In this document: piece by piece, positions 1 to 43,698 of the stretch
Position numbering within the stretch: the stretch's first letter is position 1
Layout: each line of letters begins with the position of its first letter
NCBI GenBank assembly: GCA_044892505.1
Contig: CM097882.1
Coordinates: 87,172,001-87,215,698 of the forward strand
Reading direction: 5' to 3'
DNA from: Schmidtea nova
Taxonomy: Eukaryota
Length of the DNA: 43,698 nt
Made by a program: the position numbers and the translations under genes
The notes under the pieces: generated by a model
The model's database searches: none
The model's input: the letters and a program-made list of their open reading frames with translations, nothing else
Told to the model about the DNA's origin: nothing

Positions 1-12
1 TTTCGCCTCTTT

Positions 13-1183
13 TTACACCTCCGTTTCCTCTGGTTCATGGAACCCTTCGTCTTGGAGTTCCATTGGTGGTGGTGGTATAAATGGTAACCACACCACTCTG
101 CTTCTCCACATTGTAATTTCGTCTTGATACGTTCGAGAGATTTGTATCTCCTCATCTAACAGATACTCCATATAGTCTGATTGTTCGCTCAGAGTTTCAA
201 TTTGTCTTTCCATCTCTTCCACTTTTCTCTTCAGGGCTTCTACTTCTGTTGGTTCGGTTTCTACTTCTATGGTTTCTTTCTCTGCTTTCAGGGTTATTAT
301 CTGCTGTTTCAGTTCCTCGTTTTCTTTCGTCAAATTCGTTATGTTCTCCTCGTAAGCTCGGTTTGATTCCGCATGTCTTTCCTTCACAGCTTTCAGTTCC
401 ATTTTTTTTTGGGTCACCACCCCTTGATAACCATTTACATCTCTTTCCAGGCTTTCTTTTTCCCTGATCAACTTTTGTCTTTCCGCTTCCTCTTTTTGTC
501 TAATGCCTCGTATTTCCCCATTTATCATCTGTTTGCCATTGCGTTTTCTTTAGTTCCTTTGCCTGTTCTCGAATAAATCGCTGTCGTTTTCGACTCCATT
601 CTTTGTTTGTCTGTTCTTGTCGCTTTCTCTGTTCCAATTCTTCTTTCAATTCGTCTATCTCTTGATACAATTTCCAATCTTCGCTGTGTGCTGTCCTTCT
701 GATTATCTCTTTGGCTTCTCTATATACTCGTTTCGACTCCATCTTCCAATGTCTCGCTTGAGCCTTGATTGCTAGTATTTTTACCTCCATCTTTTCCTCT
801 TGTTTCTCCCTCTCTTCTCTTCGCATTTTCATCATGTTTTTGTAATGTTCTGCTTGTTTTCTCATCAACTGATAGGTCTCTTCTATCTTCTGTCGACTTC
901 GTGAGTTCGTTCCTTTTAGCTTCTCTATTTGTGCTGTCAGTTGTACTATCTCTTTATTCACTTCCTCGAGTTCTAGTTGATATAACTCCATTCGTCTCTC
1001 GCATTTTAGTTTATCGTAAAAATTGTTTGTCATCACTTCGTGTAATTCTCTGGTTCTTTGTTCTACTTCCACTTTACATCTCTTTTCGATTTCTCTTTCG
1101 ATTTCTCCTTCTATTGCTTCTTGTTCGTTTGACATCTCGTTTCTCGTTTCCTCTTCGATTACATGTCCATTTGCGTTTTCCAT
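13..1183 (-). CDS. Coiled-coil accessory protein of about 390 aa, split by a probable 1-nt frameshift into ORFs 500..1183 and 13..528; ends in ETEV
   Basis: E/K/Q/R-rich heptads in both ORFs, 29-nt overlap. Deleting one G of the GGGG run (516-519) gives continuous ...DDKWEIRGIRQKEE... The stop follows GAA ACG GAG GTG (ETEV). Confidence 0.7.
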
Positions 1184-1272
1184 TCTGCAATTTACAAATT
1201 TACACTGGTTATACTATACGTTTATTGTTGTTGTCAATTTTTACACTTTATTTACAGGGTCGTTCATTCTGA

Positions 1273-2685
1273 CTACTCTAACCATCCTTTCGTTGACTTT
1301 GTGTTCATCACTGTTGTACTTGTTTTCTTTTCGATCTCCAACTCTACGTATAGGTTGTCCTCGTACAACATTTCCCACATTTTTTGGTGTGGTATGAATT
1401 TTGGTTCTCCCGTTGCTAATGAACATTCTGTGGTTGGTCTTTTGTAAGCCTCGTGCTTCCCATCGACTTTGAATATTCTCACAATCGTTTCTCTCGAGTT
1501 TTTCACTCTCATTATCGCCTTTGTCTCTAGTGGCCATTCCAATATGTCGTCGTAACCACCTTTACACAACGCAAAGAATAGTGACACATGCGTTTCCTTT
1601 CCTGATCCATCTCCATTTGGATAAATTCTCATCCGAACTTTGTATCCATTTTTCCACAGATAGAATGGTGGACTTGTTACCGACACTTGACTTCCTGCTT
1701 TTGCTGCTGCGAACTTTTCGTTGAAGTTCTTGATTTTCCATACATATGGTGCAACAGGTAAACTCTCGATATCCTCTGCATCTCGCACCCATATTTGATG
1801 TCGTACATTTACCTCCTTTACTAGCGTCTCTATGACTTTGATTTTCTCCATCATTTTTTCTCTGGTGAGCTCGAATTGCTCTCTCGTTTCCAGTAATAAC
1901 TCCGTCATTATCTTCTGAGATTCAATTTCTTTTCCCATTTTCTGTATGGTTTGTTCCATTCCGTTCAAATTTGCTGTTAACATCTCGGCGTGTTGTACCG
2001 TTTCCGTTTCCAAATGCTCTTTCATCTCTTTGCTCGTTTTCTTTACTACACATCCTTGTTTACTCCATACGCACTTTCTTGGTCTTGATTCGCATTGTTC
2101 CCAATGTTCTCTCAACATCACTTCTTCTCCGGTTCCGCAATTACTTGGACAAATTCCTCTGAATTTTCCACACACTTTCTCTTCTGCTACGTTGAGATGT
2201 TCTGTTTCGATTACTTCTCTCGTCTCTCTTTGTTCGCAGTATTGACACTCTATTATCTCTGCTTTGCACTCGTCCTTGTGATTTTTCGACTGCTTGATGG
2301 TTATCGTCTGTTGGCACTTTTCACATATCGCTTTCTTGTTTTCGCATTTCTCCAGATGTTGTCTTAACTCGATTATTTGTCCTTTCCATTCACATGGTTG
2401 GTTTATACACTCTGTTTTTATCTTCCAGATCTCCTTTTGTATTGCTTTGTCGGGTTTTGTCTCGTTGATCAGTAGTTTATCGTCACACTCTGGGCACTTT
2501 CTTGTCTCACTTTCACTGATTATTTGCAATATACACTTGGTGCACATCCTGCATCCACATTCCGTTTGCCTGGGTTTTAACAGTAGATTTTTACACTTTA
2601 CACACGTCACATTTACTCCCCATTGTCGATTTTCTCTTCTTAGAATCTCGATCGTTTGGTAATCTGCTTCGCTTTCTGCTCTCAT
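1273..2685 (-). CDS. TRAF: TNF receptor-associated factor (TRAF) homolog, 470 aa, intronless: RING, TRAF zinc fingers, coiled coil, MATH/TRAF-C
   Basis: RING CVKC..KPRQTECGCRMCTKC..CPEC; zinc fingers CINQPCEWKG..HLEKC and CVWSKQGC..HLE; MATH VWKIKNF..SPPFYLWKNGYKVRMRIYPNGDGSGKETHVSLFFALCKGGYDDILEWP. Confidence 0.95.
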   Translation of the reverse strand: MRAESEADYQTIEILRRENRQWGVNVTCVKCKNLLLKPRQTECGCRMCTKCILQIISESETRKCPECDDKLLINETKPDKAIQKEIWKIKTECINQPCEWKGQIIELRQHLEKCENKKAICEKCQQTITIKQSKNHKDECKAEIIECQYCEQRETREVIETEHLNVAEEKVCGKFRGICPSNCGTGEEVMLREHWEQCESRPRKCVWSKQGCVVKKTSKEMKEHLETETVQHAEMLTANLNGMEQTIQKMGKEIESQKIMTELLLETREQFELTREKMMEKIKVIETLVKEVNVRHQIWVRDAEDIESLPVAPYVWKIKNFNEKFAAAKAGSQVSVTSPPFYLWKNGYKVRMRIYPNGDGSGKETHVSLFFALCKGGYDDILEWPLETKAIMRVKNSRETIVRIFKVDGKHEAYKRPTTECSLATGEPKFIPHQKMWEMLYEDNLYVELEIEKKTSTTVMNTKSTKGWLE

Positions 2686-2775
2686 TCTACAACAATATTT
2701 ACATCAATTTCCCCATATTTTTGATTTTTTCTGGTTCTTTATTTACACGTATTTACACAATTTTCCGCTTATTCA

Positions 2776-3126
2776 TTATACATCCTCAGTTGAATCTGGC
2801 TCTGGATACACGTCTATCTCATTTACAATCCAGCTCGTCCAACTATCTGGTATCTCTTCCTCTTCATGTCTCGTTAATCGGTCAATTTCCTCTGCTTGCC
2901 AATTGTTTACTTCATTTAATGTTCGATTCTCGTTCTGTAATTCGTTTATCTGTATTTGTTGGATCTCGATTTTGTTCATTGCTTCGAAATTACAGTTATA
3001 ACTCTCGGTTAATAATTGCGTTTTGGCCGTCAACTGGCTCTGTAATTCGTTTATTGTTCTGGCTAGCAGGTCACATTGCACTTTCCATCTTGTCATCATT
3101 GACATCTCTGTGGTTTCTTGATTCAT
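2776..3126 (-). CDS. Small coiled-coil accessory protein (116 aa) with an acidic Trp-containing tail
   Basis: ATG ORF with heptads (LARTINELQSQLTAK; IQINELQNENRTL) and the element's codon bias; tail SWTSWIVNEIDVYPEPDSTEDV. Confidence 0.7.
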   Translation of the reverse strand: MNQETTEMSMMTRWKVQCDLLARTINELQSQLTAKTQLLTESYNCNFEAMNKIEIQQIQINELQNENRTLNEVNNWQAEEIDRLTRHEEEEIPDSWTSWIVNEIDVYPEPDSTEDV

Positions 3127-3249
3127 CGTTTTTCTAGATTATATACATCATTCTCTTTTTTCTGTTTTTATGTTTTATAATATTTATACCCATACGTATA
3201 CGGTTATGCATTGGTTTTTACAATACTATTTACACTCATATTCCGCCCT

Positions 3250-3708
3250 CTATTCAACTATCACTGGTTTTCCTTCGTACAGTTCCTCGTCCTCGATCTG
3301 TACCCATATTTCTTCGTGTTTTGACCGTCTTTTCAGCTCTTCTCGCACTGCTTTTGGTAGTTTAATGTTGTAATTCGTGACCTTTACGTCTGGCCATTTT
3401 ACTGCTATGGTCTTATTTCTCATGCCATATCTCCAACATACTATCATGATCGTTATCAGCGGTATACACGCTATGAATACTCCCATGCTGATTAATCCCA
3501 TTATTGTTTTCCCAATGCTCCTTCTTGGAGTCTCACTTTGGTTTATCATCACGCCATATTGACCTTTCCATTCTGCTTCCCATTGTTCATATTGTTGTTG
3601 TCTCCGTCTGACTTCTTCGATCACTTTCTCTGGTTCCCATTTTTCTTGTCGATTTGGTATTGTTTCTTCCTTCTCGTTTTGTTCTCTCTTCTGACTCAAT
3701 TCTCGGAA
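3250..3708 (-). CDS. TM helix plus cytoplasmic tail, in frame with pol/FN3 directly after the TAA at 3709-3711
   Basis: TAA TTC CGA GAA TTG.. is contiguous with the pol frame; hydrophobic IMGLISMGVFIACIPLITIMIVC followed by basic WRYGMRNK; tail contains EDEELYE. Confidence 0.75.
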   Translation of the reverse strand, partial: FRELSQKREQNEKEETIPNRQEKWEPEKVIEEVRRRQQQYEQWEAEWKGQYGVMINQSETPRRSIGKTIMGLISMGVFIACIPLITIMIVCWRYGMRNKTIAVKWPDVKVTNYNIKLPKAVREELKRRSKHEEIWVQIEDEELYEGKPVIVE

Positions 3709-6700
3709 TTATAACTTTCTGATTCTCCTCGTTATCGTCGTGTTCCTTGGCGTGTAATAGGTTTCGCACCTTTCTTGTGGATTTCCTTGTGTATCCACTT
3801 CTTCAATTGCACACACTTCGTATTCTGCGTTTGTTTTCAACTTCCTCATTTCTACCTCGATTATTTCTCTTTTGTCATTTGATGTCTTTTGACAATTTCG
3901 TGGAGACTTTCCCTCCTTGTTTGGTATTAATTTCCAACAGATTTCTAGGACCTTTTTATGGATCTTCCATATTATCAGAGTTGATGACTCTGGTTCGTTT
4001 TCTATTGTCGTCCTTTCCGTTGTTGCCGGTTGAATTCTCTGACTGTTGGTTGTCGTGGTCCTTCTTGACTTTCTTTTCCTCTGTCGACTTCTTCCCATTT
4101 CGATCGTTCTTGTTCCGTTAATTTGCTCTGGCGTCTTGTATAGTTTACATTCCAAGCTTCTTTGTATTATTTCTCTTATTCTTCGGATTACGCAAATTTC
4201 ATATGCTTGTCCGACTTCGAATCCATTTAGTTGAAACGGAATTCCTCGTTCTCTCGTTCTGCATTGCGGTAGTACGTGACTGGTCGCTACTCCGATGTAT
4301 TTTCTCCAACACATCCCAATTGTTCTTCGACCAATGTTTTTTATCTCCACGGTTACTACTTCATTCTTAATCGTTTCTTGGTCTTGTTTCCTTCTTTTTG
4401 GGAACTCAATTATCTCCTTTGCTTGGAACACTTTACACTCGCTTGTTCCTGGTCTGTTTCCGTTTGCTGCTTTTTCCATGAGACATAGTTCACATGTTTT
4501 CTCTGTTTCTATTTCAGTTATCTCTATTTCTTCATTTGTCTCTGCTTCCCGACTTTCTCTTGTCTCGCTGATTCCAATTACTTCATTGTTTCGTCCCCAA
4601 CATCTTCCATTCGTTGTTCGTTGATCTTGGATGTTTACTAACGTCATCACGCTGATATCTATGTCCTCCATGATTCTCTTAATGAGGATTAATATTAATG
4701 CTACACATATCAATTCTGGTTGGAATGTTAATTTTCCCGCTGGATTTTTGGTTATTCTTTCTTTCTCTGTTCGGTTTCTGATTCCTTCTTCTGCTTCGGT
4801 TTGATTCTTCCCTTTCTCTGATTCCACTTCTGATCTTCTCGTTGTCTCTTCGCTTCTTTTTCCAATCCATTTCTGTATTTTCAGCGCTTCTGTTGCTTTA
4901 TATAATTGACATGCAGTTACTTGAGGTGCTTTTGGTTCTCCTCTCTGCTTTATTGCGCATATTATGTATGACTTTTCTTTCTCTAATCCTTTGATTTGGA
5001 TGACGTCTCGCTTCAAGTCTGACAATATACACTTCAGCGTATCGTTTTTCCTCAGGTTTTCCTTCCAGCATATTCTTTCGTATACTTCGTTTCCTCTGAT
5101 TATTTCCAGCGTGACGTATTGTTTCTTGGCTTCTCCTTGTCCGATGATTGTTATCAATATCGCGATACACAACATTTCTGGTCTCAAAAGTAGACTTCCT
5201 GTTCGTTTTCCATAGTTCGCATGTTCGTCTTTTGTTCCACTGTTTTCTCGTTCTTCTGCTTCTCCTTTCTTGTCGTTTCTCGTTGGCTTCGGTTCTTCTT
5301 GTCTTTCTTTTTCATTATCCTCCGTTCTTTTGTTGTCATTGTCTTCGTTGTTCTCTTCGTTGTTGCTTTTGTCGTCGAAATCTCTGTAACCACCCCCTGG
5401 TCCTTTGAAAATGTCGTCCTCGACATTGATTTCTTCAATCAATCTTTCATACGCTTGAACCGCGAGTGTGCTAGACTCGAATTCACGTATCTCCATATCC
5501 TTGGATGGTTCTATGTTTTCTAGTCTATTTTGCTTGATTGTTTCTTTGGCCTTTGCCCACTCATTCACATATTTTCTGAACAAGTCTTTCCATCTTCCCG
5601 TTCGTTCCTGTTCCTTTGGGTTGTTAGTAAATTTCAAATCTCTTCTCTTCAAGAATTCTTCAACTATCTCTGGCTTTTTGTGTCTTAGCAACGCGCTTCT
5701 GATACACCAATTCTGATTTTGTTCCATATGGTCATTGATCTTGAATGCCGGTTCCTTGGTGATCGGATTCACCCATGTTAGTAATGCTCTTGTTTTTTCT
5801 ACGTCGTGTATCATTACTGTCAGACTGAAATTCTTTACGTTATTTGCCAGGTATTCGATATCATCTTGTTTCTTGATGGACTTTATGAACTTGATCATCT
5901 CGAAGTTGTTCCACTGTATTGCGATATCTATGATGGAATTATTCTTTCCATTTTTCCCTTCGATTTTTGCTCCTGCTTCGTATAATTCACTTAGCACTTT
6001 AAAGTTCGTCTTCTTTCTTGCTGCGATTATCATGATTGTATCTCCGTTATCATCAACCATATTCATATCTGCTTCGCACTTGACCATCGCTTTCGTTATT
6101 TCCAGCACTTCGTTTTCTTTCTTTCGACGTAATGCCCAGTGTATCGGCAATCTCCCATCCTTTGATAATAGGAATGCCACTGGCATTTGATTCTTGATCG
6201 TTTCTATGTCACTCTCGTTATAATCCCCTTGTGCATATCTGTGCACTCTCTCTGTAATTGCTCCTAGTATTCCCAACGAGCTTTTATTCTCCTTGAATTT
6301 CGATAATTTTTCCTGCGCTTTTGCTACGATTGCGTCTAATCTCTCTTGATAATCGGCTTTTGCATTGAACAACACTGCCTTGCTTCTTATTCGTGTTTGC
6401 ATCTGTTTCATCCGTTGGTCTTGATACACTGCTTGTCTGAAGAATTGTCCATACTTCAATGCTTCCACCAGCTCTTTATATCTCTTGCTTATTTCTTTGT
6501 GCTGCTTTTGGATGTCATAGAAATGTTCGAAGCTCATATCCGGATTCCATTGTTTATCACACCATTTCTTGATTAATCCGAATAGTTCCTTCTTTCGGTC
6601 ATCCAACTTGTATTCTCTTGGGTTTTCGCTAACCCGTAGCGTATCTCTCGCTATCAACACTGCAAGTGTTTTTGGATCGTATGTTACCTCTAGTAGATGT

Positions 6701-9700
6701 TTCAGTAACGCATTTTCTCCCCTTGTGAATACTTCATTACAATTTACGACCCACGAATCTCCTTCTGGTCGTTTCCATTTTAGCAATATTCTCCAGGTTT
6801 TACTGTTCTTTACCCCGATTGCTTGTTTCATGATCGATCCTCTAGTTAGTTCATCGATTTCCCACGTGGCGTTTTCTGTGATATACTTAAGTAATCGGTG
6901 ATTTGCTCTATCGATTGCATGATTCAAGAATGTTCGTCCTTCTTTATCTTTTGCCATCCAACTCGATCTGGTGTTTCCGAATAGCTCGACTATTTCCTCA
7001 TCTCTTCCATGAATCGTCATCATCATAAGTGGAGTGATTCCTTCCCAATTCACTTTGTCAATTTCTCCTCCACCTTCGAGTATCATCTCTACGATCTCTT
7101 TCACTTTTTCGTTCCCACTGTGCTTGACTGCATTGTGCAACGCTGTGTTACCGTCTTTGTCTTGTAGATTCAATGTTTGAGGGATTTCCTCTAGCAGCGT
7201 TCTTGTTATTGGATGTGCTGTTCTATCCTTCGCATACTCCATTACATTCTTTCGAACTTCTGTCAATATATTGAAATCGAACCACCATTTCCATTCTGGT
7301 ATAATTTCTCTGGTCCTCTTTGCCAGTTCTTTGATGTCTATTGCTTCTCTTCGGTTGTCTTCTAGACTTGTTTGCGGCTTTTGTTGTACTCGCAACATAC
7401 TGATTCTCGCCGTCTGTGATCTTGTCATTACCCGTTTTTCTGGTAATCGAGTTGCTGTCTTTGGTACTTTTCTGCATCGACATGTATTCACGTATATTGG
7501 TCTTACCAATGGATTGTTCACCAATCGTACTCGCACATTATTTTCATTTACTGTTGTTATTTCATATGGCCCCTTGCCTGGTCGTTGGAGTTTCTTGACC
7601 GTACCGGGTATTATCTCTGGTGTCTCAATTATCACCCAATCTCCAACTTTTAAATCATGTGCTTTCACATTCTTTTTCTGGTCATGTAGATCCTTGTAAC
7701 TTTCTTGATAGAACTTGATGTTTAGTTCCGCCGTTTTCCAGATTTCCTGCATTCTTTCTTTGAACTTTGTAACGTAATCGTCAAAATCCATGTACTGCGA
7801 TAATGGTGGTTGATATTCTAAATCGATCGGTAAGTTGCAATCTCTTCCGTACATCAGTTGAAATGGACTTAGCTTTGTTGTCGCATGTATTGACATTCTG
7901 TATGCCATTAAACACAAGTTGATATACTCGTCCCAGTCAGTCTGATGTTTGCTGACGTAATTTGACAACATGCGTATCAATGTTCCATTGAATCTTTCTG
8001 TTTGTCCGTTCGTTTGTGGATGGTATGGGGATGTTCGTAATTTCGCAATTCGGAAGTAATTCGTGACTTCGTCTAATATTTCACTCATAAAATTTGTTCC
8101 TTGATCCGTTAGGATTTTCTTTGGTGTTCCGTATCTGCAGCATATTTCTTCCACCAATATTCTTGCGACTGTTTTCGCCTTTTGATCCGGTATTGCGAAT
8201 GCTTCTGGGAACTTTGTTAGATAGTCCGTGACTACTAATATGTACTGATTTCCTTTTAAACTTTCCGGCAATGGTCCAACTACATCCATTGCTATCGTCG
8301 CCATAGGTTCTGCAGGTATTGGCATTGGTTTTAGTGGTGTTTTCCACTTCGTTCCGACGTTCTTTCTTGTCGCACAGGTTAAGCAGTTCTTTATCCATTC
8401 CTTCACATCATCTTCCATGGTTGGCCAAAAGTACTTTTGTCTCAGTCTCCCGATTGTCTTTTTCGCTGACATATGTCCGCCTAATTTTCCGTCATGATAT
8501 TGAGTCATGATTTCCTTTCGTCTATTCGCAGGTAAGCACATTAATCTTCGTTCTCCATCTTGTATCAATAACCATCCTTTTTCCATCACATATCTATGTT
8601 GATATTTCTGCATATGTTCGCGCAACGTTTGGTTCTTGCCGAATATTTCTATTTCCCTTTCTTTCAAATACTTGCTGATCAATCCCAACTCCTCATCTTC
8701 GAGTTGATCTTTCCTTAGTTCGCTGAAATCCAAATCTTCCGCTATTAATGCACATATTTTTAGAGCATTCAGGTTCACCAATTCTGGGAATGTAAATCTT
8801 GACATGCAATCCGCGTTTGCATTTGCTTTTCCTGCTTTAAACTTTATGAATGGCGAGTATTCCTGCAACTGCATCGCCCAACGCATCAATCTACTTGATG
8901 ATTCTTTGTGTTGACCTAACCATACCAATGGTTGATGATCCGTCGTGATATATATTTCATGACCCCACAATAGGTATTTGAAATGCTTGATTGCCAATAT
9001 TATCGCATAGGCTTCTCTTTCCGTGACTGAGTAATTCCTTTCATGTTTCCTGAATGTTCGACTGTAATATCCGATCACTCTCTCTTTGCCTTCTTCATCG
9101 AATTGGCCTAGTACTGCTCCTGCTGCGTATCCACTTGCATCTGTTGCCAACAGAAATGGCTTCTTGAAATCTGGATGGACCAATATTGGTGCTGTAATCA
9201 GCTTGTCTCGCAATGTCTCGAATGCTGCTTGTTGCTCTTCTCCCCATACAAACGACATATCTTGTCTTACCAATTCTTGCATTGGCTTTGATATTCCTGC
9301 ATAGTCCTTGATAAACTTTCGATAATATCCACACAATCCCAAAAATTTTTGTATTTGAGTCACTGTCTTTGGTGGTGGACATTCTTTGACTTTTTCGATA
9401 TTCCTTGGATCTGGTTCTTTTCCTTTTGCTGATACAATGTGACCTAAAAATGTCACTTTCTCTTTTGCCCAATCGCACTTTGACGGCTTTAATTTCAGTT
9501 TCCATTGCCTCAATTTCACGAACACATTTCTGATATCTTGTAAGTGGTCTTCAAATGTTGCGGAGTAGATCAATAGATCGTCGATGTACACCATGCATTG
9601 TTTTATGCCATGTGTTACGAAATTCATGCATCTCTGGAATGATGCTGGCGCGTTTGTTAACCCAAACGGCATTTTCTTGAATTGGTACAGATCTCGTCCG

Positions 9701-10875
9701 ATTGTAAATGCTGTCTTTTCTTTATCCTCGTCCTTCATTTTGATCTGCCAATATCCGCTTTTTAAATCCAGTGACGTGAAATAAGCTGCTCCTTGTAAAG
9801 TCAACAACATTTCGTTTATGTCTGGCAGTGGGTACGTGTCTCTTTTCGTAACTGCGTTCAACCGTCTGTAATCGATACAGAATCTCTGAGTTCCATCCTT
9901 CTTTTTCACCATCACCACTGGGAATTGCCAGGGTGAGCAACTAGGTTCGATGACCTCCGCATCTAACATCTTTTGTACCTCTTCTTCTGCCACTGCTTTT
10001 TGAGCTTCTGCCAATTTATATGGTCTTAATGCGATTGGCGTCTCGTCCGTCAATGGTATCGTATGTAATGTTACATCACATGTTCCCAAATCCAAATCTG
10101 ATGCTGCGAATATATCTTGATACTCCATCAACAGTTTCTGTAACTGTTCTTTTTGTTGTTCGTCTAACAACACACTGTCGATTTTCCATGGTAATTCGTC
10201 TTTGCTTTTCTCATTCTTGCCTGGTATTTCGATTTCGGACATGGGTGTCAATTTGCCCAATCTCTCATTCTCGTAAATTATCTTGTCCTCTTCGTCAAAA
10301 TTCACCAGATTAATTGGTATCTCACCTTCTTGGTTTATCGTAACCAATTCTCTTGCCATTGGTAATTCCTTCTTCGCTTCGAACTTCTTACTTGGTTCGA
10401 ATATCATATCTCCCTTTATTGTTGAATCGATCTTGACATAACACATCATTTCATGTCTCGCTGGCACTACTATTTGTTCCGCACTTGCCACTTTAACTTT
10501 CATTCTGCAGATTTTTCCTGTCCTATCTTTTAGCTTCATTGCTCCTAGATCAATTACGATTTCCTTGAACAGGTCTGGCATTAGGTCAGTTCCAATAATA
10601 CATGGTACACTCAGCGATGGTATTACAGCGATGTACGTGTTGATTTCTGCACCTCGATGCTTAATTTTTACAAACCATCTTCCGGCTACTTCTACTGTCT
10701 CCTGACTGCACGCGATTACATGTACATTCGTCTTCTCGATTTCCCCTTGGTTTTTCTCTGGTATATAATTAATGTCGATCGCCGAAATATTCGCGCCTGT
10801 ATCGATCTTAGCTTCAATTTCTCTTCCGTTTATTTCTACGGTTGTTGTTAAGATTGGTCCCATGTTTGTGGACAT
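3709..10875 (-). CDS. pol: Pol polyprotein, 2388 aa: aspartic protease, dUTPase-like linker, RT, RNase H, integrase (HHCC, DDE, GPY/F), then ankyrin and FN3-like extensions
   Basis: AKIDTGANIS (PR); LDLKSGYWQI, MPFGLTNAP, YIDDLLI (RT); LATDAS, EREAYAII, TDHQPL, NANADCMSR (RH); YHDGKLGGH..CLTC, AMDVVGP, TDQG, NGQTERFN, GKGPYEI (IN). Confidence 0.98.
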   Translation of the reverse strand: MSTNMGPILTTTVEINGREIEAKIDTGANISAIDINYIPEKNQGEIEKTNVHVIACSQETVEVAGRWFVKIKHRGAEINTYIAVIPSLSVPCIIGTDLMPDLFKEIVIDLGAMKLKDRTGKICRMKVKVASAEQIVVPARHEMMCYVKIDSTIKGDMIFEPSKKFEAKKELPMARELVTINQEGEIPINLVNFDEEDKIIYENERLGKLTPMSEIEIPGKNEKSKDELPWKIDSVLLDEQQKEQLQKLLMEYQDIFAASDLDLGTCDVTLHTIPLTDETPIALRPYKLAEAQKAVAEEEVQKMLDAEVIEPSCSPWQFPVVMVKKKDGTQRFCIDYRRLNAVTKRDTYPLPDINEMLLTLQGAAYFTSLDLKSGYWQIKMKDEDKEKTAFTIGRDLYQFKKMPFGLTNAPASFQRCMNFVTHGIKQCMVYIDDLLIYSATFEDHLQDIRNVFVKLRQWKLKLKPSKCDWAKEKVTFLGHIVSAKGKEPDPRNIEKVKECPPPKTVTQIQKFLGLCGYYRKFIKDYAGISKPMQELVRQDMSFVWGEEQQAAFETLRDKLITAPILVHPDFKKPFLLATDASGYAAGAVLGQFDEEGKERVIGYYSRTFRKHERNYSVTEREAYAIILAIKHFKYLLWGHEIYITTDHQPLVWLGQHKESSSRLMRWAMQLQEYSPFIKFKAGKANANADCMSRFTFPELVNLNALKICALIAEDLDFSELRKDQLEDEELGLISKYLKEREIEIFGKNQTLREHMQKYQHRYVMEKGWLLIQDGERRLMCLPANRRKEIMTQYHDGKLGGHMSAKKTIGRLRQKYFWPTMEDDVKEWIKNCLTCATRKNVGTKWKTPLKPMPIPAEPMATIAMDVVGPLPESLKGNQYILVVTDYLTKFPEAFAIPDQKAKTVARILVEEICCRYGTPKKILTDQGTNFMSEILDEVTNYFRIAKLRTSPYHPQTNGQTERFNGTLIRMLSNYVSKHQTDWDEYINLCLMAYRMSIHATTKLSPFQLMYGRDCNLPIDLEYQPPLSQYMDFDDYVTKFKERMQEIWKTAELNIKFYQESYKDLHDQKKNVKAHDLKVGDWVIIETPEIIPGTVKKLQRPGKGPYEITTVNENNVRVRLVNNPLVRPIYVNTCRCRKVPKTATRLPEKRVMTRSQTARISMLRVQQKPQTSLEDNRREAIDIKELAKRTREIIPEWKWWFDFNILTEVRKNVMEYAKDRTAHPITRTLLEEIPQTLNLQDKDGNTALHNAVKHSGNEKVKEIVEMILEGGGEIDKVNWEGITPLMMMTIHGRDEEIVELFGNTRSSWMAKDKEGRTFLNHAIDRANHRLLKYITENATWEIDELTRGSIMKQAIGVKNSKTWRILLKWKRPEGDSWVVNCNEVFTRGENALLKHLLEVTYDPKTLAVLIARDTLRVSENPREYKLDDRKKELFGLIKKWCDKQWNPDMSFEHFYDIQKQHKEISKRYKELVEALKYGQFFRQAVYQDQRMKQMQTRIRSKAVLFNAKADYQERLDAIVAKAQEKLSKFKENKSSLGILGAITERVHRYAQGDYNESDIETIKNQMPVAFLLSKDGRLPIHWALRRKKENEVLEITKAMVKCEADMNMVDDNGDTIMIIAARKKTNFKVLSELYEAGAKIEGKNGKNNSIIDIAIQWNNFEMIKFIKSIKKQDDIEYLANNVKNFSLTVMIHDVEKTRALLTWVNPITKEPAFKINDHMEQNQNWCIRSALLRHKKPEIVEEFLKRRDLKFTNNPKEQERTGRWKDLFRKYVNEWAKAKETIKQNRLENIEPSKDMEIREFESSTLAVQAYERLIEEINVEDDIFKGPGGGYRDFDDKSNNEENNEDNDNKRTEDNEKERQEEPKPTRNDKKGEAEERENSGTKDEHANYGKRTGSLLLRPEMLCIAILITIIGQGEAKKQYVTLEIIRGNEVYERICWKENLRKNDTLKCILSDLKRDVIQIKGLEKEKSYIICAIKQRGEPKAPQVTACQLYKATEALKIQKWIGKRSEETTRRSEVESEKGKNQTEAEEGIRNRTEKERITKNPAGKLTFQPELICVALILILIKRIMEDIDISVMTLVNIQDQRTTNGRCWGRNNEVIGISETRESREAETNEEIEITEIETEKTCELCLMEKAANGNRPGTSECKVFQAKEIIEFPKRRKQDQETIKNEVVTVEIKNIGRRTIGMCWRKYIGVATSHVLPQCRTRERGIPFQLNGFEVGQAYEICVIRRIREIIQRSLECKLYKTPEQINGTRTIEMGRSRQRKRKSRRTTTTNSQRIQPATTERTTIENEPESSTLIIWKIHKKVLEICWKLIPNKEGKSPRNCQKTSNDKREIIEVEMRKLKTNAEYEVCAIEEVDTQGNPQERCETYYTPRNTTITRRIRKL
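3738..5075 (-). other. Four Cys-containing FN3-like repeats in the pol-frame C-terminus
   Basis: Repeating CW..(L/F)xxxxxY/CxxC..CxxY/FxT pattern: GLEKEKSYIICAI..CQLYKAT; EIETEKTCELCL..CKVFQAK; GFEVGQAYEICVI..CKLYKTP; KLKTNAEYEVCAI..CETYYTP. Signal-like segments precede repeats 1 and 2 (PEMLCIAILITIIGQGEA; PELICVALILILI). Confidence 0.65.
5870..7165 (-). other. Two ankyrin-repeat clusters (about 6890-7165 and 5870-6165) in the pol-frame C-terminus
   Basis: DKDGNTALHNAV, NWEGITPLMMM, DKEGRTFLNHAI; SKDGRLPIHWAL, DDNGDTIMIIAA, NGKNNSIIDIAI. Confidence 0.9.
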
Positions 10876-10914
10876 AACCGCTATCGTGTGCGTGTCTTCT
10901 AACGAGTCTACGCT

Positions 10915-13900
10915 TTAACCTCGTTTTACTTTGCATCCTTCTGGAATTATCGGGTATATACTTGTCATCGGCATCATCTGCATCATATTCGGCTTCGCTT
11001 TGTATATCGGTTCGTTATACATTGATTGGGGTGGAGCACTGTATCTCCAATTCTCAACTGCACTCTTTTCGGTATACTGTGGAATCTGGTTTATATTCGC
11101 TTGTCCTCCTTGATCGTCATCGTCGTCATCATCATTGCTTGAGTCATCTTGTGTTCGATATCCCTTCACTCTTTCCCATAATCCTTTCCTTTCTTTCTTG
11201 AGTTGTCGTCTTGCTTGCTCGTCTTGCATTATCTTTTTGAATTTCCTTCCGACATCTTCATTTGTTCCTTTCATTTTAGCAAGTATCTTCAACAATCTTT
11301 TTATTCGATGTATGTTTTTTGAGTGTCCGTGCAACACCATTGTTTTCGCAAGGAATGGTAAAAACCCTACTACCATTTTCCAATTCACTTTCTTCTCTCT
11401 CTTGTAGATATCGAAGCACGCTAACATTTGCGTTATTATCACTCTGACAATTTGTATTATCAATATCACTCCCAGTATTCCAGCCATCATTTGTCCGAAT
11501 ATCAGGAATCTTCCCCACATTGCTTTCATCATATTTTCTGTGGCTTTCTTGAAATGTGCTGGTGACAATAACAGTTCATAATTCGGTCCTTCTCGATAAT
11601 CCGTTCCTCCCGTTATCGTTACGATATTTGACAGTAATGCTTCTCTTCTTGCCGGGAATAATATATTCTGTCTCGCCGCTTCCAAATCTTTTGGGCTATA
11701 TATTCCGTTGTTTGAGACATCTACGTCGCTGAACTGTCTATCCTTTGACAACTGCATCAGTTCAAATTCTCTTGGTGCTAATACTTCGGTTCTTCCTGGG
11801 AACATTACCCATTTGCCATCTGGTTTCTGATAAAGCGGTCCGTATGCGTTACTACAGTTGAATGGATTTGGTTCGAATCCTGGTGGATTGATGATTCTCG
11901 TCACCGGTTGAACGTATCGTACTTTTCCTTTGTAATCGATTTCTAGTTCGTTTGTACAAGTTCCTGGTTTCAACTGCGTTGTTGCTGCTAGCGATGCATG
12001 TGTCTTTTCGCAAATGTATACGTACATTGCTTCTCCGACCACTCTTCCGAAATGTCCTTCTCTCAGTGGTAATAACGGCATCGCGCTATCTGGATTCGTA
12101 ATCGCTACGGCCAACTTTGTCTTTAATATTTCTCGATTCAGTATACAATCGTTGTTTATCAGATCATAGTACACTTTTTGCAATGAGGCTTGTCCTCTAT
12201 GGAATAAGAAATCCATTTTATTATTCACATACAAGTGTAGCTTGATATCCATTGTGTCGATCTTGGGTTTCGCATTCGGCACTTCTTGCTTTGACACGTA
12301 TATTCCTGGATAGTTTGTTTCGTATACCGTTGTACTGCACTTAAGGGTTGCTTTCCCTTTTATGAATCTCATGCCCACATCCTGATTTGTGGTTATCAAC
12401 ACTGTTGGTGTGGTTCTCATTTCTATCCGTTTCTCTCTATGATCCGGTTTCAATTGTCTTTTATTCTCTAAAGCTTCTTTGAGATGCTTTGCTCTAGCTT
12501 TGTCATCATCGTCCTCTTCTTGGAATGTTTTTCCTTGAATTTCGTCGAACTTTGCTCCTTGTAGCAGTTGTAATTGACATTCGTTCACCTTTGGTTTATA
12601 CACCAATGTTGACATTCCCGTTTGACACATGCTCCTGTCAATTTTACACATGGATAACGTTTTCATTTCTCCCGTTGTTGGTTCGAAGAATGCTTCGTAG
12701 CTTTTCAGTTCGACTATATACGTATCCATCACCACCAAGTTGGTTGCAAGTACTCCGAATATCGGGTAGGTTTCTCCTTGACAATACCCTTCTCCTCCCG
12801 TAATCCGTCCTGCTACATAGTACGTCTGCTGTAACATCATTCCTGGTTTTCCTTTTATCTTGATTTTATCCCTTGTTGTTACTTCTCCATGTTTGAACAA
12901 TGCTTCGCAGTCTTCTCCTTGCAACACGATTGGTTCTCTTTCCGTTCCTGGCATGACAATTGCTGAATAATGCCCTCTCCCACAATAGAATGCGAATCTC
13001 GTCTTCTGCACCTTGCATTCATTCACCATTGTCTTTATTAGTTCTGCTTCTTGATACACGTGGTACCATTGTTCCTTTTTAATCTCTCTCAACTCTACTG
13101 GAGATGCATCTTTGCATTGCTCCGTACCTCTCAATGAATACTTTTCTCCCAATTTCATTTGATCACAATCAAATACTTCGAACGTTGTTACACCTTCTGT
13201 GCTTAACAACCATACTAACATCATCATGATTATCGAGTTTAAATTCAACGTCGATCTTCCATTTCCTTGCATCGTTTGTCTATTCTCCATTTCTCTCAAT
13301 ACTCCTTCGAGTTTCTTTCTCATCACGTTAGACCCTTCTTTTGTCTGGTTCTCTTTTATGAACTTTTCCCATCCTCCTTTCCTGAGGATATATGGTTCAA
13401 TTTCTTTCTCGATAATCATCGCCGTATTTTTAATATGTCTTCCCATCGGACTTGACTTCGGACTTCCTCGGCTTAGCGTTAACAAATTGTATATCGTATA
13501 CGAGATTGCTACCAGATATTTGCTGTCCATTTCTGCTCCGTTGAGTAGCCTTTTTATTAACCTCGTGGTTCCTTGCCAATCTAGATGATTCGATTTTGTT
13601 TTTGCTTTGATTAATTCTGGCATAATCGGTGCTATCGCATTGTGTAGCATCTTTGCCTTTGTACTAGGTTCGTTTATCCGCCACAAATTCTTTAATTCCG
13701 GGTCGATTATCGCTAGTACATCCATTATCGTTTTGGTGAGCCATTCTTCTCCTTGACAAACTTGATTCTCCTCTTTGCCTCTGATCTCTGCGATTTTATC
13801 CAATTTCTTCAAGCAAATCTCCCATTGCTCTTGTCTCCTTTCTTCCCTTGTCTTTGGAATTGCTGTTGTTGGGTCTATCTTTGGTCTTCCTCTTGGTCGT

Positions 13901-14001
13901 TTTTCCATTCCAGTTCCGGTTTCTACAAATCTCGTTGCTCTTCCCGTTTCTTCCGTAACATCTCTTCCTTCGTTTGCTCGTTGTTCTAACCATCTTTTCA
14001 T
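10915..14001 (-). CDS. env: AT-hook plus Bcl-2-like domain fused to a chuvirus-G-like class III envelope glycoprotein (1028 aa)
   Basis: Env motifs FEVFDC..C, FYCG, DCILNREILKTKLAVA, GHFGRVVGEAMYVYIC, CTNELEI..QPVTRII, CSNAYGPLY..W, GIYSPKDL..ILFP, TM WGRFLIFGQMMAGILGVILIIQIV. N-terminal KRPRGRPK; BH2-like YILRKGGWEKF. Confidence 0.85.
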   Translation of the reverse strand: MKRWLEQRANEGRDVTEETGRATRFVETGTGMEKRPRGRPKIDPTTAIPKTREERRQEQWEICLKKLDKIAEIRGKEENQVCQGEEWLTKTIMDVLAIIDPELKNLWRINEPSTKAKMLHNAIAPIMPELIKAKTKSNHLDWQGTTRLIKRLLNGAEMDSKYLVAISYTIYNLLTLSRGSPKSSPMGRHIKNTAMIIEKEIEPYILRKGGWEKFIKENQTKEGSNVMRKKLEGVLREMENRQTMQGNGRSTLNLNSIIMMMLVWLLSTEGVTTFEVFDCDQMKLGEKYSLRGTEQCKDASPVELREIKKEQWYHVYQEAELIKTMVNECKVQKTRFAFYCGRGHYSAIVMPGTEREPIVLQGEDCEALFKHGEVTTRDKIKIKGKPGMMLQQTYYVAGRITGGEGYCQGETYPIFGVLATNLVVMDTYIVELKSYEAFFEPTTGEMKTLSMCKIDRSMCQTGMSTLVYKPKVNECQLQLLQGAKFDEIQGKTFQEEDDDDKARAKHLKEALENKRQLKPDHREKRIEMRTTPTVLITTNQDVGMRFIKGKATLKCSTTVYETNYPGIYVSKQEVPNAKPKIDTMDIKLHLYVNNKMDFLFHRGQASLQKVYYDLINNDCILNREILKTKLAVAITNPDSAMPLLPLREGHFGRVVGEAMYVYICEKTHASLAATTQLKPGTCTNELEIDYKGKVRYVQPVTRIINPPGFEPNPFNCSNAYGPLYQKPDGKWVMFPGRTEVLAPREFELMQLSKDRQFSDVDVSNNGIYSPKDLEAARQNILFPARREALLSNIVTITGGTDYREGPNYELLLSPAHFKKATENMMKAMWGRFLIFGQMMAGILGVILIIQIVRVIITQMLACFDIYKREKKVNWKMVVGFLPFLAKTMVLHGHSKNIHRIKRLLKILAKMKGTNEDVGRKFKKIMQDEQARRQLKKERKGLWERVKGYRTQDDSSNDDDDDDDQGGQANINQIPQYTEKSAVENWRYSAPPQSMYNEPIYKAKPNMMQMMPMTSIYPIIPEGCKVKRG
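13360..13800 (-). other. Bcl-2-like domain
   Basis: EPYILRKGGWEKF matches the BH2 pattern; MDSKYLVAISYTIYNL lies about 50 aa upstream and aligns to the BH1/alpha5 pattern (NWGRIVALFYF) with NWGR degenerate; helical composition; C-terminal hydrophobic segment. Confidence 0.65.
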
Positions 14002-14016
14002 TTCTTGAGTAAACTA

Positions 14017-14235
14017 TGGTTGTTCTTGCTCGTCTTCGGAATCGTTTACCATTTCTATGACTACCTCCTGTTCCACTCCTTGATCGTCGATTTCTGCTGG
14101 TGACGTTACTGGCATCTCTATTATTCTGTCGAAAATATTCGCCGTTGGTTTTTGAGTTAACTTCGTTAATTCTTCTATCGCTTCGTCACTGTCTGTTAAT
14201 ATTTCGTCTACGTCATACGCTTCTGGCGGTGTTCT
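14017..14235 (-). other. 73-codon open acidic linker, in frame between ORF2 and the Bcl-2/env ORF, bounded by two TAG codons
   Basis: Manual translation RTPPEAYDVDEILTDSDE...DSEDEQEQP; TAG at 14236-14238 and 14014-14016, then FTQE and ATG 14001, all in one frame. Confidence 0.75.
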
Positions 14236-16474
14236 CTATCTCGTTTTGATTGGTGTTGTCCTTGCTTGTCCCGAACTTGTTCCTGGGATCATTGCTGACT
14301 TCATCGGACTTGGTGTACTCATGCTTCCTTTCGGTTTCTTTTCCTCTTTAAACTTCAGTGGTTGACCCACTATCTGTGCCACTGTTAGCGTATTCATTAG
14401 ATCCAATTGCACTGGTGTCAGCCAGATTTCCAACTTGTTATCCAACGATCGTCCTTGATGTTGCAGGTGGAATGGTAGTTCGTACATCAGTTTCTCTTTA
14501 ACACTTTTCACTTTTTCTGTTAGCATCACCCAAAACTCTTCTTTTCTCTGATTTGGATACATTATCCTCAAATGTATTTTCTGTGGCGTTTCCTCCGCAA
14601 ATTCTTTGTTTCTCCACTTTTTTATTACATTGTCTAGTTGCTCTGGACACCACTCATTAACTCTCTTGTATTCTGCTATCGCTTTAGCTGCTTTTCTCAA
14701 GTTCGTCATGTCTTCTCCATTTGCGATTATAAAATCTGCTAAGCCTTTTATTGTTTGTCTTTTTCCCCGAGTATTTCCTCTCAACAGTTCTATTAATTCA
14801 TCCGTTTTCTGTTTCTCCAATTCTGCCCATATTACTGCAGTTTCTGGTCCGTCTAAGTCCGTTGGTAATAACCTCCTTGTTACCATACATATCCGTTTCG
14901 TATTCGATTCATATCTGTCTTCTCCTTCTGGATCTTCTTCATACACGCCTCTTTTCACTTTCCAACATTTCTCTTTGTTATCCCATTGCTTCTCTACTGG
15001 CGTCAATCGTCGTCTGTTAAGATCCAATTCTCCCAATATTGTCTCCCATTCTGGCTTCATCTGCCAGTTCCGATAGATTTCTACTATCTGCCTCAACTTG
15101 CGCATAACGTCCTCTTGTCGTTTCTTTCTCCTTTCTTCATCTCTTGGTGTTGCTCTTGGCACATCATCCATTCTGATGACGTGTATTGTCTGGGAATTGT
15201 CCCATATGCCGATTTTATACGCTCGTCTTTCGTCACGTTCATTCAGTAGATGTTCTTTGTATTTTATCGCAATGTCATCCTCGAATTCATCTTCCCGTTC
15301 TCGTTGTAATATCGTCTCATTGATGACATCTACTATTTCTCCCACTTTACTATCTGGTATTACCTCAATTTGTCTTGTCTCTTCGTTCGGTAATCTCACA
15401 GTAATCATCAGATCTGATACCTCTCCTCGTCTAAACATTTCTTTTCCCATCTTTGCGATTAGCTTGTCCGTTTTGAAATTTGAATGTCTCGTTTGACTTG
15501 TATCTCGTATGTTCTCGATACACTGTTTCAAATTCTCATACTCGCTTTTTGTCAATTCCTTTCGATGTTTCTTGATTTGTTGGATGATCTGTTCTATCAT
15601 CGTATTCAAATTCTCTGCCAAGATTCGTTCCTTTGCCTCTATCAACTGAGGTTTTATTCTCATCTCATAACACGTATTCGCTTCTTTGACGATTCCTTGT
15701 AAGTTCTCTTCCTTCTTGGTGTTGCATATTGATAACGTTGTTATTTCTCCTGGCCATATGCCTGTGTCTATCATATGCGTTCCTTTTTTCACTAATCCGT
15801 TTTCCGAATATATGAACTTGTCTTTGTACGAGCTTCCCAATCTGTCCTCAACCCATCTGTAGATTCCATCTGTCATTGGGTTCTTTATCCAGATTCTCGG
15901 TGAACACTCGTTTATCCATATCTGTATTATGTATTCGTTGAGTGGTTCTTTCAATAACTTCTCTATGAACTCTTGTATTACTCTCACTTCTCTTTCTTGT
16001 AACCACTCTTTATACTTCATCTGCCATATTGCTCGTATGAACTTTCGGTATCGTTTCTTGTCGATAAACTCCTCGTTATGGATTACTTCCAACACGTTAT
16101 CCATCAGCTTCTGAATTTCGTCTTCCTTTACCGACATCGTTTCTATCGTCTCGACTACTTCCATCTTTTTATCCTCGTTTTCCGGTTCCTTTAGCATGTC
16201 TCCTGCCAGACTGCTAACTTCGCTGTCGTCTTCTTCATCTGACAACTCTTGTCTTGGGTGTCTCAGCATCCCAATATGCGCGGTTGGTCTCACTTCGTTT
16301 TTGCTAACTTCCTGCGTTAGTTCATTCTCGTTTCCCGTTATTTCAGCTTTTCCCATTCTTTTCTCCAACTCATCTATTTCTTCAAACCGTCTTCGTCTTA
16401 TTTTCCCTTTAAATATCCGACTGATCCGAGTTTGATGTTTCACTGGTGGTGGGAGTTTCTCCGGTTCCACCTCT
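14236..16474 (-). CDS. ORF2 (gag extension) with two ubiquitin-like domains, about 15170-15410 and 14380-14580
   Basis: MITVRLPNEETRQIEVIPDSKVGEIVDVI and IHLRIMYPNQRKEEFWVMLTEKVKSVKEKL..LQHQGRSLDN resemble the ubiquitin beta-grasp pattern ([35 protein letters not shown]). Joins the gag frame if the 14-nt duplication at 16461-16488 is removed. Confidence 0.65.
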
Positions 16475-18729
16475 CCGGTTCCACCTCTCTGATGATCATC
16501 ACGTTCATTTTCGTCTCCGTTACTCCCATATCTTCCCATATATCAGTCATCTTCAACTTTACTTCCGGTAAATCCTCTGTTTGTAGGAATGCTTCTCTGG
16601 GTAGTTTCGTCACTCCCGGCATCATCTCATTTACTTTATTGAACAATCTTCCCACTTCTTCTTTTACATTGTATTTGAATCGCCACACGTGATCATTCAG
16701 CATGATCACCAACATTCCTCTTTGTTTGATTCTCACTTCTTCTTCTTGATTCACTTCTTTTTCTGTTTCTTTTTCTATTTCTGTTTCTTTTTCTACTTCT
16801 TCAACTTTTTGATTCTGCTCTGCGGTTTCTACTTCCTGATTCATTTCTTCTTGTTTCTGCTCTTCGTTTCTTTTCTCTTTAACTTCTAACTCGTCTGACT
16901 CATCTTGCTGCTTCTCTTCCATCATTGCTCGCATCATGTTGATCCTTGGGTTTCCCTTTTTTAACAGTTGTAATCGTTGTTGCCTGACTTGTTCTTCTTC
17001 TCGTCGTACTCTGGCCCATTCTTGATTATGTTTCTGTTGGCTTTCTCTATTTTCTCTTTCAGCCTCAGCTTCTATTAACTGGATCATGTTTATCTTTGGT
17101 TGAGCAGCTTGCTGGCTTCCCTTTGCCATGCTTTCGATTATCTCGTGTAATCTGGATACCTCCTGTCTCAACTTGGCCTCTTTCATACTGGCTTCGTTTG
17201 CACTGCTATTTGGGTTGTTCCGTTGTTGACCCTGATTCCCATAACTTGATCGATTTCCGTAATTCTGTCTATTTCCACTGTTTGACCAACTTCTCTGTTG
17301 ATTACACTCTCTTGACATGTGTCCCGTTTTCCCACATGTGTAACACATTTTCCCGTAACATCGATTCTCTGAGTGACCTTTTTGTCCACACAGTTTACAG
17401 GCTACATTCTGAAAACACTCTTGTTGCCAATGTCCGTTTTTCCCACACGTCTGACATTGCCTATTCTGCCTGTCATTGTAACTATTTCCTCCACTCGTGT
17501 TCACTGTGATATATCCATTATTTTTCCTCGCTGGCGGTTCTTTGAACAATCTCTGCGAATGGGGAATACTTTGATTCATGTTTCTTTTTCCTTGTTCTTC
17601 ATCTTCTGTCGTTTTTCCCATTACCGCCGTAATTCTCATGTCGTTCATTGCCATATGCAATTCGAATAGGTTGGCTGCTTCTAACGCTTCATCTACTGTT
17701 TTACATCCTTTGCATCCCACTTGTGCTCTGATGTCAGGTCTCCTGAGACCTCGTACGAATAACGCTGTCATCAATTCTTCGTCTACTGGGCTTCCTCTAT
17801 TGAATGCCAGTTTCGCCAACTTTCTTAATTCGCTTGCGTATACCGCATTTGACTCATTTCTCCTCTGTTTTCTTGCTGAGAACTCATCGAACGCTTCTTT
17901 CAACACTTTATTTATCCCAAACGTCTGTTGGAAGAACTCCTTGATTGCTTCCCACGTTCTGGGTGGATTACTTCCCGATCTCTTTTCAATATACAGATCC
18001 AATGCGCTATCTTTCAAGTATAGCGGGATTCGATTTGCCAACGTTTCTGCACTTTATCCGCATATATCCACGAATATGCCAAATTCCTTTAGAAACGTGT
18101 CCAATCTACTGGCGTCTCCATCGAATGGTTCGCCCTTGAATTTTTCTCTCAGATCCTCTCTGTGTTCACTCATCCCGATTCCACTGTCTTGGAATACTGT
18201 ACTAGTTTTCTTTGCTTCTATTTCACCACTTGTTTCTGGATTCAACTCTTCTTCTTCAATACTCTCTGTTTCGTTATCTCTTGATTCGCTTCTTGTTCTG
18301 TTTTCACTAACTAGTTCACAGTCTATCGTTTCTACTTCGTTTCGTACTTCTGGATCCTCTGGGGTTTCTTCTTGGTTCTCTTTATTACTCGAATTATCGC
18401 TGATCTCTGCTGGTTTGTTCTTCAGTTGCGCTGCTTTATTTCTTGGCCTTGTCTTCTTCGCTGTTTTTCTTTCTTCTTCTGTTAGGATTGGTATTATACC
18501 TGTCCTTGTTTTGCGTTCCGCAATCTTGTCTATTACTCAACTTCTTATATTCTCAACTGATTTTCTACTTCGCTTTTGCTTTGCTTCTTCTTCGATTTGT
18601 TTCCTTTGACTGCTCTGACTGCTAGATTGCCTGGAATTGCTTGATTGATTTGTTTCCTTAAAACAAATAATCACTTACACGATACGTCCCCGTTATCGTG
18701 TTTCTCGTCCCTCTCACGGGTGTAGTCAT
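16440..18729 (-). pseudogene. gag: gag (capsid plus three CCHC knuckles), disrupted in this copy by TGA 18537-18539, TAA 18054-18056 and a 14-nt duplication
   Basis: GEPFDGDASRLDTFLKEF..ICG*SAE..IPLYLKDSALDLY..TWEAIKEFFQQTF..RKQRRNES..YASELRKLA; CQTCGKNGHWQQEC, CKLCGQKGHSENRC, CYTCGKTGHMSREC. The frame is continuous across both stops up to 18656. Confidence 0.9.
18657..18678 (-). promoter_or_regulatory. Consensus splice donor GTAAGT (18678) and in-frame acceptor (18657): putative 22-nt intron or major splice donor
   Basis: Minus strand ATG(18729)-MTTPVRGTRNTITGTYR|GTAAGTGATTATTTGTTTTAAG|GAA ACA (ETNQ..) joins in phase 0 with gag. Confidence 0.5.
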
Positions 18730-19050
18730 AATTCATGAATCTCCCCATTTTTCCCATTTCCCTTGATTTTAAGTCTATTTAAATTATCTATGCAGTCGTA
18801 TCAATTATCTATTCTTTATCAAATACACCAATTACTTTTCCCCAGTTTCCCAATTACTTTGTCGCTCGGCGCTCTTATTATCCCCTTTACTTTTCTCAGG
18901 CTTCTCTGGCTCTGAGTTCAAATTTCCCCTTATCTGTCGACTACTCTGTTTCTCGACTATTCGCTTTATTTCCTATTCACACTACGTTTACTACTTCATT
19001 TCAATTCTCGTCTCTACTCACCTTTAATTCAACTGACATCTCTCGTTGGC

Positions 19051-19427
19051 CTGCTGGGCTTTCCAGTCAGCGCTTTTAATCTCACCTTTTACTGTTATTT
19101 CGTTACTCTCGACCACGACTGTCATTTCATTAGCCTGCTGGGTTTTCCAGTCAGCGCTTTTATTATCCTCCATTTACCTCTTTACTGTCGACTTTTACCT
19201 GCTCTTTACTCCGATGATCATCACTTTTGACCTGCTGGGTCTTCCAGTCAGCGTCCTCAATTTCACCACTTTATTATTACTCACTTTTGTTCTCTCGATC
19301 TTTCCTGATCGTTATCATTGACCTGCTGGGTTTTCCAGCTAGCGTCTTTACCACTTTACTTGTCTTAACAAACCGGTTTTATTTTACTTTCGTCGAATCT
19401 CATGGTCTGCTGGGTTTTCCAGTCAGC
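19051..19427. repeat. Five dispersed 21-nt motifs CTGCTGGGYYTTCCAGTCAGC (hairpin-forming, kB-like core) in the leader
   Basis: Copies start at 19051, 19135, 19232, 19323 and 19407 (spacing 84-97 nt). Confidence 0.9.
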
Positions 19428-19766
19428 ACCCTTCACTTACTCGCTTTATTTTATTACTCTTCACTGTATGCATACTTTGAAGTCATTAGGCTACATAATC
19501 AGCTTTACTCGCATTTATCTATACCCAGGTGCGCACCTTTAACTCTTTCGTTATTAATTCGGTTTCAACCCTTATTCCTCATTACTCGCTATTCATTTTC
19601 CCTATTCGTCATTTATCCTCATTATCACTTCTCTACCCTCCTTTATTCCTCTCTATTATTGCTCGTTTATTTCTACTATCCGGATAGTTTTATACTTTGT
19701 TTAGTCCTCATCTGCCTCACTTCGTCGTCTTTCTCGTGGGCTTTTACTCAATATTTTATTTCGGAC

Positions 19767-20290
19767 GAGAACTATGCTCACAGCTGAGAACTATGCTCAC
19801 TAACGAGAACTATGCTCACTAACGAGAATTATGCTCGCTGGCAAAACATGGTTGTTACGAGGGTTTTGCTTACTGATGGAAACTCTGTTTGCTCCGGGGA
19901 CTAGTTCCCCGATGAGAACTATGCTCACTGATGGTGACTACAGGAATTATGCTTCCTGATGAGAACTACGCTCACTACGATGACTATGTTTATTGATGAG
20001 AACTACGCTCACTGATGAGGACTATGTTCGCTGTTAGAACTTACGTTTATTGATGAGAACTCTGCTCACTACGAGATTTATGTTTACGGACGAGAACTAT
20101 GCTCACTATGGTGTTGTGTTTTATGACGAGACCTACGCTCACTATGATGTTATGTTTATGACGAGATCTATGCTCACTGTGATGTGAGGTTTTATGACGA
20201 GACCTATGCTCACTAGGATGTTATTTTTATGACGAGACCTATGCTCACTTTGATGTTAGGTTTTATATCGAGACCTATGCTCACGAACGA
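19767..20290. repeat. Tandem array of about 15 GAGAACTATGCTCACT-type motifs (19-nt, then about 36-nt period)
   Basis: Read directly; variants GAGACCTA(T/C)GCTCACT dominate the right half. Confidence 0.92.
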
Positions 20291-20663
20291 GAACTCGAAA
20301 TATCATCTCTCAGTGGTTGCATGTGTTGCTTCGAGATGTTCCTCTCAGTGGTCACTTATGCTTCTTCGGAGAATCTATTGTCGCGTTTCGTTAAGTTCTG
20401 TCTTTCAAGAACTATGGGCAAATCCTTTCTCTCTAGGACCCCTTTCATCATTTCCTTTCTTTCAAGGATTTCATTTAACCTCGAGTTTTCACTTTACTCG
20501 GTTCATCTATTACACCCCTTTATTCTGTTATCTATTCATCGACTTCTCTACTTGATTTTACTTTATGCGAGCTGATTACGTGCCTTTCCTCATATACTAC
20601 ATTTCCCTATTCGCCTTACTCATTTCATTGCTTTCGGTCTTTACTGATCAGTTTATCCTCCTA

Positions 20664-20671
20664 TTTTTATA
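20664..20671 (-). promoter_or_regulatory. Candidate TATA box (TATAAAAA) for the gag-direction transcript
   Basis: Minus strand GGCGCGCGCAGAAAAACTATAAAAATAGG, upstream of the leader repeats; position plausible only. Confidence 0.3.
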
Positions 20672-20979
20672 GTTTTTCTGCGCGCGCCTAAACTTCATTG
20701 GGTTGTCCCTACCTTTCACCCCAACCAAAATATATAAAAAGATCGCATTGGTCCACTGATGCACGATGTGGTGATCAGTCACATCACAAGAGCTTTCCAA
20801 TATCCGCGATTGGATCCCTTTCTACACATCTCGGGTGAGTTGATCAGTTGGTTCCCCCCAATGGGTGCTTAACGGACTACTCGTAAGTAGCTCATAATTA
20901 CTTAGGTCATTTTTACCAAGTCATTGTTAAACCCTCATAATTTCAATAACAACTGCACTTGTTCAAAACTTTATTTCTA

Positions 20980-21438
20980 TTACAAGTACACTGTTACTTT
21001 CTCGGATACGGGAAAATTGCACATAGGACATCGTTCATTTATTTTACAGTCATTACAGAATCGAAAATGCCCACACGGCAGCAACATTATCTGTATCTTA
21101 TTTATTTCACAGATGTAACACGTCAGATACTGTCTCGTATATTCGGTTGTCGTTCTTATCCACTCATCGTGTTTTGTTGCAATCTGTCGTTCTAGCCTGT
21201 GGCATTCGATATTCATTTCAGGGTTGTTTAATCTTTCTCTGTACCATTTGTATCTCGTTGCTGTATCAACTGTATTCTTATTCTCGCTTATGCTCATCAT
21301 CATTTCGGCTCTTTCTGTGTTGTTTGTCGGTTCGTGATATCTTCCTACCTCGAGTCGTTTTAACTTTCTCATTATTATCTCCATTGTCTCGTTGTTTGTT
21401 TCAAAAAACGTTTGCATTTCTTTTATTTTGTTCTCCAT
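20980..21438 (-). CDS. C-terminal IAP/Mdm2-type C3HC4 RING protein (152 aa, no BIR); putative E3 ligase
   Basis: CYICEINKIQIMLLPCGHFRFCNDCKINERCPMCNFPVSEKVTVYL at the extreme C-terminus; same A-rich codon bias as the element. Confidence 0.85.
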   Translation of the reverse strand: MENKIKEMQTFFETNNETMEIIMRKLKRLEVGRYHEPTNNTERAEMMMSISENKNTVDTATRYKWYRERLNNPEMNIECHRLERQIATKHDEWIRTTTEYTRQYLTCYICEINKIQIMLLPCGHFRFCNDCKINERCPMCNFPVSEKVTVYL

Positions 21439-22370
21439 CCCCTGAATGAATTACCATTAATTTCTGTCGATTTTTATTTATTATCTATTATTTTTATTCT
21501 GTGGTAGCCCTACTGTTCGCTTTCTGTTGTTCTGTTTCGCGTCACTACTTGCGTATCCCCCCGTGTTCTTGAATGTCGCCCCGACATGATCATTGTTAGT
21601 TGCTCACACTCATACCATTTTCATACACACTTTTCAGCATACTTTTACTTTACGTCATGCATATTTTTCATCACTTTTCATACTGTTATTCCACATACTA
21701 TTCATCATACTTCATTCATCCTCATATTTTCACATTCGTACTTTCATTCCCATGCATACTTTTATCATGCTCATCAATCTCATTATTTTACACTCATACT
21801 TTTATTTATTATTTTTCAACCCGATTCATTCTTGCTTCAGGACCCACAAACCCTCTGTTATCATTTACTTTACTTTTCCTCGCTAAATTCAATTTCATCC
21901 CGGTTCAGGCGCTCTAACACTGTCCGCAGATATCGAATTCACTTTTCCCACAAAAATCGATTTAATCCCGGCTGAGCCCCCAAATTTATGCTGGTGTGTT
22001 GGTTTGATGGACAACTGAGATCATTAAGATTTTATATGTTAGGGTGATCTCGCCAACATAAAAACATTCCCCCGCTGACACCCATGATGTATCCCTAACT
22101 ACTCATCATGTTGGTGCTGTGTCAACGTTGTGAAATGACAAGGCAGGTGAGCAACCTTGCGGCTACTATTCCCTTGTTTATTCACGGGTCCACCACTACC
22201 GATAGAAGGTGTTTGTGGATTTCTTTCGGTCCCACTTATGCTCTTTCCTTTTGTCCTAGGGTGATTTAATTTTTAGCGCATCTGCAGCTTTAAATGAACC
22301 AGGTTTTCCTTATGTTTAATTCTCATACATACTTCAAACACCCAAGACAAGTCATTCATCCAATATACAT

Positions 22371-22934
22371 TTATTTATGACTTAACAACACTGAAGGTCT
22401 AATCACATTTAGGAGTTCTTGTTCAGAGAGCCCACTGAGCAGATCCATCTCTATGCCCAGGCGATCAGCATATGCCCGTCGCTCTCTCCGATTTTTCGCT
22501 CCAAGGCGATTCCTTCGCTTTGTCCGTTTTGAGCCTTCTGGATTTCTCGTTGTCGACTCGATGGTCGTGGTTGCGACTTCATCGGTTTCTGTTTGGGTAC
22601 TCGTAGTTACCGATACCGAATCCGCCCATCGGTTAAAGGTACTCGCCCTGATCACTGGGCGTAATTGCTCTGAGATGAATTCTTGAGTCGACACTCTCAA
22701 GTAATTAGATAGCTCCAATTTCAAGGCTGCGACCTCTCGAGCCTGATCGTTGGCTACTTGTTCGGCTCTGTATCTGGCTTGCAGGATGGCTTTAACTCTT
22801 TCGGGATTAAACAATGTTATCTTGATCCTTTGATGTTCGTCGTTCAACTGTCGTAAACGACTTTCCAGGACTCGGGACCGTGCCTTAGGTTCCTTTGCCT
22901 CTTGCTTGTAATTTCGTTTTGGATTCTCGTCCAT
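22371..22934 (-). CDS. Unknown accessory protein: coiled coil, Thr-rich linker, Arg-rich motif, Leu-rich tail
   Basis: Open frame; probable start at ATG 22934 after the acceptor CTAAT..TTTCCCAG|AC; KRTKRRNRLGAKNRRERR. Confidence 0.6.
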   Translation of the reverse strand: MDENPKRNYKQEAKEPKARSRVLESRLRQLNDEHQRIKITLFNPERVKAILQARYRAEQVANDQAREVAALKLELSNYLRVSTQEFISEQLRPVIRASTFNRWADSVSVTTSTQTETDEVATTTIESTTRNPEGSKRTKRRNRLGAKNRRERRAYADRLGIEMDLLSGLSEQELLNVIRPSVLLSHK

Positions 22935-23164
22935 GTCTGGGAAATGTATCATTAATTAGGGTATGCATGATTTGTTTGGTTTCTTAGTCACCATTTTATT
23001 GTCAAACAACTACACTCTATCCTCACTCATTCACATGCATTCAAAAACCAAAACAAAACCCTTTTGAATGGATACATATATTTTAATTTACAACAGATGT
23101 TCTTTCTTTGGAGAGGTCACTCTCGCGATCAATTGTATGGTCGTAACTTCTGATCGGCAGGGTT

Positions 23165-23764
23165 CTAGTCTCGGCGAATTCCTGTTTCATGATATAGTTC
23201 GGGCGCTGGATTCCAACTCAGTTTGTTTTGATAGATGAACACCTCCCAGAGGCGAAGATCTTTGGGCTCGGGGTGTTGATCCACTGAGACGCTTCCTGGA
23301 GCGTTTGGGTAGACGAAGACTTCCCCAGTGTCACTACACCGAGGCCTGTCTAGCAGCAAATACCCGAGTTGGCAGAATGCCTGCCCAGTCATCATTCCGG
23401 TACTCAGTAACCAGCGGGGTTGCTGTACTTCATCTACGAATTGGTAGAACCATCTATCGGATCCTCCTTTGGTAGAACTCGGGGAAAGCGTCCAATCGAC
23501 ATCGCCTTCCCACCTCAACTGTAGCTGGAATGCACAGGCGGGAATACTGGCCGCTGTACTCATATGGGTCCTTGTCCATCGACGCAGGTGTCTACGTGCG
23601 GAGTTGAAAATTTGGCGTGGAGCCTCCTTCTCTCCTTTGATTTCGGAAGTTATTTTTGGTAGGATGACGGAGCGGATGCGCCGTTTCCTCCGGAGAATAT
23701 ACTCCTCTAATTTGACGGGTAGGGGGTCTACCGGCTCCTTCATAGAATGTTCCGTTTTTATCAT
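23165..23764 (-). CDS. Unknown protein (199 aa), visibly higher GC than the rest of the element
   Basis: ATG ORF preceded by CATTTCTTTCAG|AGTGCC; no family recognised. Confidence 0.5.
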   Translation of the reverse strand: MIKTEHSMKEPVDPLPVKLEEYILRRKRRIRSVILPKITSEIKGEKEAPRQIFNSARRHLRRWTRTHMSTAASIPACAFQLQLRWEGDVDWTLSPSSTKGGSDRWFYQFVDEVQQPRWLLSTGMMTGQAFCQLGYLLLDRPRCSDTGEVFVYPNAPGSVSVDQHPEPKDLRLWEVFIYQNKLSWNPAPELYHETGIRRD

Positions 23765-24871
23765 GGCACTCTGAAAGAAATGTCCAGGTTAACCGACAGA
23801 GTCTATCATTGATCATCGATATTTATATCGATCAACCTACTTGGCTTATTCGCTCTATATGCCGTAGGCCTCAGTAGCTCATACACAGATTATTAGACCA
23901 GTGGTCACGATATTCATGTAGGTTGTAGTTGATGTTTTGCTTTGGTGAGTTAATTCACTCCGCAATTTCGGCGGTTTTAACTACACTCATTTCACATTGG
24001 TATTTACAATAATATATTTTATTCAATTTCTCATCGATCGTTTTCATTCATCCAACACAGTTCGTTTACCGAACATCATCAGCAACTATCAAGGTTCATG
24101 TCACGGTGGGGAAGATTAGTAATCCCTTAGTCAAACCGCTTTGTCAAGAAACGTATTAAATTTCTTTTCCTACTATCGGGATTGACTTTTCATACCCTCC
24201 GAGGGTTATATGCATAGGTTAGAAACATATTCGATTTACTACTACTTCTTGATGCTAGTGTCCTTTGTCCGCGACGTTACGCTTTACATATCCCTACTCT
24301 CGTCGACTTTCAATGTATCAGCAATCTTTGGAGGTACACACCCTCATCAAGATACCCCCATACATATATACTCCATGCGAAATTAACTTTACCTTGATTT
24401 GATTTATGATCCTTCACGGTTACTCGATACCCTATGTGCACTTATTCCCCTTCCGCTTACCAAGTATTTAGTAAACCTATGGTCCCGCCGCATCAGCACC
24501 TCACATAAACATGTGTTGCACTGAGAGGCCCAAGAATCCGTCAGGCTGTTAGGCCTCCGGAAAACCTTATTGATTTTAGCATGATTATGAGTTATGAGGG
24601 TTTAAATTCTCTAAGAACAAAACAAAATTCAATAATACCTTTATTTCGTTCCAATTGGTTTCACACAGTTACAAGTTGTAAGTCGTGACTTAAAGTTCAC
24701 ACTCGGTAAAAATGACATTACCAATACTGATTTACCTTCAGTATTTATACTAAACCGGTGTTGTTGGTTAGCCAATCAGCATCGAGTATGTGTGTCTGTT
24801 TGTTCATTATTTTGTGTTGCCGGCTTTTTGGTGCCTAACTCAACTCAATGATTTGTTTGTTTAATCATGCG

Positions 24872-25119
24872 GTAAGTTTTTCTTTGTCATCAATTTATTT
24901 TATTTTATTTTTGTTTTAGGTCTTCGGTGACATCCGCCCACGCGCTGTCATATTCAGATCTTATCTGCTTCGCATGAGTGAGTTCTTGAGTTTTATTTTG
25001 TTCTGATTAATACTTTATTTCTTTTAGATGTTACCGCTCATTTGCTACTTTTTATGCTGGTAATTTATTTTGTTGTTATTTTTTGTAGCTTTATTTTATT
25101 GATTGTATATTATTTTCAG
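24872..25119 (+). other. Cluster of short GT-AG intron-like segments in the leader of the + strand relic
   Basis: GTAAGT..TTTTAG 24872-24919 (48 nt), GTGAGT..TTTTAG 24978-25027 (50 nt), GTAATT..TTGTAG 25060-25088 or ..TTTCAG 25119. Confidence 0.5.
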
Positions 25120-25159
25120 ATGCTGCTCGATTTGGCTGGCCCAACAAGAATATATAAAA

Positions 25160-27330
25160 CACAGATGCCCACAAAAACTAAAATCGATTGAGTAAAATAA
25201 AAACAAGATAAAAAGAATCAGTAAAAACTATATAACCTTTCAAAAGTGCACAATACGATGAGGCAAGAGATTCTACAGAGAAAAGAAGTACAATAATACC
25301 CAAAGATAAACAAACTCACAGTCAGGGGAAAAGAACATATTTCAGAAGCGTTTCAAACAAAGCAGCGTTGAGAATGGTTAGAATTACTAATAGAAGAAGC
25401 TAGAATTGCAAAAGTTAGAATCGCAGAAGAACGTTACAGTAAAAAGAAAGCAGATGACGCTTGTATATTAGAATAACGATTCAGAGAAAAGAAAGAACAA
25501 CTAATGGAAGTACAAGAACAAATTACAACAGAAGAAACTGTAAAAGCAAGAGAAAACGTAAAGAAATCCGAAGGAAATAGATGGAGAACTAACATGATTA
25601 AAAGTCGTTAATCAGAAGTACAAAAGCCAACAATCAAAGAAGCCCGCGAAGCAAAATTCAGGTGGAGTAAATTTAAAGGATTACATGCCCGTGCCAAAGA
25701 AGACCTTTGGAGAAAAATAAAAGAGGAATTACTAAAGGCAGGTATGTTGAAATTGTCGAACTTAAGTAATGGTGTACAAAAGATAGAAAAAAGTATGGAA
25801 ATAAGAAGAAAGGATCCAGTCAAGGATCAATATGCTAAGAAAAGTGGTTAATAACGATCAAGCAGAACAGAACAGAAAAACAATAATTGAAAGCCAAATA
25901 ATCAAAGAAATGGGAAAGATAACGATAGATCAACTCGTCACAAAAAATAACAATAGCTAGCATTCAGCGATAAACGATACGGTAGAAGCCGAAGAGAAGA
26001 AAGAACAAACAGAAAACGCAAAAGAAAAAATCAAAACGAAAAAAAAGAAAAGGAAGAAAACCAACAAGAAACGGAAGAGGAATATGAATATACAATGAAT
26101 GAATGGTGTAGATGTTGCCAAAAACAAGGACTCTTAGAAATTAGTTGTTTCAAAAATAAAATATGCACCAAATGTGGAACAGAAGGACATTGGAAGAAAG
26201 TATGTGGAATTCAAGGATGTTAAATCAAAGAGACTCGTCAGTATGTACAAATGTGTTAATGCGAACAGAGAAAACCTTTAGCGTTCCAGTGTACCAAAAC
26301 AAGAAATCAGACGACAGTAAACAATCAAAATCAGTTAAAGAACGTGAATGAATGGCAAAAAGTTAAAATCAACGATCTGGTAAAACAAGTAAACAATCTC
26401 AGGAGAATACAAAACAACCTGATTTAAGAAAATAAAGGCAAAGAGACGCCGTTGACTAATATATTGTGACTAGCTCTCAATTATCAACAAGAAATCATTG
26501 GACAATCAAAGATAATAGCTTGTTTGAAAAGCAACTCATTTCAGCAATATAAGAAAAAAACCGCCTGGGAGAAAAAGACAATAAAAACATTAATAATTGA
26601 CACCGTGCCACGTCGAAGTCGTAAACAGTATTGAAGCAGAGATAGCTCTCACTCCAAACCATGAGGTGGTAGAGTGAAAATTAAAAGGAAATAAAGAGAA
26701 TAAATTGTAAATAATGAAATTAATTCATCGTATACGTATCAATACGGTATCAATAGTAGTAGTAGAAGTGAAAGAAATGCATATTCCAGTAATAAACAAT
26801 ACTCAATTTATATGTAATTCAAAACAAAAAATGGATCAGGAAATCATCAAGCTCGTCGACTATACAACCCGTAAAGAAATCAAACAATGAACCCCAGCAT
26901 CAAAGAAAGTCAGAACAGAAGAAATATCGATCAGCCCTAATAAAATATTCAAGTCAATCAATACGAAGATTTGAAATCGAAAAGAATACCCATAAAACAA
27001 TACAAAGTAAATCGAAAAACCAAAGATATATCAAATCAGGAGATAACCACATCAAATCAATACAAAAACCTTATTGAACGTCGATATCATCCGTCTATCA
27101 AATCTGAATCAAAGAGACAGTACAAACTCAAAACAACATCGTAAAAAACAGATAATGGTCAATAAAACATAATATACCAGAAAGATGACAATAAAAAGAA
27201 ACGACCTAAACCAAAAGAATTCAATCAAATAGATAGTCAAACTATACACTCGAAATCGAATCCCAAAGAAAAAGAAACAGAGCAAACCGAATGTGAACAA
27301 GATAAACTATTCCAAGTCAAACATTGTATA
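25160..27330 (+). pseudogene. gag: Decayed gag-like relic of a related LTR element, head-to-head with the large element
   Basis: A-rich sense strand with many stops; knuckles WCRCCQKQGLLEISCFKNKICTKCGTEGHWKKVC at 26104-26205 with spacing like the intact gag (GHWQQECFQNVAC). Confidence 0.7.
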
Positions 27331-29279
27331 TCGAAAAATTTGTCATTTAATAACTGAAACATTTCATTGGAATTATATATGTTGTTGACCGGTTACTATA
27401 TTTAAGCACTGCTTGTTATTAACAATTTTGACATTTATCTGTCATTCGAATTTTTATATGTATAAAGTATTATAGTATGTGTATACGATAGTGTTCATGT
27501 AATAAACAGTAGCTTAAATGGTCACGTGTCTTAGTAGATTGCGGGACACAATCTTAACGAGTCCAGGGTGCTGTTGGTCTCGTAGAAGTGAAGTTAAAAT
27601 TTTGTTTTAATACGTCATAAAAAGATACACACAAGAAGAGGAGAATTTAAAGTTCACCATAAAAATAGTGTAAATAGAAGCTGTTAATTTTGATATTCAC
27701 TCTATTAGACAGCATCAACATTATCCATTCTTATGGAATGGTTAGTATACAAAAATAAACAGTAGGTACTTTTTATGTTTTGTTTGATATATTGTAATAT
27801 TGAAACTATTAAGTTTGTAATTATGAAAATATTTGAAGCAATAATTATTGTTTGTTATATATTAATTGTCGATAATGCTCTGCTTCAATTTGATTGTCCT
27901 GATTAAACTGATCTAGGAAGAGCTTTGTCGTCTCACCGGCCTCGACTTCCTGATCGGGTGGAGGATCTTGAACCAAACAGTTGAGTCGAGTCTTCTGACC
28001 ATCGTCATAGTAAATTATATAGATTAGTTAGGGTAAAGAAAATGAATGATTGTAAGTGAGAATTGAACTAGGACGTATAGACAGAATGCTATTCACACAT
28101 TTTTAGGAATAAATAGGTGTAGATGTTAAATGGATAAATTTGGACTAAAGAAAGTCAAAGATGTGAAGTAAGAAGACTTTTAAAGGAAAGAGGGATTATG
28201 AGCGTAATACCTTCTATCGGCAGCAGGAACCCAGAATAGAGAATACAATGTGGAGTAGTTTTGGCGACAAAGCTCACCTGCTCATTGAAATAACTACGGG
28301 TTACCATTTTCATGATGTTGTGTGGGTTACAGTAATCCCTAGCAACAAGCCATACACCAACAAAATTTTTTACAAATACACTTTTTTTATGGGCACATAT
28401 TCCTAACAATATCATTCTAAAATCTGTCTGAATATGAATTTCACTTCTTTGAACAATTGGCAAATTTGATTGAATTTAGTTAGTTTAAATATCAAACCAA
28501 ATTTGAGAGAAAAGAATAAAATTCAATCAATCACATTAATTCATCATCTCCTACGGACTTCCCTTTTGACTTTGACAAGTAATATTCCTGCTTGTCCAAC
28601 CTGACAATTTACCTATTTCTCCACAATGATTGATGAGATTACACTGATGATTAAGGAGATAATTTATTTAATTTCTTCTCTTGCCCTTCCACACGAATCT
28701 CAATTAATTTAAGATTATTTTTTAGGTTTTCAACTTTCACATTGAAAAATATTGATTTTTACCTTTTGAAATTTGAATTAATTTTGCACATTTATCTTCA
28801 ATTTTATGTCTTTGTTTATAACCACAACATCTCTGACAACCTGTCGAGATATGAATCTTCCTCTTGCTTTTGTTTTCGAATTTCCTTTTCTACTTGTTCA
28901 TTAACAATGACCTTTTTCTTAATTGTTTAATTTTGCTGTTATCTTCTCATTTTTTGATCTCACTCCGGCTTCTCAGAATTCCAAACCATTCCATAGATTT
29001 TTGTTATTTAGGTATCCTCAACAATTTCCTCACATAACACAGAAATCAATAAATTATTAAAACCCCTAAAAACGAAAACATTTCATATATTTATTTCATT
29101 TCATTAAATATAGTATAGAAAAAATTACATTGTAAAATTTCCAAAATTAAAATACATTTTTCACTAAATCTATTTCAAATCTGTACAAGATTTTCATAAC
29201 TTTTTGTTGCTGATTTTATTATTATCGTTATTGTTGCTGTTATTACTTCGTTAGGACAAAATACTTTTGATGGCTGTAT

Positions 29280-32200
29280 CTAAATCCGGATCTTCTGATT
29301 GGGTGTTTCCAATGATTTCCCCTCCAGAGGCTGAATCTTGATACTGATTGGCCCATTCGAGGTCTGAACCGGTAGAATCGATACTCTGAAAAAACAATTG
29401 TCATTATCGTCATTGCTATATACATATATTTCTCGGAATCGCCTTACATCTATGGAAATATCTTGGATATCGTAACTGAACAGTGAATCTAAAATATTTT
29501 CTGAGGAGTTTTCTATGAGAACATTATTGTTATCTTCAATCGATTCTTCGAATGGAGTTGTGTTTGGTGTCGGTATCAAGGAATCGGATGATGGGTTGGC
29601 GGTGGCGTAGTTAGTTTGTTGTTGATCTTGTTGGACAGGATTTTCATCGACAAGTACTGGTGGTGAATCGGGAATTTCTATCAGTATCGGACATGCGTTT
29701 CCTTGTTCATTGAACTGCAGCGGAGTAATCCGTATATTGTCATCACTGTTGATGTATAACAATTTTTCCTGTTCAAAAACATCTTTTTCGAGATCGAGAT
29801 GCATTCGTTTAATTATGAGGTTCTCTGAAGCTTTATCACGCTGAAAAATTTAACAATAATTTTAGGTGATGTAATTTAAATTTTAAATCAACCCAAATTA
29901 TATATTTTAAATCGATCCAAATTATATATTTTAAATCAATACATAATTATATATTTTAAATCAATCCAAATTATATATTTTAAATCAATCCAAATTATAT
30001 ATTTTAAATCAATACATAATTATATATTTTAAATCAATCCAAATTATATATTTTAAATCAATACATAATTATATATTTTAAATCAATCCAAATTATATAT
30101 TTTAAATCAATCCAAATTATATATTTTAAATCAATCCAAATTATATATTTTAAATCAATACATAATTATATATTTTAAATCAATCCAAATTATATATTTT
30201 AATTCAATACATAATTATATATTTTAAATCAATCCAAATTATATATTTTAAATCAATCCAAATTATATATTTTAATTCAATACATAATTATATATTTTAA
30301 ATCAATACATAATTATATATTTTAAAATTAATCCAAATTATATATTTTAAATCAATCCAAATTATATATTTTAAATCAATCCAAATTATATATTTTAATT
30401 CAATACATAATTATTTATTTTAAATCAATCCAAATTATATATTTTAAATCAATACATAATTATATATTTTAAATCAATCCAAATTATATATTTTAAATCA
30501 ATACATAATTATATATTTTAAATCAATCCAAATTAAATATTTTAATTCAATACATAATTATATATTTTAATTCAATACATAATTCAAAATAAAATTAACA
30601 AGGAAAAGCATGAAATTATCACCATCATGCTGAAAATGTGACGAAGACATGAGAATTATAGCTTATTTTGAAAGTCTCGGTAATAAATGAAAAAACTTGT
30701 AAGTAACATTTTTTTCAATAAATACTTGTGAATCCAATTCTGGAAAATATTAATTAACAGTGCCAGATTACACTTTAATATAAAAGGATTATATTATATT
30801 TAACATATTAATTAATATATTTAATAATAATAATTATAATATTAATAATAATTATAATAATAATACTCAATAACAATGATAATAATAATAATAAAATAAA
30901 ACAATAAATAATTATAATTATTAACAATAATAATTTAAAATAATTAAATATTAAAAAACTAATATTATTATTATTAATCCACAAAATATTTACCAGTAAC
31001 TCGTTCATTGAAAGAGCAGACGAAATTCGTTTCAGATTGGCACATTTTTTTTGTAATTCACTGAACGCATTTTGAAGAATTTTGTCGACTGAATAAATTA
31101 AATGATCGGTTTAAAATTGTTATCCGGTAATTTTAATTACCATCAGTGTTTTTCTGATCTTTATTTTCATCGAAAATATGATATGGAAGTAATCTCTGAA
31201 CAATATCATTCATATCAGTGAATGGTCTCGTAATATTTGGCTGTAACACCGTACTGTGATCATCTAATAAAACTTTTCGCATATTATTGTATCGTCGAGA
31301 ACGAGCTGGTTTCATTTCATTATTGGCATTGGCATTTGGAAGGAAGTTCAAAACTGGTAAAACATTGTTAGGAGTTTTAAAGTTTCGCTTTTGGCGAATT
31401 AACGTTTCTCTATTAGCGTCTCGCATTGCAGGAGATGATATAATTGATGATTGTGGTGTTATTGGTAGTCGTGCTGTTAAAAATACTCCATTGGAAGTTT
31501 GCGGAATAACTGATAATTAACAGGGTTAAAATAACGATAAAAATCATGTAAAGCCCCATTATGTATAAGGCACAGAACGATTTCTAAGATTTAAATGAGA
31601 TTCTTAAAATAAACTTTAAAAAGATGTTTAAAAATTAAAATCGTACAATGCTTATCTAAGAAAAAAAGTTGATCTCAGAAAAGATGTATTGTGACTTATA
31701 CATAAATGGGCATTATGTACACGATTTATAACAATTTTAGATAATAACAAATTTACAATAAGAAAAAAACAAGTTTATGGATGCAGTCAACAAGGAAATT
31801 ATGTGAAAGAAATATAATAAAATATTTTACACAATACATCATCTTGAAAATCAGAAGATTTTTAGAAAGCTTAAAATTAAACAGACTAGTAAATGAAAGC
31901 GGTGCATGTTTAAGTTTGGAAACTTGAAACTCATTAGTGGTTACCAAAAATGAGGAGGGCTGAAATCGTTAAAAATAAATTATATATTTATATATATATA
32001 TATGTGTGTGATACAATTACTCTAGAATAAACTTAAGAACTATTTGCAGAATCTAATTTTAATTTTGACCGTAAAGAATTTTAGACTATCATGTGTAAAA
32101 CCATGGTATCATTAATAAAAACAAGATTTATTTATTTTGTTGCTTTTCAGTTTCTAGATGTCATACGCTTTTTTACTGATTTTTTTCATATTTCCTAAAA

Positions 32201-35200
32201 AATGTAATCTTCTTGAAATTGATATGATATTGAACATGCGTTTTATATTTGAATTACCTTAAATCCAAAAAAAATTCATTTAAATGTTTTACATCCTATC
32301 CTTGTATGTGTATTATATCCGGAGATGTACGGAATTTTTCTGTTGACTCTAATAAAGGATTTGATAATGAAATTAAATAAATACCGTTGTACGAGCATCC
32401 GTAGCGTTTGTATTTTTAATTTATTTTTAAATCTTTTTGTATTAATATTTTTAAGAGAAATTTAAAAATTACGAAAAAAATAAGCATTATTTAAAAATTG
32501 CGGAAAAAAATGCATTATTTAAAATTACGAAAAAAAATTGCATAAATCAGTAAACGCGAAAATGTTATTCATTAATTAGTAAACGCGAAAATTTTATTCA
32601 TTAATTAGTAAACACGGATTTCATAAATTAGACACGTAAAAATATATTAAAAGAAAATTTAATTTCAGAATGCACTTAAGCGCCTGATTTTTGGTCTTCC
32701 ACGTCCTCTAGGTGGCTGAACATTATCTTTCGTCAGATTTTTCGCACTTAAAGGAAGAATGCTAGTTTCATACGATTGCCAAATTTTCTGATTAAAATAG
32801 TATTCAGAAACAAAGCTATATAAATCTAATCTGAGAAAGTAGATAACTGAGCAAATATAAGATCAAGGAATTCCTAAATGAAAATATTCTTTGCAATCGC
32901 AACTTTTATCTCGAATGTTGACTAGGCCCTTATCATCAACAAGAAAGATATATTCATTAGATCCTTTCAAACTAAGTATTTTTCCCTTTTCTAAATTTTT
33001 CTTCAGTTTCGATTCAGCTACCTTGGTTATTCTTCCTATTAAAACTTCGTTTCTTCTCAAATTCATCATTTCCATAGTGTAATTGGTTATGGAAATTATG
33101 AAATTAGATATATCCATATCTATAAACTTCTTTATTGCAGAATTCATCGATTCAGCTGCATTTGAAATGTTTTTTCCATATCTTCTTTTTGGAAAAATTG
33201 AATTAGCCCATATTTCAATTCCGGCTTTGATTAGAATGTCATAGGATTCCTCATTTATTCTTTGGGGCATTTAAAAATAACGAAAAAATAAGCATTATTT
33301 AAAATTACGAAAAAATTGCATAAATTAGTAAACCCGAAATTTTTTTAACTTATTGCAAAAATTTTCGTGTTTACTAATTAATGCAATTTTTTTTCGTAAT
33401 TTAAATAATGCTTTTTTTTCGCAATTTTTAAACAATGCTTATTTTTTTTCGTAATTTTTAAATGCCCCTATTTTTAAATAATTAATTACAGTAATTTAAT
33501 GTTTGGCGGTAACGGAATACTTTAAATATAATTCTTGATTTATGAGAGATATAAATTAAATTTTATCAGTACATCCCGTGATTTTTCACTGGTTAAAACT
33601 AGTAACCAAATAAACTGTTTTGATAAAATAGAAAGAAGTATATTAAGTTCTTTCTGAAATTGCCTAAAATCCATAGATATTAGAATAATAAACACGACCA
33701 AAGATGATTTATTTTTTGGTTAACGCTAGTTTTTGTTAGTTCTGTATTTTTTCATGAATGAGTTGATAACCTGAAATTTATTTATATACCGTGATTTCGT
33801 TCTGAACATGGTCAAGAATGTATTCGTCCCTCACCGATACGTCGTGAAAAAAGCTAATAATAACTTCTAGTATTCAATTATGTTAATGATTGACGGACCA
33901 TTGTAAATATTATCTGGCGGTTGGGAAACTCTAATTTAGAAACTACTTCTCAATCATGAATTTGAAATACTGAAATTTAACTTATGATATTTTAAGTTTA
34001 AAAATCATTTTTTTCAATTAAAGTATCTTTATTATCATTTACAATTTATTTAAAATTTACTAAGATTGGGAAATAGGATCATAATTATATAATTTCATTA
34101 ATAGAAACAAAATCTGATTTAAAGAAATTGTTCAAAATCGCACTTCAAAAATCAAAACTATTTAACTACTGAAAATGAGTTTAATAGCTTAGACACGACA
34201 CTAATTGTACAAATAAATTCCTTTTTATAAAATTAAAAAATATTGATTATCATTGAAATGTGTACAAATCTGATTATTTTTGGTCTTTTGAAGTAGTTAA
34301 CTCTTTCGGGCATGGCAGGATTAAAAGTGTCCCACATTTTTGTTACTTGAATCTGCATAGTGGGATTAATTAACCTAAATGTATTTTTATTTTTTTTTGT
34401 AGTTTTATTTCTTTATTAATAATAATAAACCAAAATTGTTAAAATTTTAATAAAAAATTATTTTGTGCAACACAGGCTTTTTTATTTGTCAAAATTCCAT
34501 GCCTCAAAGAGTTAAAAGTGAAGATAGCATATTTTTCAACAATACTAGTAGCATTTAATTTAAACAAAATTAATAACATAAACTCAAATTGAAATCAAAA
34601 ATATTAAAGGTCCATTTCATGCTCTCCATAATCCTAAGATGATTTTCACAATTTTAAAGGGCCATTGAAAAATGCTATCAAAAATTAAAATTTTAGGATA
34701 ACTAAAGCAAGCTAATACAAAAACAGACATTTGTCAGCACAGAGCTATCATTGAACCAGGAAAGAAACATACATTAGTATTCAAGTCATGGAACAAAACA
34801 CAATAAAAGCCCCTATTACCGATACAGGTAGCTGCCGAGGTACATGGTACTTAAATAACATAATTTTAATGCATTAATTCTGAGTCTCGACTTACACGGA
34901 TACAACTAGTCGTGTAACTTGAGGGTTACCTGCATTACCAACAATAAATTCACATACTTTTCAACAGAGCTACGCTTAAACGTGTCAAATTCGAAAACCA
35001 ATCCACAAGTTAATAAACAAATAAACATTCACAATTTGTCAATTATAGAAAGCATAATCAGAATATATTCAATAACTAATAAATTATAGAAAAACTTGAT
35101 TTGCAAAAAATATTCATATTTACCGTCAGATGTAAATGTTGAATGCAAATATATTACATGACAACCGATATCATCAAACTGCTACTGATAATGTCAGACA

Positions 35201-37605
35201 TGAGGATATTTATTCGTTATGATTATCTGAATGGCTGGGATGTATTTTGTTTAACAATCCGTTATTGTAGTAATTAATTTAAAGCAGAAATAATCCCCGT
35301 TGTTAATGAACCCAGGCGAGGAAGATTAATTCATATTCACGGGGATAATATATGATTTAATTGTAGATTCTTGGAAAACAATTTCATGTTGAGTAATTTA
35401 TAAAATATAATTACCTAAAACAATATCCAGGAAACAAAATGTGTCAATAAAATTAAATCTCTGGAACTTTATTGCAAAAAGTCTAATAAATTATTTGGAA
35501 AGATTGAGTAATATATTTTAACTTTGTTGCAAACTCGTAATAAACAGGAAACTTATCATATTTGTAATTTATCAATACATTGGGTCACGAAGGAAATGAG
35601 TTTTGAAGTTTTGGATTGCTAGCAATTATCGGTTAAATTATTACCTAAATTCATTTCAAATTAGTTAGTTTTACTTTACTAGAAAGAAGATAGAATTAGG
35701 TTATAATAGAATTGACAACATTTCTACAAATCATAATTTACGCGGAGATTATTTAGAATTATTTAAAGATAGCTTCAAGATTTGTTATGTACACAGTGAG
35801 AATTAGTAACTTTTACTCTGATTTTTAAAGGCAGACATGTAAAATAAACATTTCACTTAATAAAAGATAATTAAACATATTTTTTTAAAAATATTTCCAC
35901 TGAATTCTTTATTTTATATACCTTTTATCGATCAATAAAAAGCAAATGGAAACGAAAAAGCAATTTTAAGTCTGTTATTCTTTTGTTGAAAATGTAATAT
36001 GCATACTATCTTAGAAATAATCAAAATAATGTAAGACTGGGCCGAAAACCACACAAACATATACTTGAAAAAGGGATTTTTTTCATTGTCAAAAACTAAC
36101 TAGACACTTGAGATTTAATTTGTAGAAATTGTACTGCAAATATTTCATTATCTCTCTAGGTACACTTCATCCAAACATCCAAATACGGAACTTTTTTTCA
36201 AGTTAAAGGCTACAATTAAGCATAATGAAACAATAGGAAAAGTAACTAAATAGTGATTAATTGAAAATGTATTGTCTGACAGAGTAAATTTATTTCTCGG
36301 AAGTTTTTGAATGTAATCGACATTCCAATAAATTAATTTCTCAGAATCCAATAACTTTTCAGACAATATCTCAAAACTCGAAACTTAAATTCGGAAATTC
36401 TTTCATGATTGTAATTATTTCCGGTAGATAAAATTTAAAAAAGTAATACAATTCTTTAGTGTACAGAGAATAAGTGAAAAAAATGAGTATTAGGGGCCTC
36501 TAGTGGTAAACCAAGTTCCTCAAAAATATTAGATGCATTTTTAACCACAGAACAGTTATAAAAAATATTTTTTTCTCAGAAATTTAAATATAATTTAATT
36601 CACTTCCTTTTATAAATATGTAATGATAATTGCATAAAAAATATTTTTAAATCAGTAAACTGTCAATGCATGACCTATGATTGCATTAGAATATCAAAAT
36701 TGCTTCTAAAATTTTCACCGCAATTATTCGACAGAAATTTTAATTTGCGATTGAATTAAAATTTCTTTTATTTGATAATTAATGTGTAAAATTCAATTAT
36801 AAAAATATTTTCATGTGTTTCAAAAAAGAAATTTTCAAAAAGTGTTTTCAATGTTTTGATTCTTTTTTTCTAAATCAGGGTGCTGTGAGCTTTGTAAGAT
36901 GAATACATAGTTTCTAAATCGTAAATAACGGGTCAAGGTAAAGATTAAAGATTTTTATGATAATAAAAAAAAGTTATTTTGTTAAATTTTAAAAGAATTG
37001 ACAATATTTGTATGAACGCTTTTAAGATCCTTATTTTGTGATGCGAACAGAATACGAATTTAATAGTGATTCAAAAAGGATTGATAAATTTCAAAAATGG
37101 CTGATGAAACAATGAAACAAAATGTGGCAGGGAATGATGTATAAACTAAGTGGTGTCCTAACTTTGATGCTTTCCAAAAAGAATTAACTAATTAATGAAA
37201 ACATTTTAAAACGAAAATTTGAAAGTCTATTAACGAAAATAGAGATTTATATTGCAATGTCAACTGTAAACTGAAATAAATTTACAGCTGGTTTATGATG
37301 TGTTAACAATGAATTCAGTGGAATTTAAAGATTACTAAAAAATTTGCAATTAATAAATTGTAATCAACATATAGTAAAAATGTCAAATAAACTCGATTAA
37401 TAGCTGTTAAATATCCAATTATGCGGTATTTTGAAAATATTTTTTGTTGTTATTAGATGATAGATTATAAATTAAGAATAATGGCATATAACACGACTCA
37501 GTCTTTATAAAATGTTAATAATGGATTTATAAACTTTTAATTTATGATGAAAAATTAAAATTGTATTATGGTAATGTTTATTAACATAATTAAATAAACT
37601 ATAAT

Positions 37606-37669
<64 letters not shown>

Positions 37670-38116
37670 ACGGTAAATGTACATTACCAGGTAAATGTAT
37701 ATATTTACCGGTAAATGTATACATTAACTGCAAGATTTGGCAAATGTACATTTTTATTACATTTTTTTCGAAATAAAAAAATAAATTCAATATTTTTCAA
37801 ATACAAAACATAAAAAAAATTAAATGTCCTGAAATTAACTCCATCTATATGTTCGAAAAAACAATAATATATTTTTTTGGTAAAATTTGATTTGATATAA
37901 ATGCCCCGAAGCCGATATGTACTTTTCCCGGTACATATACATATTTGTCAATTATTTCTACATTTTACAAGACCTTGATATAATGTATACATTTACCCGT
38001 AAATGTATGTATAACAAACTTTTTCGAAATAGTAAACTTACATTTACCCATTGGTGTGGTCTATGTGTACATTTACCGGCGAATGTGTACATTTAGACAT
38101 TTTGTACATTTACCGT

Positions 38117-38147
<31 letters not shown>

Positions 38148-43698: not shown

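What the first reader, a model, noticed from the sequence alone, without database searches (positions are those of the whole stretch)
1..23800. Giant enveloped Gypsy element carrying a TNF/NF-kB-ubiquitin-apoptosis toolkit
One co-oriented retroelement of at least 21 kb encodes gag, env and pol. It also encodes a full TRAF, a Bcl-2-like domain, an IAP-type RING, two ankyrin clusters, ubiquitin-like domains and a receptor-like FN3-TM protein (all seen). TRAF, IAP-RING, Bcl-2 and IkB-type ankyrins are established components of TNFR/NF-kB/cell-death control, and such cargo is typical of large DNA viruses. Inference: this is an infectious complex-retrovirus-like lineage that manipulates host innate immunity and apoptosis. 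I know of no described LTR element with this set but could not search.
Basis: partly seen in the sequence, partly recalled or inferred. Interest (0 to 1): 0.96.

Follow-up and report, generated by a model that had tools for sequence, protein, structure and literature searches.

The report
Giant Burro-like endogenous retrovirus copy
This is a real retrovirus-like mobile element of at least 25 kb that carries its own envelope gene plus captured host signalling genes (a full TRAF adaptor, an IAP-type RING, ankyrin repeats), but this kind of element, with this gene set, has already been described in planarian flatworms as Burro.

Summary
The core observation holds. On the minus strand, from base 1 to about 25.1 kb, lies one compositionally uniform, A-rich coding block. 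It holds gag (three CCHC knuckles), a class III mononegavirus-type fusion glycoprotein placed between gag and pol, and a Ty3/Gypsy PR-RT-RNaseH-IN with two ankyrin modules in the same reading frame. A full TRAF (RING, TRAF zinc fingers, MATH) lies downstream, and an ORF with an IAP-type RING lies upstream. No tool could confirm the Bcl-2-like, ubiquitin-like or FN3 domains. Only weak hints exist, in the slots where Burro elements carry such domains.

The TRAF block has the base and codon composition of the retroelement, not of the AT-rich flank or its host exon, so it is cargo and not a neighbouring host gene. Burro/GYPSM1 elements of Schmidtea are published as giant Gypsy elements with in-frame env, MATH_TRAF_C, RING, BIR, ankyrin, SUMO-like and BCL2-like motifs, and the same "meddling with apoptosis and ubiquitination" idea was proposed for them.

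This copy lacks BIR and dUTPase and carries TRAF as a separate ORF. It has a few interruptions and is cut off by the window edge, with no LTR pair visible. Verdict: a new member of a known kind, of moderate to low interest.

The parts
1..25150 (-). Visible part of the giant retroelement. It is cut by the left edge of the window. The 5' limit is approximate and is set by composition only.
   Evidence: GC is about 0.40 and the minus strand is strongly A-rich, and both end near 25.1-25.2 kb. No LTR pair lies inside the window.
16440..18176 (-). gag: a capsid-like N-terminal part, three CCHC zinc knuckles and a Glu/Gln-rich tail. Broken by 1 in-frame stop.
   Evidence: Pfam zf-CCHC at 7e-10. Three knuckles at 17304-17456. 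29% identity to the gag part of relative L001. Stop count.
3709..16542 (-). Long polyprotein reading frame holding the X region, the Bcl-2 slot, Env, PR-RT-RH-IN, the ankyrin modules and the beta-rich modules. It is in a different frame from gag and overlaps it by about 100 nt. It is interrupted by 3 in-frame stops.
   Evidence: 3 stops in 4277 codons, against 401 and 180 in the other frames. Relatives encode gag-env-pol as single ORFs of up to 4057 aa. No canonical slippery heptamer in the overlap.
14662..16467 (-). X region between gag and env. It is homologous to P0126, which carries a MATH/TRAF-C domain inserted at a point where this copy has none.
   Evidence: An exhaustive HMMER search gave one hit, P0126, at 6e-56. 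BLASTP gave 31% identity over 535 aa plus a second block. P0126 has a MATH domain at residues 613-754.
15172..15411 (-). Candidate ubiquitin-like (beta-grasp) segment, unverified.
   Evidence: A beta-beta-alpha-beta-beta pattern in a low-confidence AF2 model. Pfam and Foldseek were blank. Relative P0041 has a sub-threshold PF00240 ubiquitin hit in the same slot.
13279..13836 (-). Slot where Burro elements carry a BCL2-like motif. Here only a BH2-like Gly-Gly-Trp motif was found, so it is unverified.
   Evidence: Motif scan. Pfam and PDB searches were blank. The position matches PMC6431247.
11401..13272 (-). Env: a signal-peptide-like segment, a class III-type fusion glycoprotein ectodomain and a TM segment (11434-11490). 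A cytoplasmic tail of about 170 aa follows.
   Evidence: PF24664 Monjiviricetes_fusion at 4.8e-73 and 2.6e-20. TM and signal-like segments. 35-37% identity to the env of L001-L004.
7963..10845 (-). Ty3/Gypsy pol core: PR 10573-10845, RT 9433-9909, RNase H 8857-9246, IN 7963-8532.
   Evidence: Pfam RVP, RVT_1, RT_RNaseH, Integrase_H2C2 and rve. Catalytic motifs present. 44-49% identity to metagenomic gag-env-pol elements.
6871..7182 (-). Ankyrin module 1, in the pol frame, followed by a helical region.
   Evidence: Pfam Ank_2 at 8.5e-11. The best PDB hits are ankyrin-1/2 and DARPins, with Bcl-3 far down the list.
5881..6159 (-). Ankyrin module 2, a diverged duplicate of module 1.
   Evidence: Pfam Ank_2 at 1.2e-8. 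PDB hits are generic ankyrins. The parallel layout is seen in the translation.
3712..5163 (-). C-terminal end of the pol frame: an acidic linker, then three beta-rich Cys-containing modules, two of them preceded by hydrophobic segments.
   Evidence: Translation and hydrophobic segments. AF2 pLDDT 34.6 with beta-strand clusters. Pfam and Foldseek were blank.
3250..3699 (-). Small ORF with one strong TM segment.
   Evidence: ORF list and hydropathy. No Pfam family.
2776..3126 (-). Small ORF of coiled-coil type.
   Evidence: ORF list. Only weak coiled-coil Pfam hits.
1273..2685 (-). Full-length TRAF accessory gene: RING 2485-2604, TRAF zinc fingers 1987-2178, a coiled-coil region, and MATH/TRAF-C 1333-1746.
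   Evidence: Pfam MATH_2 at 1e-26, zf-TRAF and TRAF3_RING. PDB TRAF2/1/5/3 and TRAF6 RING-ZnF. Alignment with TRAF2 and TRAF4. Codon usage r = 0.88 to the element core.
500..1183 (-). Glu/Lys-rich ORF with no recognised domain.
   Evidence: Codon usage r = 0.81 to the core.
13..528 (-). Coiled-coil ORF next to the window edge.
   Evidence: Weak coiled-coil Pfam hits (MAD, Wtap and others).
18537..20982 (-). Non-coding stretch upstream of gag. It holds 36/71-nt tandem repeats (19765-20301) and about six dispersed copies of a motif of about 22 nt (19034-19465). It is a leader or part of a long LTR.
   Evidence: No ORF of 70 aa or more on the minus strand.
20980..21438 (-). Upstream accessory ORF (152 aa) ending in an IAP-type RING (21004-21126). 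It has no BIR domain.
   Evidence: Pfam zf-C3HC4_3 at 6.8e-9. Best PDB hits are cIAP2 at 7.9e-7, then cIAP1, XIAP and livin RINGs.
22371..23764 (-). Two further upstream ORFs (193 and 199 aa) in a GC-richer stretch. They have no recognisable domains and may not be genes.
   Evidence: Their codon usage is less core-like (r = 0.64 and 0.44).

Best explanation
The region is one copy of a Burro-type giant Ty3/Gypsy endogenous retrovirus. Its 3' end is cut off by the window edge. Elements of this kind are described from planarian flatworms. It sits in an AT-rich animal genome next to a BICRA/GLTSCR1-like host exon.

Shown:
- gag with three CCHC knuckles.
- A very long reading frame holding an accessory region, a mononegavirus-type class III fusion glycoprotein with its own signal-like and TM segments, PR-RT-RNaseH-IN with intact catalytic motifs, two ankyrin modules and three small beta-rich modules.
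- Downstream ORFs that include a full TRAF.
- An upstream ORF with an IAP-type RING.

Inferred:
- It replicates like an LTR retrovirus.
- Env, made from its internal start and signal peptide (by splicing or by protease processing), would let particles pass between cells.
- The TRAF, RING and ankyrin parts are host-derived adaptor and E3 modules kept in the element because they act on the host's TRAF-dependent signalling, ubiquitination and cell-death decisions in cells that express the element.

This particular copy carries a small number of interruptions: 1 stop in gag, 1 frame change between gag and the long frame, and 3 stops in the long frame. It is therefore more likely a recently decayed copy than an autonomous one.
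For: - Domain calls.
- One compositional block. The strand-specific 3-mer correlation of bases 1-3700 (the TRAF block) is 0.97 to the core and 0.38 to the flank. Codon usage r to the core is 0.88 for TRAF and 0.94 for the ankyrin extension, against 0.26-0.49 for flank and host ORFs.
- The long frame is almost stop-free, with 3 stops in 4277 codons.
- The ankyrin modules are in the same frame as pol.
- Relatives with 44-49% pol identity and 35-37% env identity have the same gag-env-pol order, often as one ORF of up to 4057 aa. Several carry ankyrin modules, and one has a sub-threshold ubiquitin match in the gag-env slot.
- The only relative of the X region, out of 1.84 billion representatives, carries a MATH/TRAF-C domain inside it. 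That is the layout published for Burro ORF1.
- Literature: Burro/GYPSM1 elements have an internal region of up to 25 kb, Gag with three CCHC, MATH_TRAF_C, a Ubi2/SUMO-like motif, BCL2, in-frame env with mononegavirus hits, PR, RT, IN, RING, BIR, ankyrin and accessory ORFs (PMC6431247).
- The planarian genome is more than 70% A/T and holds Burro elements of more than 30 kb (PMC11410931).
- BURRO1 is expressed and PIWI-controlled (PMC8532177).
Against: - No LTR pair, PBS or PPT could be identified, so the limits of the element are not shown.
- No Burro sequence was available for direct comparison, and the host species is not identified.
- BIR and dUTPase, both listed for Burro1, are absent by Pfam.
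- The MATH domain is not in the polyprotein but in a separate ORF.
- The Bcl-2-like, UBL and FN3-like assignments failed every test run.
- P0126 is only 31-33% identical and its source is unnamed.
- The block upstream of gag (RING ORF and two further ORFs) is compositionally less core-like.
- Any effect on host immunity is inference only.
Confidence: 0.8

Rival explanations
1. A member of a distinct, so far undescribed lineage of giant gag-env-pol Gypsy elements. It would not be Burro1-4, might not sit in a planarian host, and would have acquired a full TRAF and an IAP-type RING independently.
For: - No close relative of TRAF, env N-terminus or any accessory ORF was found in the searches run.
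- The best pol identity is 49% and the X-region relative is 31-33% identical.
- BIR and dUTPase are absent.
- The TRAF is a separate full-length ORF downstream of pol, unlike the published Burro1 layout.
Against: - The word-based searches are limited by length, so Burro ORF1 polyproteins of 4873-5140 aa fall outside the length windows used.
- The same slots, the same domain set and three CCHC knuckles are present as in Burro.
- The AT-rich flank fits a planarian.
- The literature already notes that accessory ORFs and polyprotein subdomains interchange between Burro-like elements.
Confidence: 0.15
2. A composite locus. The block upstream of gag (RING ORF, two further ORFs and the repeats, 18.5-25.1 kb) is not internal to this copy. 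It would be a very long LTR, or the 3' accessory end of a neighbouring or tandem copy that shares an LTR.
For: - 2.4 kb of non-coding tandem and dispersed repeats separate the RING ORF from gag.
- The composition of 21-25 kb is less core-like: r = 0.68-0.80, with GC up to 0.54.
- Codon usage r is 0.44-0.69.
- No PBS was located.
Against: - The orientation is the same and A-richness continues to about 25.1 kb.
- No internal direct repeat suggests an LTR junction.
- Upstream accessory ORFs are reported for a Burro-like element of Dugesia tigrina.
Confidence: 0.2
3. An ordinary env-bearing Gypsy element that happens to lie next to host TRAF and RING genes, or an assembly chimera.
For: The element's ends are not visible in the window. 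TRAF families are large in many invertebrates (general knowledge).
Against: - The TRAF block shares the retroelement's strand-specific composition and codon usage, not that of the flank or of the host exon.
- The ORFs are intronless, co-oriented and tightly packed, and they lie in the same frame as the polyprotein.
- The ankyrin modules sit inside the pol frame itself.
- The same domain set is published for Burro.
- There is no compositional break between pol and TRAF.
Confidence: 0.05

Closest known systems
Burro1-4 / GYPSM1 giant Gypsy-like LTR retrotransposons of Schmidtea mediterranea, and Burro-like elements of Dugesia (Jurka 2007; Grohme et al. 2018; Arkhipova & Yushenova 2019, PMC6431247)
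   Same: - Giant size, with an internal region above 20 kb.
- Gag with three CCHC knuckles.
- env of mononegavirus fusion-glycoprotein type, placed in frame between gag and pol.
- MATH/TRAF-C, RING and ankyrin domains, plus accessory ORFs.
- Tandem repeats.
- An AT-rich host genome.
- An X-region relative (P0126) with an embedded MATH domain.
   Different: - No BIR and no dUTPase were detected.
- The MATH domain is part of a complete TRAF encoded by a separate ORF downstream of pol.
- The RING is in a small upstream ORF.
- The Ubi2/SUMO-like and BCL2-like motifs were not detectable here.
- No direct sequence comparison was possible, so identity to a named Burro family is untested.
GAG-ENV-POL 'ancient errantiviruses' with gB-type/class III Env in Nematoda, Bryozoa and Platyhelminthes (Chary & Hayashi 2026, PMC13524379; Sacco et al. 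2022)
   Same: Ty3/Gypsy pol, env located between gag and pol, and a class III-type fusogen of RNA-virus origin.
   Different: That survey does not mention TRAF, ankyrin or other cargo. This copy carries about 14 kb of extra coding sequence.
Unnamed metagenomic gag-env-pol elements (L001-L005; P0033, P0039, P0041, P0058, P0100 and others)
   Same: Pol is 44-49% identical and env 35-37% identical. PF24664 env lies upstream of pol. They have giant single ORFs of up to 4057 aa, ankyrin modules, extra ORFs after pol, and a possible size of about 23 kb (L001).
   Different: They have no TRAF, no RING ORF and no X-region similarity. Their ankyrin module can sit before PR. Some have a second aspartic protease domain.
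Mosquito BEL/Pao and arthropod Gypsy elements with chuvirus-like glycoprotein (Dezordi et al. 2020, as cited in PMC13524379)
   Same: Capture of a chuvirus/mononegavirus-type class III glycoprotein by an LTR retroelement.
   Different: They are described as BEL/Pao or ordinary Gypsy elements, and no host-signalling cargo is mentioned for them.
Host-derived immune and apoptosis modulators of large DNA viruses (baculovirus IAPs, poxvirus ankyrin and Bcl-2-like proteins; general knowledge)
   Same: Functional analogy: a virus-carried RING E3, ankyrin adaptors and signalling mimics.
   Different: These are DNA viruses with no retroelement backbone. Function here is untested.

Membership tests
Ty3/Gypsy (Metaviridae) LTR retroelement | pol domain order PR-RT-RNaseH-IN with intact catalytic motifs | tested here: met
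   Pfam domains in that order. DTG, YIDD, HHCC and DD35E present. Nearest proteins are Gypsy pols.
Ty3/Gypsy (Metaviridae) LTR retroelement | Two long terminal repeats, PBS, PPT and target-site duplication | tested here: inconclusive
   No long direct repeat within 1-25 kb and no tRNA or PBS clue. The element runs off the left edge, so the 3' LTR cannot be in the window.
GAG-ENV-POL errantivirus-like elements | env ORF between gag and pol that encodes a class III-type viral fusogen | tested here: met
   PF24664 at 4.8e-73, located between gag and PR, with signal-like and TM segments. The fold itself was not tested, and no PDB sequence hit was found.
Burro (giant planarian Gypsy) | Internal region far above 10 kb (up to 25 kb) | tested here: met
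   At least 18.5 kb from gag to the window edge, and about 25 kb of element-like composition.
Burro (giant planarian Gypsy) | Gag with retrotrans_gag-like part and three CCHC knuckles at the N-terminus | tested here: met
   Three CCHC knuckles. The capsid-like part is 29% identical to a relative's gag. The Pfam retrotrans_gag family itself was not hit.
Burro (giant planarian Gypsy) | env in frame with pol inside one huge polyprotein | tested here: met
   Env and pol share one frame with 3 stops in 4277 codons. gag is in another frame in this copy.
Burro (giant planarian Gypsy) | MATH_TRAF_C domain | tested here: met
   MATH_2 at 1e-26. Here it is part of a separate full-length TRAF ORF downstream of pol, not between gag and env. 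The homologous X region of P0126 has the MATH in the Burro position.
Burro (giant planarian Gypsy) | Ankyrin repeats and a RING motif | tested here: met
   Ank_2 twice in the pol frame. RINGs in the TRAF and in the upstream ORF.
Burro (giant planarian Gypsy) | BIR domain | tested here: not met
   No BIR hit in any ORF at a Pfam E-value of up to 1-10.
Burro (giant planarian Gypsy) | dUTPase between PR and RT | tested here: not met
   The PR-RT linker of 226 aa was scanned at E up to 10 and gave no PF00692 hit.
Burro (giant planarian Gypsy) | Ubi2/SUMO-like and BCL2-like motifs between the MATH slot and env | tested here: inconclusive
   Pfam and PDB searches were blank. The only hints are a BH2-like motif and a low-confidence beta-grasp-like pattern. 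Foldseek was not significant.
Burro (giant planarian Gypsy) | Sequence relationship to Burro1-4/GYPSM1 and a planarian host | not testable with these tools
   No Burro or planarian sequence could be fetched. The flank GC of 0.21-0.31 is compatible with a planarian genome of more than 70% A/T.
TRAF family | N-terminal RING, TRAF zinc fingers, coiled coil and C-terminal MATH/TRAF-C | tested here: met
   The protein is 24-30% identical to TRAF2 and TRAF4. The RING histidine position holds a cysteine.
IAP family | At least one BIR domain (the RING is optional) | tested here: not met
   Only the C-terminal RING resembles those of cIAP and XIAP, and there is no BIR. The ORF is a protein with an IAP-type RING, not an IAP.
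IkB family | Ankyrin domain specifically related to IkB/Bcl-3 | tested here: not met
   The best matches are ankyrin-1/2 and designed ankyrins. Bcl-3 appears only at 2.8e-10, far down the list, for one of the two modules.
Bcl-2 family | BH1-BH3 motifs, a helical bundle and usually a C-terminal TM segment | tested here: inconclusive
   No PF00452 hit and no PDB hit. Only one BH2-like tripeptide motif was found. No structure model was available for this segment.

The most novel reading that the evidence does not exclude
The element belongs to an uncatalogued lineage of giant enveloped Gypsy retroviruses. This lineage would have captured a complete TRAF adaptor and an IAP-type RING as free-standing accessory genes, independently of Burro1. 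That would make capture of host TNFR/TRAF-pathway parts a recurrent strategy of invertebrate retroviruses rather than a quirk of one family.
Probability: 0.2. Interest if true: 0.6.

Novelty: new member of a known kind. Interest (0 to 1): 0.3.

Why it matters
Burro-type elements are the largest known LTR retroelements. They are the only ones reported to carry a set of apoptosis and ubiquitin-signalling domains together with an RNA-virus fusogen.

This copy adds three details:
- The TRAF part can be a complete RING-ZnF-coiled-coil-MATH protein encoded by its own ORF.
- Ankyrin modules recur across distant gag-env-pol relatives.
- Cargo is shuffled between polyprotein subdomains and separate ORFs.

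It does not open a new category. Its value lies in comparative annotation of how retroviruses pick up host signalling genes, and in warning annotators that such TRAF, RING and ankyrin ORFs are not host genes.

Tried and rejected
Searches that found nothing:
- A whole-length env word search was blank because the words came from the non-conserved first 500 aa.
- Exact look-ups of window ORFs in public assemblies and in the protein collection found none on record.
- Scans of viral and metagenome contigs with env, with TRAF and with the X-region alignment gave no relatives.
- P0126 has no contig on record and no name.
- The Grohme 2018 paper and the BURRO1 primer table are not held, so no direct check against Burro sequences was possible.

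Domain tests that failed:
- Pfam at relaxed thresholds on short pieces for Bcl-2, UBL, FN3 and dUTPase gave nothing.
- PDB sequence searches of the X region, the Bcl-2 slot and the Env ectodomain gave nothing.
- The AF2 models of the pol C-terminus (pLDDT 34.6) and of the X region (pLDDT 40.4) were too poor, and their Foldseek hits were not significant.
- BLASTP self-comparison did not detect the internal duplications seen by eye.
- phmmer of the accessory regions against the 125 pol relatives gave nothing.
- Rfam and tRNA scans were empty.

Ideas considered and rejected:
- A variant genetic code. All three stop codons are excluded from 2400-codon runs.
- Programmed -1 frameshifting at the gag junction. 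No canonical slippery heptamer was found, although this is not excluded.
- Cordylochernes hits as closest relatives. They are multi-copy chimeric gene models at 36% identity.

Full report
**Anatomy**

The window has no N. From base 1 to about 25.1 kb the minus strand is one compositional block with GC near 0.40 and strong A-richness. The rest of the window has GC of 0.21-0.31 and no such skew.

Reading the minus strand from 5' to 3', the block contains the following:
- About 1.3 kb of non-coding sequence.
- Two ORFs without recognisable domains.
- A 152-aa ORF ending in a RING.
- 2.4 kb of non-coding sequence with 36/71-nt tandem repeats and about six copies of a 22-nt motif.
- gag.
- A very long reading frame with an accessory 'X' region, Env, PR-RT-RNaseH-IN, two ankyrin modules and three small beta-rich modules.
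- A small TM ORF, a coiled-coil ORF, a full TRAF ORF and two Glu/Lys-rich or coiled-coil ORFs that reach the window edge.

No pair of long direct repeats lies in the block, so no LTR pair is visible and the 3' end lies outside the window.

Confirmed:
- gag has three CCHC knuckles.
- Env is PF24664 Monjiviricetes_fusion at 4.8e-73. A second stretch covers the start of the profile. A signal-like hydrophobic segment lies just upstream, and one TM segment and a tail of about 170 aa lie downstream.
- The pol is Gypsy-type, with DTG, YIDD, HHCC and DD35E present.
- Two ankyrin modules lie in the pol frame.
- The TRAF has a RING, TRAF zinc fingers and MATH. Its best solved relatives are the TRAF2/1/5/3 TRAF-C domains (1e-26) and the TRAF6 RING-zinc-finger region (7e-13).
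- The upstream RING is closest to the RINGs of cIAP2, cIAP1, XIAP and livin (8e-7). It has no BIR, so the ORF is not an IAP.

Not specifically supported: the ankyrins match ankyrin-1/2 and designed ankyrins best. Bcl-3 appears only far down one list, so 'IkB-type' is not supported.

Not confirmed:
- Bcl-2-like domain. Only a BH2-like Gly-Gly-Trp motif was found, in the 240 aa before the Env signal peptide.
- Ubiquitin-like domains. By eye, and as a beta-beta-alpha-beta-beta pattern in a model of pLDDT 40, but with no Pfam, PDB or Foldseek support.
- FN3-TM. The beta-rich Cys modules and hydrophobic segments are visible, but the model has pLDDT 34.6 and there are no significant matches.

The gene order is gag-env-pol, not gag-pol-env.

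**Is the cargo inside the element?**

The ends are not visible, so this rests on internal evidence.
- The 3' block with the TRAF (bases 1-3700) has a strand-specific trinucleotide profile that correlates 0.97 with the gag-env-pol core and 0.38 with the flank.
- Codon usage of the TRAF correlates 0.88 with the core, compared with 0.83 for gag and 0.94 for the ankyrin extension. A host exon and other flank ORFs give 0.26-0.49.
- The ORFs are intronless, co-oriented and tightly packed.
- The ankyrin and beta-rich modules are in the pol reading frame itself.
- The long frame has 3 stops in 4277 codons, against 401 and 180 in the other two frames. The same frame stays unusually open through the TRAF block, with 11 stops in 812 codons against 80 and 32.

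The block upstream of gag is less clear: r = 0.68-0.80, with GC up to 0.54.

**Relatives**

A search with the first 1000 aa of pol gave, as closest by identity (43-49%), unnamed proteins from metagenome assemblies. Many are single ORFs of 2700-4057 aa that combine CCHC, PF24664 env and PR-RT-RH-IN, and some also carry ankyrin repeats.

Five of their contigs were read. They share env (35-37%) and pol (44-45%) with the window, but not the X region, the TRAF or the RING.
- In P0041 the ankyrin module sits before PR, and a sub-threshold ubiquitin (PF00240) match lies between gag and env.
- L001 has extra ORFs after pol, a weak SUMO-like match in one of them, and a weak 250-nt repeat pair 23.4 kb apart.

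An exhaustive HMMER search with the X region found one protein among 1.84 billion. This is P0126 (UniParc, unnamed), 31% identical over 535 aa. It carries a MATH/TRAF-C domain inserted where the window has none. That MATH is 32% identical to the MATH of the window's TRAF.

**What is already known**

Arkhipova and Yushenova (2019, PMC6431247) summarise the Burro elements of Schmidtea mediterranea (Grohme et al. 2018; GYPSM1 of Jurka 2007).
- They are present in thousands of copies, with an internal region of up to 25 kb and a total above 30 kb.
- A 4873-aa ORF1 holds Gag with three CCHC, MATH_TRAF_C, a Ubi2/SUMO-like motif, BCL2-like, env in frame between gag and pol with hits to mononegavirus fusion glycoproteins, PR, dUTPase, RT and IN, plus RING (AIR1), Smc, BIR and ankyrin motifs.
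[quoted passage not shown] In Dugesia tigrina the MATH is in an upstream accessory ORF.
- The authors already suggested that Burro meddles with apoptosis and ubiquitination.

Planarian genomes are more than 70% A/T (PMC11410931), which matches the flank here. BURRO1 is expressed in the intestine and controlled by SMEDWI-2 (PMC8532177). GAG-ENV-POL Gypsy elements with class III Env are also reported from Nematoda, Bryozoa and Platyhelminthes (PMC13524379).

**State of this copy (counts only)**

- gag: 1 in-frame stop in 578 codons.
- gag and the long frame are in different frames with an overlap of about 100 nt and no canonical slippery heptamer. This is one frame change, and it may be a mutation or an unusual signal.
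- Long frame: 3 in-frame stops.
- The catalytic motifs are intact.

Relatives and Burro encode these parts as one ORF, so I read this copy as lightly decayed.

**Mechanism**

Shown: the coding capacity for a retrovirus-like particle (Gag, PR, RT, RNase H, IN), for a membrane fusogen with its own signal and anchor, and for host-type adaptor and E3 modules.

Inferred:
- LTR-retrovirus replication.
- Env expression from its internal start by splicing or processing.
- Action of the TRAF, the IAP-type RING and the ankyrin modules on TRAF-dependent signalling, ubiquitination and cell death in expressing cells.

**Rivals**

- A distinct undescribed lineage (0.15).
- The upstream block belongs to a long LTR or a neighbouring copy (0.2; this is compatible with the main reading for the rest of the element).
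- Adjacent host genes or an assembly chimera (0.05).

The consensus lines printed by the alignment tool were not used. None of the fetched contigs looked human.

There were two slips.
1. The script joined three DNA segments of the element in memory to obtain one codon-count vector. Nothing was printed or saved. I repeated the statistic by adding per-segment counts, and I cite only that.
2. Their places can therefore be inferred from those records. After noticing this I reported counts only.

Noticed in passing
window 31133-31426 (-): An ORF with a clear GLTSCR1/BICRA conserved-region match (PF15249, 2.3e-12). It is probably an exon of a host chromatin-remodelling gene on the same strand. The Gln/Asn-rich ORFs at 29280-29804 and 39950-40213 may be further exons, in which case the element sits in or just after this gene.
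   Followed up: partly
window 25200-27400: A 2.2-kb stretch directly next to the element has the opposite strand skew (A-rich on the plus strand, GC 0.32), no ORF of 70 aa or more, and no similarity to retroelement proteins. Its origin is unknown.
   Followed up: partly
window 29872-30584: A tandem array of about 29 copies of a 24-25-nt AT-rich unit (higher-order periods of 49 and 73 nt), 91-93% matches.
   Followed up: no
window 32452-33470: A 135-aa ORF (32863-33270, -) is bracketed by 56-77-nt inverted repeats and 28-29-nt tandem repeats. By eye the layout suggests a small remnant of a terminal-inverted-repeat DNA transposon. Pfam found no family.
   Followed up: partly
window 37590-39090 and 40223-40860: An (AT)n tract is flanked by a perfect 45-nt inverted repeat (37639-37683 / 38103-38147). 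There is also a 76-nt-arm palindrome (38588-38763), a duplication of about 630 nt (38140-38460 / 38776-39086) and repeats with a period of about 280 nt (40223-40860).
   Followed up: no
window 19034-19465 (-): About six copies of a conserved motif of about 22 nt, spaced 84-181 nt apart in the non-coding stretch upstream of gag, next to the 36/71-nt tandem repeats at 19765-20301. They could be binding or packaging sites. This was not tested.
   Followed up: no
L001 ORF2 residues 1772-1860; P0100 residues 822-909; P0039 residues 1822-1910 and 2209-2304: Several metagenomic relatives carry a second aspartic-protease domain in addition to the retroviral PR (PF13975 gag-asp_proteas strongest, PF09668 also hit). 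In L001 it follows the ankyrin module after IN.
   Followed up: no
L003 17000-24600: A metagenome contig with a related gag-env-pol element continues into bacterial-type genes (Bac_luciferase, NAD_binding, MnhB; contig GC 0.455). This is either a chimeric assembly or an insertion next to horizontally acquired genes.
   Followed up: no
window 1987-2604 (TRAF RING): In the alignment with TRAF2 and TRAF4, the zinc-binding histidine position of the TRAF RING holds a cysteine. The RING is therefore of an all-Cys type at that position.
   Followed up: partly

Follow-up and report, generated by a model that had tools for sequence, protein, structure and literature searches.

The Burro-like element and its open reading frames

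The analysed window comprises 43,698 nt of Schmidtea nova DNA (contig CM097882.1, positions 87,172,001 to 87,215,698) and carries on its minus strand most of a long terminal repeat (LTR) retrotransposon of 29,102 bp with an internal region of 22.8 kb (Table 1). Its 3' LTR is located just beyond the window (L001 8202-5045) and shares 99.46% identity with the 5' LTR, with 17 substitutions. TG..CA LTR ends, a 4-bp target duplication (TTCT), a PBS, a polypurine tract and the domain order protease-RT-RNase H-integrase were found, as in Ty3/gypsy elements. The PBS-like stretch is presumably akin to a tRNA-Pro site. The mononegavirus-like env (PF24664) is in frame in a gag-env-pol order; the polyprotein is split into several frames in this copy, and in L056, a copy with an internal deletion, gag, env and protease form a single 3,333-codon frame. 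Judged from its sequence, the element belongs to Ty3/gypsy and resembles the giant Burro retrotransposons.

Table 1. Features of the element, in window coordinates unless a locus is named
Feature	Position	Strand	Remarks
5' LTR	21989..25146	-	3,158 bp, TG...CA ends
TATA-like box	24741..24750	-	retained across LTR types
Putative common leader exon	24639..24730	-	~75-90 nt; 3' end is AATAAA (24645-24640) plus G
5' splice donor GT	24637..24638	-	AG/GTAATT in most copies; ~110 nt past TATA box
Acceptor A (AG)	23771..23772	-	used in junction copies L017, L051/L052
ORF A	23165..23764	-	199 aa (~211 in most copies); within LTR; Arg-rich N-terminus; ATTAAA 23087-23082
Acceptor B (AG)	22937..22938	-	putative; YAG conserved in copies
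ORF B	22371..22934	-	187 aa; within LTR; Arg/Lys-rich C-terminal part; AATAAA over stop (22375-22370)
PBS-like stretch	21965..21982	-	TGG start; 6 nt past LTR
Acceptor C (AG)	21442..21443	-	putative; YAG conserved in copies; past PBS
ORF C	20980..21438	-	152 aa; C3HC4 RING; AATAAA 20975-20970
Acceptor-like AG before gag	18657..18658	-	found in a distant family too; no ATG in 483 nt up to first gag Met (18173)
Polyprotein region	3250..18173	-	Gag with CCHC knuckles, Monjiviricetes-type fusion glycoprotein, protease, RT, RNase H, integrase, ankyrin repeats
Acceptor D (AG)	3134..3135	-	putative; YAG conserved in copies
ORF D	2776..3126	-	116 aa; coiled-coil-like; TGTA and AATAAA 2743-2738
Acceptor E (AG)	2687..2688	-	putative; YAG conserved in copies
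ORF E	1273..2685	-	470 aa; TRAF-like: RING, zinc fingers, MATH; AATAAA 1252-1247, 1226-1221
Acceptor F (AG)	1185..1186	-	putative; YAG conserved in copies
ORF F	13..1183	-	coiled-coil-like; ~390-400 codons in other copies, two pieces here
ORF H (seventh)	L001 8939-8487		150 aa; just outside window

Burro and GYPSM1 are giant gypsy-like retrotransposons of dugesiid planarians, with an internal region of up to 25 kb and a total of ~30 kb (PMC6431247). The present element, slightly below the '>30 kb' quoted for Burro, resembles them in its size (~29 kb), its CCHC Gag, its mononegavirus-like env placed in frame after gag and before pol, its ankyrin repeats, its TRAF/MATH, RING and coiled-coil accessory functions and its hundreds of copies (PMC6431247). 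That review assigns MATH/TRAF either to the polyprotein or to an accessory ORF upstream; here it is a separate ORF past pol. Ankyrin repeats, MATH/TRAF and RING accessory domains were all detected in the element. A Pfam scan of 14 ORFs revealed no BIR domain, ORF C being RING only, and the element was therefore not filed as Burro1, the subfamily whose B-IAP combines BIR and RING. Sequence searches for a BCL2-like domain before env gave no match; a low-confidence all-helical model of the candidate (pLDDT 47) retrieved Bcl-xL at rank 3 (E 0.55) amid bromodomain hits.

All seven accessory ORFs are under purifying selection as judged by comparison of coding sequences (median dN/dS 0.06-0.23). The ORFs starting at 23764 and 22934 (A and B) are situated within the LTR, and the 99-aa ORF ahead of the 123-nt spacer is the polyprotein tail; both points correct the sequence-only reading of this DNA. 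A 171-aa ORF at 528 was considered as a separate gene with its own acceptor and rejected, being the tail of the ORF at 1183 in other copies. For ORF A, neither a homologue search nor Pfam gave a match, Atlas matches were of low recognition only, and a low-confidence fold model (pLDDT 56) had no viral structure match; no known family was found for ORF B. Solo LTRs, many and scattered over the genome, retain both LTR genes.

Acceptor sites and spacers

The sequence-only reading had pointed to a 3' splice acceptor just before the ATG of six ORFs on the minus strand. All six contexts were recovered at their coordinates, with a YAG 1-7 nt upstream of the ATG in 6/6. AG alone means little, as many ATGs of this strand, which is rich in purines, have a bare AG ahead of them: it occurs 0-7 nt upstream of 291/480 control ATGs in coding regions and 64/129 in non-coding ones. 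YAG is less frequent at control ATGs (112/480 coding, 22/129 non-coding and 7/60 in LTR and cassette spacers, i.e. 12-23%). When 6 or more pyrimidines were also required among the preceding 12 nt, YAG was present at 6/6 named starts versus 26/480 and 5/129 controls, this threshold having been chosen after the six sites had been seen. Shuffling of the 60 nt upstream gave P of 0.16-0.24 per site and a product of 1.5e-5 for seven sites. ORF H, outside the window, served as a blind test and showed a CAG 2 nt before its ATG with only 4 pyrimidines; pyrimidine tracts are weak at D, E, F and H.

Lack of conservation of the AGs among copies had been named as an observation that would speak against the proposal. 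In the fetched copies, a YAG 0-8 nt before the aligned start was kept nearly throughout: 37/38 for A, 38/40 for B, 10/10 for C, 32/32 for D, 30/33 for E, 30/31 for F and 32/34 for H. The YAG of H is missing in several divergent copies. Acceptors are retained down to families with ~50% protein identity, with an AG-to-ATG offset that ranges from 0 to 8 nt, as would be expected after a non-coding leader.

The spacers of 123, 90 and 89 nt described from the window, with AATAAA in the latter two, were likewise confirmed. In the 3' cassette (D, E, F, H) spacers measure 73-123 nt, with a poly(A) motif 34-60 nt ahead of the next AG, and follow a common order: stop, TGTA-AATAAA-type motif, A-rich stretch, branch-like motif, YAG and ATG. 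Poly(A)-like signals are found behind most ORFs; the pol-D and F-H spacers of this copy are devoid of canonical AATAAA.

A putative leader in the LTR and its junction copies

The TATA-like box of the LTR is followed by initiator-like motifs at ~24730 and ~24715, from which a putative start site was deduced. The donor GT at 24638 adjoins the AATAAA of the LTR and was recognised only after a junction had been seen; it forms the left end of a precise 868-nt loss in two genomic copies. A GT donor motif occurs in 29/35 LTR loci; the other six are the 2 junction copies, 1 with a donor seen by eye and 3 without a TATA match.

In these two copies (L017 and L051/L052) the leader is joined exactly to the 23771 acceptor. 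L017 has the junction in its 3' LTR; the element at C2:30.99-31.02 Mb, which has a CTTT target duplication, carries it in both LTRs, and these differ at 2/2,285 nt. Comparison of leader (64% alike), exon A and U3 did not pair the two copies as each other's nearest relatives, and their leaders also occur in copies that are unspliced; by these comparisons the two apparently arose independently. For an LTR deletion, the rough chance of a matching right end is ~0.001, to be multiplied by 0.05 for a matching left end. The junction copies are, as read from genomic DNA, fossils of cis-spliced RNA, and they establish cis-splicing from the LTR leader for acceptor A; the other acceptors would be used in the same manner.

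Searches for junction copies covered A, B, C, E and F. The A pattern, taken as a positive control, found L017 and one chance match and missed the C2 element because of its altered start codon, so that such searches miss mutated copies. Leader- or SL-type junctions in genomic DNA had 0 matches at B (one chance match in another B search), 0 at C, 0 at E (one chance match and L063 in a relaxed search) and 9 at F, none within the element; a second donor type joined to A had 0 matches. A blank is expected for C-H since such RNAs are without PBS, whereas B copies could have turned up. Copy L063 is missing the D-E spacer, and its deletion is one base away from an exact GT..AG intron; being ambiguous, it was not counted as a splice fossil. 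The deletions of L005, L010 and L052 (internal) do not coincide with splice sites, nor does a 4.6-kb one common to L055 and L056. In DNA-like contigs of four runs, none of the 15 joints listed (with 132 more beyond the listing) was on an acceptor, which is a blank and not evidence.

That the AGs other than A are unspliced and belong to a purine-rich start context, with long RNAs yielding the ORF products through reinitiation or leaky scanning, is very improbable. The frequency of bare AG (50-61% of controls) and the want of junctions seen at B-H accord with it; against it, YAG and a T-rich tract are retained where spacer flanks are unalignable and the offset shifts, and the sole testable site is in use.

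In MMTV sag and HIV nef, the coding sequence within the LTR belongs to U3 and precedes the start site. A and B, on the contrary, follow the start site and precede the PBS; a solo LTR therefore combines promoter, donor, genes and poly(A) signals.

Proposed expression of the element

The Burro-like element is probably expressed as one transcription unit, whose LTR leader is cis-spliced to alternative acceptors and whose RNA is cleaved at the poly(A) signal of each ORF. RNA would start at the TATA promoter ~0.4 kb into the LTR, and a ~75-90-nt leader would end at the donor directly behind the LTR AATAAA. The host spliceosome would join this leader in cis to one acceptor, namely A or B in the LTR, C past the PBS, or D, E, F or H past pol, with the gag acceptor probably as one more target. 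Cleavage at the poly(A) signal behind the chosen ORF would give a monocistronic mRNA in which the ATG of that ORF is the first or near-first start codon, and unspliced read-through would provide the genome. U1 at the donor probably also masks the adjoining 5' LTR poly(A) site. Counting against this cis model, introns to D-F would measure 21.5-23.5 kb and pass over several acceptors.

The sequence-only reading had offered two mechanisms, spliced-leader (SL) operons or splicing from a common donor as in complex retroviruses. The latter was supported by a conserved LTR donor, with an exact junction at 23771 only, while the former gained no positive evidence and no SL-type junction at B, C, E or F. 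The complex-retrovirus likeness holds for the joining of a common donor to acceptor A; it departs in the poly(A)-like signals behind most ORFs, which argue against all mRNAs ending at the 3' LTR, a trait of those viruses. In the adenovirus major late unit, a single promoter and a shared non-coding leader serve many alternative acceptors and several poly(A) sites; the unit belongs to an unrelated DNA virus and the analogy is functional only.

It is rather unlikely that the system is mixed, with LTR genes cis-spliced and the 3' cassette (D, E, F, H) forming a flatworm-type operon whose SL trans-splicing is coupled to 3' cleavage. Spacers of 73-123 nt that include a poly(A) motif are in line with candidate operons of flatworms (<=300 bp, median of 99 bp in S. 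mansoni), which share the short same-strand spacers and the acceptor just ahead of the ATG, and flatworm cis- and trans-splicing often use the same acceptors (PMC12582326). The SL option stands for the 3' cassette since SL RNAs and trans-splicing have been reported for Schmidtea species (PMC10899757). Moreover, RNA of C. elegans Cer1, also a gypsy element, is both cis- and SL1-trans-spliced (PMC3315495). Nevertheless, the sole junction found here, unlike in SL operons or Cer1, uses the element's own LTR donor, a working cis donor is present upstream of the cassette, and the DNA searches at E and F gave no SL-type junction, although this is weak evidence. In addition, the flatworm SL ends in AUG (PMC12582326), and the offsets are 1 nt at E and F, 2 nt at H and variable (3-8 nt) at D; as they vary among families, the terminal AUG would often be out of frame.

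An internal promoter of the cassette, in foamy-virus style, with D expressed first and E-H via a local donor or read-through, is unlikely. The motif GTATAAATA, identical to the LTR TATA core, lies ~55 nt before the ATG of D with TATAAAA beside it, and L063 could be read as a local splicing product. Against this, L063 is ambiguous and the GTATAAATA core is altered in distant families (L041-L043, L045, L047) in which the YAG of D is retained. The TATAAA before D could, we presume, equally serve as a variant poly(A) signal of the polyprotein mRNA, which counts against the internal promoter. Foamy viruses do use one; here the donor directly follows the hexamer rather than preceding it, and the element differs from them by being Ty3/gypsy, with LTR genes downstream of the start site and poly(A)-like signals behind ORFs (PMC3694450).

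Meaning for Burro elements

Burro elements are already known; no description of this expression layout was found in the Burro literature covered, with Grohme et al. 2018 and Lee et al. 2026 outside its scope, and the review is silent on accessory-ORF expression and on genes inside the LTR (PMC6431247). Burro elements carry apoptosis- and ubiquitin-related genes, and Burro1 has been reported to support planarian stem cells and regeneration (cited in PMC13465017).

A broader reading, possible and put forward tentatively, is that of an adenovirus-late-like unit with the leader cis-spliced to ~8 alternative terminal exons and a separate poly(A) site for each of them. The transcribed part of the LTR would contain two conserved genes that belong to no known family, solo LTRs would be self-contained two-gene cassettes, and the Arg-rich A and B would perhaps act as early regulators; it is speculation that these are Rev- or Tas-like and switch the unit to unspliced genomic RNA. 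The mapped donor, acceptors and poly(A) sites provide exact junctions that are testable in RNA. Such a layout would explain how accessory proteins are made without making a transposing genome, and solo LTRs, usually regarded as remnants without coding function, may in this lineage be units that encode protein.

Element and family

Most of a single minus-strand LTR retrotransposon lies in the window, and a search of the same genome found a second copy of window 25146-23000 directly to the left, in the neighbouring stretch (L001). Across both, the element measures 29,102 bp, with LTRs of 3,158 bp each (99.46% identity, TG..CA ends), a TTCT target duplication, a polypurine tract and a PBS-like stretch that may resemble a tRNA-Pro site. 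Pfam domains of the polyprotein are Gag, CCHC knuckles, a Monjiviricetes-type fusion glycoprotein, protease, RT, RNase H, integrase and ankyrin repeats. It is split over several frames in the window copy, and gag-env-protease forms a single 3,333-codon frame in one internally deleted copy. Env is preceded by a helical domain (13321-13848) that may show some likeness to Bcl-2 BH motifs. The 5' untranslated internal region carries arrays of 19-, 36- and 71-nt repeats (19746-20304) and a 41-nt repeat in five copies at 84-97 nt spacing (19046-19465), possible packaging or export elements.

With 667-2,428 candidate places in first genome searches, the family must number at least in the hundreds of copies. 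Two of them, L055 and L056, have lost RT, RNase H and integrase through one shared in-frame 4.6-kb deletion (window equivalent 10210-5566) and represent a non-autonomous derivative lineage. This architecture matches what PMC6431247 describes for the Burro elements of dugesiid planarians, and on that basis alone the host would be a planarian of this group.

Outside the element lie a 24/49-nt minisatellite (29872-30584), an inverted repeat with (AT)n borders (37600-38160) and inverted-repeat pairs (32460-33470) flanking a 135-aa ORF (32863-33270), possibly what is left of a DNA transposon.

Features of the LTR and of the small ORFs
Feature	Position	Strand	Remark
5' LTR	25146-21989	minus	3,158 bp
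TATA box	24750-24741	minus	LTR sequence
Initiator-like motifs	~24730 and ~24715	minus	LTR sequence
AATAAA	24645-24640	minus	GT at 24638 directly after
ORF A	start 23764	minus	AG at 23771
ORF B	start 22934	minus	AG at 22937
ORF C	start 21438	minus	AG at 21442
ORF D	start 3126	minus	AG at 3134
ORF E	start 2685	minus	AG at 2687
ORF F	start 1183	minus	AG at 1185
ORF H	L001 8939-8487	minus	beyond the window

Small ORFs and acceptor-like sites

All seven small ORFs (A-F and H) are under purifying selection, with median pairwise dN/dS of 0.06-0.23 (9-35 pairs, dS at least 0.1). By Pfam, C is a RING and E a TRAF-like protein; A and B matched no recognised family, A in homologue, Pfam and predicted-fold comparisons and B in Pfam. 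H (150 aa) has a coiled coil flanked by hydrophobic N- and C-terminal stretches and a weak GP41 match (E 0.003, below cut-off). Three corrections to the sequence-only reading follow: A and B both lie within the LTR; the 99-aa ORF at 3549 is the tail of the polyprotein; and the 171-aa ORF at 528 belongs to F in other copies. In otherwise close copies, dS reaches 1.4-2.7 for A and B vs ~0.2-0.3 for internal genes (window 21989-25146, LTRs of L003-L040): the LTR types are old, the element body that carries them is homogenised, and the haplotypes of leader, U3 and A form a mosaic.

The six acceptor contexts described earlier are all present, as are the three spacer lengths. An AG alone, 0-7 nt ahead of an ATG, is uninformative here (291/480 and 64/129 control ATGs), while the stricter YAG form precedes 6/6 named starts vs 112/480 and 22/129 controls; demanding at least six upstream pyrimidines, a threshold chosen post hoc, lowers the controls to 26/480 and 5/129. 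H has a CAG 2 nt before its ATG and a weaker pyrimidine tract. Spacers run in the order stop, TGTA with an AATAAA-type motif, A-rich stretch, branch-like motif, YAG and ATG. AATAAA overlaps the stop of B in most copies, and the canonical hexamer is absent from the pol-D and F-H spacers in the window copy; variant poly(A) hexamers are known.

Loss of the AGs among copies had been named as grounds for doubt, and YAG is mostly kept: at the aligned start in A 37/38, B 38/40, C 10/10, D 32/32, E 30/33, F 30/31 and H 32/34 fetched copies, counting one LTR per element and only matches that reach residue 1. Internal copies are mostly 94-97% alike, so they add little by themselves, and the divergent ones are the informative cases. 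The YAG and T-rich tract before A persist in LTR types with unalignable upstream DNA, and families at ~50% protein identity keep YAG before A to F with varying AG-to-ATG offset, H's being less well kept. A further acceptor-like site, 483 ATG-free bases upstream of the first gag Met, recurs in one distant family. Some 120-150 open Met-less codons precede the first gag ATG in 9/9 close copies (window 18173-18536); in a distant family there are 176. This stretch may be an N-terminal extension that starts at a non-AUG codon.

Copies carrying a donor-to-A junction

A donor motif matched in 29/35 LTR loci (19 AG|GTAATT, 5 AA|GTATGG, 5 others), the motif list having been drawn up after the alignment was viewed. 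The other six comprise one donor recognised by eye, two junction copies and three loci without a TATA match, two of which have an aligned GT at the donor place.

The 3' LTR of L017, a 5'-truncated element represented here by that LTR, has precisely lost the DNA from the donor GT (24638) through the AG at 23771, the very acceptor proposed earlier for A. Querying the genome with this junction returned another element, at C2:30.99-31.02 Mb, that has a CTTT target duplication and carries the junction in each of its LTRs; these differ at 2/2,285 nt. In retroviruses, both LTRs copy this 5' part from the RNA 5' end, and reverse transcription of a genomic RNA whose 5' part had been spliced would leave just such a pattern. 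The junction shows A to lie downstream of the putative start site; whether A and B are R or U5 depends on the position of the 3' end. The two leaders (the predicted exon between start site and donor) are 64% alike, and neither exon A nor U3 groups the copies as closest kin, so two separate events are probable; a single event followed by recombination is possible. The chance of one deletion matching both ends is roughly 5e-5 per deletion, and none of the other deletions observed falls at splice sites.

Expression of the element

We consider it probable that one LTR promoter yields a single leader-bearing transcript, whose leader would be joined in cis to alternative terminal exons, each ending at its own poly(A) site, while unspliced read-through RNA would supply the genome. 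Searching the genome by pattern turned up no leader- or SL-type junction at B, C, E or F. The blank is expected at C-H, since their spliced RNAs would be without the PBS; at B it speaks mildly against use. In four contig runs that behave like DNA, none of the 15 joints listed fell on an acceptor. L063 is without the D-E spacer, one base off a precise intron, and is ambiguous. Splicing confined to A, the one acceptor with junction copies, is very unlikely; YAG conservation extends to the other ORFs. Resolution of the 3' cassette by SL trans-splicing (PMC12582326, PMC10899757, PMC3315495) is unlikely. An internal promoter ahead of D appears improbable; the TATA core of the LTR recurs ~55 nt upstream of D (3189-3181) but is not kept in several distant families. 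Adenovirus offers a comparison for the shared-leader layout, and MMTV and HIV for genes inside an LTR.

Among 12 unpaired LTRs fetched from the closest matches of the own-genome search, 4-bp target duplications mark 11 as solo LTRs; of all 12, A is open in 12/12, B in 10/12, and the donor motif is present in 11/12. They contain all that expression of A and B would require.

No description of this layout was found in the Burro literature on splicing and accessory ORFs, nor in passages of PMC11410931, and 'splic' occurs nowhere in PMC8532177; spliced Burro RNAs may already be described by Grohme et al. 2018 and Lee et al. 2026, as cited in PMC6431247 and PMC13465017. The element adds a member to a known kind, and its expression layout is, as far as these searches reached, a new variation.

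What the first reader, a model, noticed from the sequence alone, without database searches (positions are those of the whole stretch)
1273..2685. Full-length intronless TRAF captured by a retroelement, with a His->Cys RING variant
The RING-ZnF-coiled coil-MATH architecture is complete, intronless and has the element's A-rich codon bias, suggesting old retrocapture of a host mRNA kept under selection. The RING reads CGC where TRAFs have CGH (seen). It could act as an active or dominant-negative TNFR/TLR adaptor (inference).
Basis: partly seen in the sequence, partly recalled or inferred. Interest (0 to 1): 0.8.

Follow-up and report, generated by a model that had tools for sequence, protein, structure and literature searches.

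The report
Giant retrotransposon carries host TRAF gene
A giant retrotransposon carries a complete cell-signalling adaptor gene (TRAF) in over a hundred copies under purifying selection; it was likely taken long ago from the flatworm host and likely helps keep element-producing cells alive, while its 'odd' RING and lack of introns are ordinary features of most of the host's own full-length TRAFs.

Summary
Observation confirmed: a 470-aa RING–zinc-finger–coiled-coil–MATH TRAF lies on the minus strand inside a 29.1-kb Burro-type Ty3/gypsy element (LTRs 99.5% identical, env-like gene between gag and pol). At least 116 copies exist; variants shared among copies give dN/dS about 0.12, with 0 amino-acid versus 18 silent changes in the RING. 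Codon bias matches the element.

Interpretation partly wrong: 18 of 20 host TRAF RINGs also carry Cys at the His site, and eight host TRAFs are also encoded in one open frame. Neither trait is element-specific or shows mRNA capture. Trees place the element TRAFs inside the triclad TRAF clade (99/99), probably from one old capture.

MATH_TRAF, BIR and ankyrin domains in Burro elements are already published. Not found in my searches: full-length TRAFs in three families; one family placing TRAF next to a BIR–RING IAP while lacking RT; splice-acceptor-like motifs before accessory ORFs. The RING lacks TRAF6's Ubc13-docking residues and the receptor groove is altered, so a scaffold working with IAP ligases to favour cell survival is the likeliest role (inferred). 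No expression or binding data.

The parts
1273..2685 (-). Full-length TRAF accessory ORF, 470 aa (family A)
2485..2604 (-). RING (res 28-67), eight Cys; Cys45 at the His site; Lys30/Lys32 at TRAF6 Ile72/Leu74
   Evidence: 0 nonsynonymous vs 18 synonymous variants shared by 4+ copies over res 20-90
2002..2415 (-). TRAF zinc fingers (about res 91-228), with an insert shared with triclad host TRAFs
1768..2001 (-). Coiled coil (TRAF-N, res 229-306)
   Evidence: predicted helix
1333..1746 (-). MATH/TRAF-C; Arg353/Tyr355 kept, serine triad replaced by His-Glu-Ala, Cys469 position is Glu427
2687..2700 (-). T-rich tract plus TAG one base before the ATG: likely splice acceptor
   Evidence: kept in 45 of 47 distinct family-A copies
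21988..25146 (-). 5' LTR (TG...CA), holds two ORFs of 199 and 193 aa; the 3' LTR lies 0.8-4.0 kb left of the window; 4-bp target duplication TTCT
20980..21438 (-). 152-aa ORF with a cIAP/XIAP-type C-terminal RING, no BIR
   Evidence: cIAP2 RING E 7.5e-7
16440..18536 (-). gag with CCHC knuckles, interrupted by a stop
14236..16539 (-). Polyprotein segment between gag and env (767 aa)
10915..14001 (-). env-like Monjiviricetes fusion glycoprotein segment
   Evidence: PF24664 E 5e-73
3709..10875 (-). PR-RT-RNaseH-IN followed by ankyrin repeats
2776..3126 (-). 116-aa accessory ORF, shared-variant dN/dS 0.09
13..1183 (-). Coiled-coil accessory ORFs (227 and 171 aa; their homologue is one ORF in family B)

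Best explanation
This is a selected accessory gene of a Burro-type giant retrotransposon, likely captured once from the planarian TRAF family, likely expressed from a spliced RNA, and likely acting as a scaffold that does not dock the E2 enzyme itself but works with IAP-type ubiquitin ligases to tilt stress and immune signalling towards survival of the cell that is copying the element. Shown: position inside the element, copy number, purifying selection, placement in the triclad TRAF clade, and residue changes at the E2 and receptor sites. Inferred: splicing, trimerisation, IAP partnership and the pro-survival outcome.
For: Selection: variants shared by 4+ copies 49N/141S (0.12) versus private 183N/123S (0.50), p 8e-14; family B 0.15; family E 0.20; +1-frame control 1.78. 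Origin: triclad clade 99/99, element clade 94/96. Lys30/Lys32 sit at TRAF6 I72/L74, where I72D/L74R abolishes Ubc13 binding (PMC5702613 passages); 18 of 20 host RINGs keep a hydrophobic residue at I72. All four families read carry an IAP-type RING near the 5' LTR, and family E places a BIR-RING IAP directly after its TRAF. Host TRAF knock-down raises cell death in S. mediterranea (PMC7586133). Acceptor-like motif before 14 of 19 accessory starts; shuffled mean 2.1, max 7 in 5,000.
Against: No RNA or protein evidence. The window's own IAP-type ORF has no BIR, the domain that binds TRAF2 in mammals (recalled). Family E's TRAF keeps Val at the I72 position, and Lys also occurs in two triclad host-clade TRAFs and 4 of 87 CGH TRAFs, so the residue argument is weak alone. 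The TRAF6 RING-dimer residue F118 is Lys here and is also not kept in most host TRAFs. The element clade is just under the starred threshold and may be inflated by shared composition. BURRO1 RNAi did not rescue smedwi-2 animals (PMC8532177 passages), so no host-level effect of any Burro gene is shown.
Confidence: 0.5

Rival explanations
1. Dominant-negative decoy: the element TRAF joins host TRAF oligomers or receptor complexes and blocks TAK1/p38 or TBK1 signalling because it docks neither E2 nor the usual receptor motif.
For: Serine triad replaced and Cys469 position acidic in families A and B; Lys at I72; hundreds of gene copies; a planarian traf2-1 acts as an inhibitor (PMC4993586 passage).
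Against: A decoy need not keep an invariant RING, yet RING shared variants are 0N/18S. Host triclad TRAFs also deviate at the triad. TRAFs that do not bind E2 can still support chain building in heterodimers (PMC5702613).
Confidence: 0.25
2. Autonomous E3 ligase: the all-Cys RING recruits a planarian E2 and ubiquitinates host restriction or death factors directly.
For: All eight ligands kept in 55 of 57 family-A copies that cover the motif, 26 of 26 B, 22 of 22 E; the E2 surface varies among TRAFs; family E keeps Val at I72.
Against: Lys/Lys at I72/L74 and Asp after the last Cys in the window protein.
Confidence: 0.12
3. The protein serves the element's own particle assembly or trafficking, not signalling.
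For: Family D carries a MATH domain inside the gag-env-pol polyprotein, where it would be packaged.
Against: In A, B and E it is a separate ORF with full signalling architecture; one recently inserted family-E copy lacks TRAF and IAP.
Confidence: 0.08
4. A host gene outside the element, or a neutral passenger.
For: 21 of 61 copies examined are damaged.
Against: Between two LTRs, syntenic in 19 of 19 other loci, shared-variant dN/dS 0.12, kept in three families at 36-53% identity.
Confidence: 0.02

Closest known systems
Burro / GYPSM1 giant Ty3/gypsy LTR retrotransposons of Dugesiidae (as reviewed in PMC6431247)
   Same: About 30 kb, env between gag and protease, ankyrin repeats after integrase, MATH_TRAF_C and IAP-derived domains; family D here has MATH inside the polyprotein as Burro1 does.
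   Different: The review describes a MATH domain in ORF1, or in an upstream accessory ORF in D. tigrina. Here a complete RING-ZnF-CC-MATH gene sits downstream of pol. Whether the original Burro paper shows this could not be checked.
Triclad host TRAFs (Dendrocoelum TRAF-2/-4/-5 in UniRef; G000 loci L137, L141-L143, L156, L169)
   Same: CGC RING, zinc-finger insert, single-frame coding sequence, same clade (99/99).
   Different: 29-36% identity; A-rich codons; Lys at the I72 site in families A and B; short deletion and changed groove in MATH.
Vertebrate TRAF2/3/5
   Same: Domain order, fold, R393/Y395 and F410/F447 positions kept.
   Different: His replaced by Cys; S453-S455 and C469 not kept; mobile and multicopy.
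Virus-captured apoptosis regulators such as baculovirus IAPs (recalled)
   Same: Host cell-death genes carried and kept by a selfish replicon.
   Different: Here the captured gene is a TRAF adaptor in an LTR element; I know of no full-length viral TRAF (recalled; search listed none).

Membership tests
TRAF family | C-terminal coiled coil plus MATH domain | tested here: met
TRAF family | N-terminal RING and TRAF zinc fingers | tested here: met
   Pfam scores below cut-off but PDB hits to TRAF6 RING-ZnF E 7e-13
TRAF family | Trimerisation | not tested
   no complex model obtained
TRAF1/2/3/5 receptor-binding type | Hot spot 3 (R393, Y395) | tested here: met
   Arg353, Tyr355
TRAF1/2/3/5 receptor-binding type | Serine triad S453-S455 and C469 | tested here: not met
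   His411-Glu412-Ala413; Glu427
TRAF6-type Ubc13 ligase | Hydrophobic I72/L74 E2 surface | tested here: not met
   Lys30/Lys32
Triclad CGC TRAF clade | Phylogenetic placement, CGC, zinc-finger insert | tested here: met
Burro elements | About 30 kb with multi-kb LTRs | tested here: met
   29.1 kb, 3.16-kb LTRs
Burro elements | gag-env-PR-RT-RH-IN-ankyrin polyprotein | tested here: met
   order; interrupted in the window copy, one 5,685-codon frame in a family-B copy
Burro elements | BIR domain | tested here: not met
   family A has only the IAP-type RING; BIR present in family E
Burro elements | BCL2-like motif before env | tested here: inconclusive
   no Pfam or PDB hit; all-helical model, pLDDT 46
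Burro elements | Sequence identity to named Burro-1 to -4 | not testable with these tools
   reference sequences not available; Grohme 2018 not held
Processed (mRNA-derived) capture | Loss of introns present in the donor gene | tested here: inconclusive
   donor clade includes 8 genes without coding introns; no single donor resolved

The most novel reading that the evidence does not exclude
Planarian giant retroelements have rebuilt the TRAF-cIAP survival module from two captured host genes and express it from spliced subgenomic RNAs like a complex retrovirus; an RT-less satellite family keeps the TRAF-IAP pair under selection and so may pay its helper elements with cell survival.
Probability: 0.2. 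Interest if true: 0.82.

Novelty: new variant of a known kind. Interest (0 to 1): 0.5.

Why it matters
It makes an old suggestion testable: Burro elements were proposed to meddle with host apoptosis and ubiquitination (PMC6431247), but on domain lists alone. Here one gene has measured selection, a phylogenetic origin, a likely expression route and specific residue predictions. Because planarians pass insertions through adult stem cells, an element gene that prevents cell loss would be directly favoured (inference). Practically, several hundred element-borne TRAF copies can contaminate counts of the planarian TRAF expansion and RNAi designs, although the host also has its own large MATH cluster.

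Tried and rejected
Expression: no RNA holder listed; the two runs laid are contigs of unknown kind and say nothing on expression. Complex prediction of family-E TRAF with its IAP: no verdict. Word-index protein searches found only distant TRAFs and nothing for the family-E IAP. Small trees did not resolve origin (best 65/88); only wider sampling did. Rows dropped: four long or redundant rows; 30 of about 60 length-filtered CGH proteins used, a handful. A TRAF-less element first noted as a separate ancestral family is a deletion copy of family E. Deletions converging on window 1777-1796 were considered as splice products and rejected: three junctions show microhomology and no common donor, the fourth joins an unrelated repeat. 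BCL2-like fold: inconclusive. Grohme 2018 was not held and Jurka 2007 was not seen; their figures and supplements may already show full-length TRAF ORFs. Three look-ups of earlier findings returned nothing.

Full report
Observation. The ORF lies on the minus strand at 1273-2685 and encodes 470 aa. It has a RING (res 28-67), TRAF zinc fingers, a coiled coil and a MATH domain. The RING has Cys where TRAF2 and TRAF6 have His. A at fourfold sites is 0.59, against 0.54-0.60 for the element's gag, pol and env and 0.30-0.35 for four host TRAFs.

The element. Two 3,159-bp LTRs, 99.46% identical, with TG...CA ends and a 4-bp target duplication enclose 29.1 kb. The order is LTR, IAP-type RING ORF, gag, a 767-aa segment, an env-like fusion protein, PR-RT-RH-IN-ankyrin, small ORFs, TRAF, coiled-coil ORFs, LTR. 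The window copy's polyprotein is interrupted several times while its TRAF frame is open. This matches the Burro elements of planarians as described in PMC6431247 (passages read), which already lists MATH_TRAF_C, BIR, ankyrin, BCL2-like and env domains. The host is inferred to be a triclad from this and from the trees below.

Copies and selection. A 26-nt probe has 116 exact hits, control 0. Of the 90 best protein matches 83 have no stop (score-biased). Of 61 distinct copies read, 40 are undamaged: 35 of 41 high-scoring ones and 5 of 20 picked by eye because they were missing from the list. All 19 other loci checked match the element across 4.4 kb. Variants shared by four or more copies are 49 nonsynonymous to 141 synonymous (ratio 0.12); private variants are 183 to 123 (0.50); p 8e-14; the RING region shows 0 to 18. 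On 32 copies, TRAF (0.12) is as constrained as its neighbours (0.09-0.32) and a shifted-frame control gives 1.78. These are counts of distinct variants, not a codon model.

Sister families. Family B carries a 51-53% identical TRAF in the same slot (25 of 26 copies undamaged, ratio 0.15). Family E (91 of 91 scored matches) has a 36% identical TRAF followed at once by a BIR-RING IAP; shared-variant ratio 0.20 on 22 copies. Both family-E copies read upstream lack gag, env, RT and integrase. Family D has a MATH domain inside the polyprotein, as Burro1 does.

Host comparison. The genome holds many host TRAF genes, most clustered on contig C2. Eight run from RING to MATH in one open frame, and 18 of 20 host RINGs read have Cys at the His site; one has Asn, and only a multi-exon TRAF4-like gene has His. 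Among the 150 best library representatives 87 have His, 15 Cys and 48 no matched motif; 10 of the 15 fall in the triclad clade, including Dendrocoelum TRAF-2, -4 and -5. Trees put all element TRAFs inside the triclad clade (SH-aLRT 99; 99/99) and together in one group (94/96), which also holds two unnamed library proteins. No single donor gene is resolved, smaller trees were uninformative, and shared composition may inflate the element group.

Mechanism. Lys30 and Lys32 align with TRAF6 Ile72 and Leu74; mutating these abolishes Ubc13 binding, and TRAFs that do not bind E2 can still help in heterodimers (PMC5702613, passages). Eighteen of 20 host RINGs keep a hydrophobic residue at Ile72, but family E has Val and two host-clade TRAFs have Lys. 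In MATH, R393/Y395 and F410/F447 are kept while the serine triad and C469 are not (residues from PMC6125299, passages). The RING is therefore conserved but probably not a TRAF6-like catalyst, and the receptor groove probably binds something else. With IAP-type ligases in all four families and TRAF next to IAP in family E, a TRAF-IAP scaffold role is the most economical reading; the mammalian TRAF2-cIAP precedent is recalled. Host TRAF loss kills cells in S. mediterranea (PMC7586133, first of six parts and passages); planarian immune output runs through TAK1/p38 and TBK1 without a clear NF-kB (PMC4993586, PMC7958881, PMC13563047, passages). BURRO1 is transcribed after PIWI loss (PMC8532177, passages).

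Expression route. A T-rich tract and YAG lie within 8 nt of the ATG in 14 of 19 accessory ORF starts across families A, B and E (15 if the second ATG of the E TRAF is used), against 17 of 609 other ATGs and a shuffled mean of 2.1. The motif is kept in 45 of 47 A, 24 of 24 B and 19 of 20 E copies. The rule was set after seeing the sequences, and no RNA confirms it.

Novelty. TRAF/MATH in Burro is known. Searches (listings) and passages in PMC6109357, PMC11410931, PMC13524379 and PMC13238120 showed no description of full-length element TRAFs, their selection, the TRAF-IAP pair or the acceptors. The primary Burro paper and its supplements could not be read. Verdict: real, a new variant of a known kind; interest 0.5.

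Noticed in passing
L190 118-3658, L193, L194 (family E): Abundant element with TRAF directly followed by a BIR-RING IAP; 150 of 150 scored BIR matches are mostly this 399-aa ORF. Two copies read lack gag, env, RT and integrase; one has LTRs 99.98% identical, so it is likely mobilised in trans.
   Followed up: partly
L055-L065 versus host locus L029: The RING-zinc-finger half (about 670 bp) of a host TRAF sits in at least 10 dispersed copies, 93-98% identical, inside a shared unit of about 1.6 kb; looks like a separate, recent capture by a small non-LTR or DNA element.
   Followed up: partly
L123, L124, L130, L132 (breakpoints at window 1777-1796): Four copies lose everything upstream of the MATH domain at nearly the same spot; one fuses protease and the start of RT in frame to MATH, a possible route to the Burro1-type polyprotein MATH.
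   Followed up: partly
G000 contig C2, about 404-455 Mb (L147-L166, L177-L186): Large cluster of host TRAF genes, many with the RING and the MATH domain in two separate open frames (likely two exons): the host's own TRAF expansion.
   Followed up: partly
window 22371-22952 and 23165-23764 (minus): Two ORFs inside the LTR with no Pfam match; homologues occur in another LTR.
   Followed up: no
window 21965-21982 (minus): Primer-binding-site-like sequence shared with family B; resembles the 3' end of tRNA-Pro (recalled, not tested).
   Followed up: no
window 19046-19465 and 19760-20300: Tandem repeats of about 84-97 bp and about 35 bp in the 5' leader between the IAP-type ORF and gag.
   Followed up: no
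window 25150-27000: The element has inserted into a region with opposite AT skew, possibly another mobile element on the plus strand.
   Followed up: no
P0049, P0054, P0093, P0109, P0112: CGC RINGs in TRAFs outside the triclad clade: the His-to-Cys change has arisen more than once.
   Followed up: partly

Follow-up and report, generated by a model that had tools for sequence, protein, structure and literature searches.

The window, by which we mean the whole 43,698-nucleotide stretch of Schmidtea nova DNA that was analysed, holds the decayed copy, killed by mutation, of a Ty3/gypsy LTR retrotransposon of Burro type. The full element measures 29,102 bp (29.1 kb) and is flanked by a 4-bp target duplication, AGAA; its broken polyprotein frame occupies positions 3250-18536 of the minus strand. 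Two LTRs with TG...CA ends, which differ from each other at 17 positions with no gaps, a target-site duplication, a tRNA primer-binding site and a pol region that Pfam orders as protease (PR), reverse transcriptase (RT), RNase H (RH) and integrase (IN) place it among Ty3/gypsy elements. Its size and abundance are those of Burro-like elements (25-30 kb or more, with high copy number), as an exact 24-mer from the leader block occurs at 135 places, indicating at least 135 genomic copies. The ends and priming site of the element are as follows.

21989..25146, minus strand: 5' LTR, 3,158 bp, TG...CA ends
outside the window, 798-3,955 bases to the left of its first position: 3' LTR
21965..21982, minus strand: primer-binding site, matching by complementarity the 3' terminus of a host tRNA-Pro(TGG)

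The long frame and its boundaries contain the following parts.

18537..18539, minus strand: conserved upstream stop bounding the long frame (29/29 siblings; not a break)
18174..18536, minus strand: coding-like stretch of 121 open codons that precedes the first Met (pN/pS 0.37, no stop alleles)
16489..18173, minus strand: Gag, with capsid domain, three CCHC knuckles and coiled coil (PF03732, E 3e-6; PF00098)
16461..16488, minus strand: private 14-nt tandem duplication that frameshifts the window copy only
14353..15417, minus strand: two putative ubiquitin-like (UBL) domains, 15178-15417 and 14353-14592 (profile against ubiquitin/ISG15, E 0.03-0.2)
13339..13728, minus strand: Bcl-2-like domain (profile match to Bcl-xL, E 8e-7)
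13159..13251, minus strand: predicted internal Env signal sequence, hydrophobic in 30/30 siblings
11404..13158, minus strand: Env ectodomain, a Monjiviricetes/gB-type fusion glycoprotein, with its TM at 11404-11508 (PF24664, E 5e-73)
8017..10845, minus strand: Pol, with PR, RT, RH and IN in gypsy order (Pfam; pN/pS 0.01-0.05)
5881..7182, minus strand: ankyrin repeats (PF12796, E 7e-19)
3418..5217, minus strand: C-terminal membrane module, with predicted signal, FN3-like repeats and TM
5119-5217, minus strand: signal-like segment, from hydrophobicity
4879-5127, 4411-4665, 4117-4362 and 3739-3978, minus strand: four FN3-like repeats, from predicted fold
4660-4752, minus strand: extra hydrophobic segment between FN3-like repeats 1 and 2
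3418-3516, minus strand: final TM, from hydrophobicity
3250..3252, minus strand: conserved terminal stop of the polyprotein (29/29 siblings)

The domain calls made in a sequence-only reading of this DNA hold at uneven strength: Env, PR, RT, RH, IN, the ankyrins and the CCHC knuckles by Pfam, Bcl-2 by profile and FN3 by predicted fold, with UBL weak. As in Burro-like elements, whose Gag has two to three CCHC knuckles, Gag here combines a retrotrans_gag motif with CCHC knuckles, a BCL2-like domain precedes env, and Pfam recognizes ankyrin repeats, MATH/TRAF and RING domains. As in the HSV/gB-type GAG-ENV-POL errantiviruses (an operational term), a Monjiviricetes/gB-type Env flanked by a signal and a TM lies upstream of pol. 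The profile behind the Bcl-xL match comprises the window and related elements, and five of its seven rows were chosen as PF00452 matches. For the Ubi2/SUMO-like domain expected before BCL2 in Burro, only the weak ubiquitin/ISG15 match listed above was obtained; one relative, P0161, has a Pfam ubiquitin between Gag and Env. Taken alone, the Bcl-2-like and UBL-like stretches of the window gave no scoring match in any library searched. The interval between PR and RT, where Burro carries a dUTPase-like region, includes a conserved 120-aa region (pN/pS 0.05) without a Pfam match.

Frames ending at 3250, 3709, 10915, 14014 and 14236 are one and the same minus-strand frame, interrupted between 16543 and 3250 by single stops only, whereas Gag (16440-18536) lies in a different frame; the perfect 14-nt duplication is at 16461-16488. 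The core proposal, that one giant polyprotein frame with env between gag and pol has been broken here by private mutations, is borne out by alignment to 30 collinear sibling copies, a check that the sequence-only reading had itself put forward. Sense codons replace the stops at 10915, 14014 and 14236 in all 30 siblings, and those at 3709 and 18054 in all 29 that can be aligned; the extra 14 nt are missing from 29 of 29. In the window copy the stops fall inside Gag (18054), upstream of the Bcl-2-like domain (14236 and 14014), immediately upstream of Pol (10915) and inside the C-terminal module (3709). Eight of the 30 siblings keep a stop-free single frame from 18536 to 3250, with 5,076-5,090 codons between the bounding stops and 4,955-4,969 when counted from the first Met, and a hand count of rows with at least 80% identity found stop-free frames of 5,076-5,114 codons in 26 of 140. 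In length and in carrying an in-frame env between gag and pol, this matches the single ORF of Burro-like elements (roughly 4,900-5,100 aa). The domain order of the sibling frame is Gag, two UBL-like domains, Bcl-2-like domain, signal, gB/Monjiviricetes-type Env, TM, PR, RT, RH, IN, ankyrins, FN3-fold repeats and TM.

Single stops near domain borders, and especially one just before the protease at 10915, resemble retroviral junctions, and could be read as signals for programmed readthrough, frameshifting or splicing by which Gag:Env:Pol ratios are set. For these sites we regard that reading as refuted, as no alignable sibling has any of the five internal stops or the duplication, and all 30 stop alleles found across copies are private, none being common to two copies. 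The location of env between gag and pol is real. Misassembly or a nested insertion is a negligible prospect when Pfam domain order, 30 collinear copies, two further families of the same genome and 17 of 17 outside relatives that hold env, RT and IN in one protein (env before RT in each) agree, and when all 30 bins are covered by contigs from four public runs.

Other parts of the earlier reading did not survive. The stop at 18537, counted as a sixth break, is conserved in 29 of 29 siblings, and the region 18672-18540 is noncoding (pN/pS 1.38, five stop alleles among copies); therefore a postulated 22-nt intron and the total of 5,148 codons are wrong, although the arithmetic itself was correct. 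Nor did all stops arise from TGG by G-to-A change: TGG is the commonest codon in the alignment column of only one private stop out of five, and two of the stops differ by two bases from the commonest codon of their column. G-to-A hypermutation was considered and rejected, with G>A accounting for 23 of the 100 changes private to the window copy, against 322 of 1,447 in siblings. The five private stops exceed the approximately 2.5 expected from LTR divergence by a hand estimate.

Purifying selection acts on all polyprotein domains. Shared-allele pN/pS is 0.01-0.06 in the capsid domain, Bcl-2-like domain, Env, PR, RT and IN (0.02 in the Env ectodomain) and 0.11-0.32 elsewhere in the frame, compared with 0.75-0.93 in leader control regions, values that are rough because position maps are noisy in the 19100-19400 repeats.

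Leader and accessory regions flank the frame on both sides.

20980..21438, minus strand: upstream accessory ORF with C-terminal RING finger (PF13920, E 7e-9)
19051..20304, minus strand: leader tandem-repeat arrays, units of 19, 36-38, 71 and ~84-97 nt, length varying among copies
18640..18900, minus strand: near-invariant leader block with predicted splice-like signals: four ATGs, a GTAAGT donor-like site (18678) and a T-rich acceptor-like site (ending at 18657)
2776..3126, minus strand: conserved downstream accessory ORF (pN/pS 0.07; acceptor-like site in 28/29 siblings)
1273..2685, minus strand: TRAF-like accessory ORF with RING, zf-TRAF and MATH (PF22486, E 1e-26)
13..1183, minus strand: two coiled-coil accessory ORFs, 500-1183 and 13-528

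An additional TM-bearing accessory ORF lies just left of the window start. The stretch 18174..18536 is free of ATG in all frames (none in 28 of 29 siblings, against ~7 expected), and six sibling copies are 84-85 nt longer within it.

These regions bear on a further alternative, in which the long frame is genomic only and Gag, Env or the FN3-TM part are each made separately from spliced RNAs in the cell. Invariant donor- and acceptor-like sites are present in the leader (18678 kept in 29 of 29 siblings, its acceptor-like partner in 28 of 29) and before accessory ORFs: an acceptor-like CAG stands just before the ATG of the RING ORF, and the acceptor-like TTGTTGTAG, kept in 28 of 29 siblings, abuts that of the TRAF-like ORF. 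Equal output of Gag and Pol would also be unusual, and Cer1 offers a precedent, as its CERV is made from exons in the polyprotein frame (PMC10309623). However, the window's long frame contains no donor hexamers, while 300 synonymous shuffles averaged 4.1 and never fell to zero; 12 of 28 siblings have one or two. No intron-less copy at the 18678 donor was found among ~136 places, where the single deviant is a point change, and large sibling deletions lack GT-AG ends at the conserved splice-like sites. We therefore judge separate spliced products to be rather unlikely. No canonical splice joint was present among 15 joints listed for the contigs of the four public runs, whose kind is unspecified and which are uninformative on expression. 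Spliced products and a single polyprotein can coexist.

Very probably, the window copy is a dead member of a Burro-type family; its unbroken sister copies carry Gag, Env and Pol in a single open frame, and this frame is likely translated into one polyprotein threaded through the membrane. The Gag-UBL-UBL-Bcl-2-like portion would be made in the cytosol, after which the internal signal would direct the Env ectodomain into the ER; following signal-peptidase cleavage, this signal would likely stay with the Gag/Bcl-2-like piece and serve it as a tail anchor. At the Env TM the chain would cross back to the cytosol, and there the protease encoded by the element would release PR, RT-RH, IN and the ankyrin part. 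The FN3-like repeats would then be sent into the lumen by a second signal and held by the last TM. In such an arrangement Gag, Env and Pol would come out in equal amounts, with no need for a frameshift, readthrough or env splicing; the accessory ORFs (RING, TRAF, coiled coils) are likely expressed from spliced RNAs. The hydrophobic segments are kept in all 28-30 alignable siblings. This topology has one hydrophobic segment more than the sequence-only reading counted: the extra segment at 4660-4752 makes the number of crossings odd, and thus the lumenal position of FN3-like repeats 2-4 is uncertain.

The Env ectodomain is near-identical in two families of this genome that are otherwise 70% identical, with breakpoints at the ectodomain borders, suggesting that the module was exchanged. 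Resolution of the env tree is weak, and a long misfit among the second-family rows (L152) was kept in both tree and means. Env is likely functional because it is as constrained as RT and appears to have been exchanged as a unit. Such exchange suggests that both families likely share particles or cells, and it offers a natural contrast for probing the role of Env.

Behind integrase, a hydrophobic signal-plus-TM module occurs in 13 of 15 env-bearing relatives but in only 1 of 23 controls, and also in a third family of this genome; its domains are FN3-like here and Ig-like in one relative. The FN3 assignment comes from a predicted structure match (Z 7.9) and from Foldseek rows that are nearly all FN3, albeit with E above 0.07. 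Atlas matches were below 0.9, the repeats had no Pfam or PDB sequence match, and single-sequence AlphaFold of the 489-aa C-terminal part gave no usable fold (pLDDT 35). A BLASTP comparison of the window module with that of relative P0003 was not significant, and thus the two share position and hydrophobic pattern without proven ancestry. The predicted second membrane protein likely helps particles attach to cells. More tentatively, single-frame gag-env-pol retroelements might have a two-part entry machine like those of herpesviruses and paramyxoviruses. Its fusogen, of gB type, would precede Pol, while a type I membrane protein with a signal of its own would follow integrase and choose the target cell through adhesion domains captured from hosts (FN3 in this element, Ig in a different lineage); the fusogen ectodomain would be traded between families as a cassette.

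Alternatively, Env and the FN3-TM module may no longer be entry proteins and might act inside the host cell, in membrane anchoring of assembly, in cell-to-cell spread, or as decoy receptors that join TRAF, RING and Bcl-2-like parts to block cell death. The element does carry TRAF, RING, Bcl-2-like and ankyrin parts, its FN3 region evolves faster (pN/pS 0.20), and Burro1 is reported, second-hand in PMC13465017, to protect stem cells via an IAP-like region. This role is possible, though doubtful given the strong constraint on an Env ectodomain swapped at its borders and the recurrence of the post-integrase module in relatives and a third family.

The polyproteins of alphaviruses and flaviviruses, in which a single ORF supplies capsid, internal signal, glycoprotein, TM and cytosolic enzymes, are threaded through the ER. 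The threading proposed here would resemble theirs, although these are unrelated RNA viruses and serve as a working analogy only.

The giant single-frame gag-env-pol layout, implicitly presented as new by the sequence-only reading, is already published: planarian Burro elements whose 4,873- and 5,140-aa ORFs place an in-frame env between gag and pol were described in 2019 (PMC6431247), and GAG-ENV-POL errantiviruses with HSV/gB-type Env are known from Nematoda, Bryozoa and Platyhelminthes (PMC13524379, citing Sacco et al. 2022). The value of the present element therefore lies in detail. As described in PMC6431247, Burro1-4/GYPSM1 of Schmidtea mediterranea and a Burro-like element of Dugesia tigrina are likewise ~30 kb long with LTRs and one ORF near 5,000 aa, and they share with the present element a CCHC Gag, a BCL2-like domain, env in frame between gag and pol, ankyrins, TRAF/MATH, RING and tandem repeats; their UBL has a putative counterpart here. 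This likeness to Burro1-4 rests on published descriptions rather than direct sequence comparison, and no named Burro protein was among the database matches. TRAF occupies a separate downstream ORF here, whereas the same source places it inside ORF1 in Burro1 and upstream in the D. tigrina element. The BIR (IAP) domain of Burro1 had no match among Pfam results for the 17 window frames scanned, short or decayed frames lying outside that scan. The FN3-like repeats with their second signal and TM go unmentioned in section 7, on Burro, of PMC6431247. Cer1 of C. elegans is also a gypsy element with one long frame and has a spliced accessory product; however, it has no fusogen between gag and pol, and its downstream ORF is an RNA-export protein (PMC10309623).

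The errantiviruses have the same gene order and Env class (PMC13524379); by eye, its Env resembles the Smed_errantivirus_5 and _6 supplement rows of that study. The main text of PMC13524379 contains none of the words ‘polyprotein’, ‘in-frame’, ‘Burro’ or ‘fibronectin’, and we found no published account of a signal-plus-TM module behind integrase or of env exchange between two families of one genome. Env recombination is regarded as infrequent and ancient in PMC13524379, whereas the exchange suggested here is recent. Comparison of copies shows that selection maintains the whole 5,000-aa frame, Env included, during transposition, a point that earlier descriptions had inferred from domain matches. 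Finally, how gB-bearing elements enter cells is given as unknown in PMC13524379, because the gB of herpesviruses depends on partner glycoproteins, and a clade-wide second membrane protein behind integrase would be a concrete candidate partner for the gB-type Env.

Read on the minus strand, the frame closing at 3250 is interrupted by just four stops (3709, 10915, 14014 and 14236) up to 16543. The Gag frame is a different one: it spans 18536 to 16440, contains a single stop at 18054 and meets the first frame in an overlap that holds a perfect 14-nt tandem duplication. These features, from which the sequence-only reading had built a single 5,148-codon polyprotein, are indeed seen in the sequence. 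Pfam domains occur in the order CCHC knuckles and Retrotrans_gag, Monjiviricetes fusion glycoprotein (E 5e-73), protease (PR), reverse transcriptase (RT), RNase H (RH), integrase (IN) and ankyrins. Therefore, env is located between gag and pol, as had been proposed.

The breaks were evaluated codon by codon against other genomic copies of the element (siblings), comprising the best 30 of 39 other listed sites (17.2 kb each) as ranked by a 701-nt probe, a set that is ~95% identical and skewed toward close copies. A sense codon is present at 10915, 14014 and 14236 in 30/30 siblings and at 3709 and 18054 in all 29 that can be aligned there, and the extra 14 nt are absent from 29/29. Eight of the 30 copies retain a single stop-free frame of 5,076-5,090 codons (4,955-4,969 counted from the first Met), and 26 frames of 5,076-5,114 codons match without stops among 140 rows of this family in a protein search (hand count). 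The set holds 30 stop alleles (0-6 per copy). Because siblings are open at the interrupted sites and every stop allele is private, the breaks in the window copy are ordinary decay. Both the 3250 stop and the 18537 stop are conserved in 29/29 siblings.

The suggestion that all six stops arose from TGG by G-to-A change did not hold, given that a TGG column underlies one of the window's five stops and that the sixth, 18537, is the conserved one. Hypermutation of this type was also ruled out by the share of G>A among private changes, which is 23/100 in the window copy and 322/1,447 in siblings. Divergence between the long terminal repeats (LTRs) corresponds to ~41 post-insertion changes, for which 2.5 stops are expected (hand estimate); the five observed are high, though not extreme. 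Parts of the 29,102-bp element outside the long frame include the following.

21989-25146: LTR inside the window
Outside the window, 798-3,955 bases beyond its left edge: partner LTR
Upstream: RING accessory ORF
Downstream: accessory ORFs, one of 117 codons, one TRAF-like, two with coiled coils and one with a TM

The two LTRs differ at 17 of 3,159 aligned positions and align with zero gaps; both have TG...CA ends, and AGAA flanks the pair. ORFs of 194 and 207 codons (22371-22955 and 23165-23788) are open in both LTRs and have no Pfam match. A leader 24-mer occurs at 135 genomic sites, and the primer site matches host tRNA-Pro(TGG). Genes of this kind make up most of a tandem tRNA array with a period of 308 bp (L093, G000:C1:459.61-459.66 Mb), whose tRNA-Pro(TGG) motif has 899 exact genomic matches. 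Elsewhere in the window, host exons at 29280-31516, one with a GLTSCR1 domain (Pfam E 4e-12), enclose a 24/25-nt satellite (29872-30584), and two MITE-like inverted-repeat elements occupy 32452-33486 and 37639-38147, the latter within a TA run.

The long frame had also been extended upstream through a putative 22-nt intron. Its donor-like and acceptor-like ends are invariant, but the extension is rejected, since it leads into 45 codons that behave as non-coding sequence (pN/pS 1.38, five stop alleles) and then to the 18537 stop. The next 121 codons resemble coding sequence, with pN/pS 0.37 and zero stop alleles. The 483 nt ahead of the first Met (18174-18656) are ATG-free in 28/29 siblings, versus 8-12 ATGs in equal-length stretches on each side. 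This arrangement, with its coding-like last 121 codons, fits either a spliced leader or leaky scanning in which translation starts upstream at a non-AUG codon.

Shared-allele pN/pS is 0.02 for capsid, 0.06 for the Bcl-2-like region, 0.02 for the Env ectodomain, 0.01 for PR, 0.02 for RT-RH, 0.01 for IN and 0.12 for the ankyrins; the C-terminal module behind them gives 0.20-0.22, against 0.75-0.93 for leader controls. Used alone, the window's Bcl-2-like stretch yielded no scoring match. A seven-row profile, built from five PF00452-positive element loci, the window and a second family, matches Bcl-xL with E 8e-7; the window aligns to those five loci at ~25% identity. Support for the UBL is weak. 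The C-terminal module carries four FN3-like repeats with an invariant C-W plus two more Cys. A predicted model of repeat 4 (pLDDT 73.5) has FN3 domains as its best structural matches (Z 7.9, rmsd 2.7, 75 residues), a middling score that may stem from a common beta-sandwich. Three methods nevertheless point to FN3 as the identity of the repeats.

Six hydrophobic segments are conserved across all 28-30 alignable siblings.

Segment 1: predicted Env signal
Segment 2: Env TM
Segment 3: weaker segment in the Env tail
Segment 4: signal-like, after the ankyrins
Segment 5: between FN3-like repeats 1 and 2
Segment 6: final TM, followed by basic residues

The topology first envisaged (cytosolic Gag, Env ectodomain behind a signal and ahead of a TM, cytosolic Pol and ankyrins, then signal, FN3 and TM) fits five of these and leaves segment 5 unaccounted for. 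Among database relatives, env precedes RT in 17/17 proteins that combine Env, RT and IN. At least two hydrophobic segments follow the integrase core in 13/15 env-bearing relatives with at least 300 residues there, compared with 1/23 env-less gypsy proteins below 50% RT identity and 3/8 closer proteins without a matched Env; because the env-bearing relatives are kin to each other, these counts are not independent events. In one relative (P0177), an Ig domain follows the post-integrase signal. In the outside relatives P0001-P0005, P0160 and P0171, aspartyl-protease-like domains number two or three, often with one past integrase, and the P0011 record sits in a bacterial genome bin, likely through contamination.

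A third, smaller family in the same genome (L143-L144, G000:C1 near 411.01 Mb) also carries a post-integrase module. Its 3,073-codon frame encodes Gag, Bcl-2 (PF00452 above cut-off), signal, Env, PR, RT, IN, signal and TM, with ankyrins absent, and many further frames of ~3,060-3,080 codons appear in the protein search.

The second family (L141-L142 and L145-L152) has one 5,649-codon frame in which the FN3-TM module is doubled. Its DNA is ~70% identical to the window's on either side of env (RT 75-80%), versus 90-92% from the predicted Env signal to just beyond the TM (11300-13170). The between-family distance at fourfold sites is 0.21 in env versus 0.51-0.65 in four other regions (31 x 9 copies). 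Constraint on silent sites could lower the env value, but is excluded because within-family distances are similar across all regions. In the second family, eight of the nine envs fall into a single group on a short stem (support 83/100), a pattern consistent with one recent transfer of env between the two families.

Our literature search found neither env exchange among Burro families nor a membrane module of FN3/Ig type behind integrase described; the latter may be mentioned in Grohme 2018, Lee 2026, Jurka 2007 and Sacco 2022. The observation is real and well supported, and the gene layout itself has already been described: PMC6431247 describes planarian Burro elements with env in frame between gag and pol, and PMC13524379 reports GAG-ENV-POL elements with a gB-type Env from nematodes, bryozoans and flatworms, including six in S. 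mediterranea. What stands out is not gene order but the additional membrane module, together with the exchange of env. The element, whose likeness to Burro suggests a planarian host, probably works like Burro and shares those of its features that gave a clear outcome, a placement made by features rather than by the sequence of a named family.

What the first reader, a model, noticed from the sequence alone, without database searches (positions are those of the whole stretch)
5870..7400. Integrase C-terminus fused to two ankyrin-repeat clusters
About 1250 extra codons follow GPY/F with no stop. The first part holds two clusters of about three ANK repeats separated by a helical region (seen). 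Gypsy integrases usually end at GPY/F or a chromodomain. Inference: IkB-like or substrate-recruiting effectors released by the protease, or an integration-targeting module.
Basis: partly seen in the sequence, partly recalled or inferred. Interest (0 to 1): 0.75.

Follow-up and report, generated by a model that had tools for sequence, protein, structure and literature searches.

The report
Ankyrin modules in giant retroelement polyprotein
The integrase of a giant, envelope-carrying Gypsy-type retroelement (of the planarian 'Burro' kind) really does run on into two copies of a 230-residue ankyrin-repeat module, a feature already noted in print for such elements, whose job (probably binding host proteins) is still untested.

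Summary
On the minus strand, one open frame of 2388 codons (3709-10875) holds protease, RT, RNase H and integrase. It then runs 1248 more codons without a stop (chance about 1e-37). The extension holds two collinear copies of a ~230-residue ankyrin module, M1 (6580-7269) and M2 (5578-6270). After these come an acidic stretch and four FN3-like repeats.

The surrounding element is over 22 kb. It has Gag, a class III fusion glycoprotein in frame between gag and pol, a TRAF homologue and a RING ORF. This is the architecture published for planarian Burro/GYPSM1 elements, where ankyrin repeats were already listed.

Relatives from metagenome assemblies have about 50% pol identity, and all but one (possibly cut) of the 22 continue at least 320 residues past integrase. 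Three carry the same module: two after integrase, one between env and protease. Module identity tracks pol identity at roughly half its level, so the module looks inherited and retained but fast-evolving.

No IkB-specific, F-box/PRANC, SOCS or chromodomain signal was found. The effector reading is plausible by association. The integration-targeting reading is weakened by the module's variable position.

Verdict: a new member of a known kind, of moderate interest.

The parts
3709..18041 (-). Gag-to-pol coding span of the element, given as one part. Compared with the single-ORF layout of relatives, it shows one change of frame and three in-frame stops upstream of the pol frame. There are none inside the 2388-codon pol frame.
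17181..18041 (-). Gag-like region with two CCHC zinc knuckles
   Evidence: Pfam zf-CCHC 7.2e-10; BLASTP to the N-termini of relatives' polyproteins
11215..13851 (-). Envelope-like class III fusion glycoprotein domain, in the same frame as pol and upstream of it
   Evidence: PF24664 Monjiviricetes_fusion E 4.8e-73; 33-39% identity to the env parts of 15 relatives; frame analysis
10573..10845 (-). Retropepsin-like protease (pol residues 11-101)
9433..9909 (-). Reverse transcriptase (residues 323-481)
8857..9246 (-). RNase H (residues 544-673)
7456..8532 (-). Integrase: zinc domain, rve core and a C-terminal part with GPY/F at ~1100. This is the end of the region conserved with relatives (residues 782-1140).
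7270..7455 (-). Basic linker between integrase and the first ankyrin module (residues 1141-1202); no family match
6580..7269 (-). Ankyrin module M1 (residues 1203-1432): a leading helix, three canonical repeats (about 1233-1342) and further degenerate repeats
6271..6579 (-). Inter-module linker (residues 1433-1535), K/E/Q-rich and probably helical
   Evidence: (low-confidence model)
5578..6270 (-). Ankyrin module M2 (residues 1536-1766), collinear with M1 (229 columns, 19% identity, z = 14.8)
5206..5577 (-). Post-M2 helical stretch and acidic low-complexity region (residues 1767-1890)
3712..5205 (-). C-terminal tail (residues 1891-2388): two hydrophobic segments and four ~90-residue repeats with an invariant C-W..C..C pattern. 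The fold looks FN3-like, on a weak hint only.
1273..2685 (-). Separate ORF downstream of pol: a TRAF homologue (RING, TRAF zinc finger, TRAF-C/MATH)
   Evidence: Pfam; PDB TRAF2/1/5/3 at about 1e-26
20980..21438 (-). Small ORF upstream of gag with a C-terminal C3HC4 RING finger
   Evidence: PF13920 6.8e-09

Best explanation
The window's first ~24 kb is most of a giant, envelope-carrying Ty3/Gypsy retroelement of the Burro type, lying on the minus strand. Its polyprotein continues past integrase into two tandem copies of a ~230-residue ankyrin-repeat module, each about 6-7 repeats of which three are canonical.

Shown: the module is real, in frame and duplicated. It shares the element's base composition. 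It is homologous to a module in three related elements, where it occupies different places in the polyprotein. It diverges about twice as fast as the pol core.

Inferred: the module is a self-contained protein-binding unit that the element lineage has kept because it is useful. It is probably freed from the polyprotein by the element's protease. It probably binds host proteins, most plausibly in the TRAF / NF-kB / apoptosis / ubiquitin network, from which the element's other accessory genes (a TRAF homologue and a RING ORF) are drawn. The binding partner is unknown.
For: Ankyrin Pfam hits exceed gathering scores in both halves.

The frame is open for 1248 codons, with P about 1e-37, and third-position composition is the same as the pol core.

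M1 and M2 are collinear over 229 columns, z = 14.8.

An HMM built from M1, M2, P0237 and P0270 hits the untrained P0218 at 127 bits over positions 3-222 of 234. The best of the 150 top generic ankyrin proteins, drawn from 1.84 billion representatives, reaches at most 57 bits with partial coverage.

An HMM built from the three relatives alone hits M2 at 44.5 bits, the best score outside the training set, and M1 at 31.4 bits. Both hits run the full length of the model.

Module identity tracks core identity: 78/52, 57/32 and 50-51/22-27 %.

The module's position varies among relatives.

The same element carries a TRAF homologue and a RING ORF.

The literature lists MATH_TRAF, BIR, BCL2-like, RING and ankyrin motifs in Burro/GYPSM1 and suggests they meddle with apoptosis and ubiquitination (PMC6431247).

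Viral ankyrin proteins that block NF-kB or recruit ubiquitin ligases are known in polydnaviruses and poxviruses (PMC3757122, PMC3359993, PMC4353913).
Against: No partner-specific signal was found. PDB and whole-library hits are generic ankyrin proteins only, and there is no F-box/PRANC, SOCS or degron-type domain.

Only 3 of 22 relatives have the module, so it is dispensable for the family.

The leave-out score of M1 is no better than that of several generic ankyrin proteins.

Cleavage from the polyprotein is untested.

This copy has one frame change and three in-frame stops upstream of pol, so it may not be expressed at all.

dN/dS was not measured.
Confidence: 0.55

Rival explanations
1. Integration-targeting tether. 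The ankyrin modules stay attached to integrase and dock the pre-integration complex onto a chromatin or nuclear protein, as chromodomains do in chromoviruses.
For: The modules start only ~60 residues after the conserved integrase C-terminus, in the same frame. That is where other Gypsy lineages carry targeting domains (established knowledge). Two relatives, P0237 and P0270, also carry the module downstream of integrase.
Against: In P0218 the homologous module lies between env and protease, far upstream of integrase. In P0237 and P0270 one or two protease-like domains and hundreds of residues separate it from integrase. Nineteen relatives have none. No chromodomain or other known targeting domain was found.
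Confidence: 0.17
2. Role in the element's own polyprotein processing or particle assembly, for example a scaffold or regulator placed next to a protease domain, rather than action on host signalling.
For: In P0218 and P0237 the module ends within ~10-100 residues of a retropepsin-like domain. Most relatives carry extra protease-like domains after integrase, which shows that this region of the polyprotein is tied to processing.
Against: In the window the modules are not next to any protease-like domain, and the post-integrase protease-like domain of the relatives is absent here. Most relatives do without the module.
Confidence: 0.1
3. Functionless passenger: a host ankyrin fragment once captured and now drifting, open in this copy only because the copy is young.
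For: The module is present in a minority of relatives and evolves fast. This copy shows a frame change and in-frame stops upstream. No function-specific motif was found.
Against: M1 and M2 have diverged to 19% identity yet remain collinear and open. The module is shared with elements whose pol core is only 50% identical, and its divergence scales with the core's. Its composition matches the element, not the AT-rich flank. Drift over that distance would have erased both the frame and the similarity.
Confidence: 0.13

Closest known systems
Burro / GYPSM1 giant Gypsy-like LTR retroelements of planarians (Jurka 2007; Grohme et al. 2018; reviewed in PMC6431247)
   Same: Giant size. Gag with CCHC knuckles. 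Env homologous to mononegavirus fusion glycoproteins lying in frame between gag and pol. PR-RT-RH-IN order. Accessory MATH/TRAF, RING and ankyrin motifs. Internal tandem repeats. A very AT-rich host flank, as in Schmidtea (over 70% A/T, PMC11410931).
   Different: Here TRAF is a separate ORF downstream of pol. No BIR, BCL2-like, Ubi2 or dUTPase match was found. The coding span is not one ORF in this copy. Direct sequence comparison with Burro was not possible with these tools, and the text of the review does not say where the ankyrin repeats lie relative to integrase.
GAG-ENV-POL Ty3/gypsy 'errantiviruses' with class III (gB-type) envelope in Platyhelminthes, Nematoda and Bryozoa (PMC13524379)
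   Same: The gene order gag-env-pol and a class III fusogen.
   Different: That survey reports no ankyrin or other post-integrase accessory modules (no occurrence of 'ankyrin'). The Pfam match here is to the rhabdovirus-G-type family PF24664.
Metagenome-assembled relatives P0218, P0237 and P0270, and 19 others
   Same: Pol core identity of 47-51% over 99-100% of the core. Env lies in the same polyprotein. There are long post-integrase extensions. Three carry the same ~230-residue ankyrin module.
   Different: They carry the module once, not twice, and at other positions. Most have one to three extra retropepsin-like domains after integrase, which the window lacks. Host and habitat are unknown; one relative is filed under a bacterial MAG.
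Polydnavirus vankyrins (PMC3757122, PMC3359993) and poxviral ANK/PRANC proteins (PMC4353913)
   Same: Ankyrin-repeat proteins encoded by a virus or virus-like entity alongside other host-derived signalling genes. They are of similar size to one module.
   Different: Those are free-standing genes with demonstrated IkB homology or a C-terminal F-box-like PRANC domain. Here the modules are embedded in pol, show no IkB-specific similarity and have no PRANC. The likeness is functional analogy only.
Chromodomain-bearing integrases of chromoviruses
   Same: An extra protein-binding domain fused after the GPY/F region of a Gypsy integrase.
   Different: No chromodomain is present here, and the ankyrin module is not consistently placed next to integrase in relatives.

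Membership tests
Ty3/Gypsy (Metaviridae) pol | Domain order PR-RT-RNase H-IN, with an H2C2 zinc domain, an rve core and GPY/F | tested here: met
   Pfam hits in that order; GPY/F motif at residue ~1100; best named hits are Gypsy-type pols
Burro-type giant planarian retroelement | Internal region far above the usual ~10 kb | tested here: met
   Coding-strand composition and ORFs run from window base 1 to about 24.5 kb. The 3' end lies off the window and no LTR pair is present.
Burro-type giant planarian retroelement | Env homologous to mononegavirus fusion glycoproteins, in frame between gag and pol | tested here: met
   PF24664 at 4.8e-73; same frame as pol
Burro-type giant planarian retroelement | Accessory MATH/TRAF, RING and ankyrin motifs | tested here: met
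Burro-type giant planarian retroelement | BIR, BCL2-like, Ubi2/SUMO-like and dUTPase motifs | tested here: not met
   No such Pfam hits in any ORF scanned. These motifs also vary between published Burro elements (PMC6431247).
Burro-type giant planarian retroelement | Sequence similarity to Burro-1..4 / GYPSM1, and a planarian host | not testable with these tools
   No Burro sequence is held in any searchable collection. Protein searches returned no planarian-named hit. The AT-rich flank is only consistent with such a host.
Ankyrin repeat superfamily | Repeats scoring above Pfam gathering thresholds | tested here: met
   Ank_2 68.6 bits against a cut-off of 27.3; both halves score separately
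IkB / vankyrin | Closer similarity to IkB-family ankyrin domains than to generic ankyrin proteins | tested here: not met
   The M1+M2 profile finds no IkB, Bcl-3 or p105 among the top 60 PDB sequences. With the single-sequence query, Bcl-3 appears only near rank 50.
IkB / vankyrin | Binding to Rel-homology proteins | not testable with these tools
   No host proteome and no co-folding tool were available
Poxviral ANK/PRANC or ANK-SOCS (ASB) ligase adaptors | C-terminal F-box-like PRANC or SOCS box after the repeats | tested here: not met
   No such hit at Pfam E<=1 in residues 1141-2388
Chromovirus-type targeting integrase | Chromodomain after GPY/F | tested here: not met
   No chromodomain hit

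The most novel reading that the evidence does not exclude
The two ankyrin modules are IkB-like decoys. Together with the element's own TRAF homologue and RING protein, they would form a retroelement-borne kit that interferes with NF-kB and apoptosis signalling in the host. That would be an immune-evasion repertoire of the polydnavirus or poxvirus kind, carried inside the pol polyprotein of an invertebrate retrovirus-like element and evolving fast under host pressure.
Probability: 0.15. Interest if true: 0.8.

Novelty: new member of a known kind. Interest (0 to 1): 0.45.

Why it matters
Giant Burro-type elements are the clearest case of a retroelement hoarding host-like signalling domains, yet none of those domains has been studied. 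This analysis makes three points. First, the ankyrin part is a defined ~230-residue unit. Second, the lineage inherits it, it moves within the polyprotein, and it evolves about twice as fast as pol. Third, it shows no IkB-specific signal. Together these turn a passing annotation into a unit that can be surveyed across flatworm genomes and modelled against host proteins. If the module does target host immunity or cell-death signalling, it would show that retrovirus-like elements of invertebrates use the same mimicry strategy as large DNA viruses.

Tried and rejected
**Steps that gave nothing useful**
- Self-BLAST of the extension found no internal repeat. Smith-Waterman alignment with shuffles did find it.
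- Word searches with the extension and with the IN-ANK junction found only generic ankyrin proteins.
- The full HMMER search of residues 1141-2300 was swamped by multi-repeat ankyrin proteins. The four long hits checked were pure ankyrin or NACHT proteins, with no pol.
- Exact-product look-ups with the window's own pol and env found nothing.
- Single-sequence AlphaFold of residues 1141-1868 was useless, with pLDDT 35.
- A MAFFT alignment of the modules with whole relatives scattered the short rows (A1), so no alignment-based fold of the module was possible.
- Rfam found nothing.
- No element fragments were found in the flank.
- Two pseudoscorpion gene models with pol plus ankyrin (P0216, P0267) each hold two pol copies and do not match the module HMM. 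They are composite models, not precedents.
- Grohme et al. 2018 is not held in the paper library.
- A hit on 'Burro' in PMC8195603 was only the author name Burroughs.

- translated one frame across stops inside a script, only to count them.
- wrote residues 1141-2388 of the uninterrupted ORF to a scratch file by re-joining two adjacent pieces of that same ORF. No frames or stops were bridged.
- built HMM profiles for searching.
Full report
**1. What is there**

The minus strand of window bases 1 to about 24,500 is coding-dense, about 40% G+C and strongly A-rich on the coding strand. The rest of the window is 21-35% G+C and has no related coding sequence.

The finding lies in one open frame of 2388 codons, 3709-10875. 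Pfam places these domains in it:

| Domain | Residues |
|---|---|
| Retropepsin | 11-101 |
| Reverse transcriptase | 323-481 |
| RNase H | 544-673 |
| Integrase zinc domain | 782-839 |
| rve core | 856-953 |
| Ankyrin families (Ank_2 E 6.9e-19) | around 1232-1276 and 1579-1665 |

The GPY/F motif is at about residue 1100. Similarity to relatives stops at 1138-1140, so 1248 codons follow integrase. The other two frames of the same DNA carry a stop every 15 codons or so. The chance of such an open frame is therefore about 1e-37.

**2. Anatomy of the extension**

- A ~60-residue basic linker (1141-1202) comes first.
- Module M1 covers residues 1203-1432 (window 6580-7269).
- A ~100-residue K/E/Q-rich linker follows.
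- Module M2 covers residues 1536-1766 (window 5578-6270).
- A helical and then strongly acidic stretch runs to residue 1890.
- A 498-residue tail ends the frame.

BLAST did not see the duplication. A local alignment puts M1 on M2 over 229 columns with two small gaps, at 19% identity and 14.8 standard deviations above shuffles.

Each unit has three canonical repeats (PDB alignments at 1233-1342 and 1574-1665). Flanking helical hairpins are also present, and some generic ankyrin proteins align to them (HMM positions up to ~212). That gives about 6-7 repeats in all.

Third-position base composition of this part equals that of the pol core. It is thus an old resident of the element, not a recent capture.

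The tail holds two hydrophobic segments and four ~90-residue repeats with an invariant C-W..C..C pattern. A four-row AlphaFold model is all-beta with pLDDT 60, and its Foldseek hits are almost all FN3 domains at E about 0.1. This is a hint, not a finding.

**3. The element around it**

Upstream on the same strand lie three features:
- a small RING ORF (20980-21438);
- a Gag-like region with two CCHC knuckles;
- an unassigned ~770-residue stretch and a class III fusion-glycoprotein domain (PF24664, E 4.8e-73), which are in the same frame as pol.

Downstream of pol is a separate ORF (1273-2685) with RING, TRAF zinc finger and TRAF-C/MATH domains. Its closest PDB matches are TRAF2/1/5/3 at about 1e-26.

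Relatives have gag, env and pol in one ORF. Compared with them, this copy shows one change of frame (Gag against the rest, in the -1 relation usual for retroelements) and three in-frame stops upstream of pol. There are none inside pol. After the pol stop the frame closes for good, with 10 stops in 341 codons. I cannot tell whether the upstream interruptions are programmed recoding or decay. No LTR pair is in the window, and the 3' end lies beyond base 1.

**4. What is known**

The review PMC6431247 describes the planarian giant Gypsy-like elements Burro/GYPSM1:
- they exceed 30 kb;
- they have a Gag with CCHC knuckles;
- their env has hits to mononegavirus fusion glycoproteins and lies in frame between gag and pol;
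- they have PR-RT-RH-IN, plus MATH_TRAF_C, RING (AIR1), Smc, BIR, BCL2-like and ankyrin motifs;
- the review suggests that they meddle with apoptosis and ubiquitination.

The window matches this architecture in env position, TRAF, RING, ankyrin, internal tandem repeats and an AT-rich host flank (Schmidtea is over 70% A/T, PMC11410931). No BIR, BCL2-like, Ubi2 or dUTPase match was found.

GAG-ENV-POL Gypsy elements with class III envelopes are also reported from Platyhelminthes, Nematoda and Bryozoa, without mention of ankyrin (PMC13524379). So ankyrin repeats in such an element are already in print, but only as a listed motif.

**5. Relatives**

Searches with the extension alone found only generic ankyrin proteins. 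This held even with HMMER run against 1.84 billion representatives.

A search with the pol core found 22 true relatives from ENA/JGI metagenome assemblies. They show 47-51% identity over 99-100% of the core, and most have PF24664 env in the same protein. The next-best hits are pseudoscorpion Gypsy pols at 38%.

All but one of the 22 continue 320-1366 residues beyond the integrase match. The exception is P0244, which ends 26 residues after the match on a 6.6-kb contig and may be cut.

In most relatives the first ~140 residues of that extension are a second retropepsin-like domain. An HMM built from them hits the window's protease (E 6e-15) but nothing in the window's extension.

Three relatives have ankyrin:

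| Relative | Module residues | Position in the polyprotein |
|---|---|---|
| P0237 | 1499-1741 | after integrase, before a further protease-like domain |
| P0270 | 1111-1351 | after integrase and protease-like domains |
| P0218 | 2093-2335 | between env and protease |

**6. Is it the same module?**

An HMM built from M1, M2, P0237 and P0270 hits the untrained P0218 at 127 bits over positions 3-222 of 234. The best of the 150 top generic ankyrin proteins reaches 57 bits, mostly over the three canonical repeats.

An HMM built from the three relatives alone hits M2 at 44.5 bits, the best score outside the training set, and M1 at 31.4 bits. Both hits run the full length of the model. Generic proteins reach at most 38.6 bits. 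Homology is therefore well supported among the relatives, reasonably supported for M2 and weaker for M1.

Pairwise identities of module and core rise and fall together:

| Pair | Core identity | Module identity |
|---|---|---|
| P0237-P0270 | 78% | 52% |
| P0270-P0218 | 61% | 35% |
| P0237-P0218 | 57% | 32% |
| window-others | 50-51% | 22-27% |

The simplest reading is descent with the element at about twice the pol rate, with relocation inside the polyprotein and loss in many lineages.

**7. How it most likely works**

Shown: a retained, fast-evolving, position-independent ankyrin unit sits in a polyprotein that also brings a TRAF homologue and a RING protein.

Inferred: it is a protein-binding unit, released by the element's protease, that engages host proteins. 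By association these would be in the TRAF / NF-kB / cell-death / ubiquitin network. Polydnavirus vankyrins and poxviral ankyrin proteins work this way (PMC3757122, PMC3359993, PMC4353913).

Two things count against a specific IkB or ligase-adaptor assignment. A profile of M1+M2 finds no IkB, Bcl-3 or p105 among the top 60 PDB sequences. Pfam at E<=1 finds no PRANC/F-box, SOCS box or chromodomain.

The integration-tether reading is weakened by the module's position in P0218 and by the domains that separate it from integrase in P0237 and P0270. The passenger reading is weakened by collinear, open survival across deep divergence. A role beside protease domains remains possible.

**8. Limits and steps left out**

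- The host species is not identified.
- dN/dS was not measured, because I did not fetch the DNA of the relatives. I could not tell whether the bar applies, so the step is left out and referred.
- Two look-ups with the window's own proteins were made earlier and found nothing.
- Scripts read frames across stops only to count them. They re-joined only adjacent pieces of one uninterrupted ORF, and built search profiles but no consensus.
- No structural model of the module could be obtained.

**9. Verdict**

The element is a new member of the known Burro-type kind. The added value is the definition of the ankyrin unit, its duplication here, its homologues at other positions in relatives and its rate of change. 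Interest is moderate.

Noticed in passing
window 11215-13851 (-): A class III fusion-glycoprotein domain (PF24664, rhabdovirus-G type) lies upstream of pol in the same reading frame. This is the gag-env-pol order rather than the usual gag-pol-env.
   Followed up: partly
window 1273-2685 (-): A full-length TRAF homologue (RING, TRAF zinc finger, TRAF-C/MATH; PDB TRAF2/1/5/3 at about 1e-26) forms a separate ORF downstream of pol. Its composition matches the element's.
   Followed up: partly
window 20980-21438 (-): A small ORF with a C-terminal C3HC4 RING finger (PF13920, the type found at the end of IAP proteins) lies upstream of gag. No BIR domain was found.
   Followed up: no
window 3712-5205 (-): The last 498 residues of the pol frame hold two hydrophobic, membrane-span-like segments. 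They also hold four ~90-residue repeats with an invariant C-W..C..C pattern. A shallow-alignment model is all-beta and its weak fold matches are nearly all FN3 domains. No relative has this tail.
   Followed up: partly
relatives P0214, P0224, P0226, P0228, P0235, P0236, P0237, P0249, P0251, P0270 (residues just after the integrase match): Most relatives carry one to three extra retropepsin-like domains directly after integrase. The window's element has none there.
   Followed up: partly
window 14236-16539 (-): A ~770-residue stretch between Gag and env, in the pol frame, has no Pfam or PDB match. In Burro this position holds MATH/TRAF, Ubi2 and BCL2-like motifs, and in relative P0218 a ubiquitin-like domain.
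   Followed up: partly
window 19765-20301: Tandem repeats of 19-71 bases lie inside the 5' part of the element. Published Burro maps also show internal tandem repeats.
   Followed up: no
window 29872-30584: A satellite of about 29 copies of a 24-base AT-rich unit lies in the flank. Further ~280- and ~630-base direct repeats lie at 38.1-40.9 kb.
   Followed up: no
window 17578-18609 (+): A 343-codon ORF runs antisense to gag, is S/L/F-rich and has no family match. It is probably a by-product of the T-rich antisense strand, which is poor in stop codons.
   Followed up: no
protein P0247: One relative of this eukaryotic-type retroelement is filed in NCBI under a Flavobacteriaceae metagenome-assembled genome. 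It is probably a mis-binned contig.
   Followed up: no
window 25000-28000: Just past the element the AT skew flips to strongly positive (up to +0.48) for about 3 kb. There are no ORFs and no similarity to the element's proteins. This is unexplained.
   Followed up: partly

What the first reader, a model, noticed from the sequence alone, without database searches (positions are those of the whole stretch)
13190..14001. AT-hook and Bcl-2-like domain whose tail anchor doubles as the Env signal peptide
The order is AT-hook KRPRGRPK, a helical domain with degenerate BH1 (MDSKYLVAISY) and a BH2-like motif (YILRKGGWEKF), a hydrophobic IIMMMLVWLLSTEG, then mature Env starting near VTTFEVFDC (seen). 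Bcl-2 proteins are tail-anchored (established). Inference: signal peptidase cleavage yields a membrane-anchored viral Bcl-2 plus Env, coupling envelope expression to death control.
Basis: partly seen in the sequence, partly recalled or inferred. Interest (0 to 1): 0.82.

Follow-up and report, generated by a model that had tools for sequence, protein, structure and literature searches.

The report
Bcl-2 domain joined to retroelement envelope
In a broken copy of a giant Burro-type retrotransposon, a domain predicted to have the Bcl-2 (cell-death regulator) fold sits just before the envelope protein, an order already published, and the short hydrophobic stretch between them likely serves as the envelope's internal signal sequence, which would leave the Bcl-2 part tethered to the ER membrane.

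Summary
The motifs are there and the Bcl-2 call holds. The AlphaFold model's top 35 structural matches are all Bcl-2-fold chains (best Z 12.5; first unrelated 5.3), and sister families match PF00452. The locus is a 29.1-kb Burro-type gypsy element, and the order BCL2, then env, then protease in one polyprotein is published (PMC6431247). The Met at 14001 is not a gene start. It follows a nonsense codon private to this copy, and 30 of 137 scored copies keep a frame of 5,075 aa or more. Six lineages here and one metagenome protein share Bcl-2 / 32-52 aa / short hydrophobic helix / small residues / x[YFW]DC env start, so an internal signal sequence is likely (about 0.85; no SignalP run). It would anchor the whole Gag-to-Bcl-2 precursor at the ER; a free Bcl-2 also needs the element's protease. 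Against simple death control: the BH1 NWGR motif is replaced in all seven, and the AT-hook precedes Bcl-2 in only 3 of 6 lineages. Verdict: known element and domain order; fold support and junction topology are modest additions.

The parts
21988..25146 (-). 5' LTR (3,159 bp); its 99.46% identical partner lies just left of the window (L118:6044-9202), giving a ~29.1-kb element
20980..21450 (-). upstream accessory ORF with C-terminal C3HC4 RING
   Evidence: PF13920 E 7e-9
16440..18533 (-). gag with three CCHC knuckles; this copy has a frameshift near 16,470 and a stop within
14017..16473 (-). polyprotein stretch between Gag and the AT-hook (Ubl region of Burro by position; Pfam found no Ubl here); in-frame stop at 14236-14238
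14014..14016 (-). in-frame nonsense codon private to this copy; it is why the finding looks like a separate gene starting at 14001
13879..13902 (-). AT-hook-type motif KRPRGRPK (consensus recalled), ~38 residues before the Bcl-2 fold
13333..13767 (-). Bcl-2-fold helical bundle (~145 aa, model residues 21-165)
13498..13545 (-). BH1-equivalent segment; NWGR replaced by MDSK (TDSK in 29 of 30 copies)
13360..13398 (-). BH2-equivalent segment with GGW
13237..13332 (-). variable linker (~30 aa, low pLDDT) between fold and hydrophobic segment
13192..13236 (-). predicted internal signal sequence: 12-13-residue h-region plus polar c-region (TEG); candidate signal-peptidase site at or within 3 residues of 13191/13192
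11434..13191 (-). class III-type Env (PF24664): ectodomain from VTTFEVFDC, TM anchor at 11434-11496; only one N-glycosylation sequon in the ectodomain
3709..10914 (-). PR-RT-RH-IN, ankyrin repeats and further signal-like segments, same frame; this copy has stops at 10915-10917 and 3709-3711
1273..2703 (-). downstream accessory ORF: TRAF-like RING / zf-TRAF / MATH

Best explanation
This is the Bcl-2/Env junction of a Burro-type giant gypsy polyprotein: a domain predicted to fold like Bcl-2 is followed by a short hydrophobic helix that likely works as an internal, cleavable signal sequence for Env and would leave the upstream Gag-to-Bcl-2 precursor tethered to the cytosolic face of the ER. Shown: one frame for Gag, Bcl-2, Env and Pol in sibling copies; Bcl-2 homology; a conserved hydrophobic segment right before the env start; purifying selection. 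Inferred: the ribosome makes Gag...AT-hook...Bcl-2 in the cytosol; SRP takes the hydrophobic helix; Env threads into the lumen; signal peptidase cuts just before the VTTFEVFDC/x[YFW]DC start; Env's TM stops transfer, so PR-RT-IN return to the cytosol. The element's protease would then trim Gag away and leave an ER-anchored Bcl-2 domain, made one per Env. Its most likely job is to modulate host death or stress signalling at the ER, but probably not through the classic BH1 Gly-Arg contact. Odds per step: fold 0.97; internal signal 0.85; cleaved and stays anchored 0.55; modulates death or innate signalling in some way 0.55; does so by canonical BH3 binding 0.3.
For: Fold: AF2 on an 8-row alignment, pLDDT 62 (70-87 over most core blocks); VIA wide search, ranks 1-35 all Bcl-2 fold, best Bfl-1 Z 12.5, rmsd 3.1 A over 139 residues, rank 36 unrelated Z 5.3; all 45 Foldseek PDB rows listed are Bcl-2 family, best E 2e-3, none under 1e-3; alignment profile hits Bcl-xL at E 3.4e-7 over BH1-BH2; 7 of 8 alignment rows hit PF00452 at E<=1, best 3.9e-7. 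Polyprotein: four families each carry CCHC, GGW, env start, RT and IN in one frame of 5,079, 3,068, 2,992 and 3,393 aa. Signal: in 7 of 7 lineages an uncharged run of 10-19 residues sits 32-52 residues after GGW, with net charge 0 to +5 before it and at least two -3/-1 small-residue sites before [YFW]DC; the metagenome protein P0004 reads ...VAQA|ILGWDC; the PF24664 match begins at profile position 5 at this point in sister families. In families B and C exactly four hydrophobic segments alternate (signal, Env TM, post-IN signal, C-terminal TM), which puts Pol in the cytosol. Selection: signal pN 0.14/0.09/0.26 against linker 0.37/0.43/0.37; Bcl-2 core dN/dS 0.13 and 0.16 in two family pairs, pN 0.145 against pS 0.84 in the third. 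Lineages A and A' share an Env block 91-97% identical in DNA, bounded at ~13,185 and ~11,300, with 60-84% flanks: a swap whose left edge is the predicted cleavage site, so the hydrophobic segment travelled with the Bcl-2 side.
Against: No SignalP/DeepTMHMM run; hydropathy scales and the -3/-1 rule are recalled and crude. The window's h-region is marginal (best 19-mer KD 1.52, under the 1.6 cut-off), so after cleavage it could be degraded or released rather than stay as an anchor. NWGR is replaced in 7 of 7 (TDSK, TDNK, DKDK, NRDR, NREV, DKEV, SEAR; one family-C copy, L048, reads NWDR); PMC9027176 calls its Gly and Arg important for family interactions. Four of five AF2 models had pLDDT under 53 and the tail (179-221) is under 50. 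Family A has three post-IN hydrophobic segments and D one, so the tidy alternation is not general. This copy has four in-frame stops and a frameshift and cannot make the polyprotein itself.
Confidence: 0.6

Rival explanations
1. One reading: a classic anti-apoptotic viral Bcl-2 whose ancestral tail anchor was reused as Env's signal; it binds host Bak/Bax BH3 motifs and keeps Env-expressing cells alive.
For: Fold and BH2 GGW conserved. Host Bcl-2-like genes L063/L066 have a tail 28 residues after their BH2 tryptophan motif, near the 32-52 seen here. Poxviral Bcl-2s without BH motifs still bind Bak/Bax/Bim (DPV022; PMC11209288 passage). The element also carries RING and TRAF ORFs.
Against: NWGR lost in 7 of 7. 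An SRP-inserted segment means ER, not mitochondrial, location (established knowledge). The domain is buried in a Gag polyprotein. The origin of the segment cannot be told apart from Env's own signal, since free class III glycoproteins carry one at the same place (PMC13524379).
Confidence: 0.3
2. The Bcl-2 fold was repurposed as a structural leader or matrix domain: with the signal anchor it holds Gag at the membrane beside its own Env and the Env-tethered Pol, organising budding (as recalled for the foamy virus Env leader peptide and flavivirus/HCV capsid anchors). Death control is incidental.
For: Fixed position between Gag and signal in four polyproteins checked end to end, and before the signal in seven lineages. 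The core is conserved while the BH3-contact residues are free to vary. Element domains group apart from the 10 host fragments (support 92/94, one change), consistent with one old capture and long divergence.
Against: Tethering needs only the hydrophobic segment, not a 145-aa fold. GAG-ENV-POL elements are described elsewhere with no mention of Bcl-2 (PMC13524379: 0 hits for 'bcl'). The tree rests on 111 columns with long branches.
Confidence: 0.2
3. The domain acts like the poxviral Bcl-2-fold signalling inhibitors (A52, B14, N1, A46), damping NF-kB or TRAF signalling together with the element's TRAF-like and ankyrin products.
For: These proteins are among the fold matches (Z 5.6-7.5). They act without a canonical BH3 groove (recalled). 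The element encodes a full RING-zf-MATH TRAF and ankyrin repeats.
Against: Cellular and herpesviral Bcl-2s match better (Z 10-12.5). BH2 GGW is kept, unlike in those poxviral proteins (recalled). No direct evidence of a partner.
Confidence: 0.2
4. The hydrophobic segment is an uncleaved first transmembrane helix, so Env stays covalently joined to Bcl-2 as a two-pass protein.
For: PMC13524379 says gB-type Envs are flanked either by a signal peptide and a TM or by two TMs. Families D and E have 19-residue uncharged runs.
Against: Short h-regions in A, A', B, C and P0004 (10-15 residues), small-residue c-regions in 7 of 7, a textbook AQA site in P0004, and the Env swap boundary at this site.
Confidence: 0.15

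Closest known systems
Burro / GYPSM1 giant gypsy retroelements of dugesiid planarians (PMC6431247, section 7 read in full; Grohme et al. 2018 and Jurka 2007 known only through it)
   Same: ~30-kb element, ~5,000-aa ORF1, Gag with three CCHC knuckles, BCL2-like domain then env then PR in frame, ankyrin repeats, MATH/TRAF, thousands of copies reported; here 1,457 first-look candidates, 137 scored.
   Different: TRAF/MATH is a separate downstream ORF here (in the polyprotein or upstream there); no BIR or dUTPase hit in the ORFs scanned; LTR 3.16 kb. The section does not mention an AT-hook, an internal signal sequence, loss of NWGR or a fold test.
GAG-ENV-POL errantiviruses with HSV gB-type Env in Nematoda, Bryozoa, Platyhelminthes (PMC13524379; abstract and passages)
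   Same: Env between gag and pol; class III-type ectodomain flanked by a signal peptide or TM and a C-terminal TM.
   Different: No Bcl-2 or Burro mention in the main text (0 hits each); their LTR filter (5-14 kb apart) excludes elements of this size.
Cellular and DNA-virus Bcl-2 proteins (Bfl-1, Bcl-xL, Hydra Bcl-2-4, KsBcl-2, ASFV A179L)
   Same: Helical bundle superposes at Z 11-12.5; BH2 W...GGW kept.
   Different: 9-16% identity; no NWGR; embedded in a retroelement polyprotein; anchor followed by a lumenal ectodomain instead of a short basic tail.
Flavivirus capsid anchor / HCV core-E1 internal signal / foamy virus Env leader (recalled; only a search listing seen)
   Same: One hydrophobic segment serves as C-terminal anchor of a cytosolic product and as signal for the next glycoprotein.
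   Different: Here the anchored product is a Gag-linked Bcl-2 fold, and Pol follows Env in the same chain.

Membership tests
Bcl-2 fold | Helical bundle around a central hydrophobic hairpin, superposing on Bcl-2 structures | tested here: met
   ranks 1-35 Bcl-2 fold, Z 12.5, rmsd 3.1, 139 aligned
Bcl-2 family (PF00452) | Sequence match over the curated cut-off | tested here: inconclusive
   window domain: no hit; sister families B and C pass the 31.4-bit cut-off in some copies; window linked to them by profile
Bcl-2 family | BH2 motif W-x(3-4)-GGW | tested here: met
   GGW invariant in 8 of 8 rows; the first W is Y in the window lineage
Canonical pro-survival Bcl-2 | BH1 NWGR with the Gly-Arg BH3 contact | tested here: not met
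   replaced in 7 of 7 lineages; role of motif from PMC9027176 passages
Canonical pro-survival Bcl-2 | Binds BH3 motifs and blocks Bak/Bax | not testable with these tools
   needs binding and cell assays
Tail-anchored proteins | Single TM at the extreme C-terminus, inserted after translation | tested here: not met
   segment is followed in frame by Env and Pol; it could become C-terminal only after cleavage
Cleavable signal sequence | Basic/neutral n-region, 7-15-residue h-region, small residues at -3/-1 before the mature start | tested here: met
   7 of 7 by rule-based check with recalled scales (D and E runs are 19 long); no SignalP available
Cleavable signal sequence | Actual translocation and cleavage | not testable with these tools
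   needs microsome assay or N-terminal proteomics
AT-hook | Core RGRP flanked by basic residues (consensus recalled) | tested here: met
   30 of 30 copies, lineages A' and B; no Pfam AT-hook hit; absent before Bcl-2 in C, D, E
AT-hook | Binds AT-rich minor groove | not testable with these tools
   no assay
Burro elements | ~30 kb, long LTRs, ~5,000-aa ORF with Gag(CCHC)-BCL2-Env-PR-RT-RH-IN-ANK | tested here: met
   29.1 kb, 3,159-bp LTRs; 5,079-aa frame with this order in a sibling copy
Burro elements | Ubi/SUMO-like domain before BCL2; BIR; dUTPase-like | tested here: inconclusive
   weak ubiquitin hit only in family D (E 0.026); none of the three seen by Pfam in the window ORFs scanned; the paper used HHpred
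Burro elements | Sequence identity or RT phylogeny with Burro1-4/GYPSM1 | not testable with these tools
   reference sequences were not returned by any search

The most novel reading that the evidence does not exclude
Burro-type elements captured a host Bcl-2 gene once and turned it into the leader of their envelope: its hydrophobic tail became Env's signal sequence, so each polyprotein delivers a Gag-tethering, ER-anchored Bcl-2-fold protein one-to-one with Env and with Env-tethered Pol. This would be a retroelement that assembles from a single membrane-woven chain and edits host death signalling through a surface other than the BH1 groove, with swappable Env cassettes joined at the signal-peptidase site.
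Probability: 0.3. Interest if true: 0.72.

Novelty: new member of a known kind. Interest (0 to 1): 0.4.

Why it matters
The 2019 review left Burro's BCL2-like motif and in-frame env as annotations awaiting tests. This work adds structural support for a full Bcl-2 bundle, shows it is under purifying selection in several families, and gives a concrete processing map (signal at the Bcl-2/Env border, Pol returned to the cytosol) that can be tested with small fragments. A Bcl-2 in an RNA-based retroelement that has lost NWGR would extend viral Bcl-2 biology beyond dsDNA viruses, and may bear on how these elements persist in animals that control tissue size by cell death. The element type and domain order themselves are not new.

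Tried and rejected
Single-sequence searches of the domain found nothing: PDB phmmer, Pfam, ESM Atlas, protein collection at near length (0 of 607 candidates) and longer (0 of 1,901); these blanks reflect divergence and are not evidence of novelty. The env profile found only 3 proteins among 5,030 candidates and none in viral contigs (0 of 254 pattern matches), so no free-standing viral glycoprotein was available to compare signal peptides directly. The 50%-representative library search could not be run, so the range of this junction outside this genome rests on one metagenome protein. hhalign of the element profile against one host Bcl-2 was weak (probability 5%, E 0.008). The summed Hessa scale did not separate element segments from host tails (2.87 against 2.92), so I draw nothing from it. 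Within-family dN/dS (0.01-0.07) is set aside because the 30 copies were the best protein matches of 137. No RNA holder was listed; contigs of four runs from one study showed no splice-like joint that would give the domain its own start (contigs cannot show absence), and a crude acceptor scan upstream printed none. No complex prediction was sent: no host BH3 ligand could be identified with confidence in the exon fragments, and Bcl-2:BH3 is a textbook pair. Earlier-findings look-ups returned nothing. Rejected: a stand-alone gene starting at 14001; GGW as a chance match; a host Bcl-2 gene (it lies inside LTR-bounded repeats).
Full report
What is there. Window bases 1 to 25,146 hold most of one minus-strand LTR element. 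The 5' LTR (21,988-25,146) has a 99.46% identical partner just left of the window, giving about 29.1 kb. Pfam finds, in order, a RING ORF, Gag knuckles, a Monjiviricetes-type fusion glycoprotein (PF24664, E 4.8e-73), protease, RT, RNase H, integrase, ankyrin repeats and a separate TRAF-like ORF. This matches the Burro elements of dugesiid planarians as described in PMC6431247 (section 7 read in full): a ~5,000-aa ORF1 with a BCL2-like motif, env between BCL2 and PR, ankyrins and MATH/TRAF. That the host is such a planarian is my inference from this match.

The finding is a piece of a polyprotein. The genome search gave 1,457 candidates and scored 137; by my count 30 of the 137 rows have an open frame of 5,075 aa or more, 3 of them with a stop listed at the match. 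Against one such sibling, the window aligns in a single frame from 16,473 to 3,256, with a frameshift near 16,470 and four in-frame stops. The stop at 14,014-14,016 is found in 1 of 30 copies, this one. So the ATG at 14,001 is an internal Met, and in the sibling the AT-hook, GGW and env start lie at residues 1,532, 1,706 and 1,773 of 5,079.

The Bcl-2 call is right. The window's domain alone finds nothing. A PF00452 search of the genome returned host genes and two further high-copy families (B, C) whose hits are followed by a hydrophobic segment and an env start; a PF24664 search added families D and E with the same layout. With lineage A' (L031) and one JGI protein (P0004) that makes seven lineages. 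In the 8-row alignment A1 (14-67% identity), 7 of 8 rows hit PF00452 at E<=1, the window being the miss. The profile hits Bcl-xL at E 3.4e-7. A profile without the window's lineage still picks out window residues 134-215 above all 500 shuffles. AlphaFold gave pLDDT 62 for the best model, 43-53 for the others. Foldseek's 45 listed PDB rows are all Bcl-2 family, though none reaches E 1e-3. The VIA search of 48,161 chains ranks 35 Bcl-2-fold chains first (Bfl-1, Z 12.5, rmsd 3.1 A, 139 residues), with the first unrelated chain at Z 5.3. Z 12.5 alone is borderline for a helical bundle by the tool's own note, but the unbroken run of one family and the independent sequence evidence settle it. The fold spans 13,333-13,767.

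It is a non-canonical Bcl-2. The BH1 NWGR positions read TDSK (MDSK in this copy alone), TDNK, DKDK, NRDR, NREV, DKEV and SEAR; one broken family-C copy reads NWDR. The Gly is lost in all. PMC9027176 (passages) describes the Gly and Arg as important for family interactions; PMC11209288 (passages) notes poxviral members without BH motifs that still bind Bak and Bax. So anti-death activity is open. The domain is under purifying selection: dN/dS 0.13 (D/E) and 0.16 (B/C), and pN 0.145 against pS 0.84 for A/A'. The seven element domains fall on one side of a branch against 10 host fragments (92/94; long branches, 111 columns), which allows one capture but does not prove it.

The junction. In 7 of 7 lineages an uncharged run of 10-19 residues begins 32-52 residues after GGW, with net charge 0 to +5 ahead of it and small-residue -3/-1 sites before the [YFW]DC that opens Env (scales and rule recalled). 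P0004 has a textbook AQA site. The segment is more conserved than the linker before it in 3 of 3 family pairs. An Env inside a Gag-Pol chain needs an internal signal and a stop-transfer helix (established knowledge), and this is the only strongly hydrophobic stretch before Env in each of the four whole polyproteins. In B and C four hydrophobic segments alternate neatly; A has five and D three. PMC13524379 (abstract and passages) already reports GAG-ENV-POL elements whose gB-type Env is flanked by a signal peptide or a TM, without mention of Bcl-2 or Burro. Between A and A' the Env block (about 13,185 to 11,300) is 91-97% identical in DNA while the flanks are 60-84%, with pS 0.31 against 0.84. 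That points to an Env swap whose left edge lies at the predicted cleavage site, though it may simply be where homology begins.

How it likely works. Gag, the intervening region, the AT-hook and Bcl-2 are made in the cytosol; the hydrophobic helix is likely taken by SRP; Env enters the lumen and is likely cut free; its TM returns PR-RT-IN to the cytosol. The upstream product would be a membrane-tethered Gag-to-Bcl-2 precursor, from which the element's protease would release an ER-anchored Bcl-2 domain. 'Tail anchor' is true at most by position after cleavage. Host genes L063/L066 have tails 28 residues past BH2, so descent from a Bcl-2 tail is possible, but so is descent from Env's own signal. 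The window's h-region is short (13 uncharged residues; 19-mer KD 1.52), so lasting anchorage is uncertain.

The AT-hook. KRPRGRPK is kept in 30 of 30 copies and matched in A' and B, which is far above chance. It is absent before Bcl-2 in C, D and E; C has a similar motif in Gag and D none in its whole polyprotein. It is therefore an accessory, perhaps a nucleic-acid or nuclear-targeting motif on the piece upstream of Bcl-2 (inference), and not a fixed part of the module.

Novelty. The element type and the BCL2-env order are published. Paper searches and in-paper look-ups showed no statement of an internal signal at this junction, of NWGR loss, of the AT-hook or of a fold test. Grohme et al. 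2018 was not held, and its extended data and the eLife supplements were not seen, so they may hold such annotation. Of the other papers listed I saw only search listings. Verdict: a new member of a known kind, with a testable processing model; interest 0.4.

Noticed in passing
window 11,300-13,185 against L031: Env block 91-97% identical in DNA between lineages A and A' while both flanks are 60-84%: a likely Env cassette swap bounded by the predicted signal-peptidase site and the start of the cytoplasmic tail.
   Followed up: partly
window 3,250-5,300 (-); L112:902-1717; L114:886-1554; L117:1643-2944: After integrase (and ankyrins) the polyproteins carry further signal-like segments and a C-terminal TM, i.e. 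a second predicted membrane ectodomain with no convincing Pfam match; family A has a duplicated signal-plus-domain unit.
   Followed up: partly
window 1,273-2,703 (-): Complete TRAF-like ORF (RING, zf-TRAF, coiled coil, MATH) downstream of pol, unlike the placements described for Burro.
   Followed up: no
window 20,980-21,450 (-): Accessory ORF ending in a C3HC4 RING between the 5' LTR and gag; no BIR hit.
   Followed up: no
window 22,371-22,955 and 23,165-23,788 (-); L118:6430-7844: Two open frames of 194 and 207 codons inside the LTR, present in both LTR copies, no convincing Pfam match.
   Followed up: no
L118:9490-9945 (-): Small accessory ORF before the 3' LTR with signal-like start, coiled coil and C-terminal TM; weak GP41 hit (E 0.003, below cut-off).
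   Followed up: no
L074, L068, L106, L107: At least four more high-copy element families with 2,992-3,401-aa single frames and the same Gag-Bcl-2-signal-Env-Pol order (three checked end to end); long accessory ORFs (649-828 aa) follow in B and C.
   Followed up: partly
L038-L046, L049, L057, L059, L063, L066: Host Bcl-2-family exons, several with altered BH1 (e.g. RWSR, HWSK, KWSH), suggesting an expanded divergent host subfamily.
   Followed up: no
window 19,034-19,465 and 20,089-20,301: Short tandem and dispersed repeats in the leader between the RING ORF and gag.
   Followed up: no
window 29,798-30,652: Very AT-rich 24/25-bp tandem array in host DNA outside the element.
   Followed up: no
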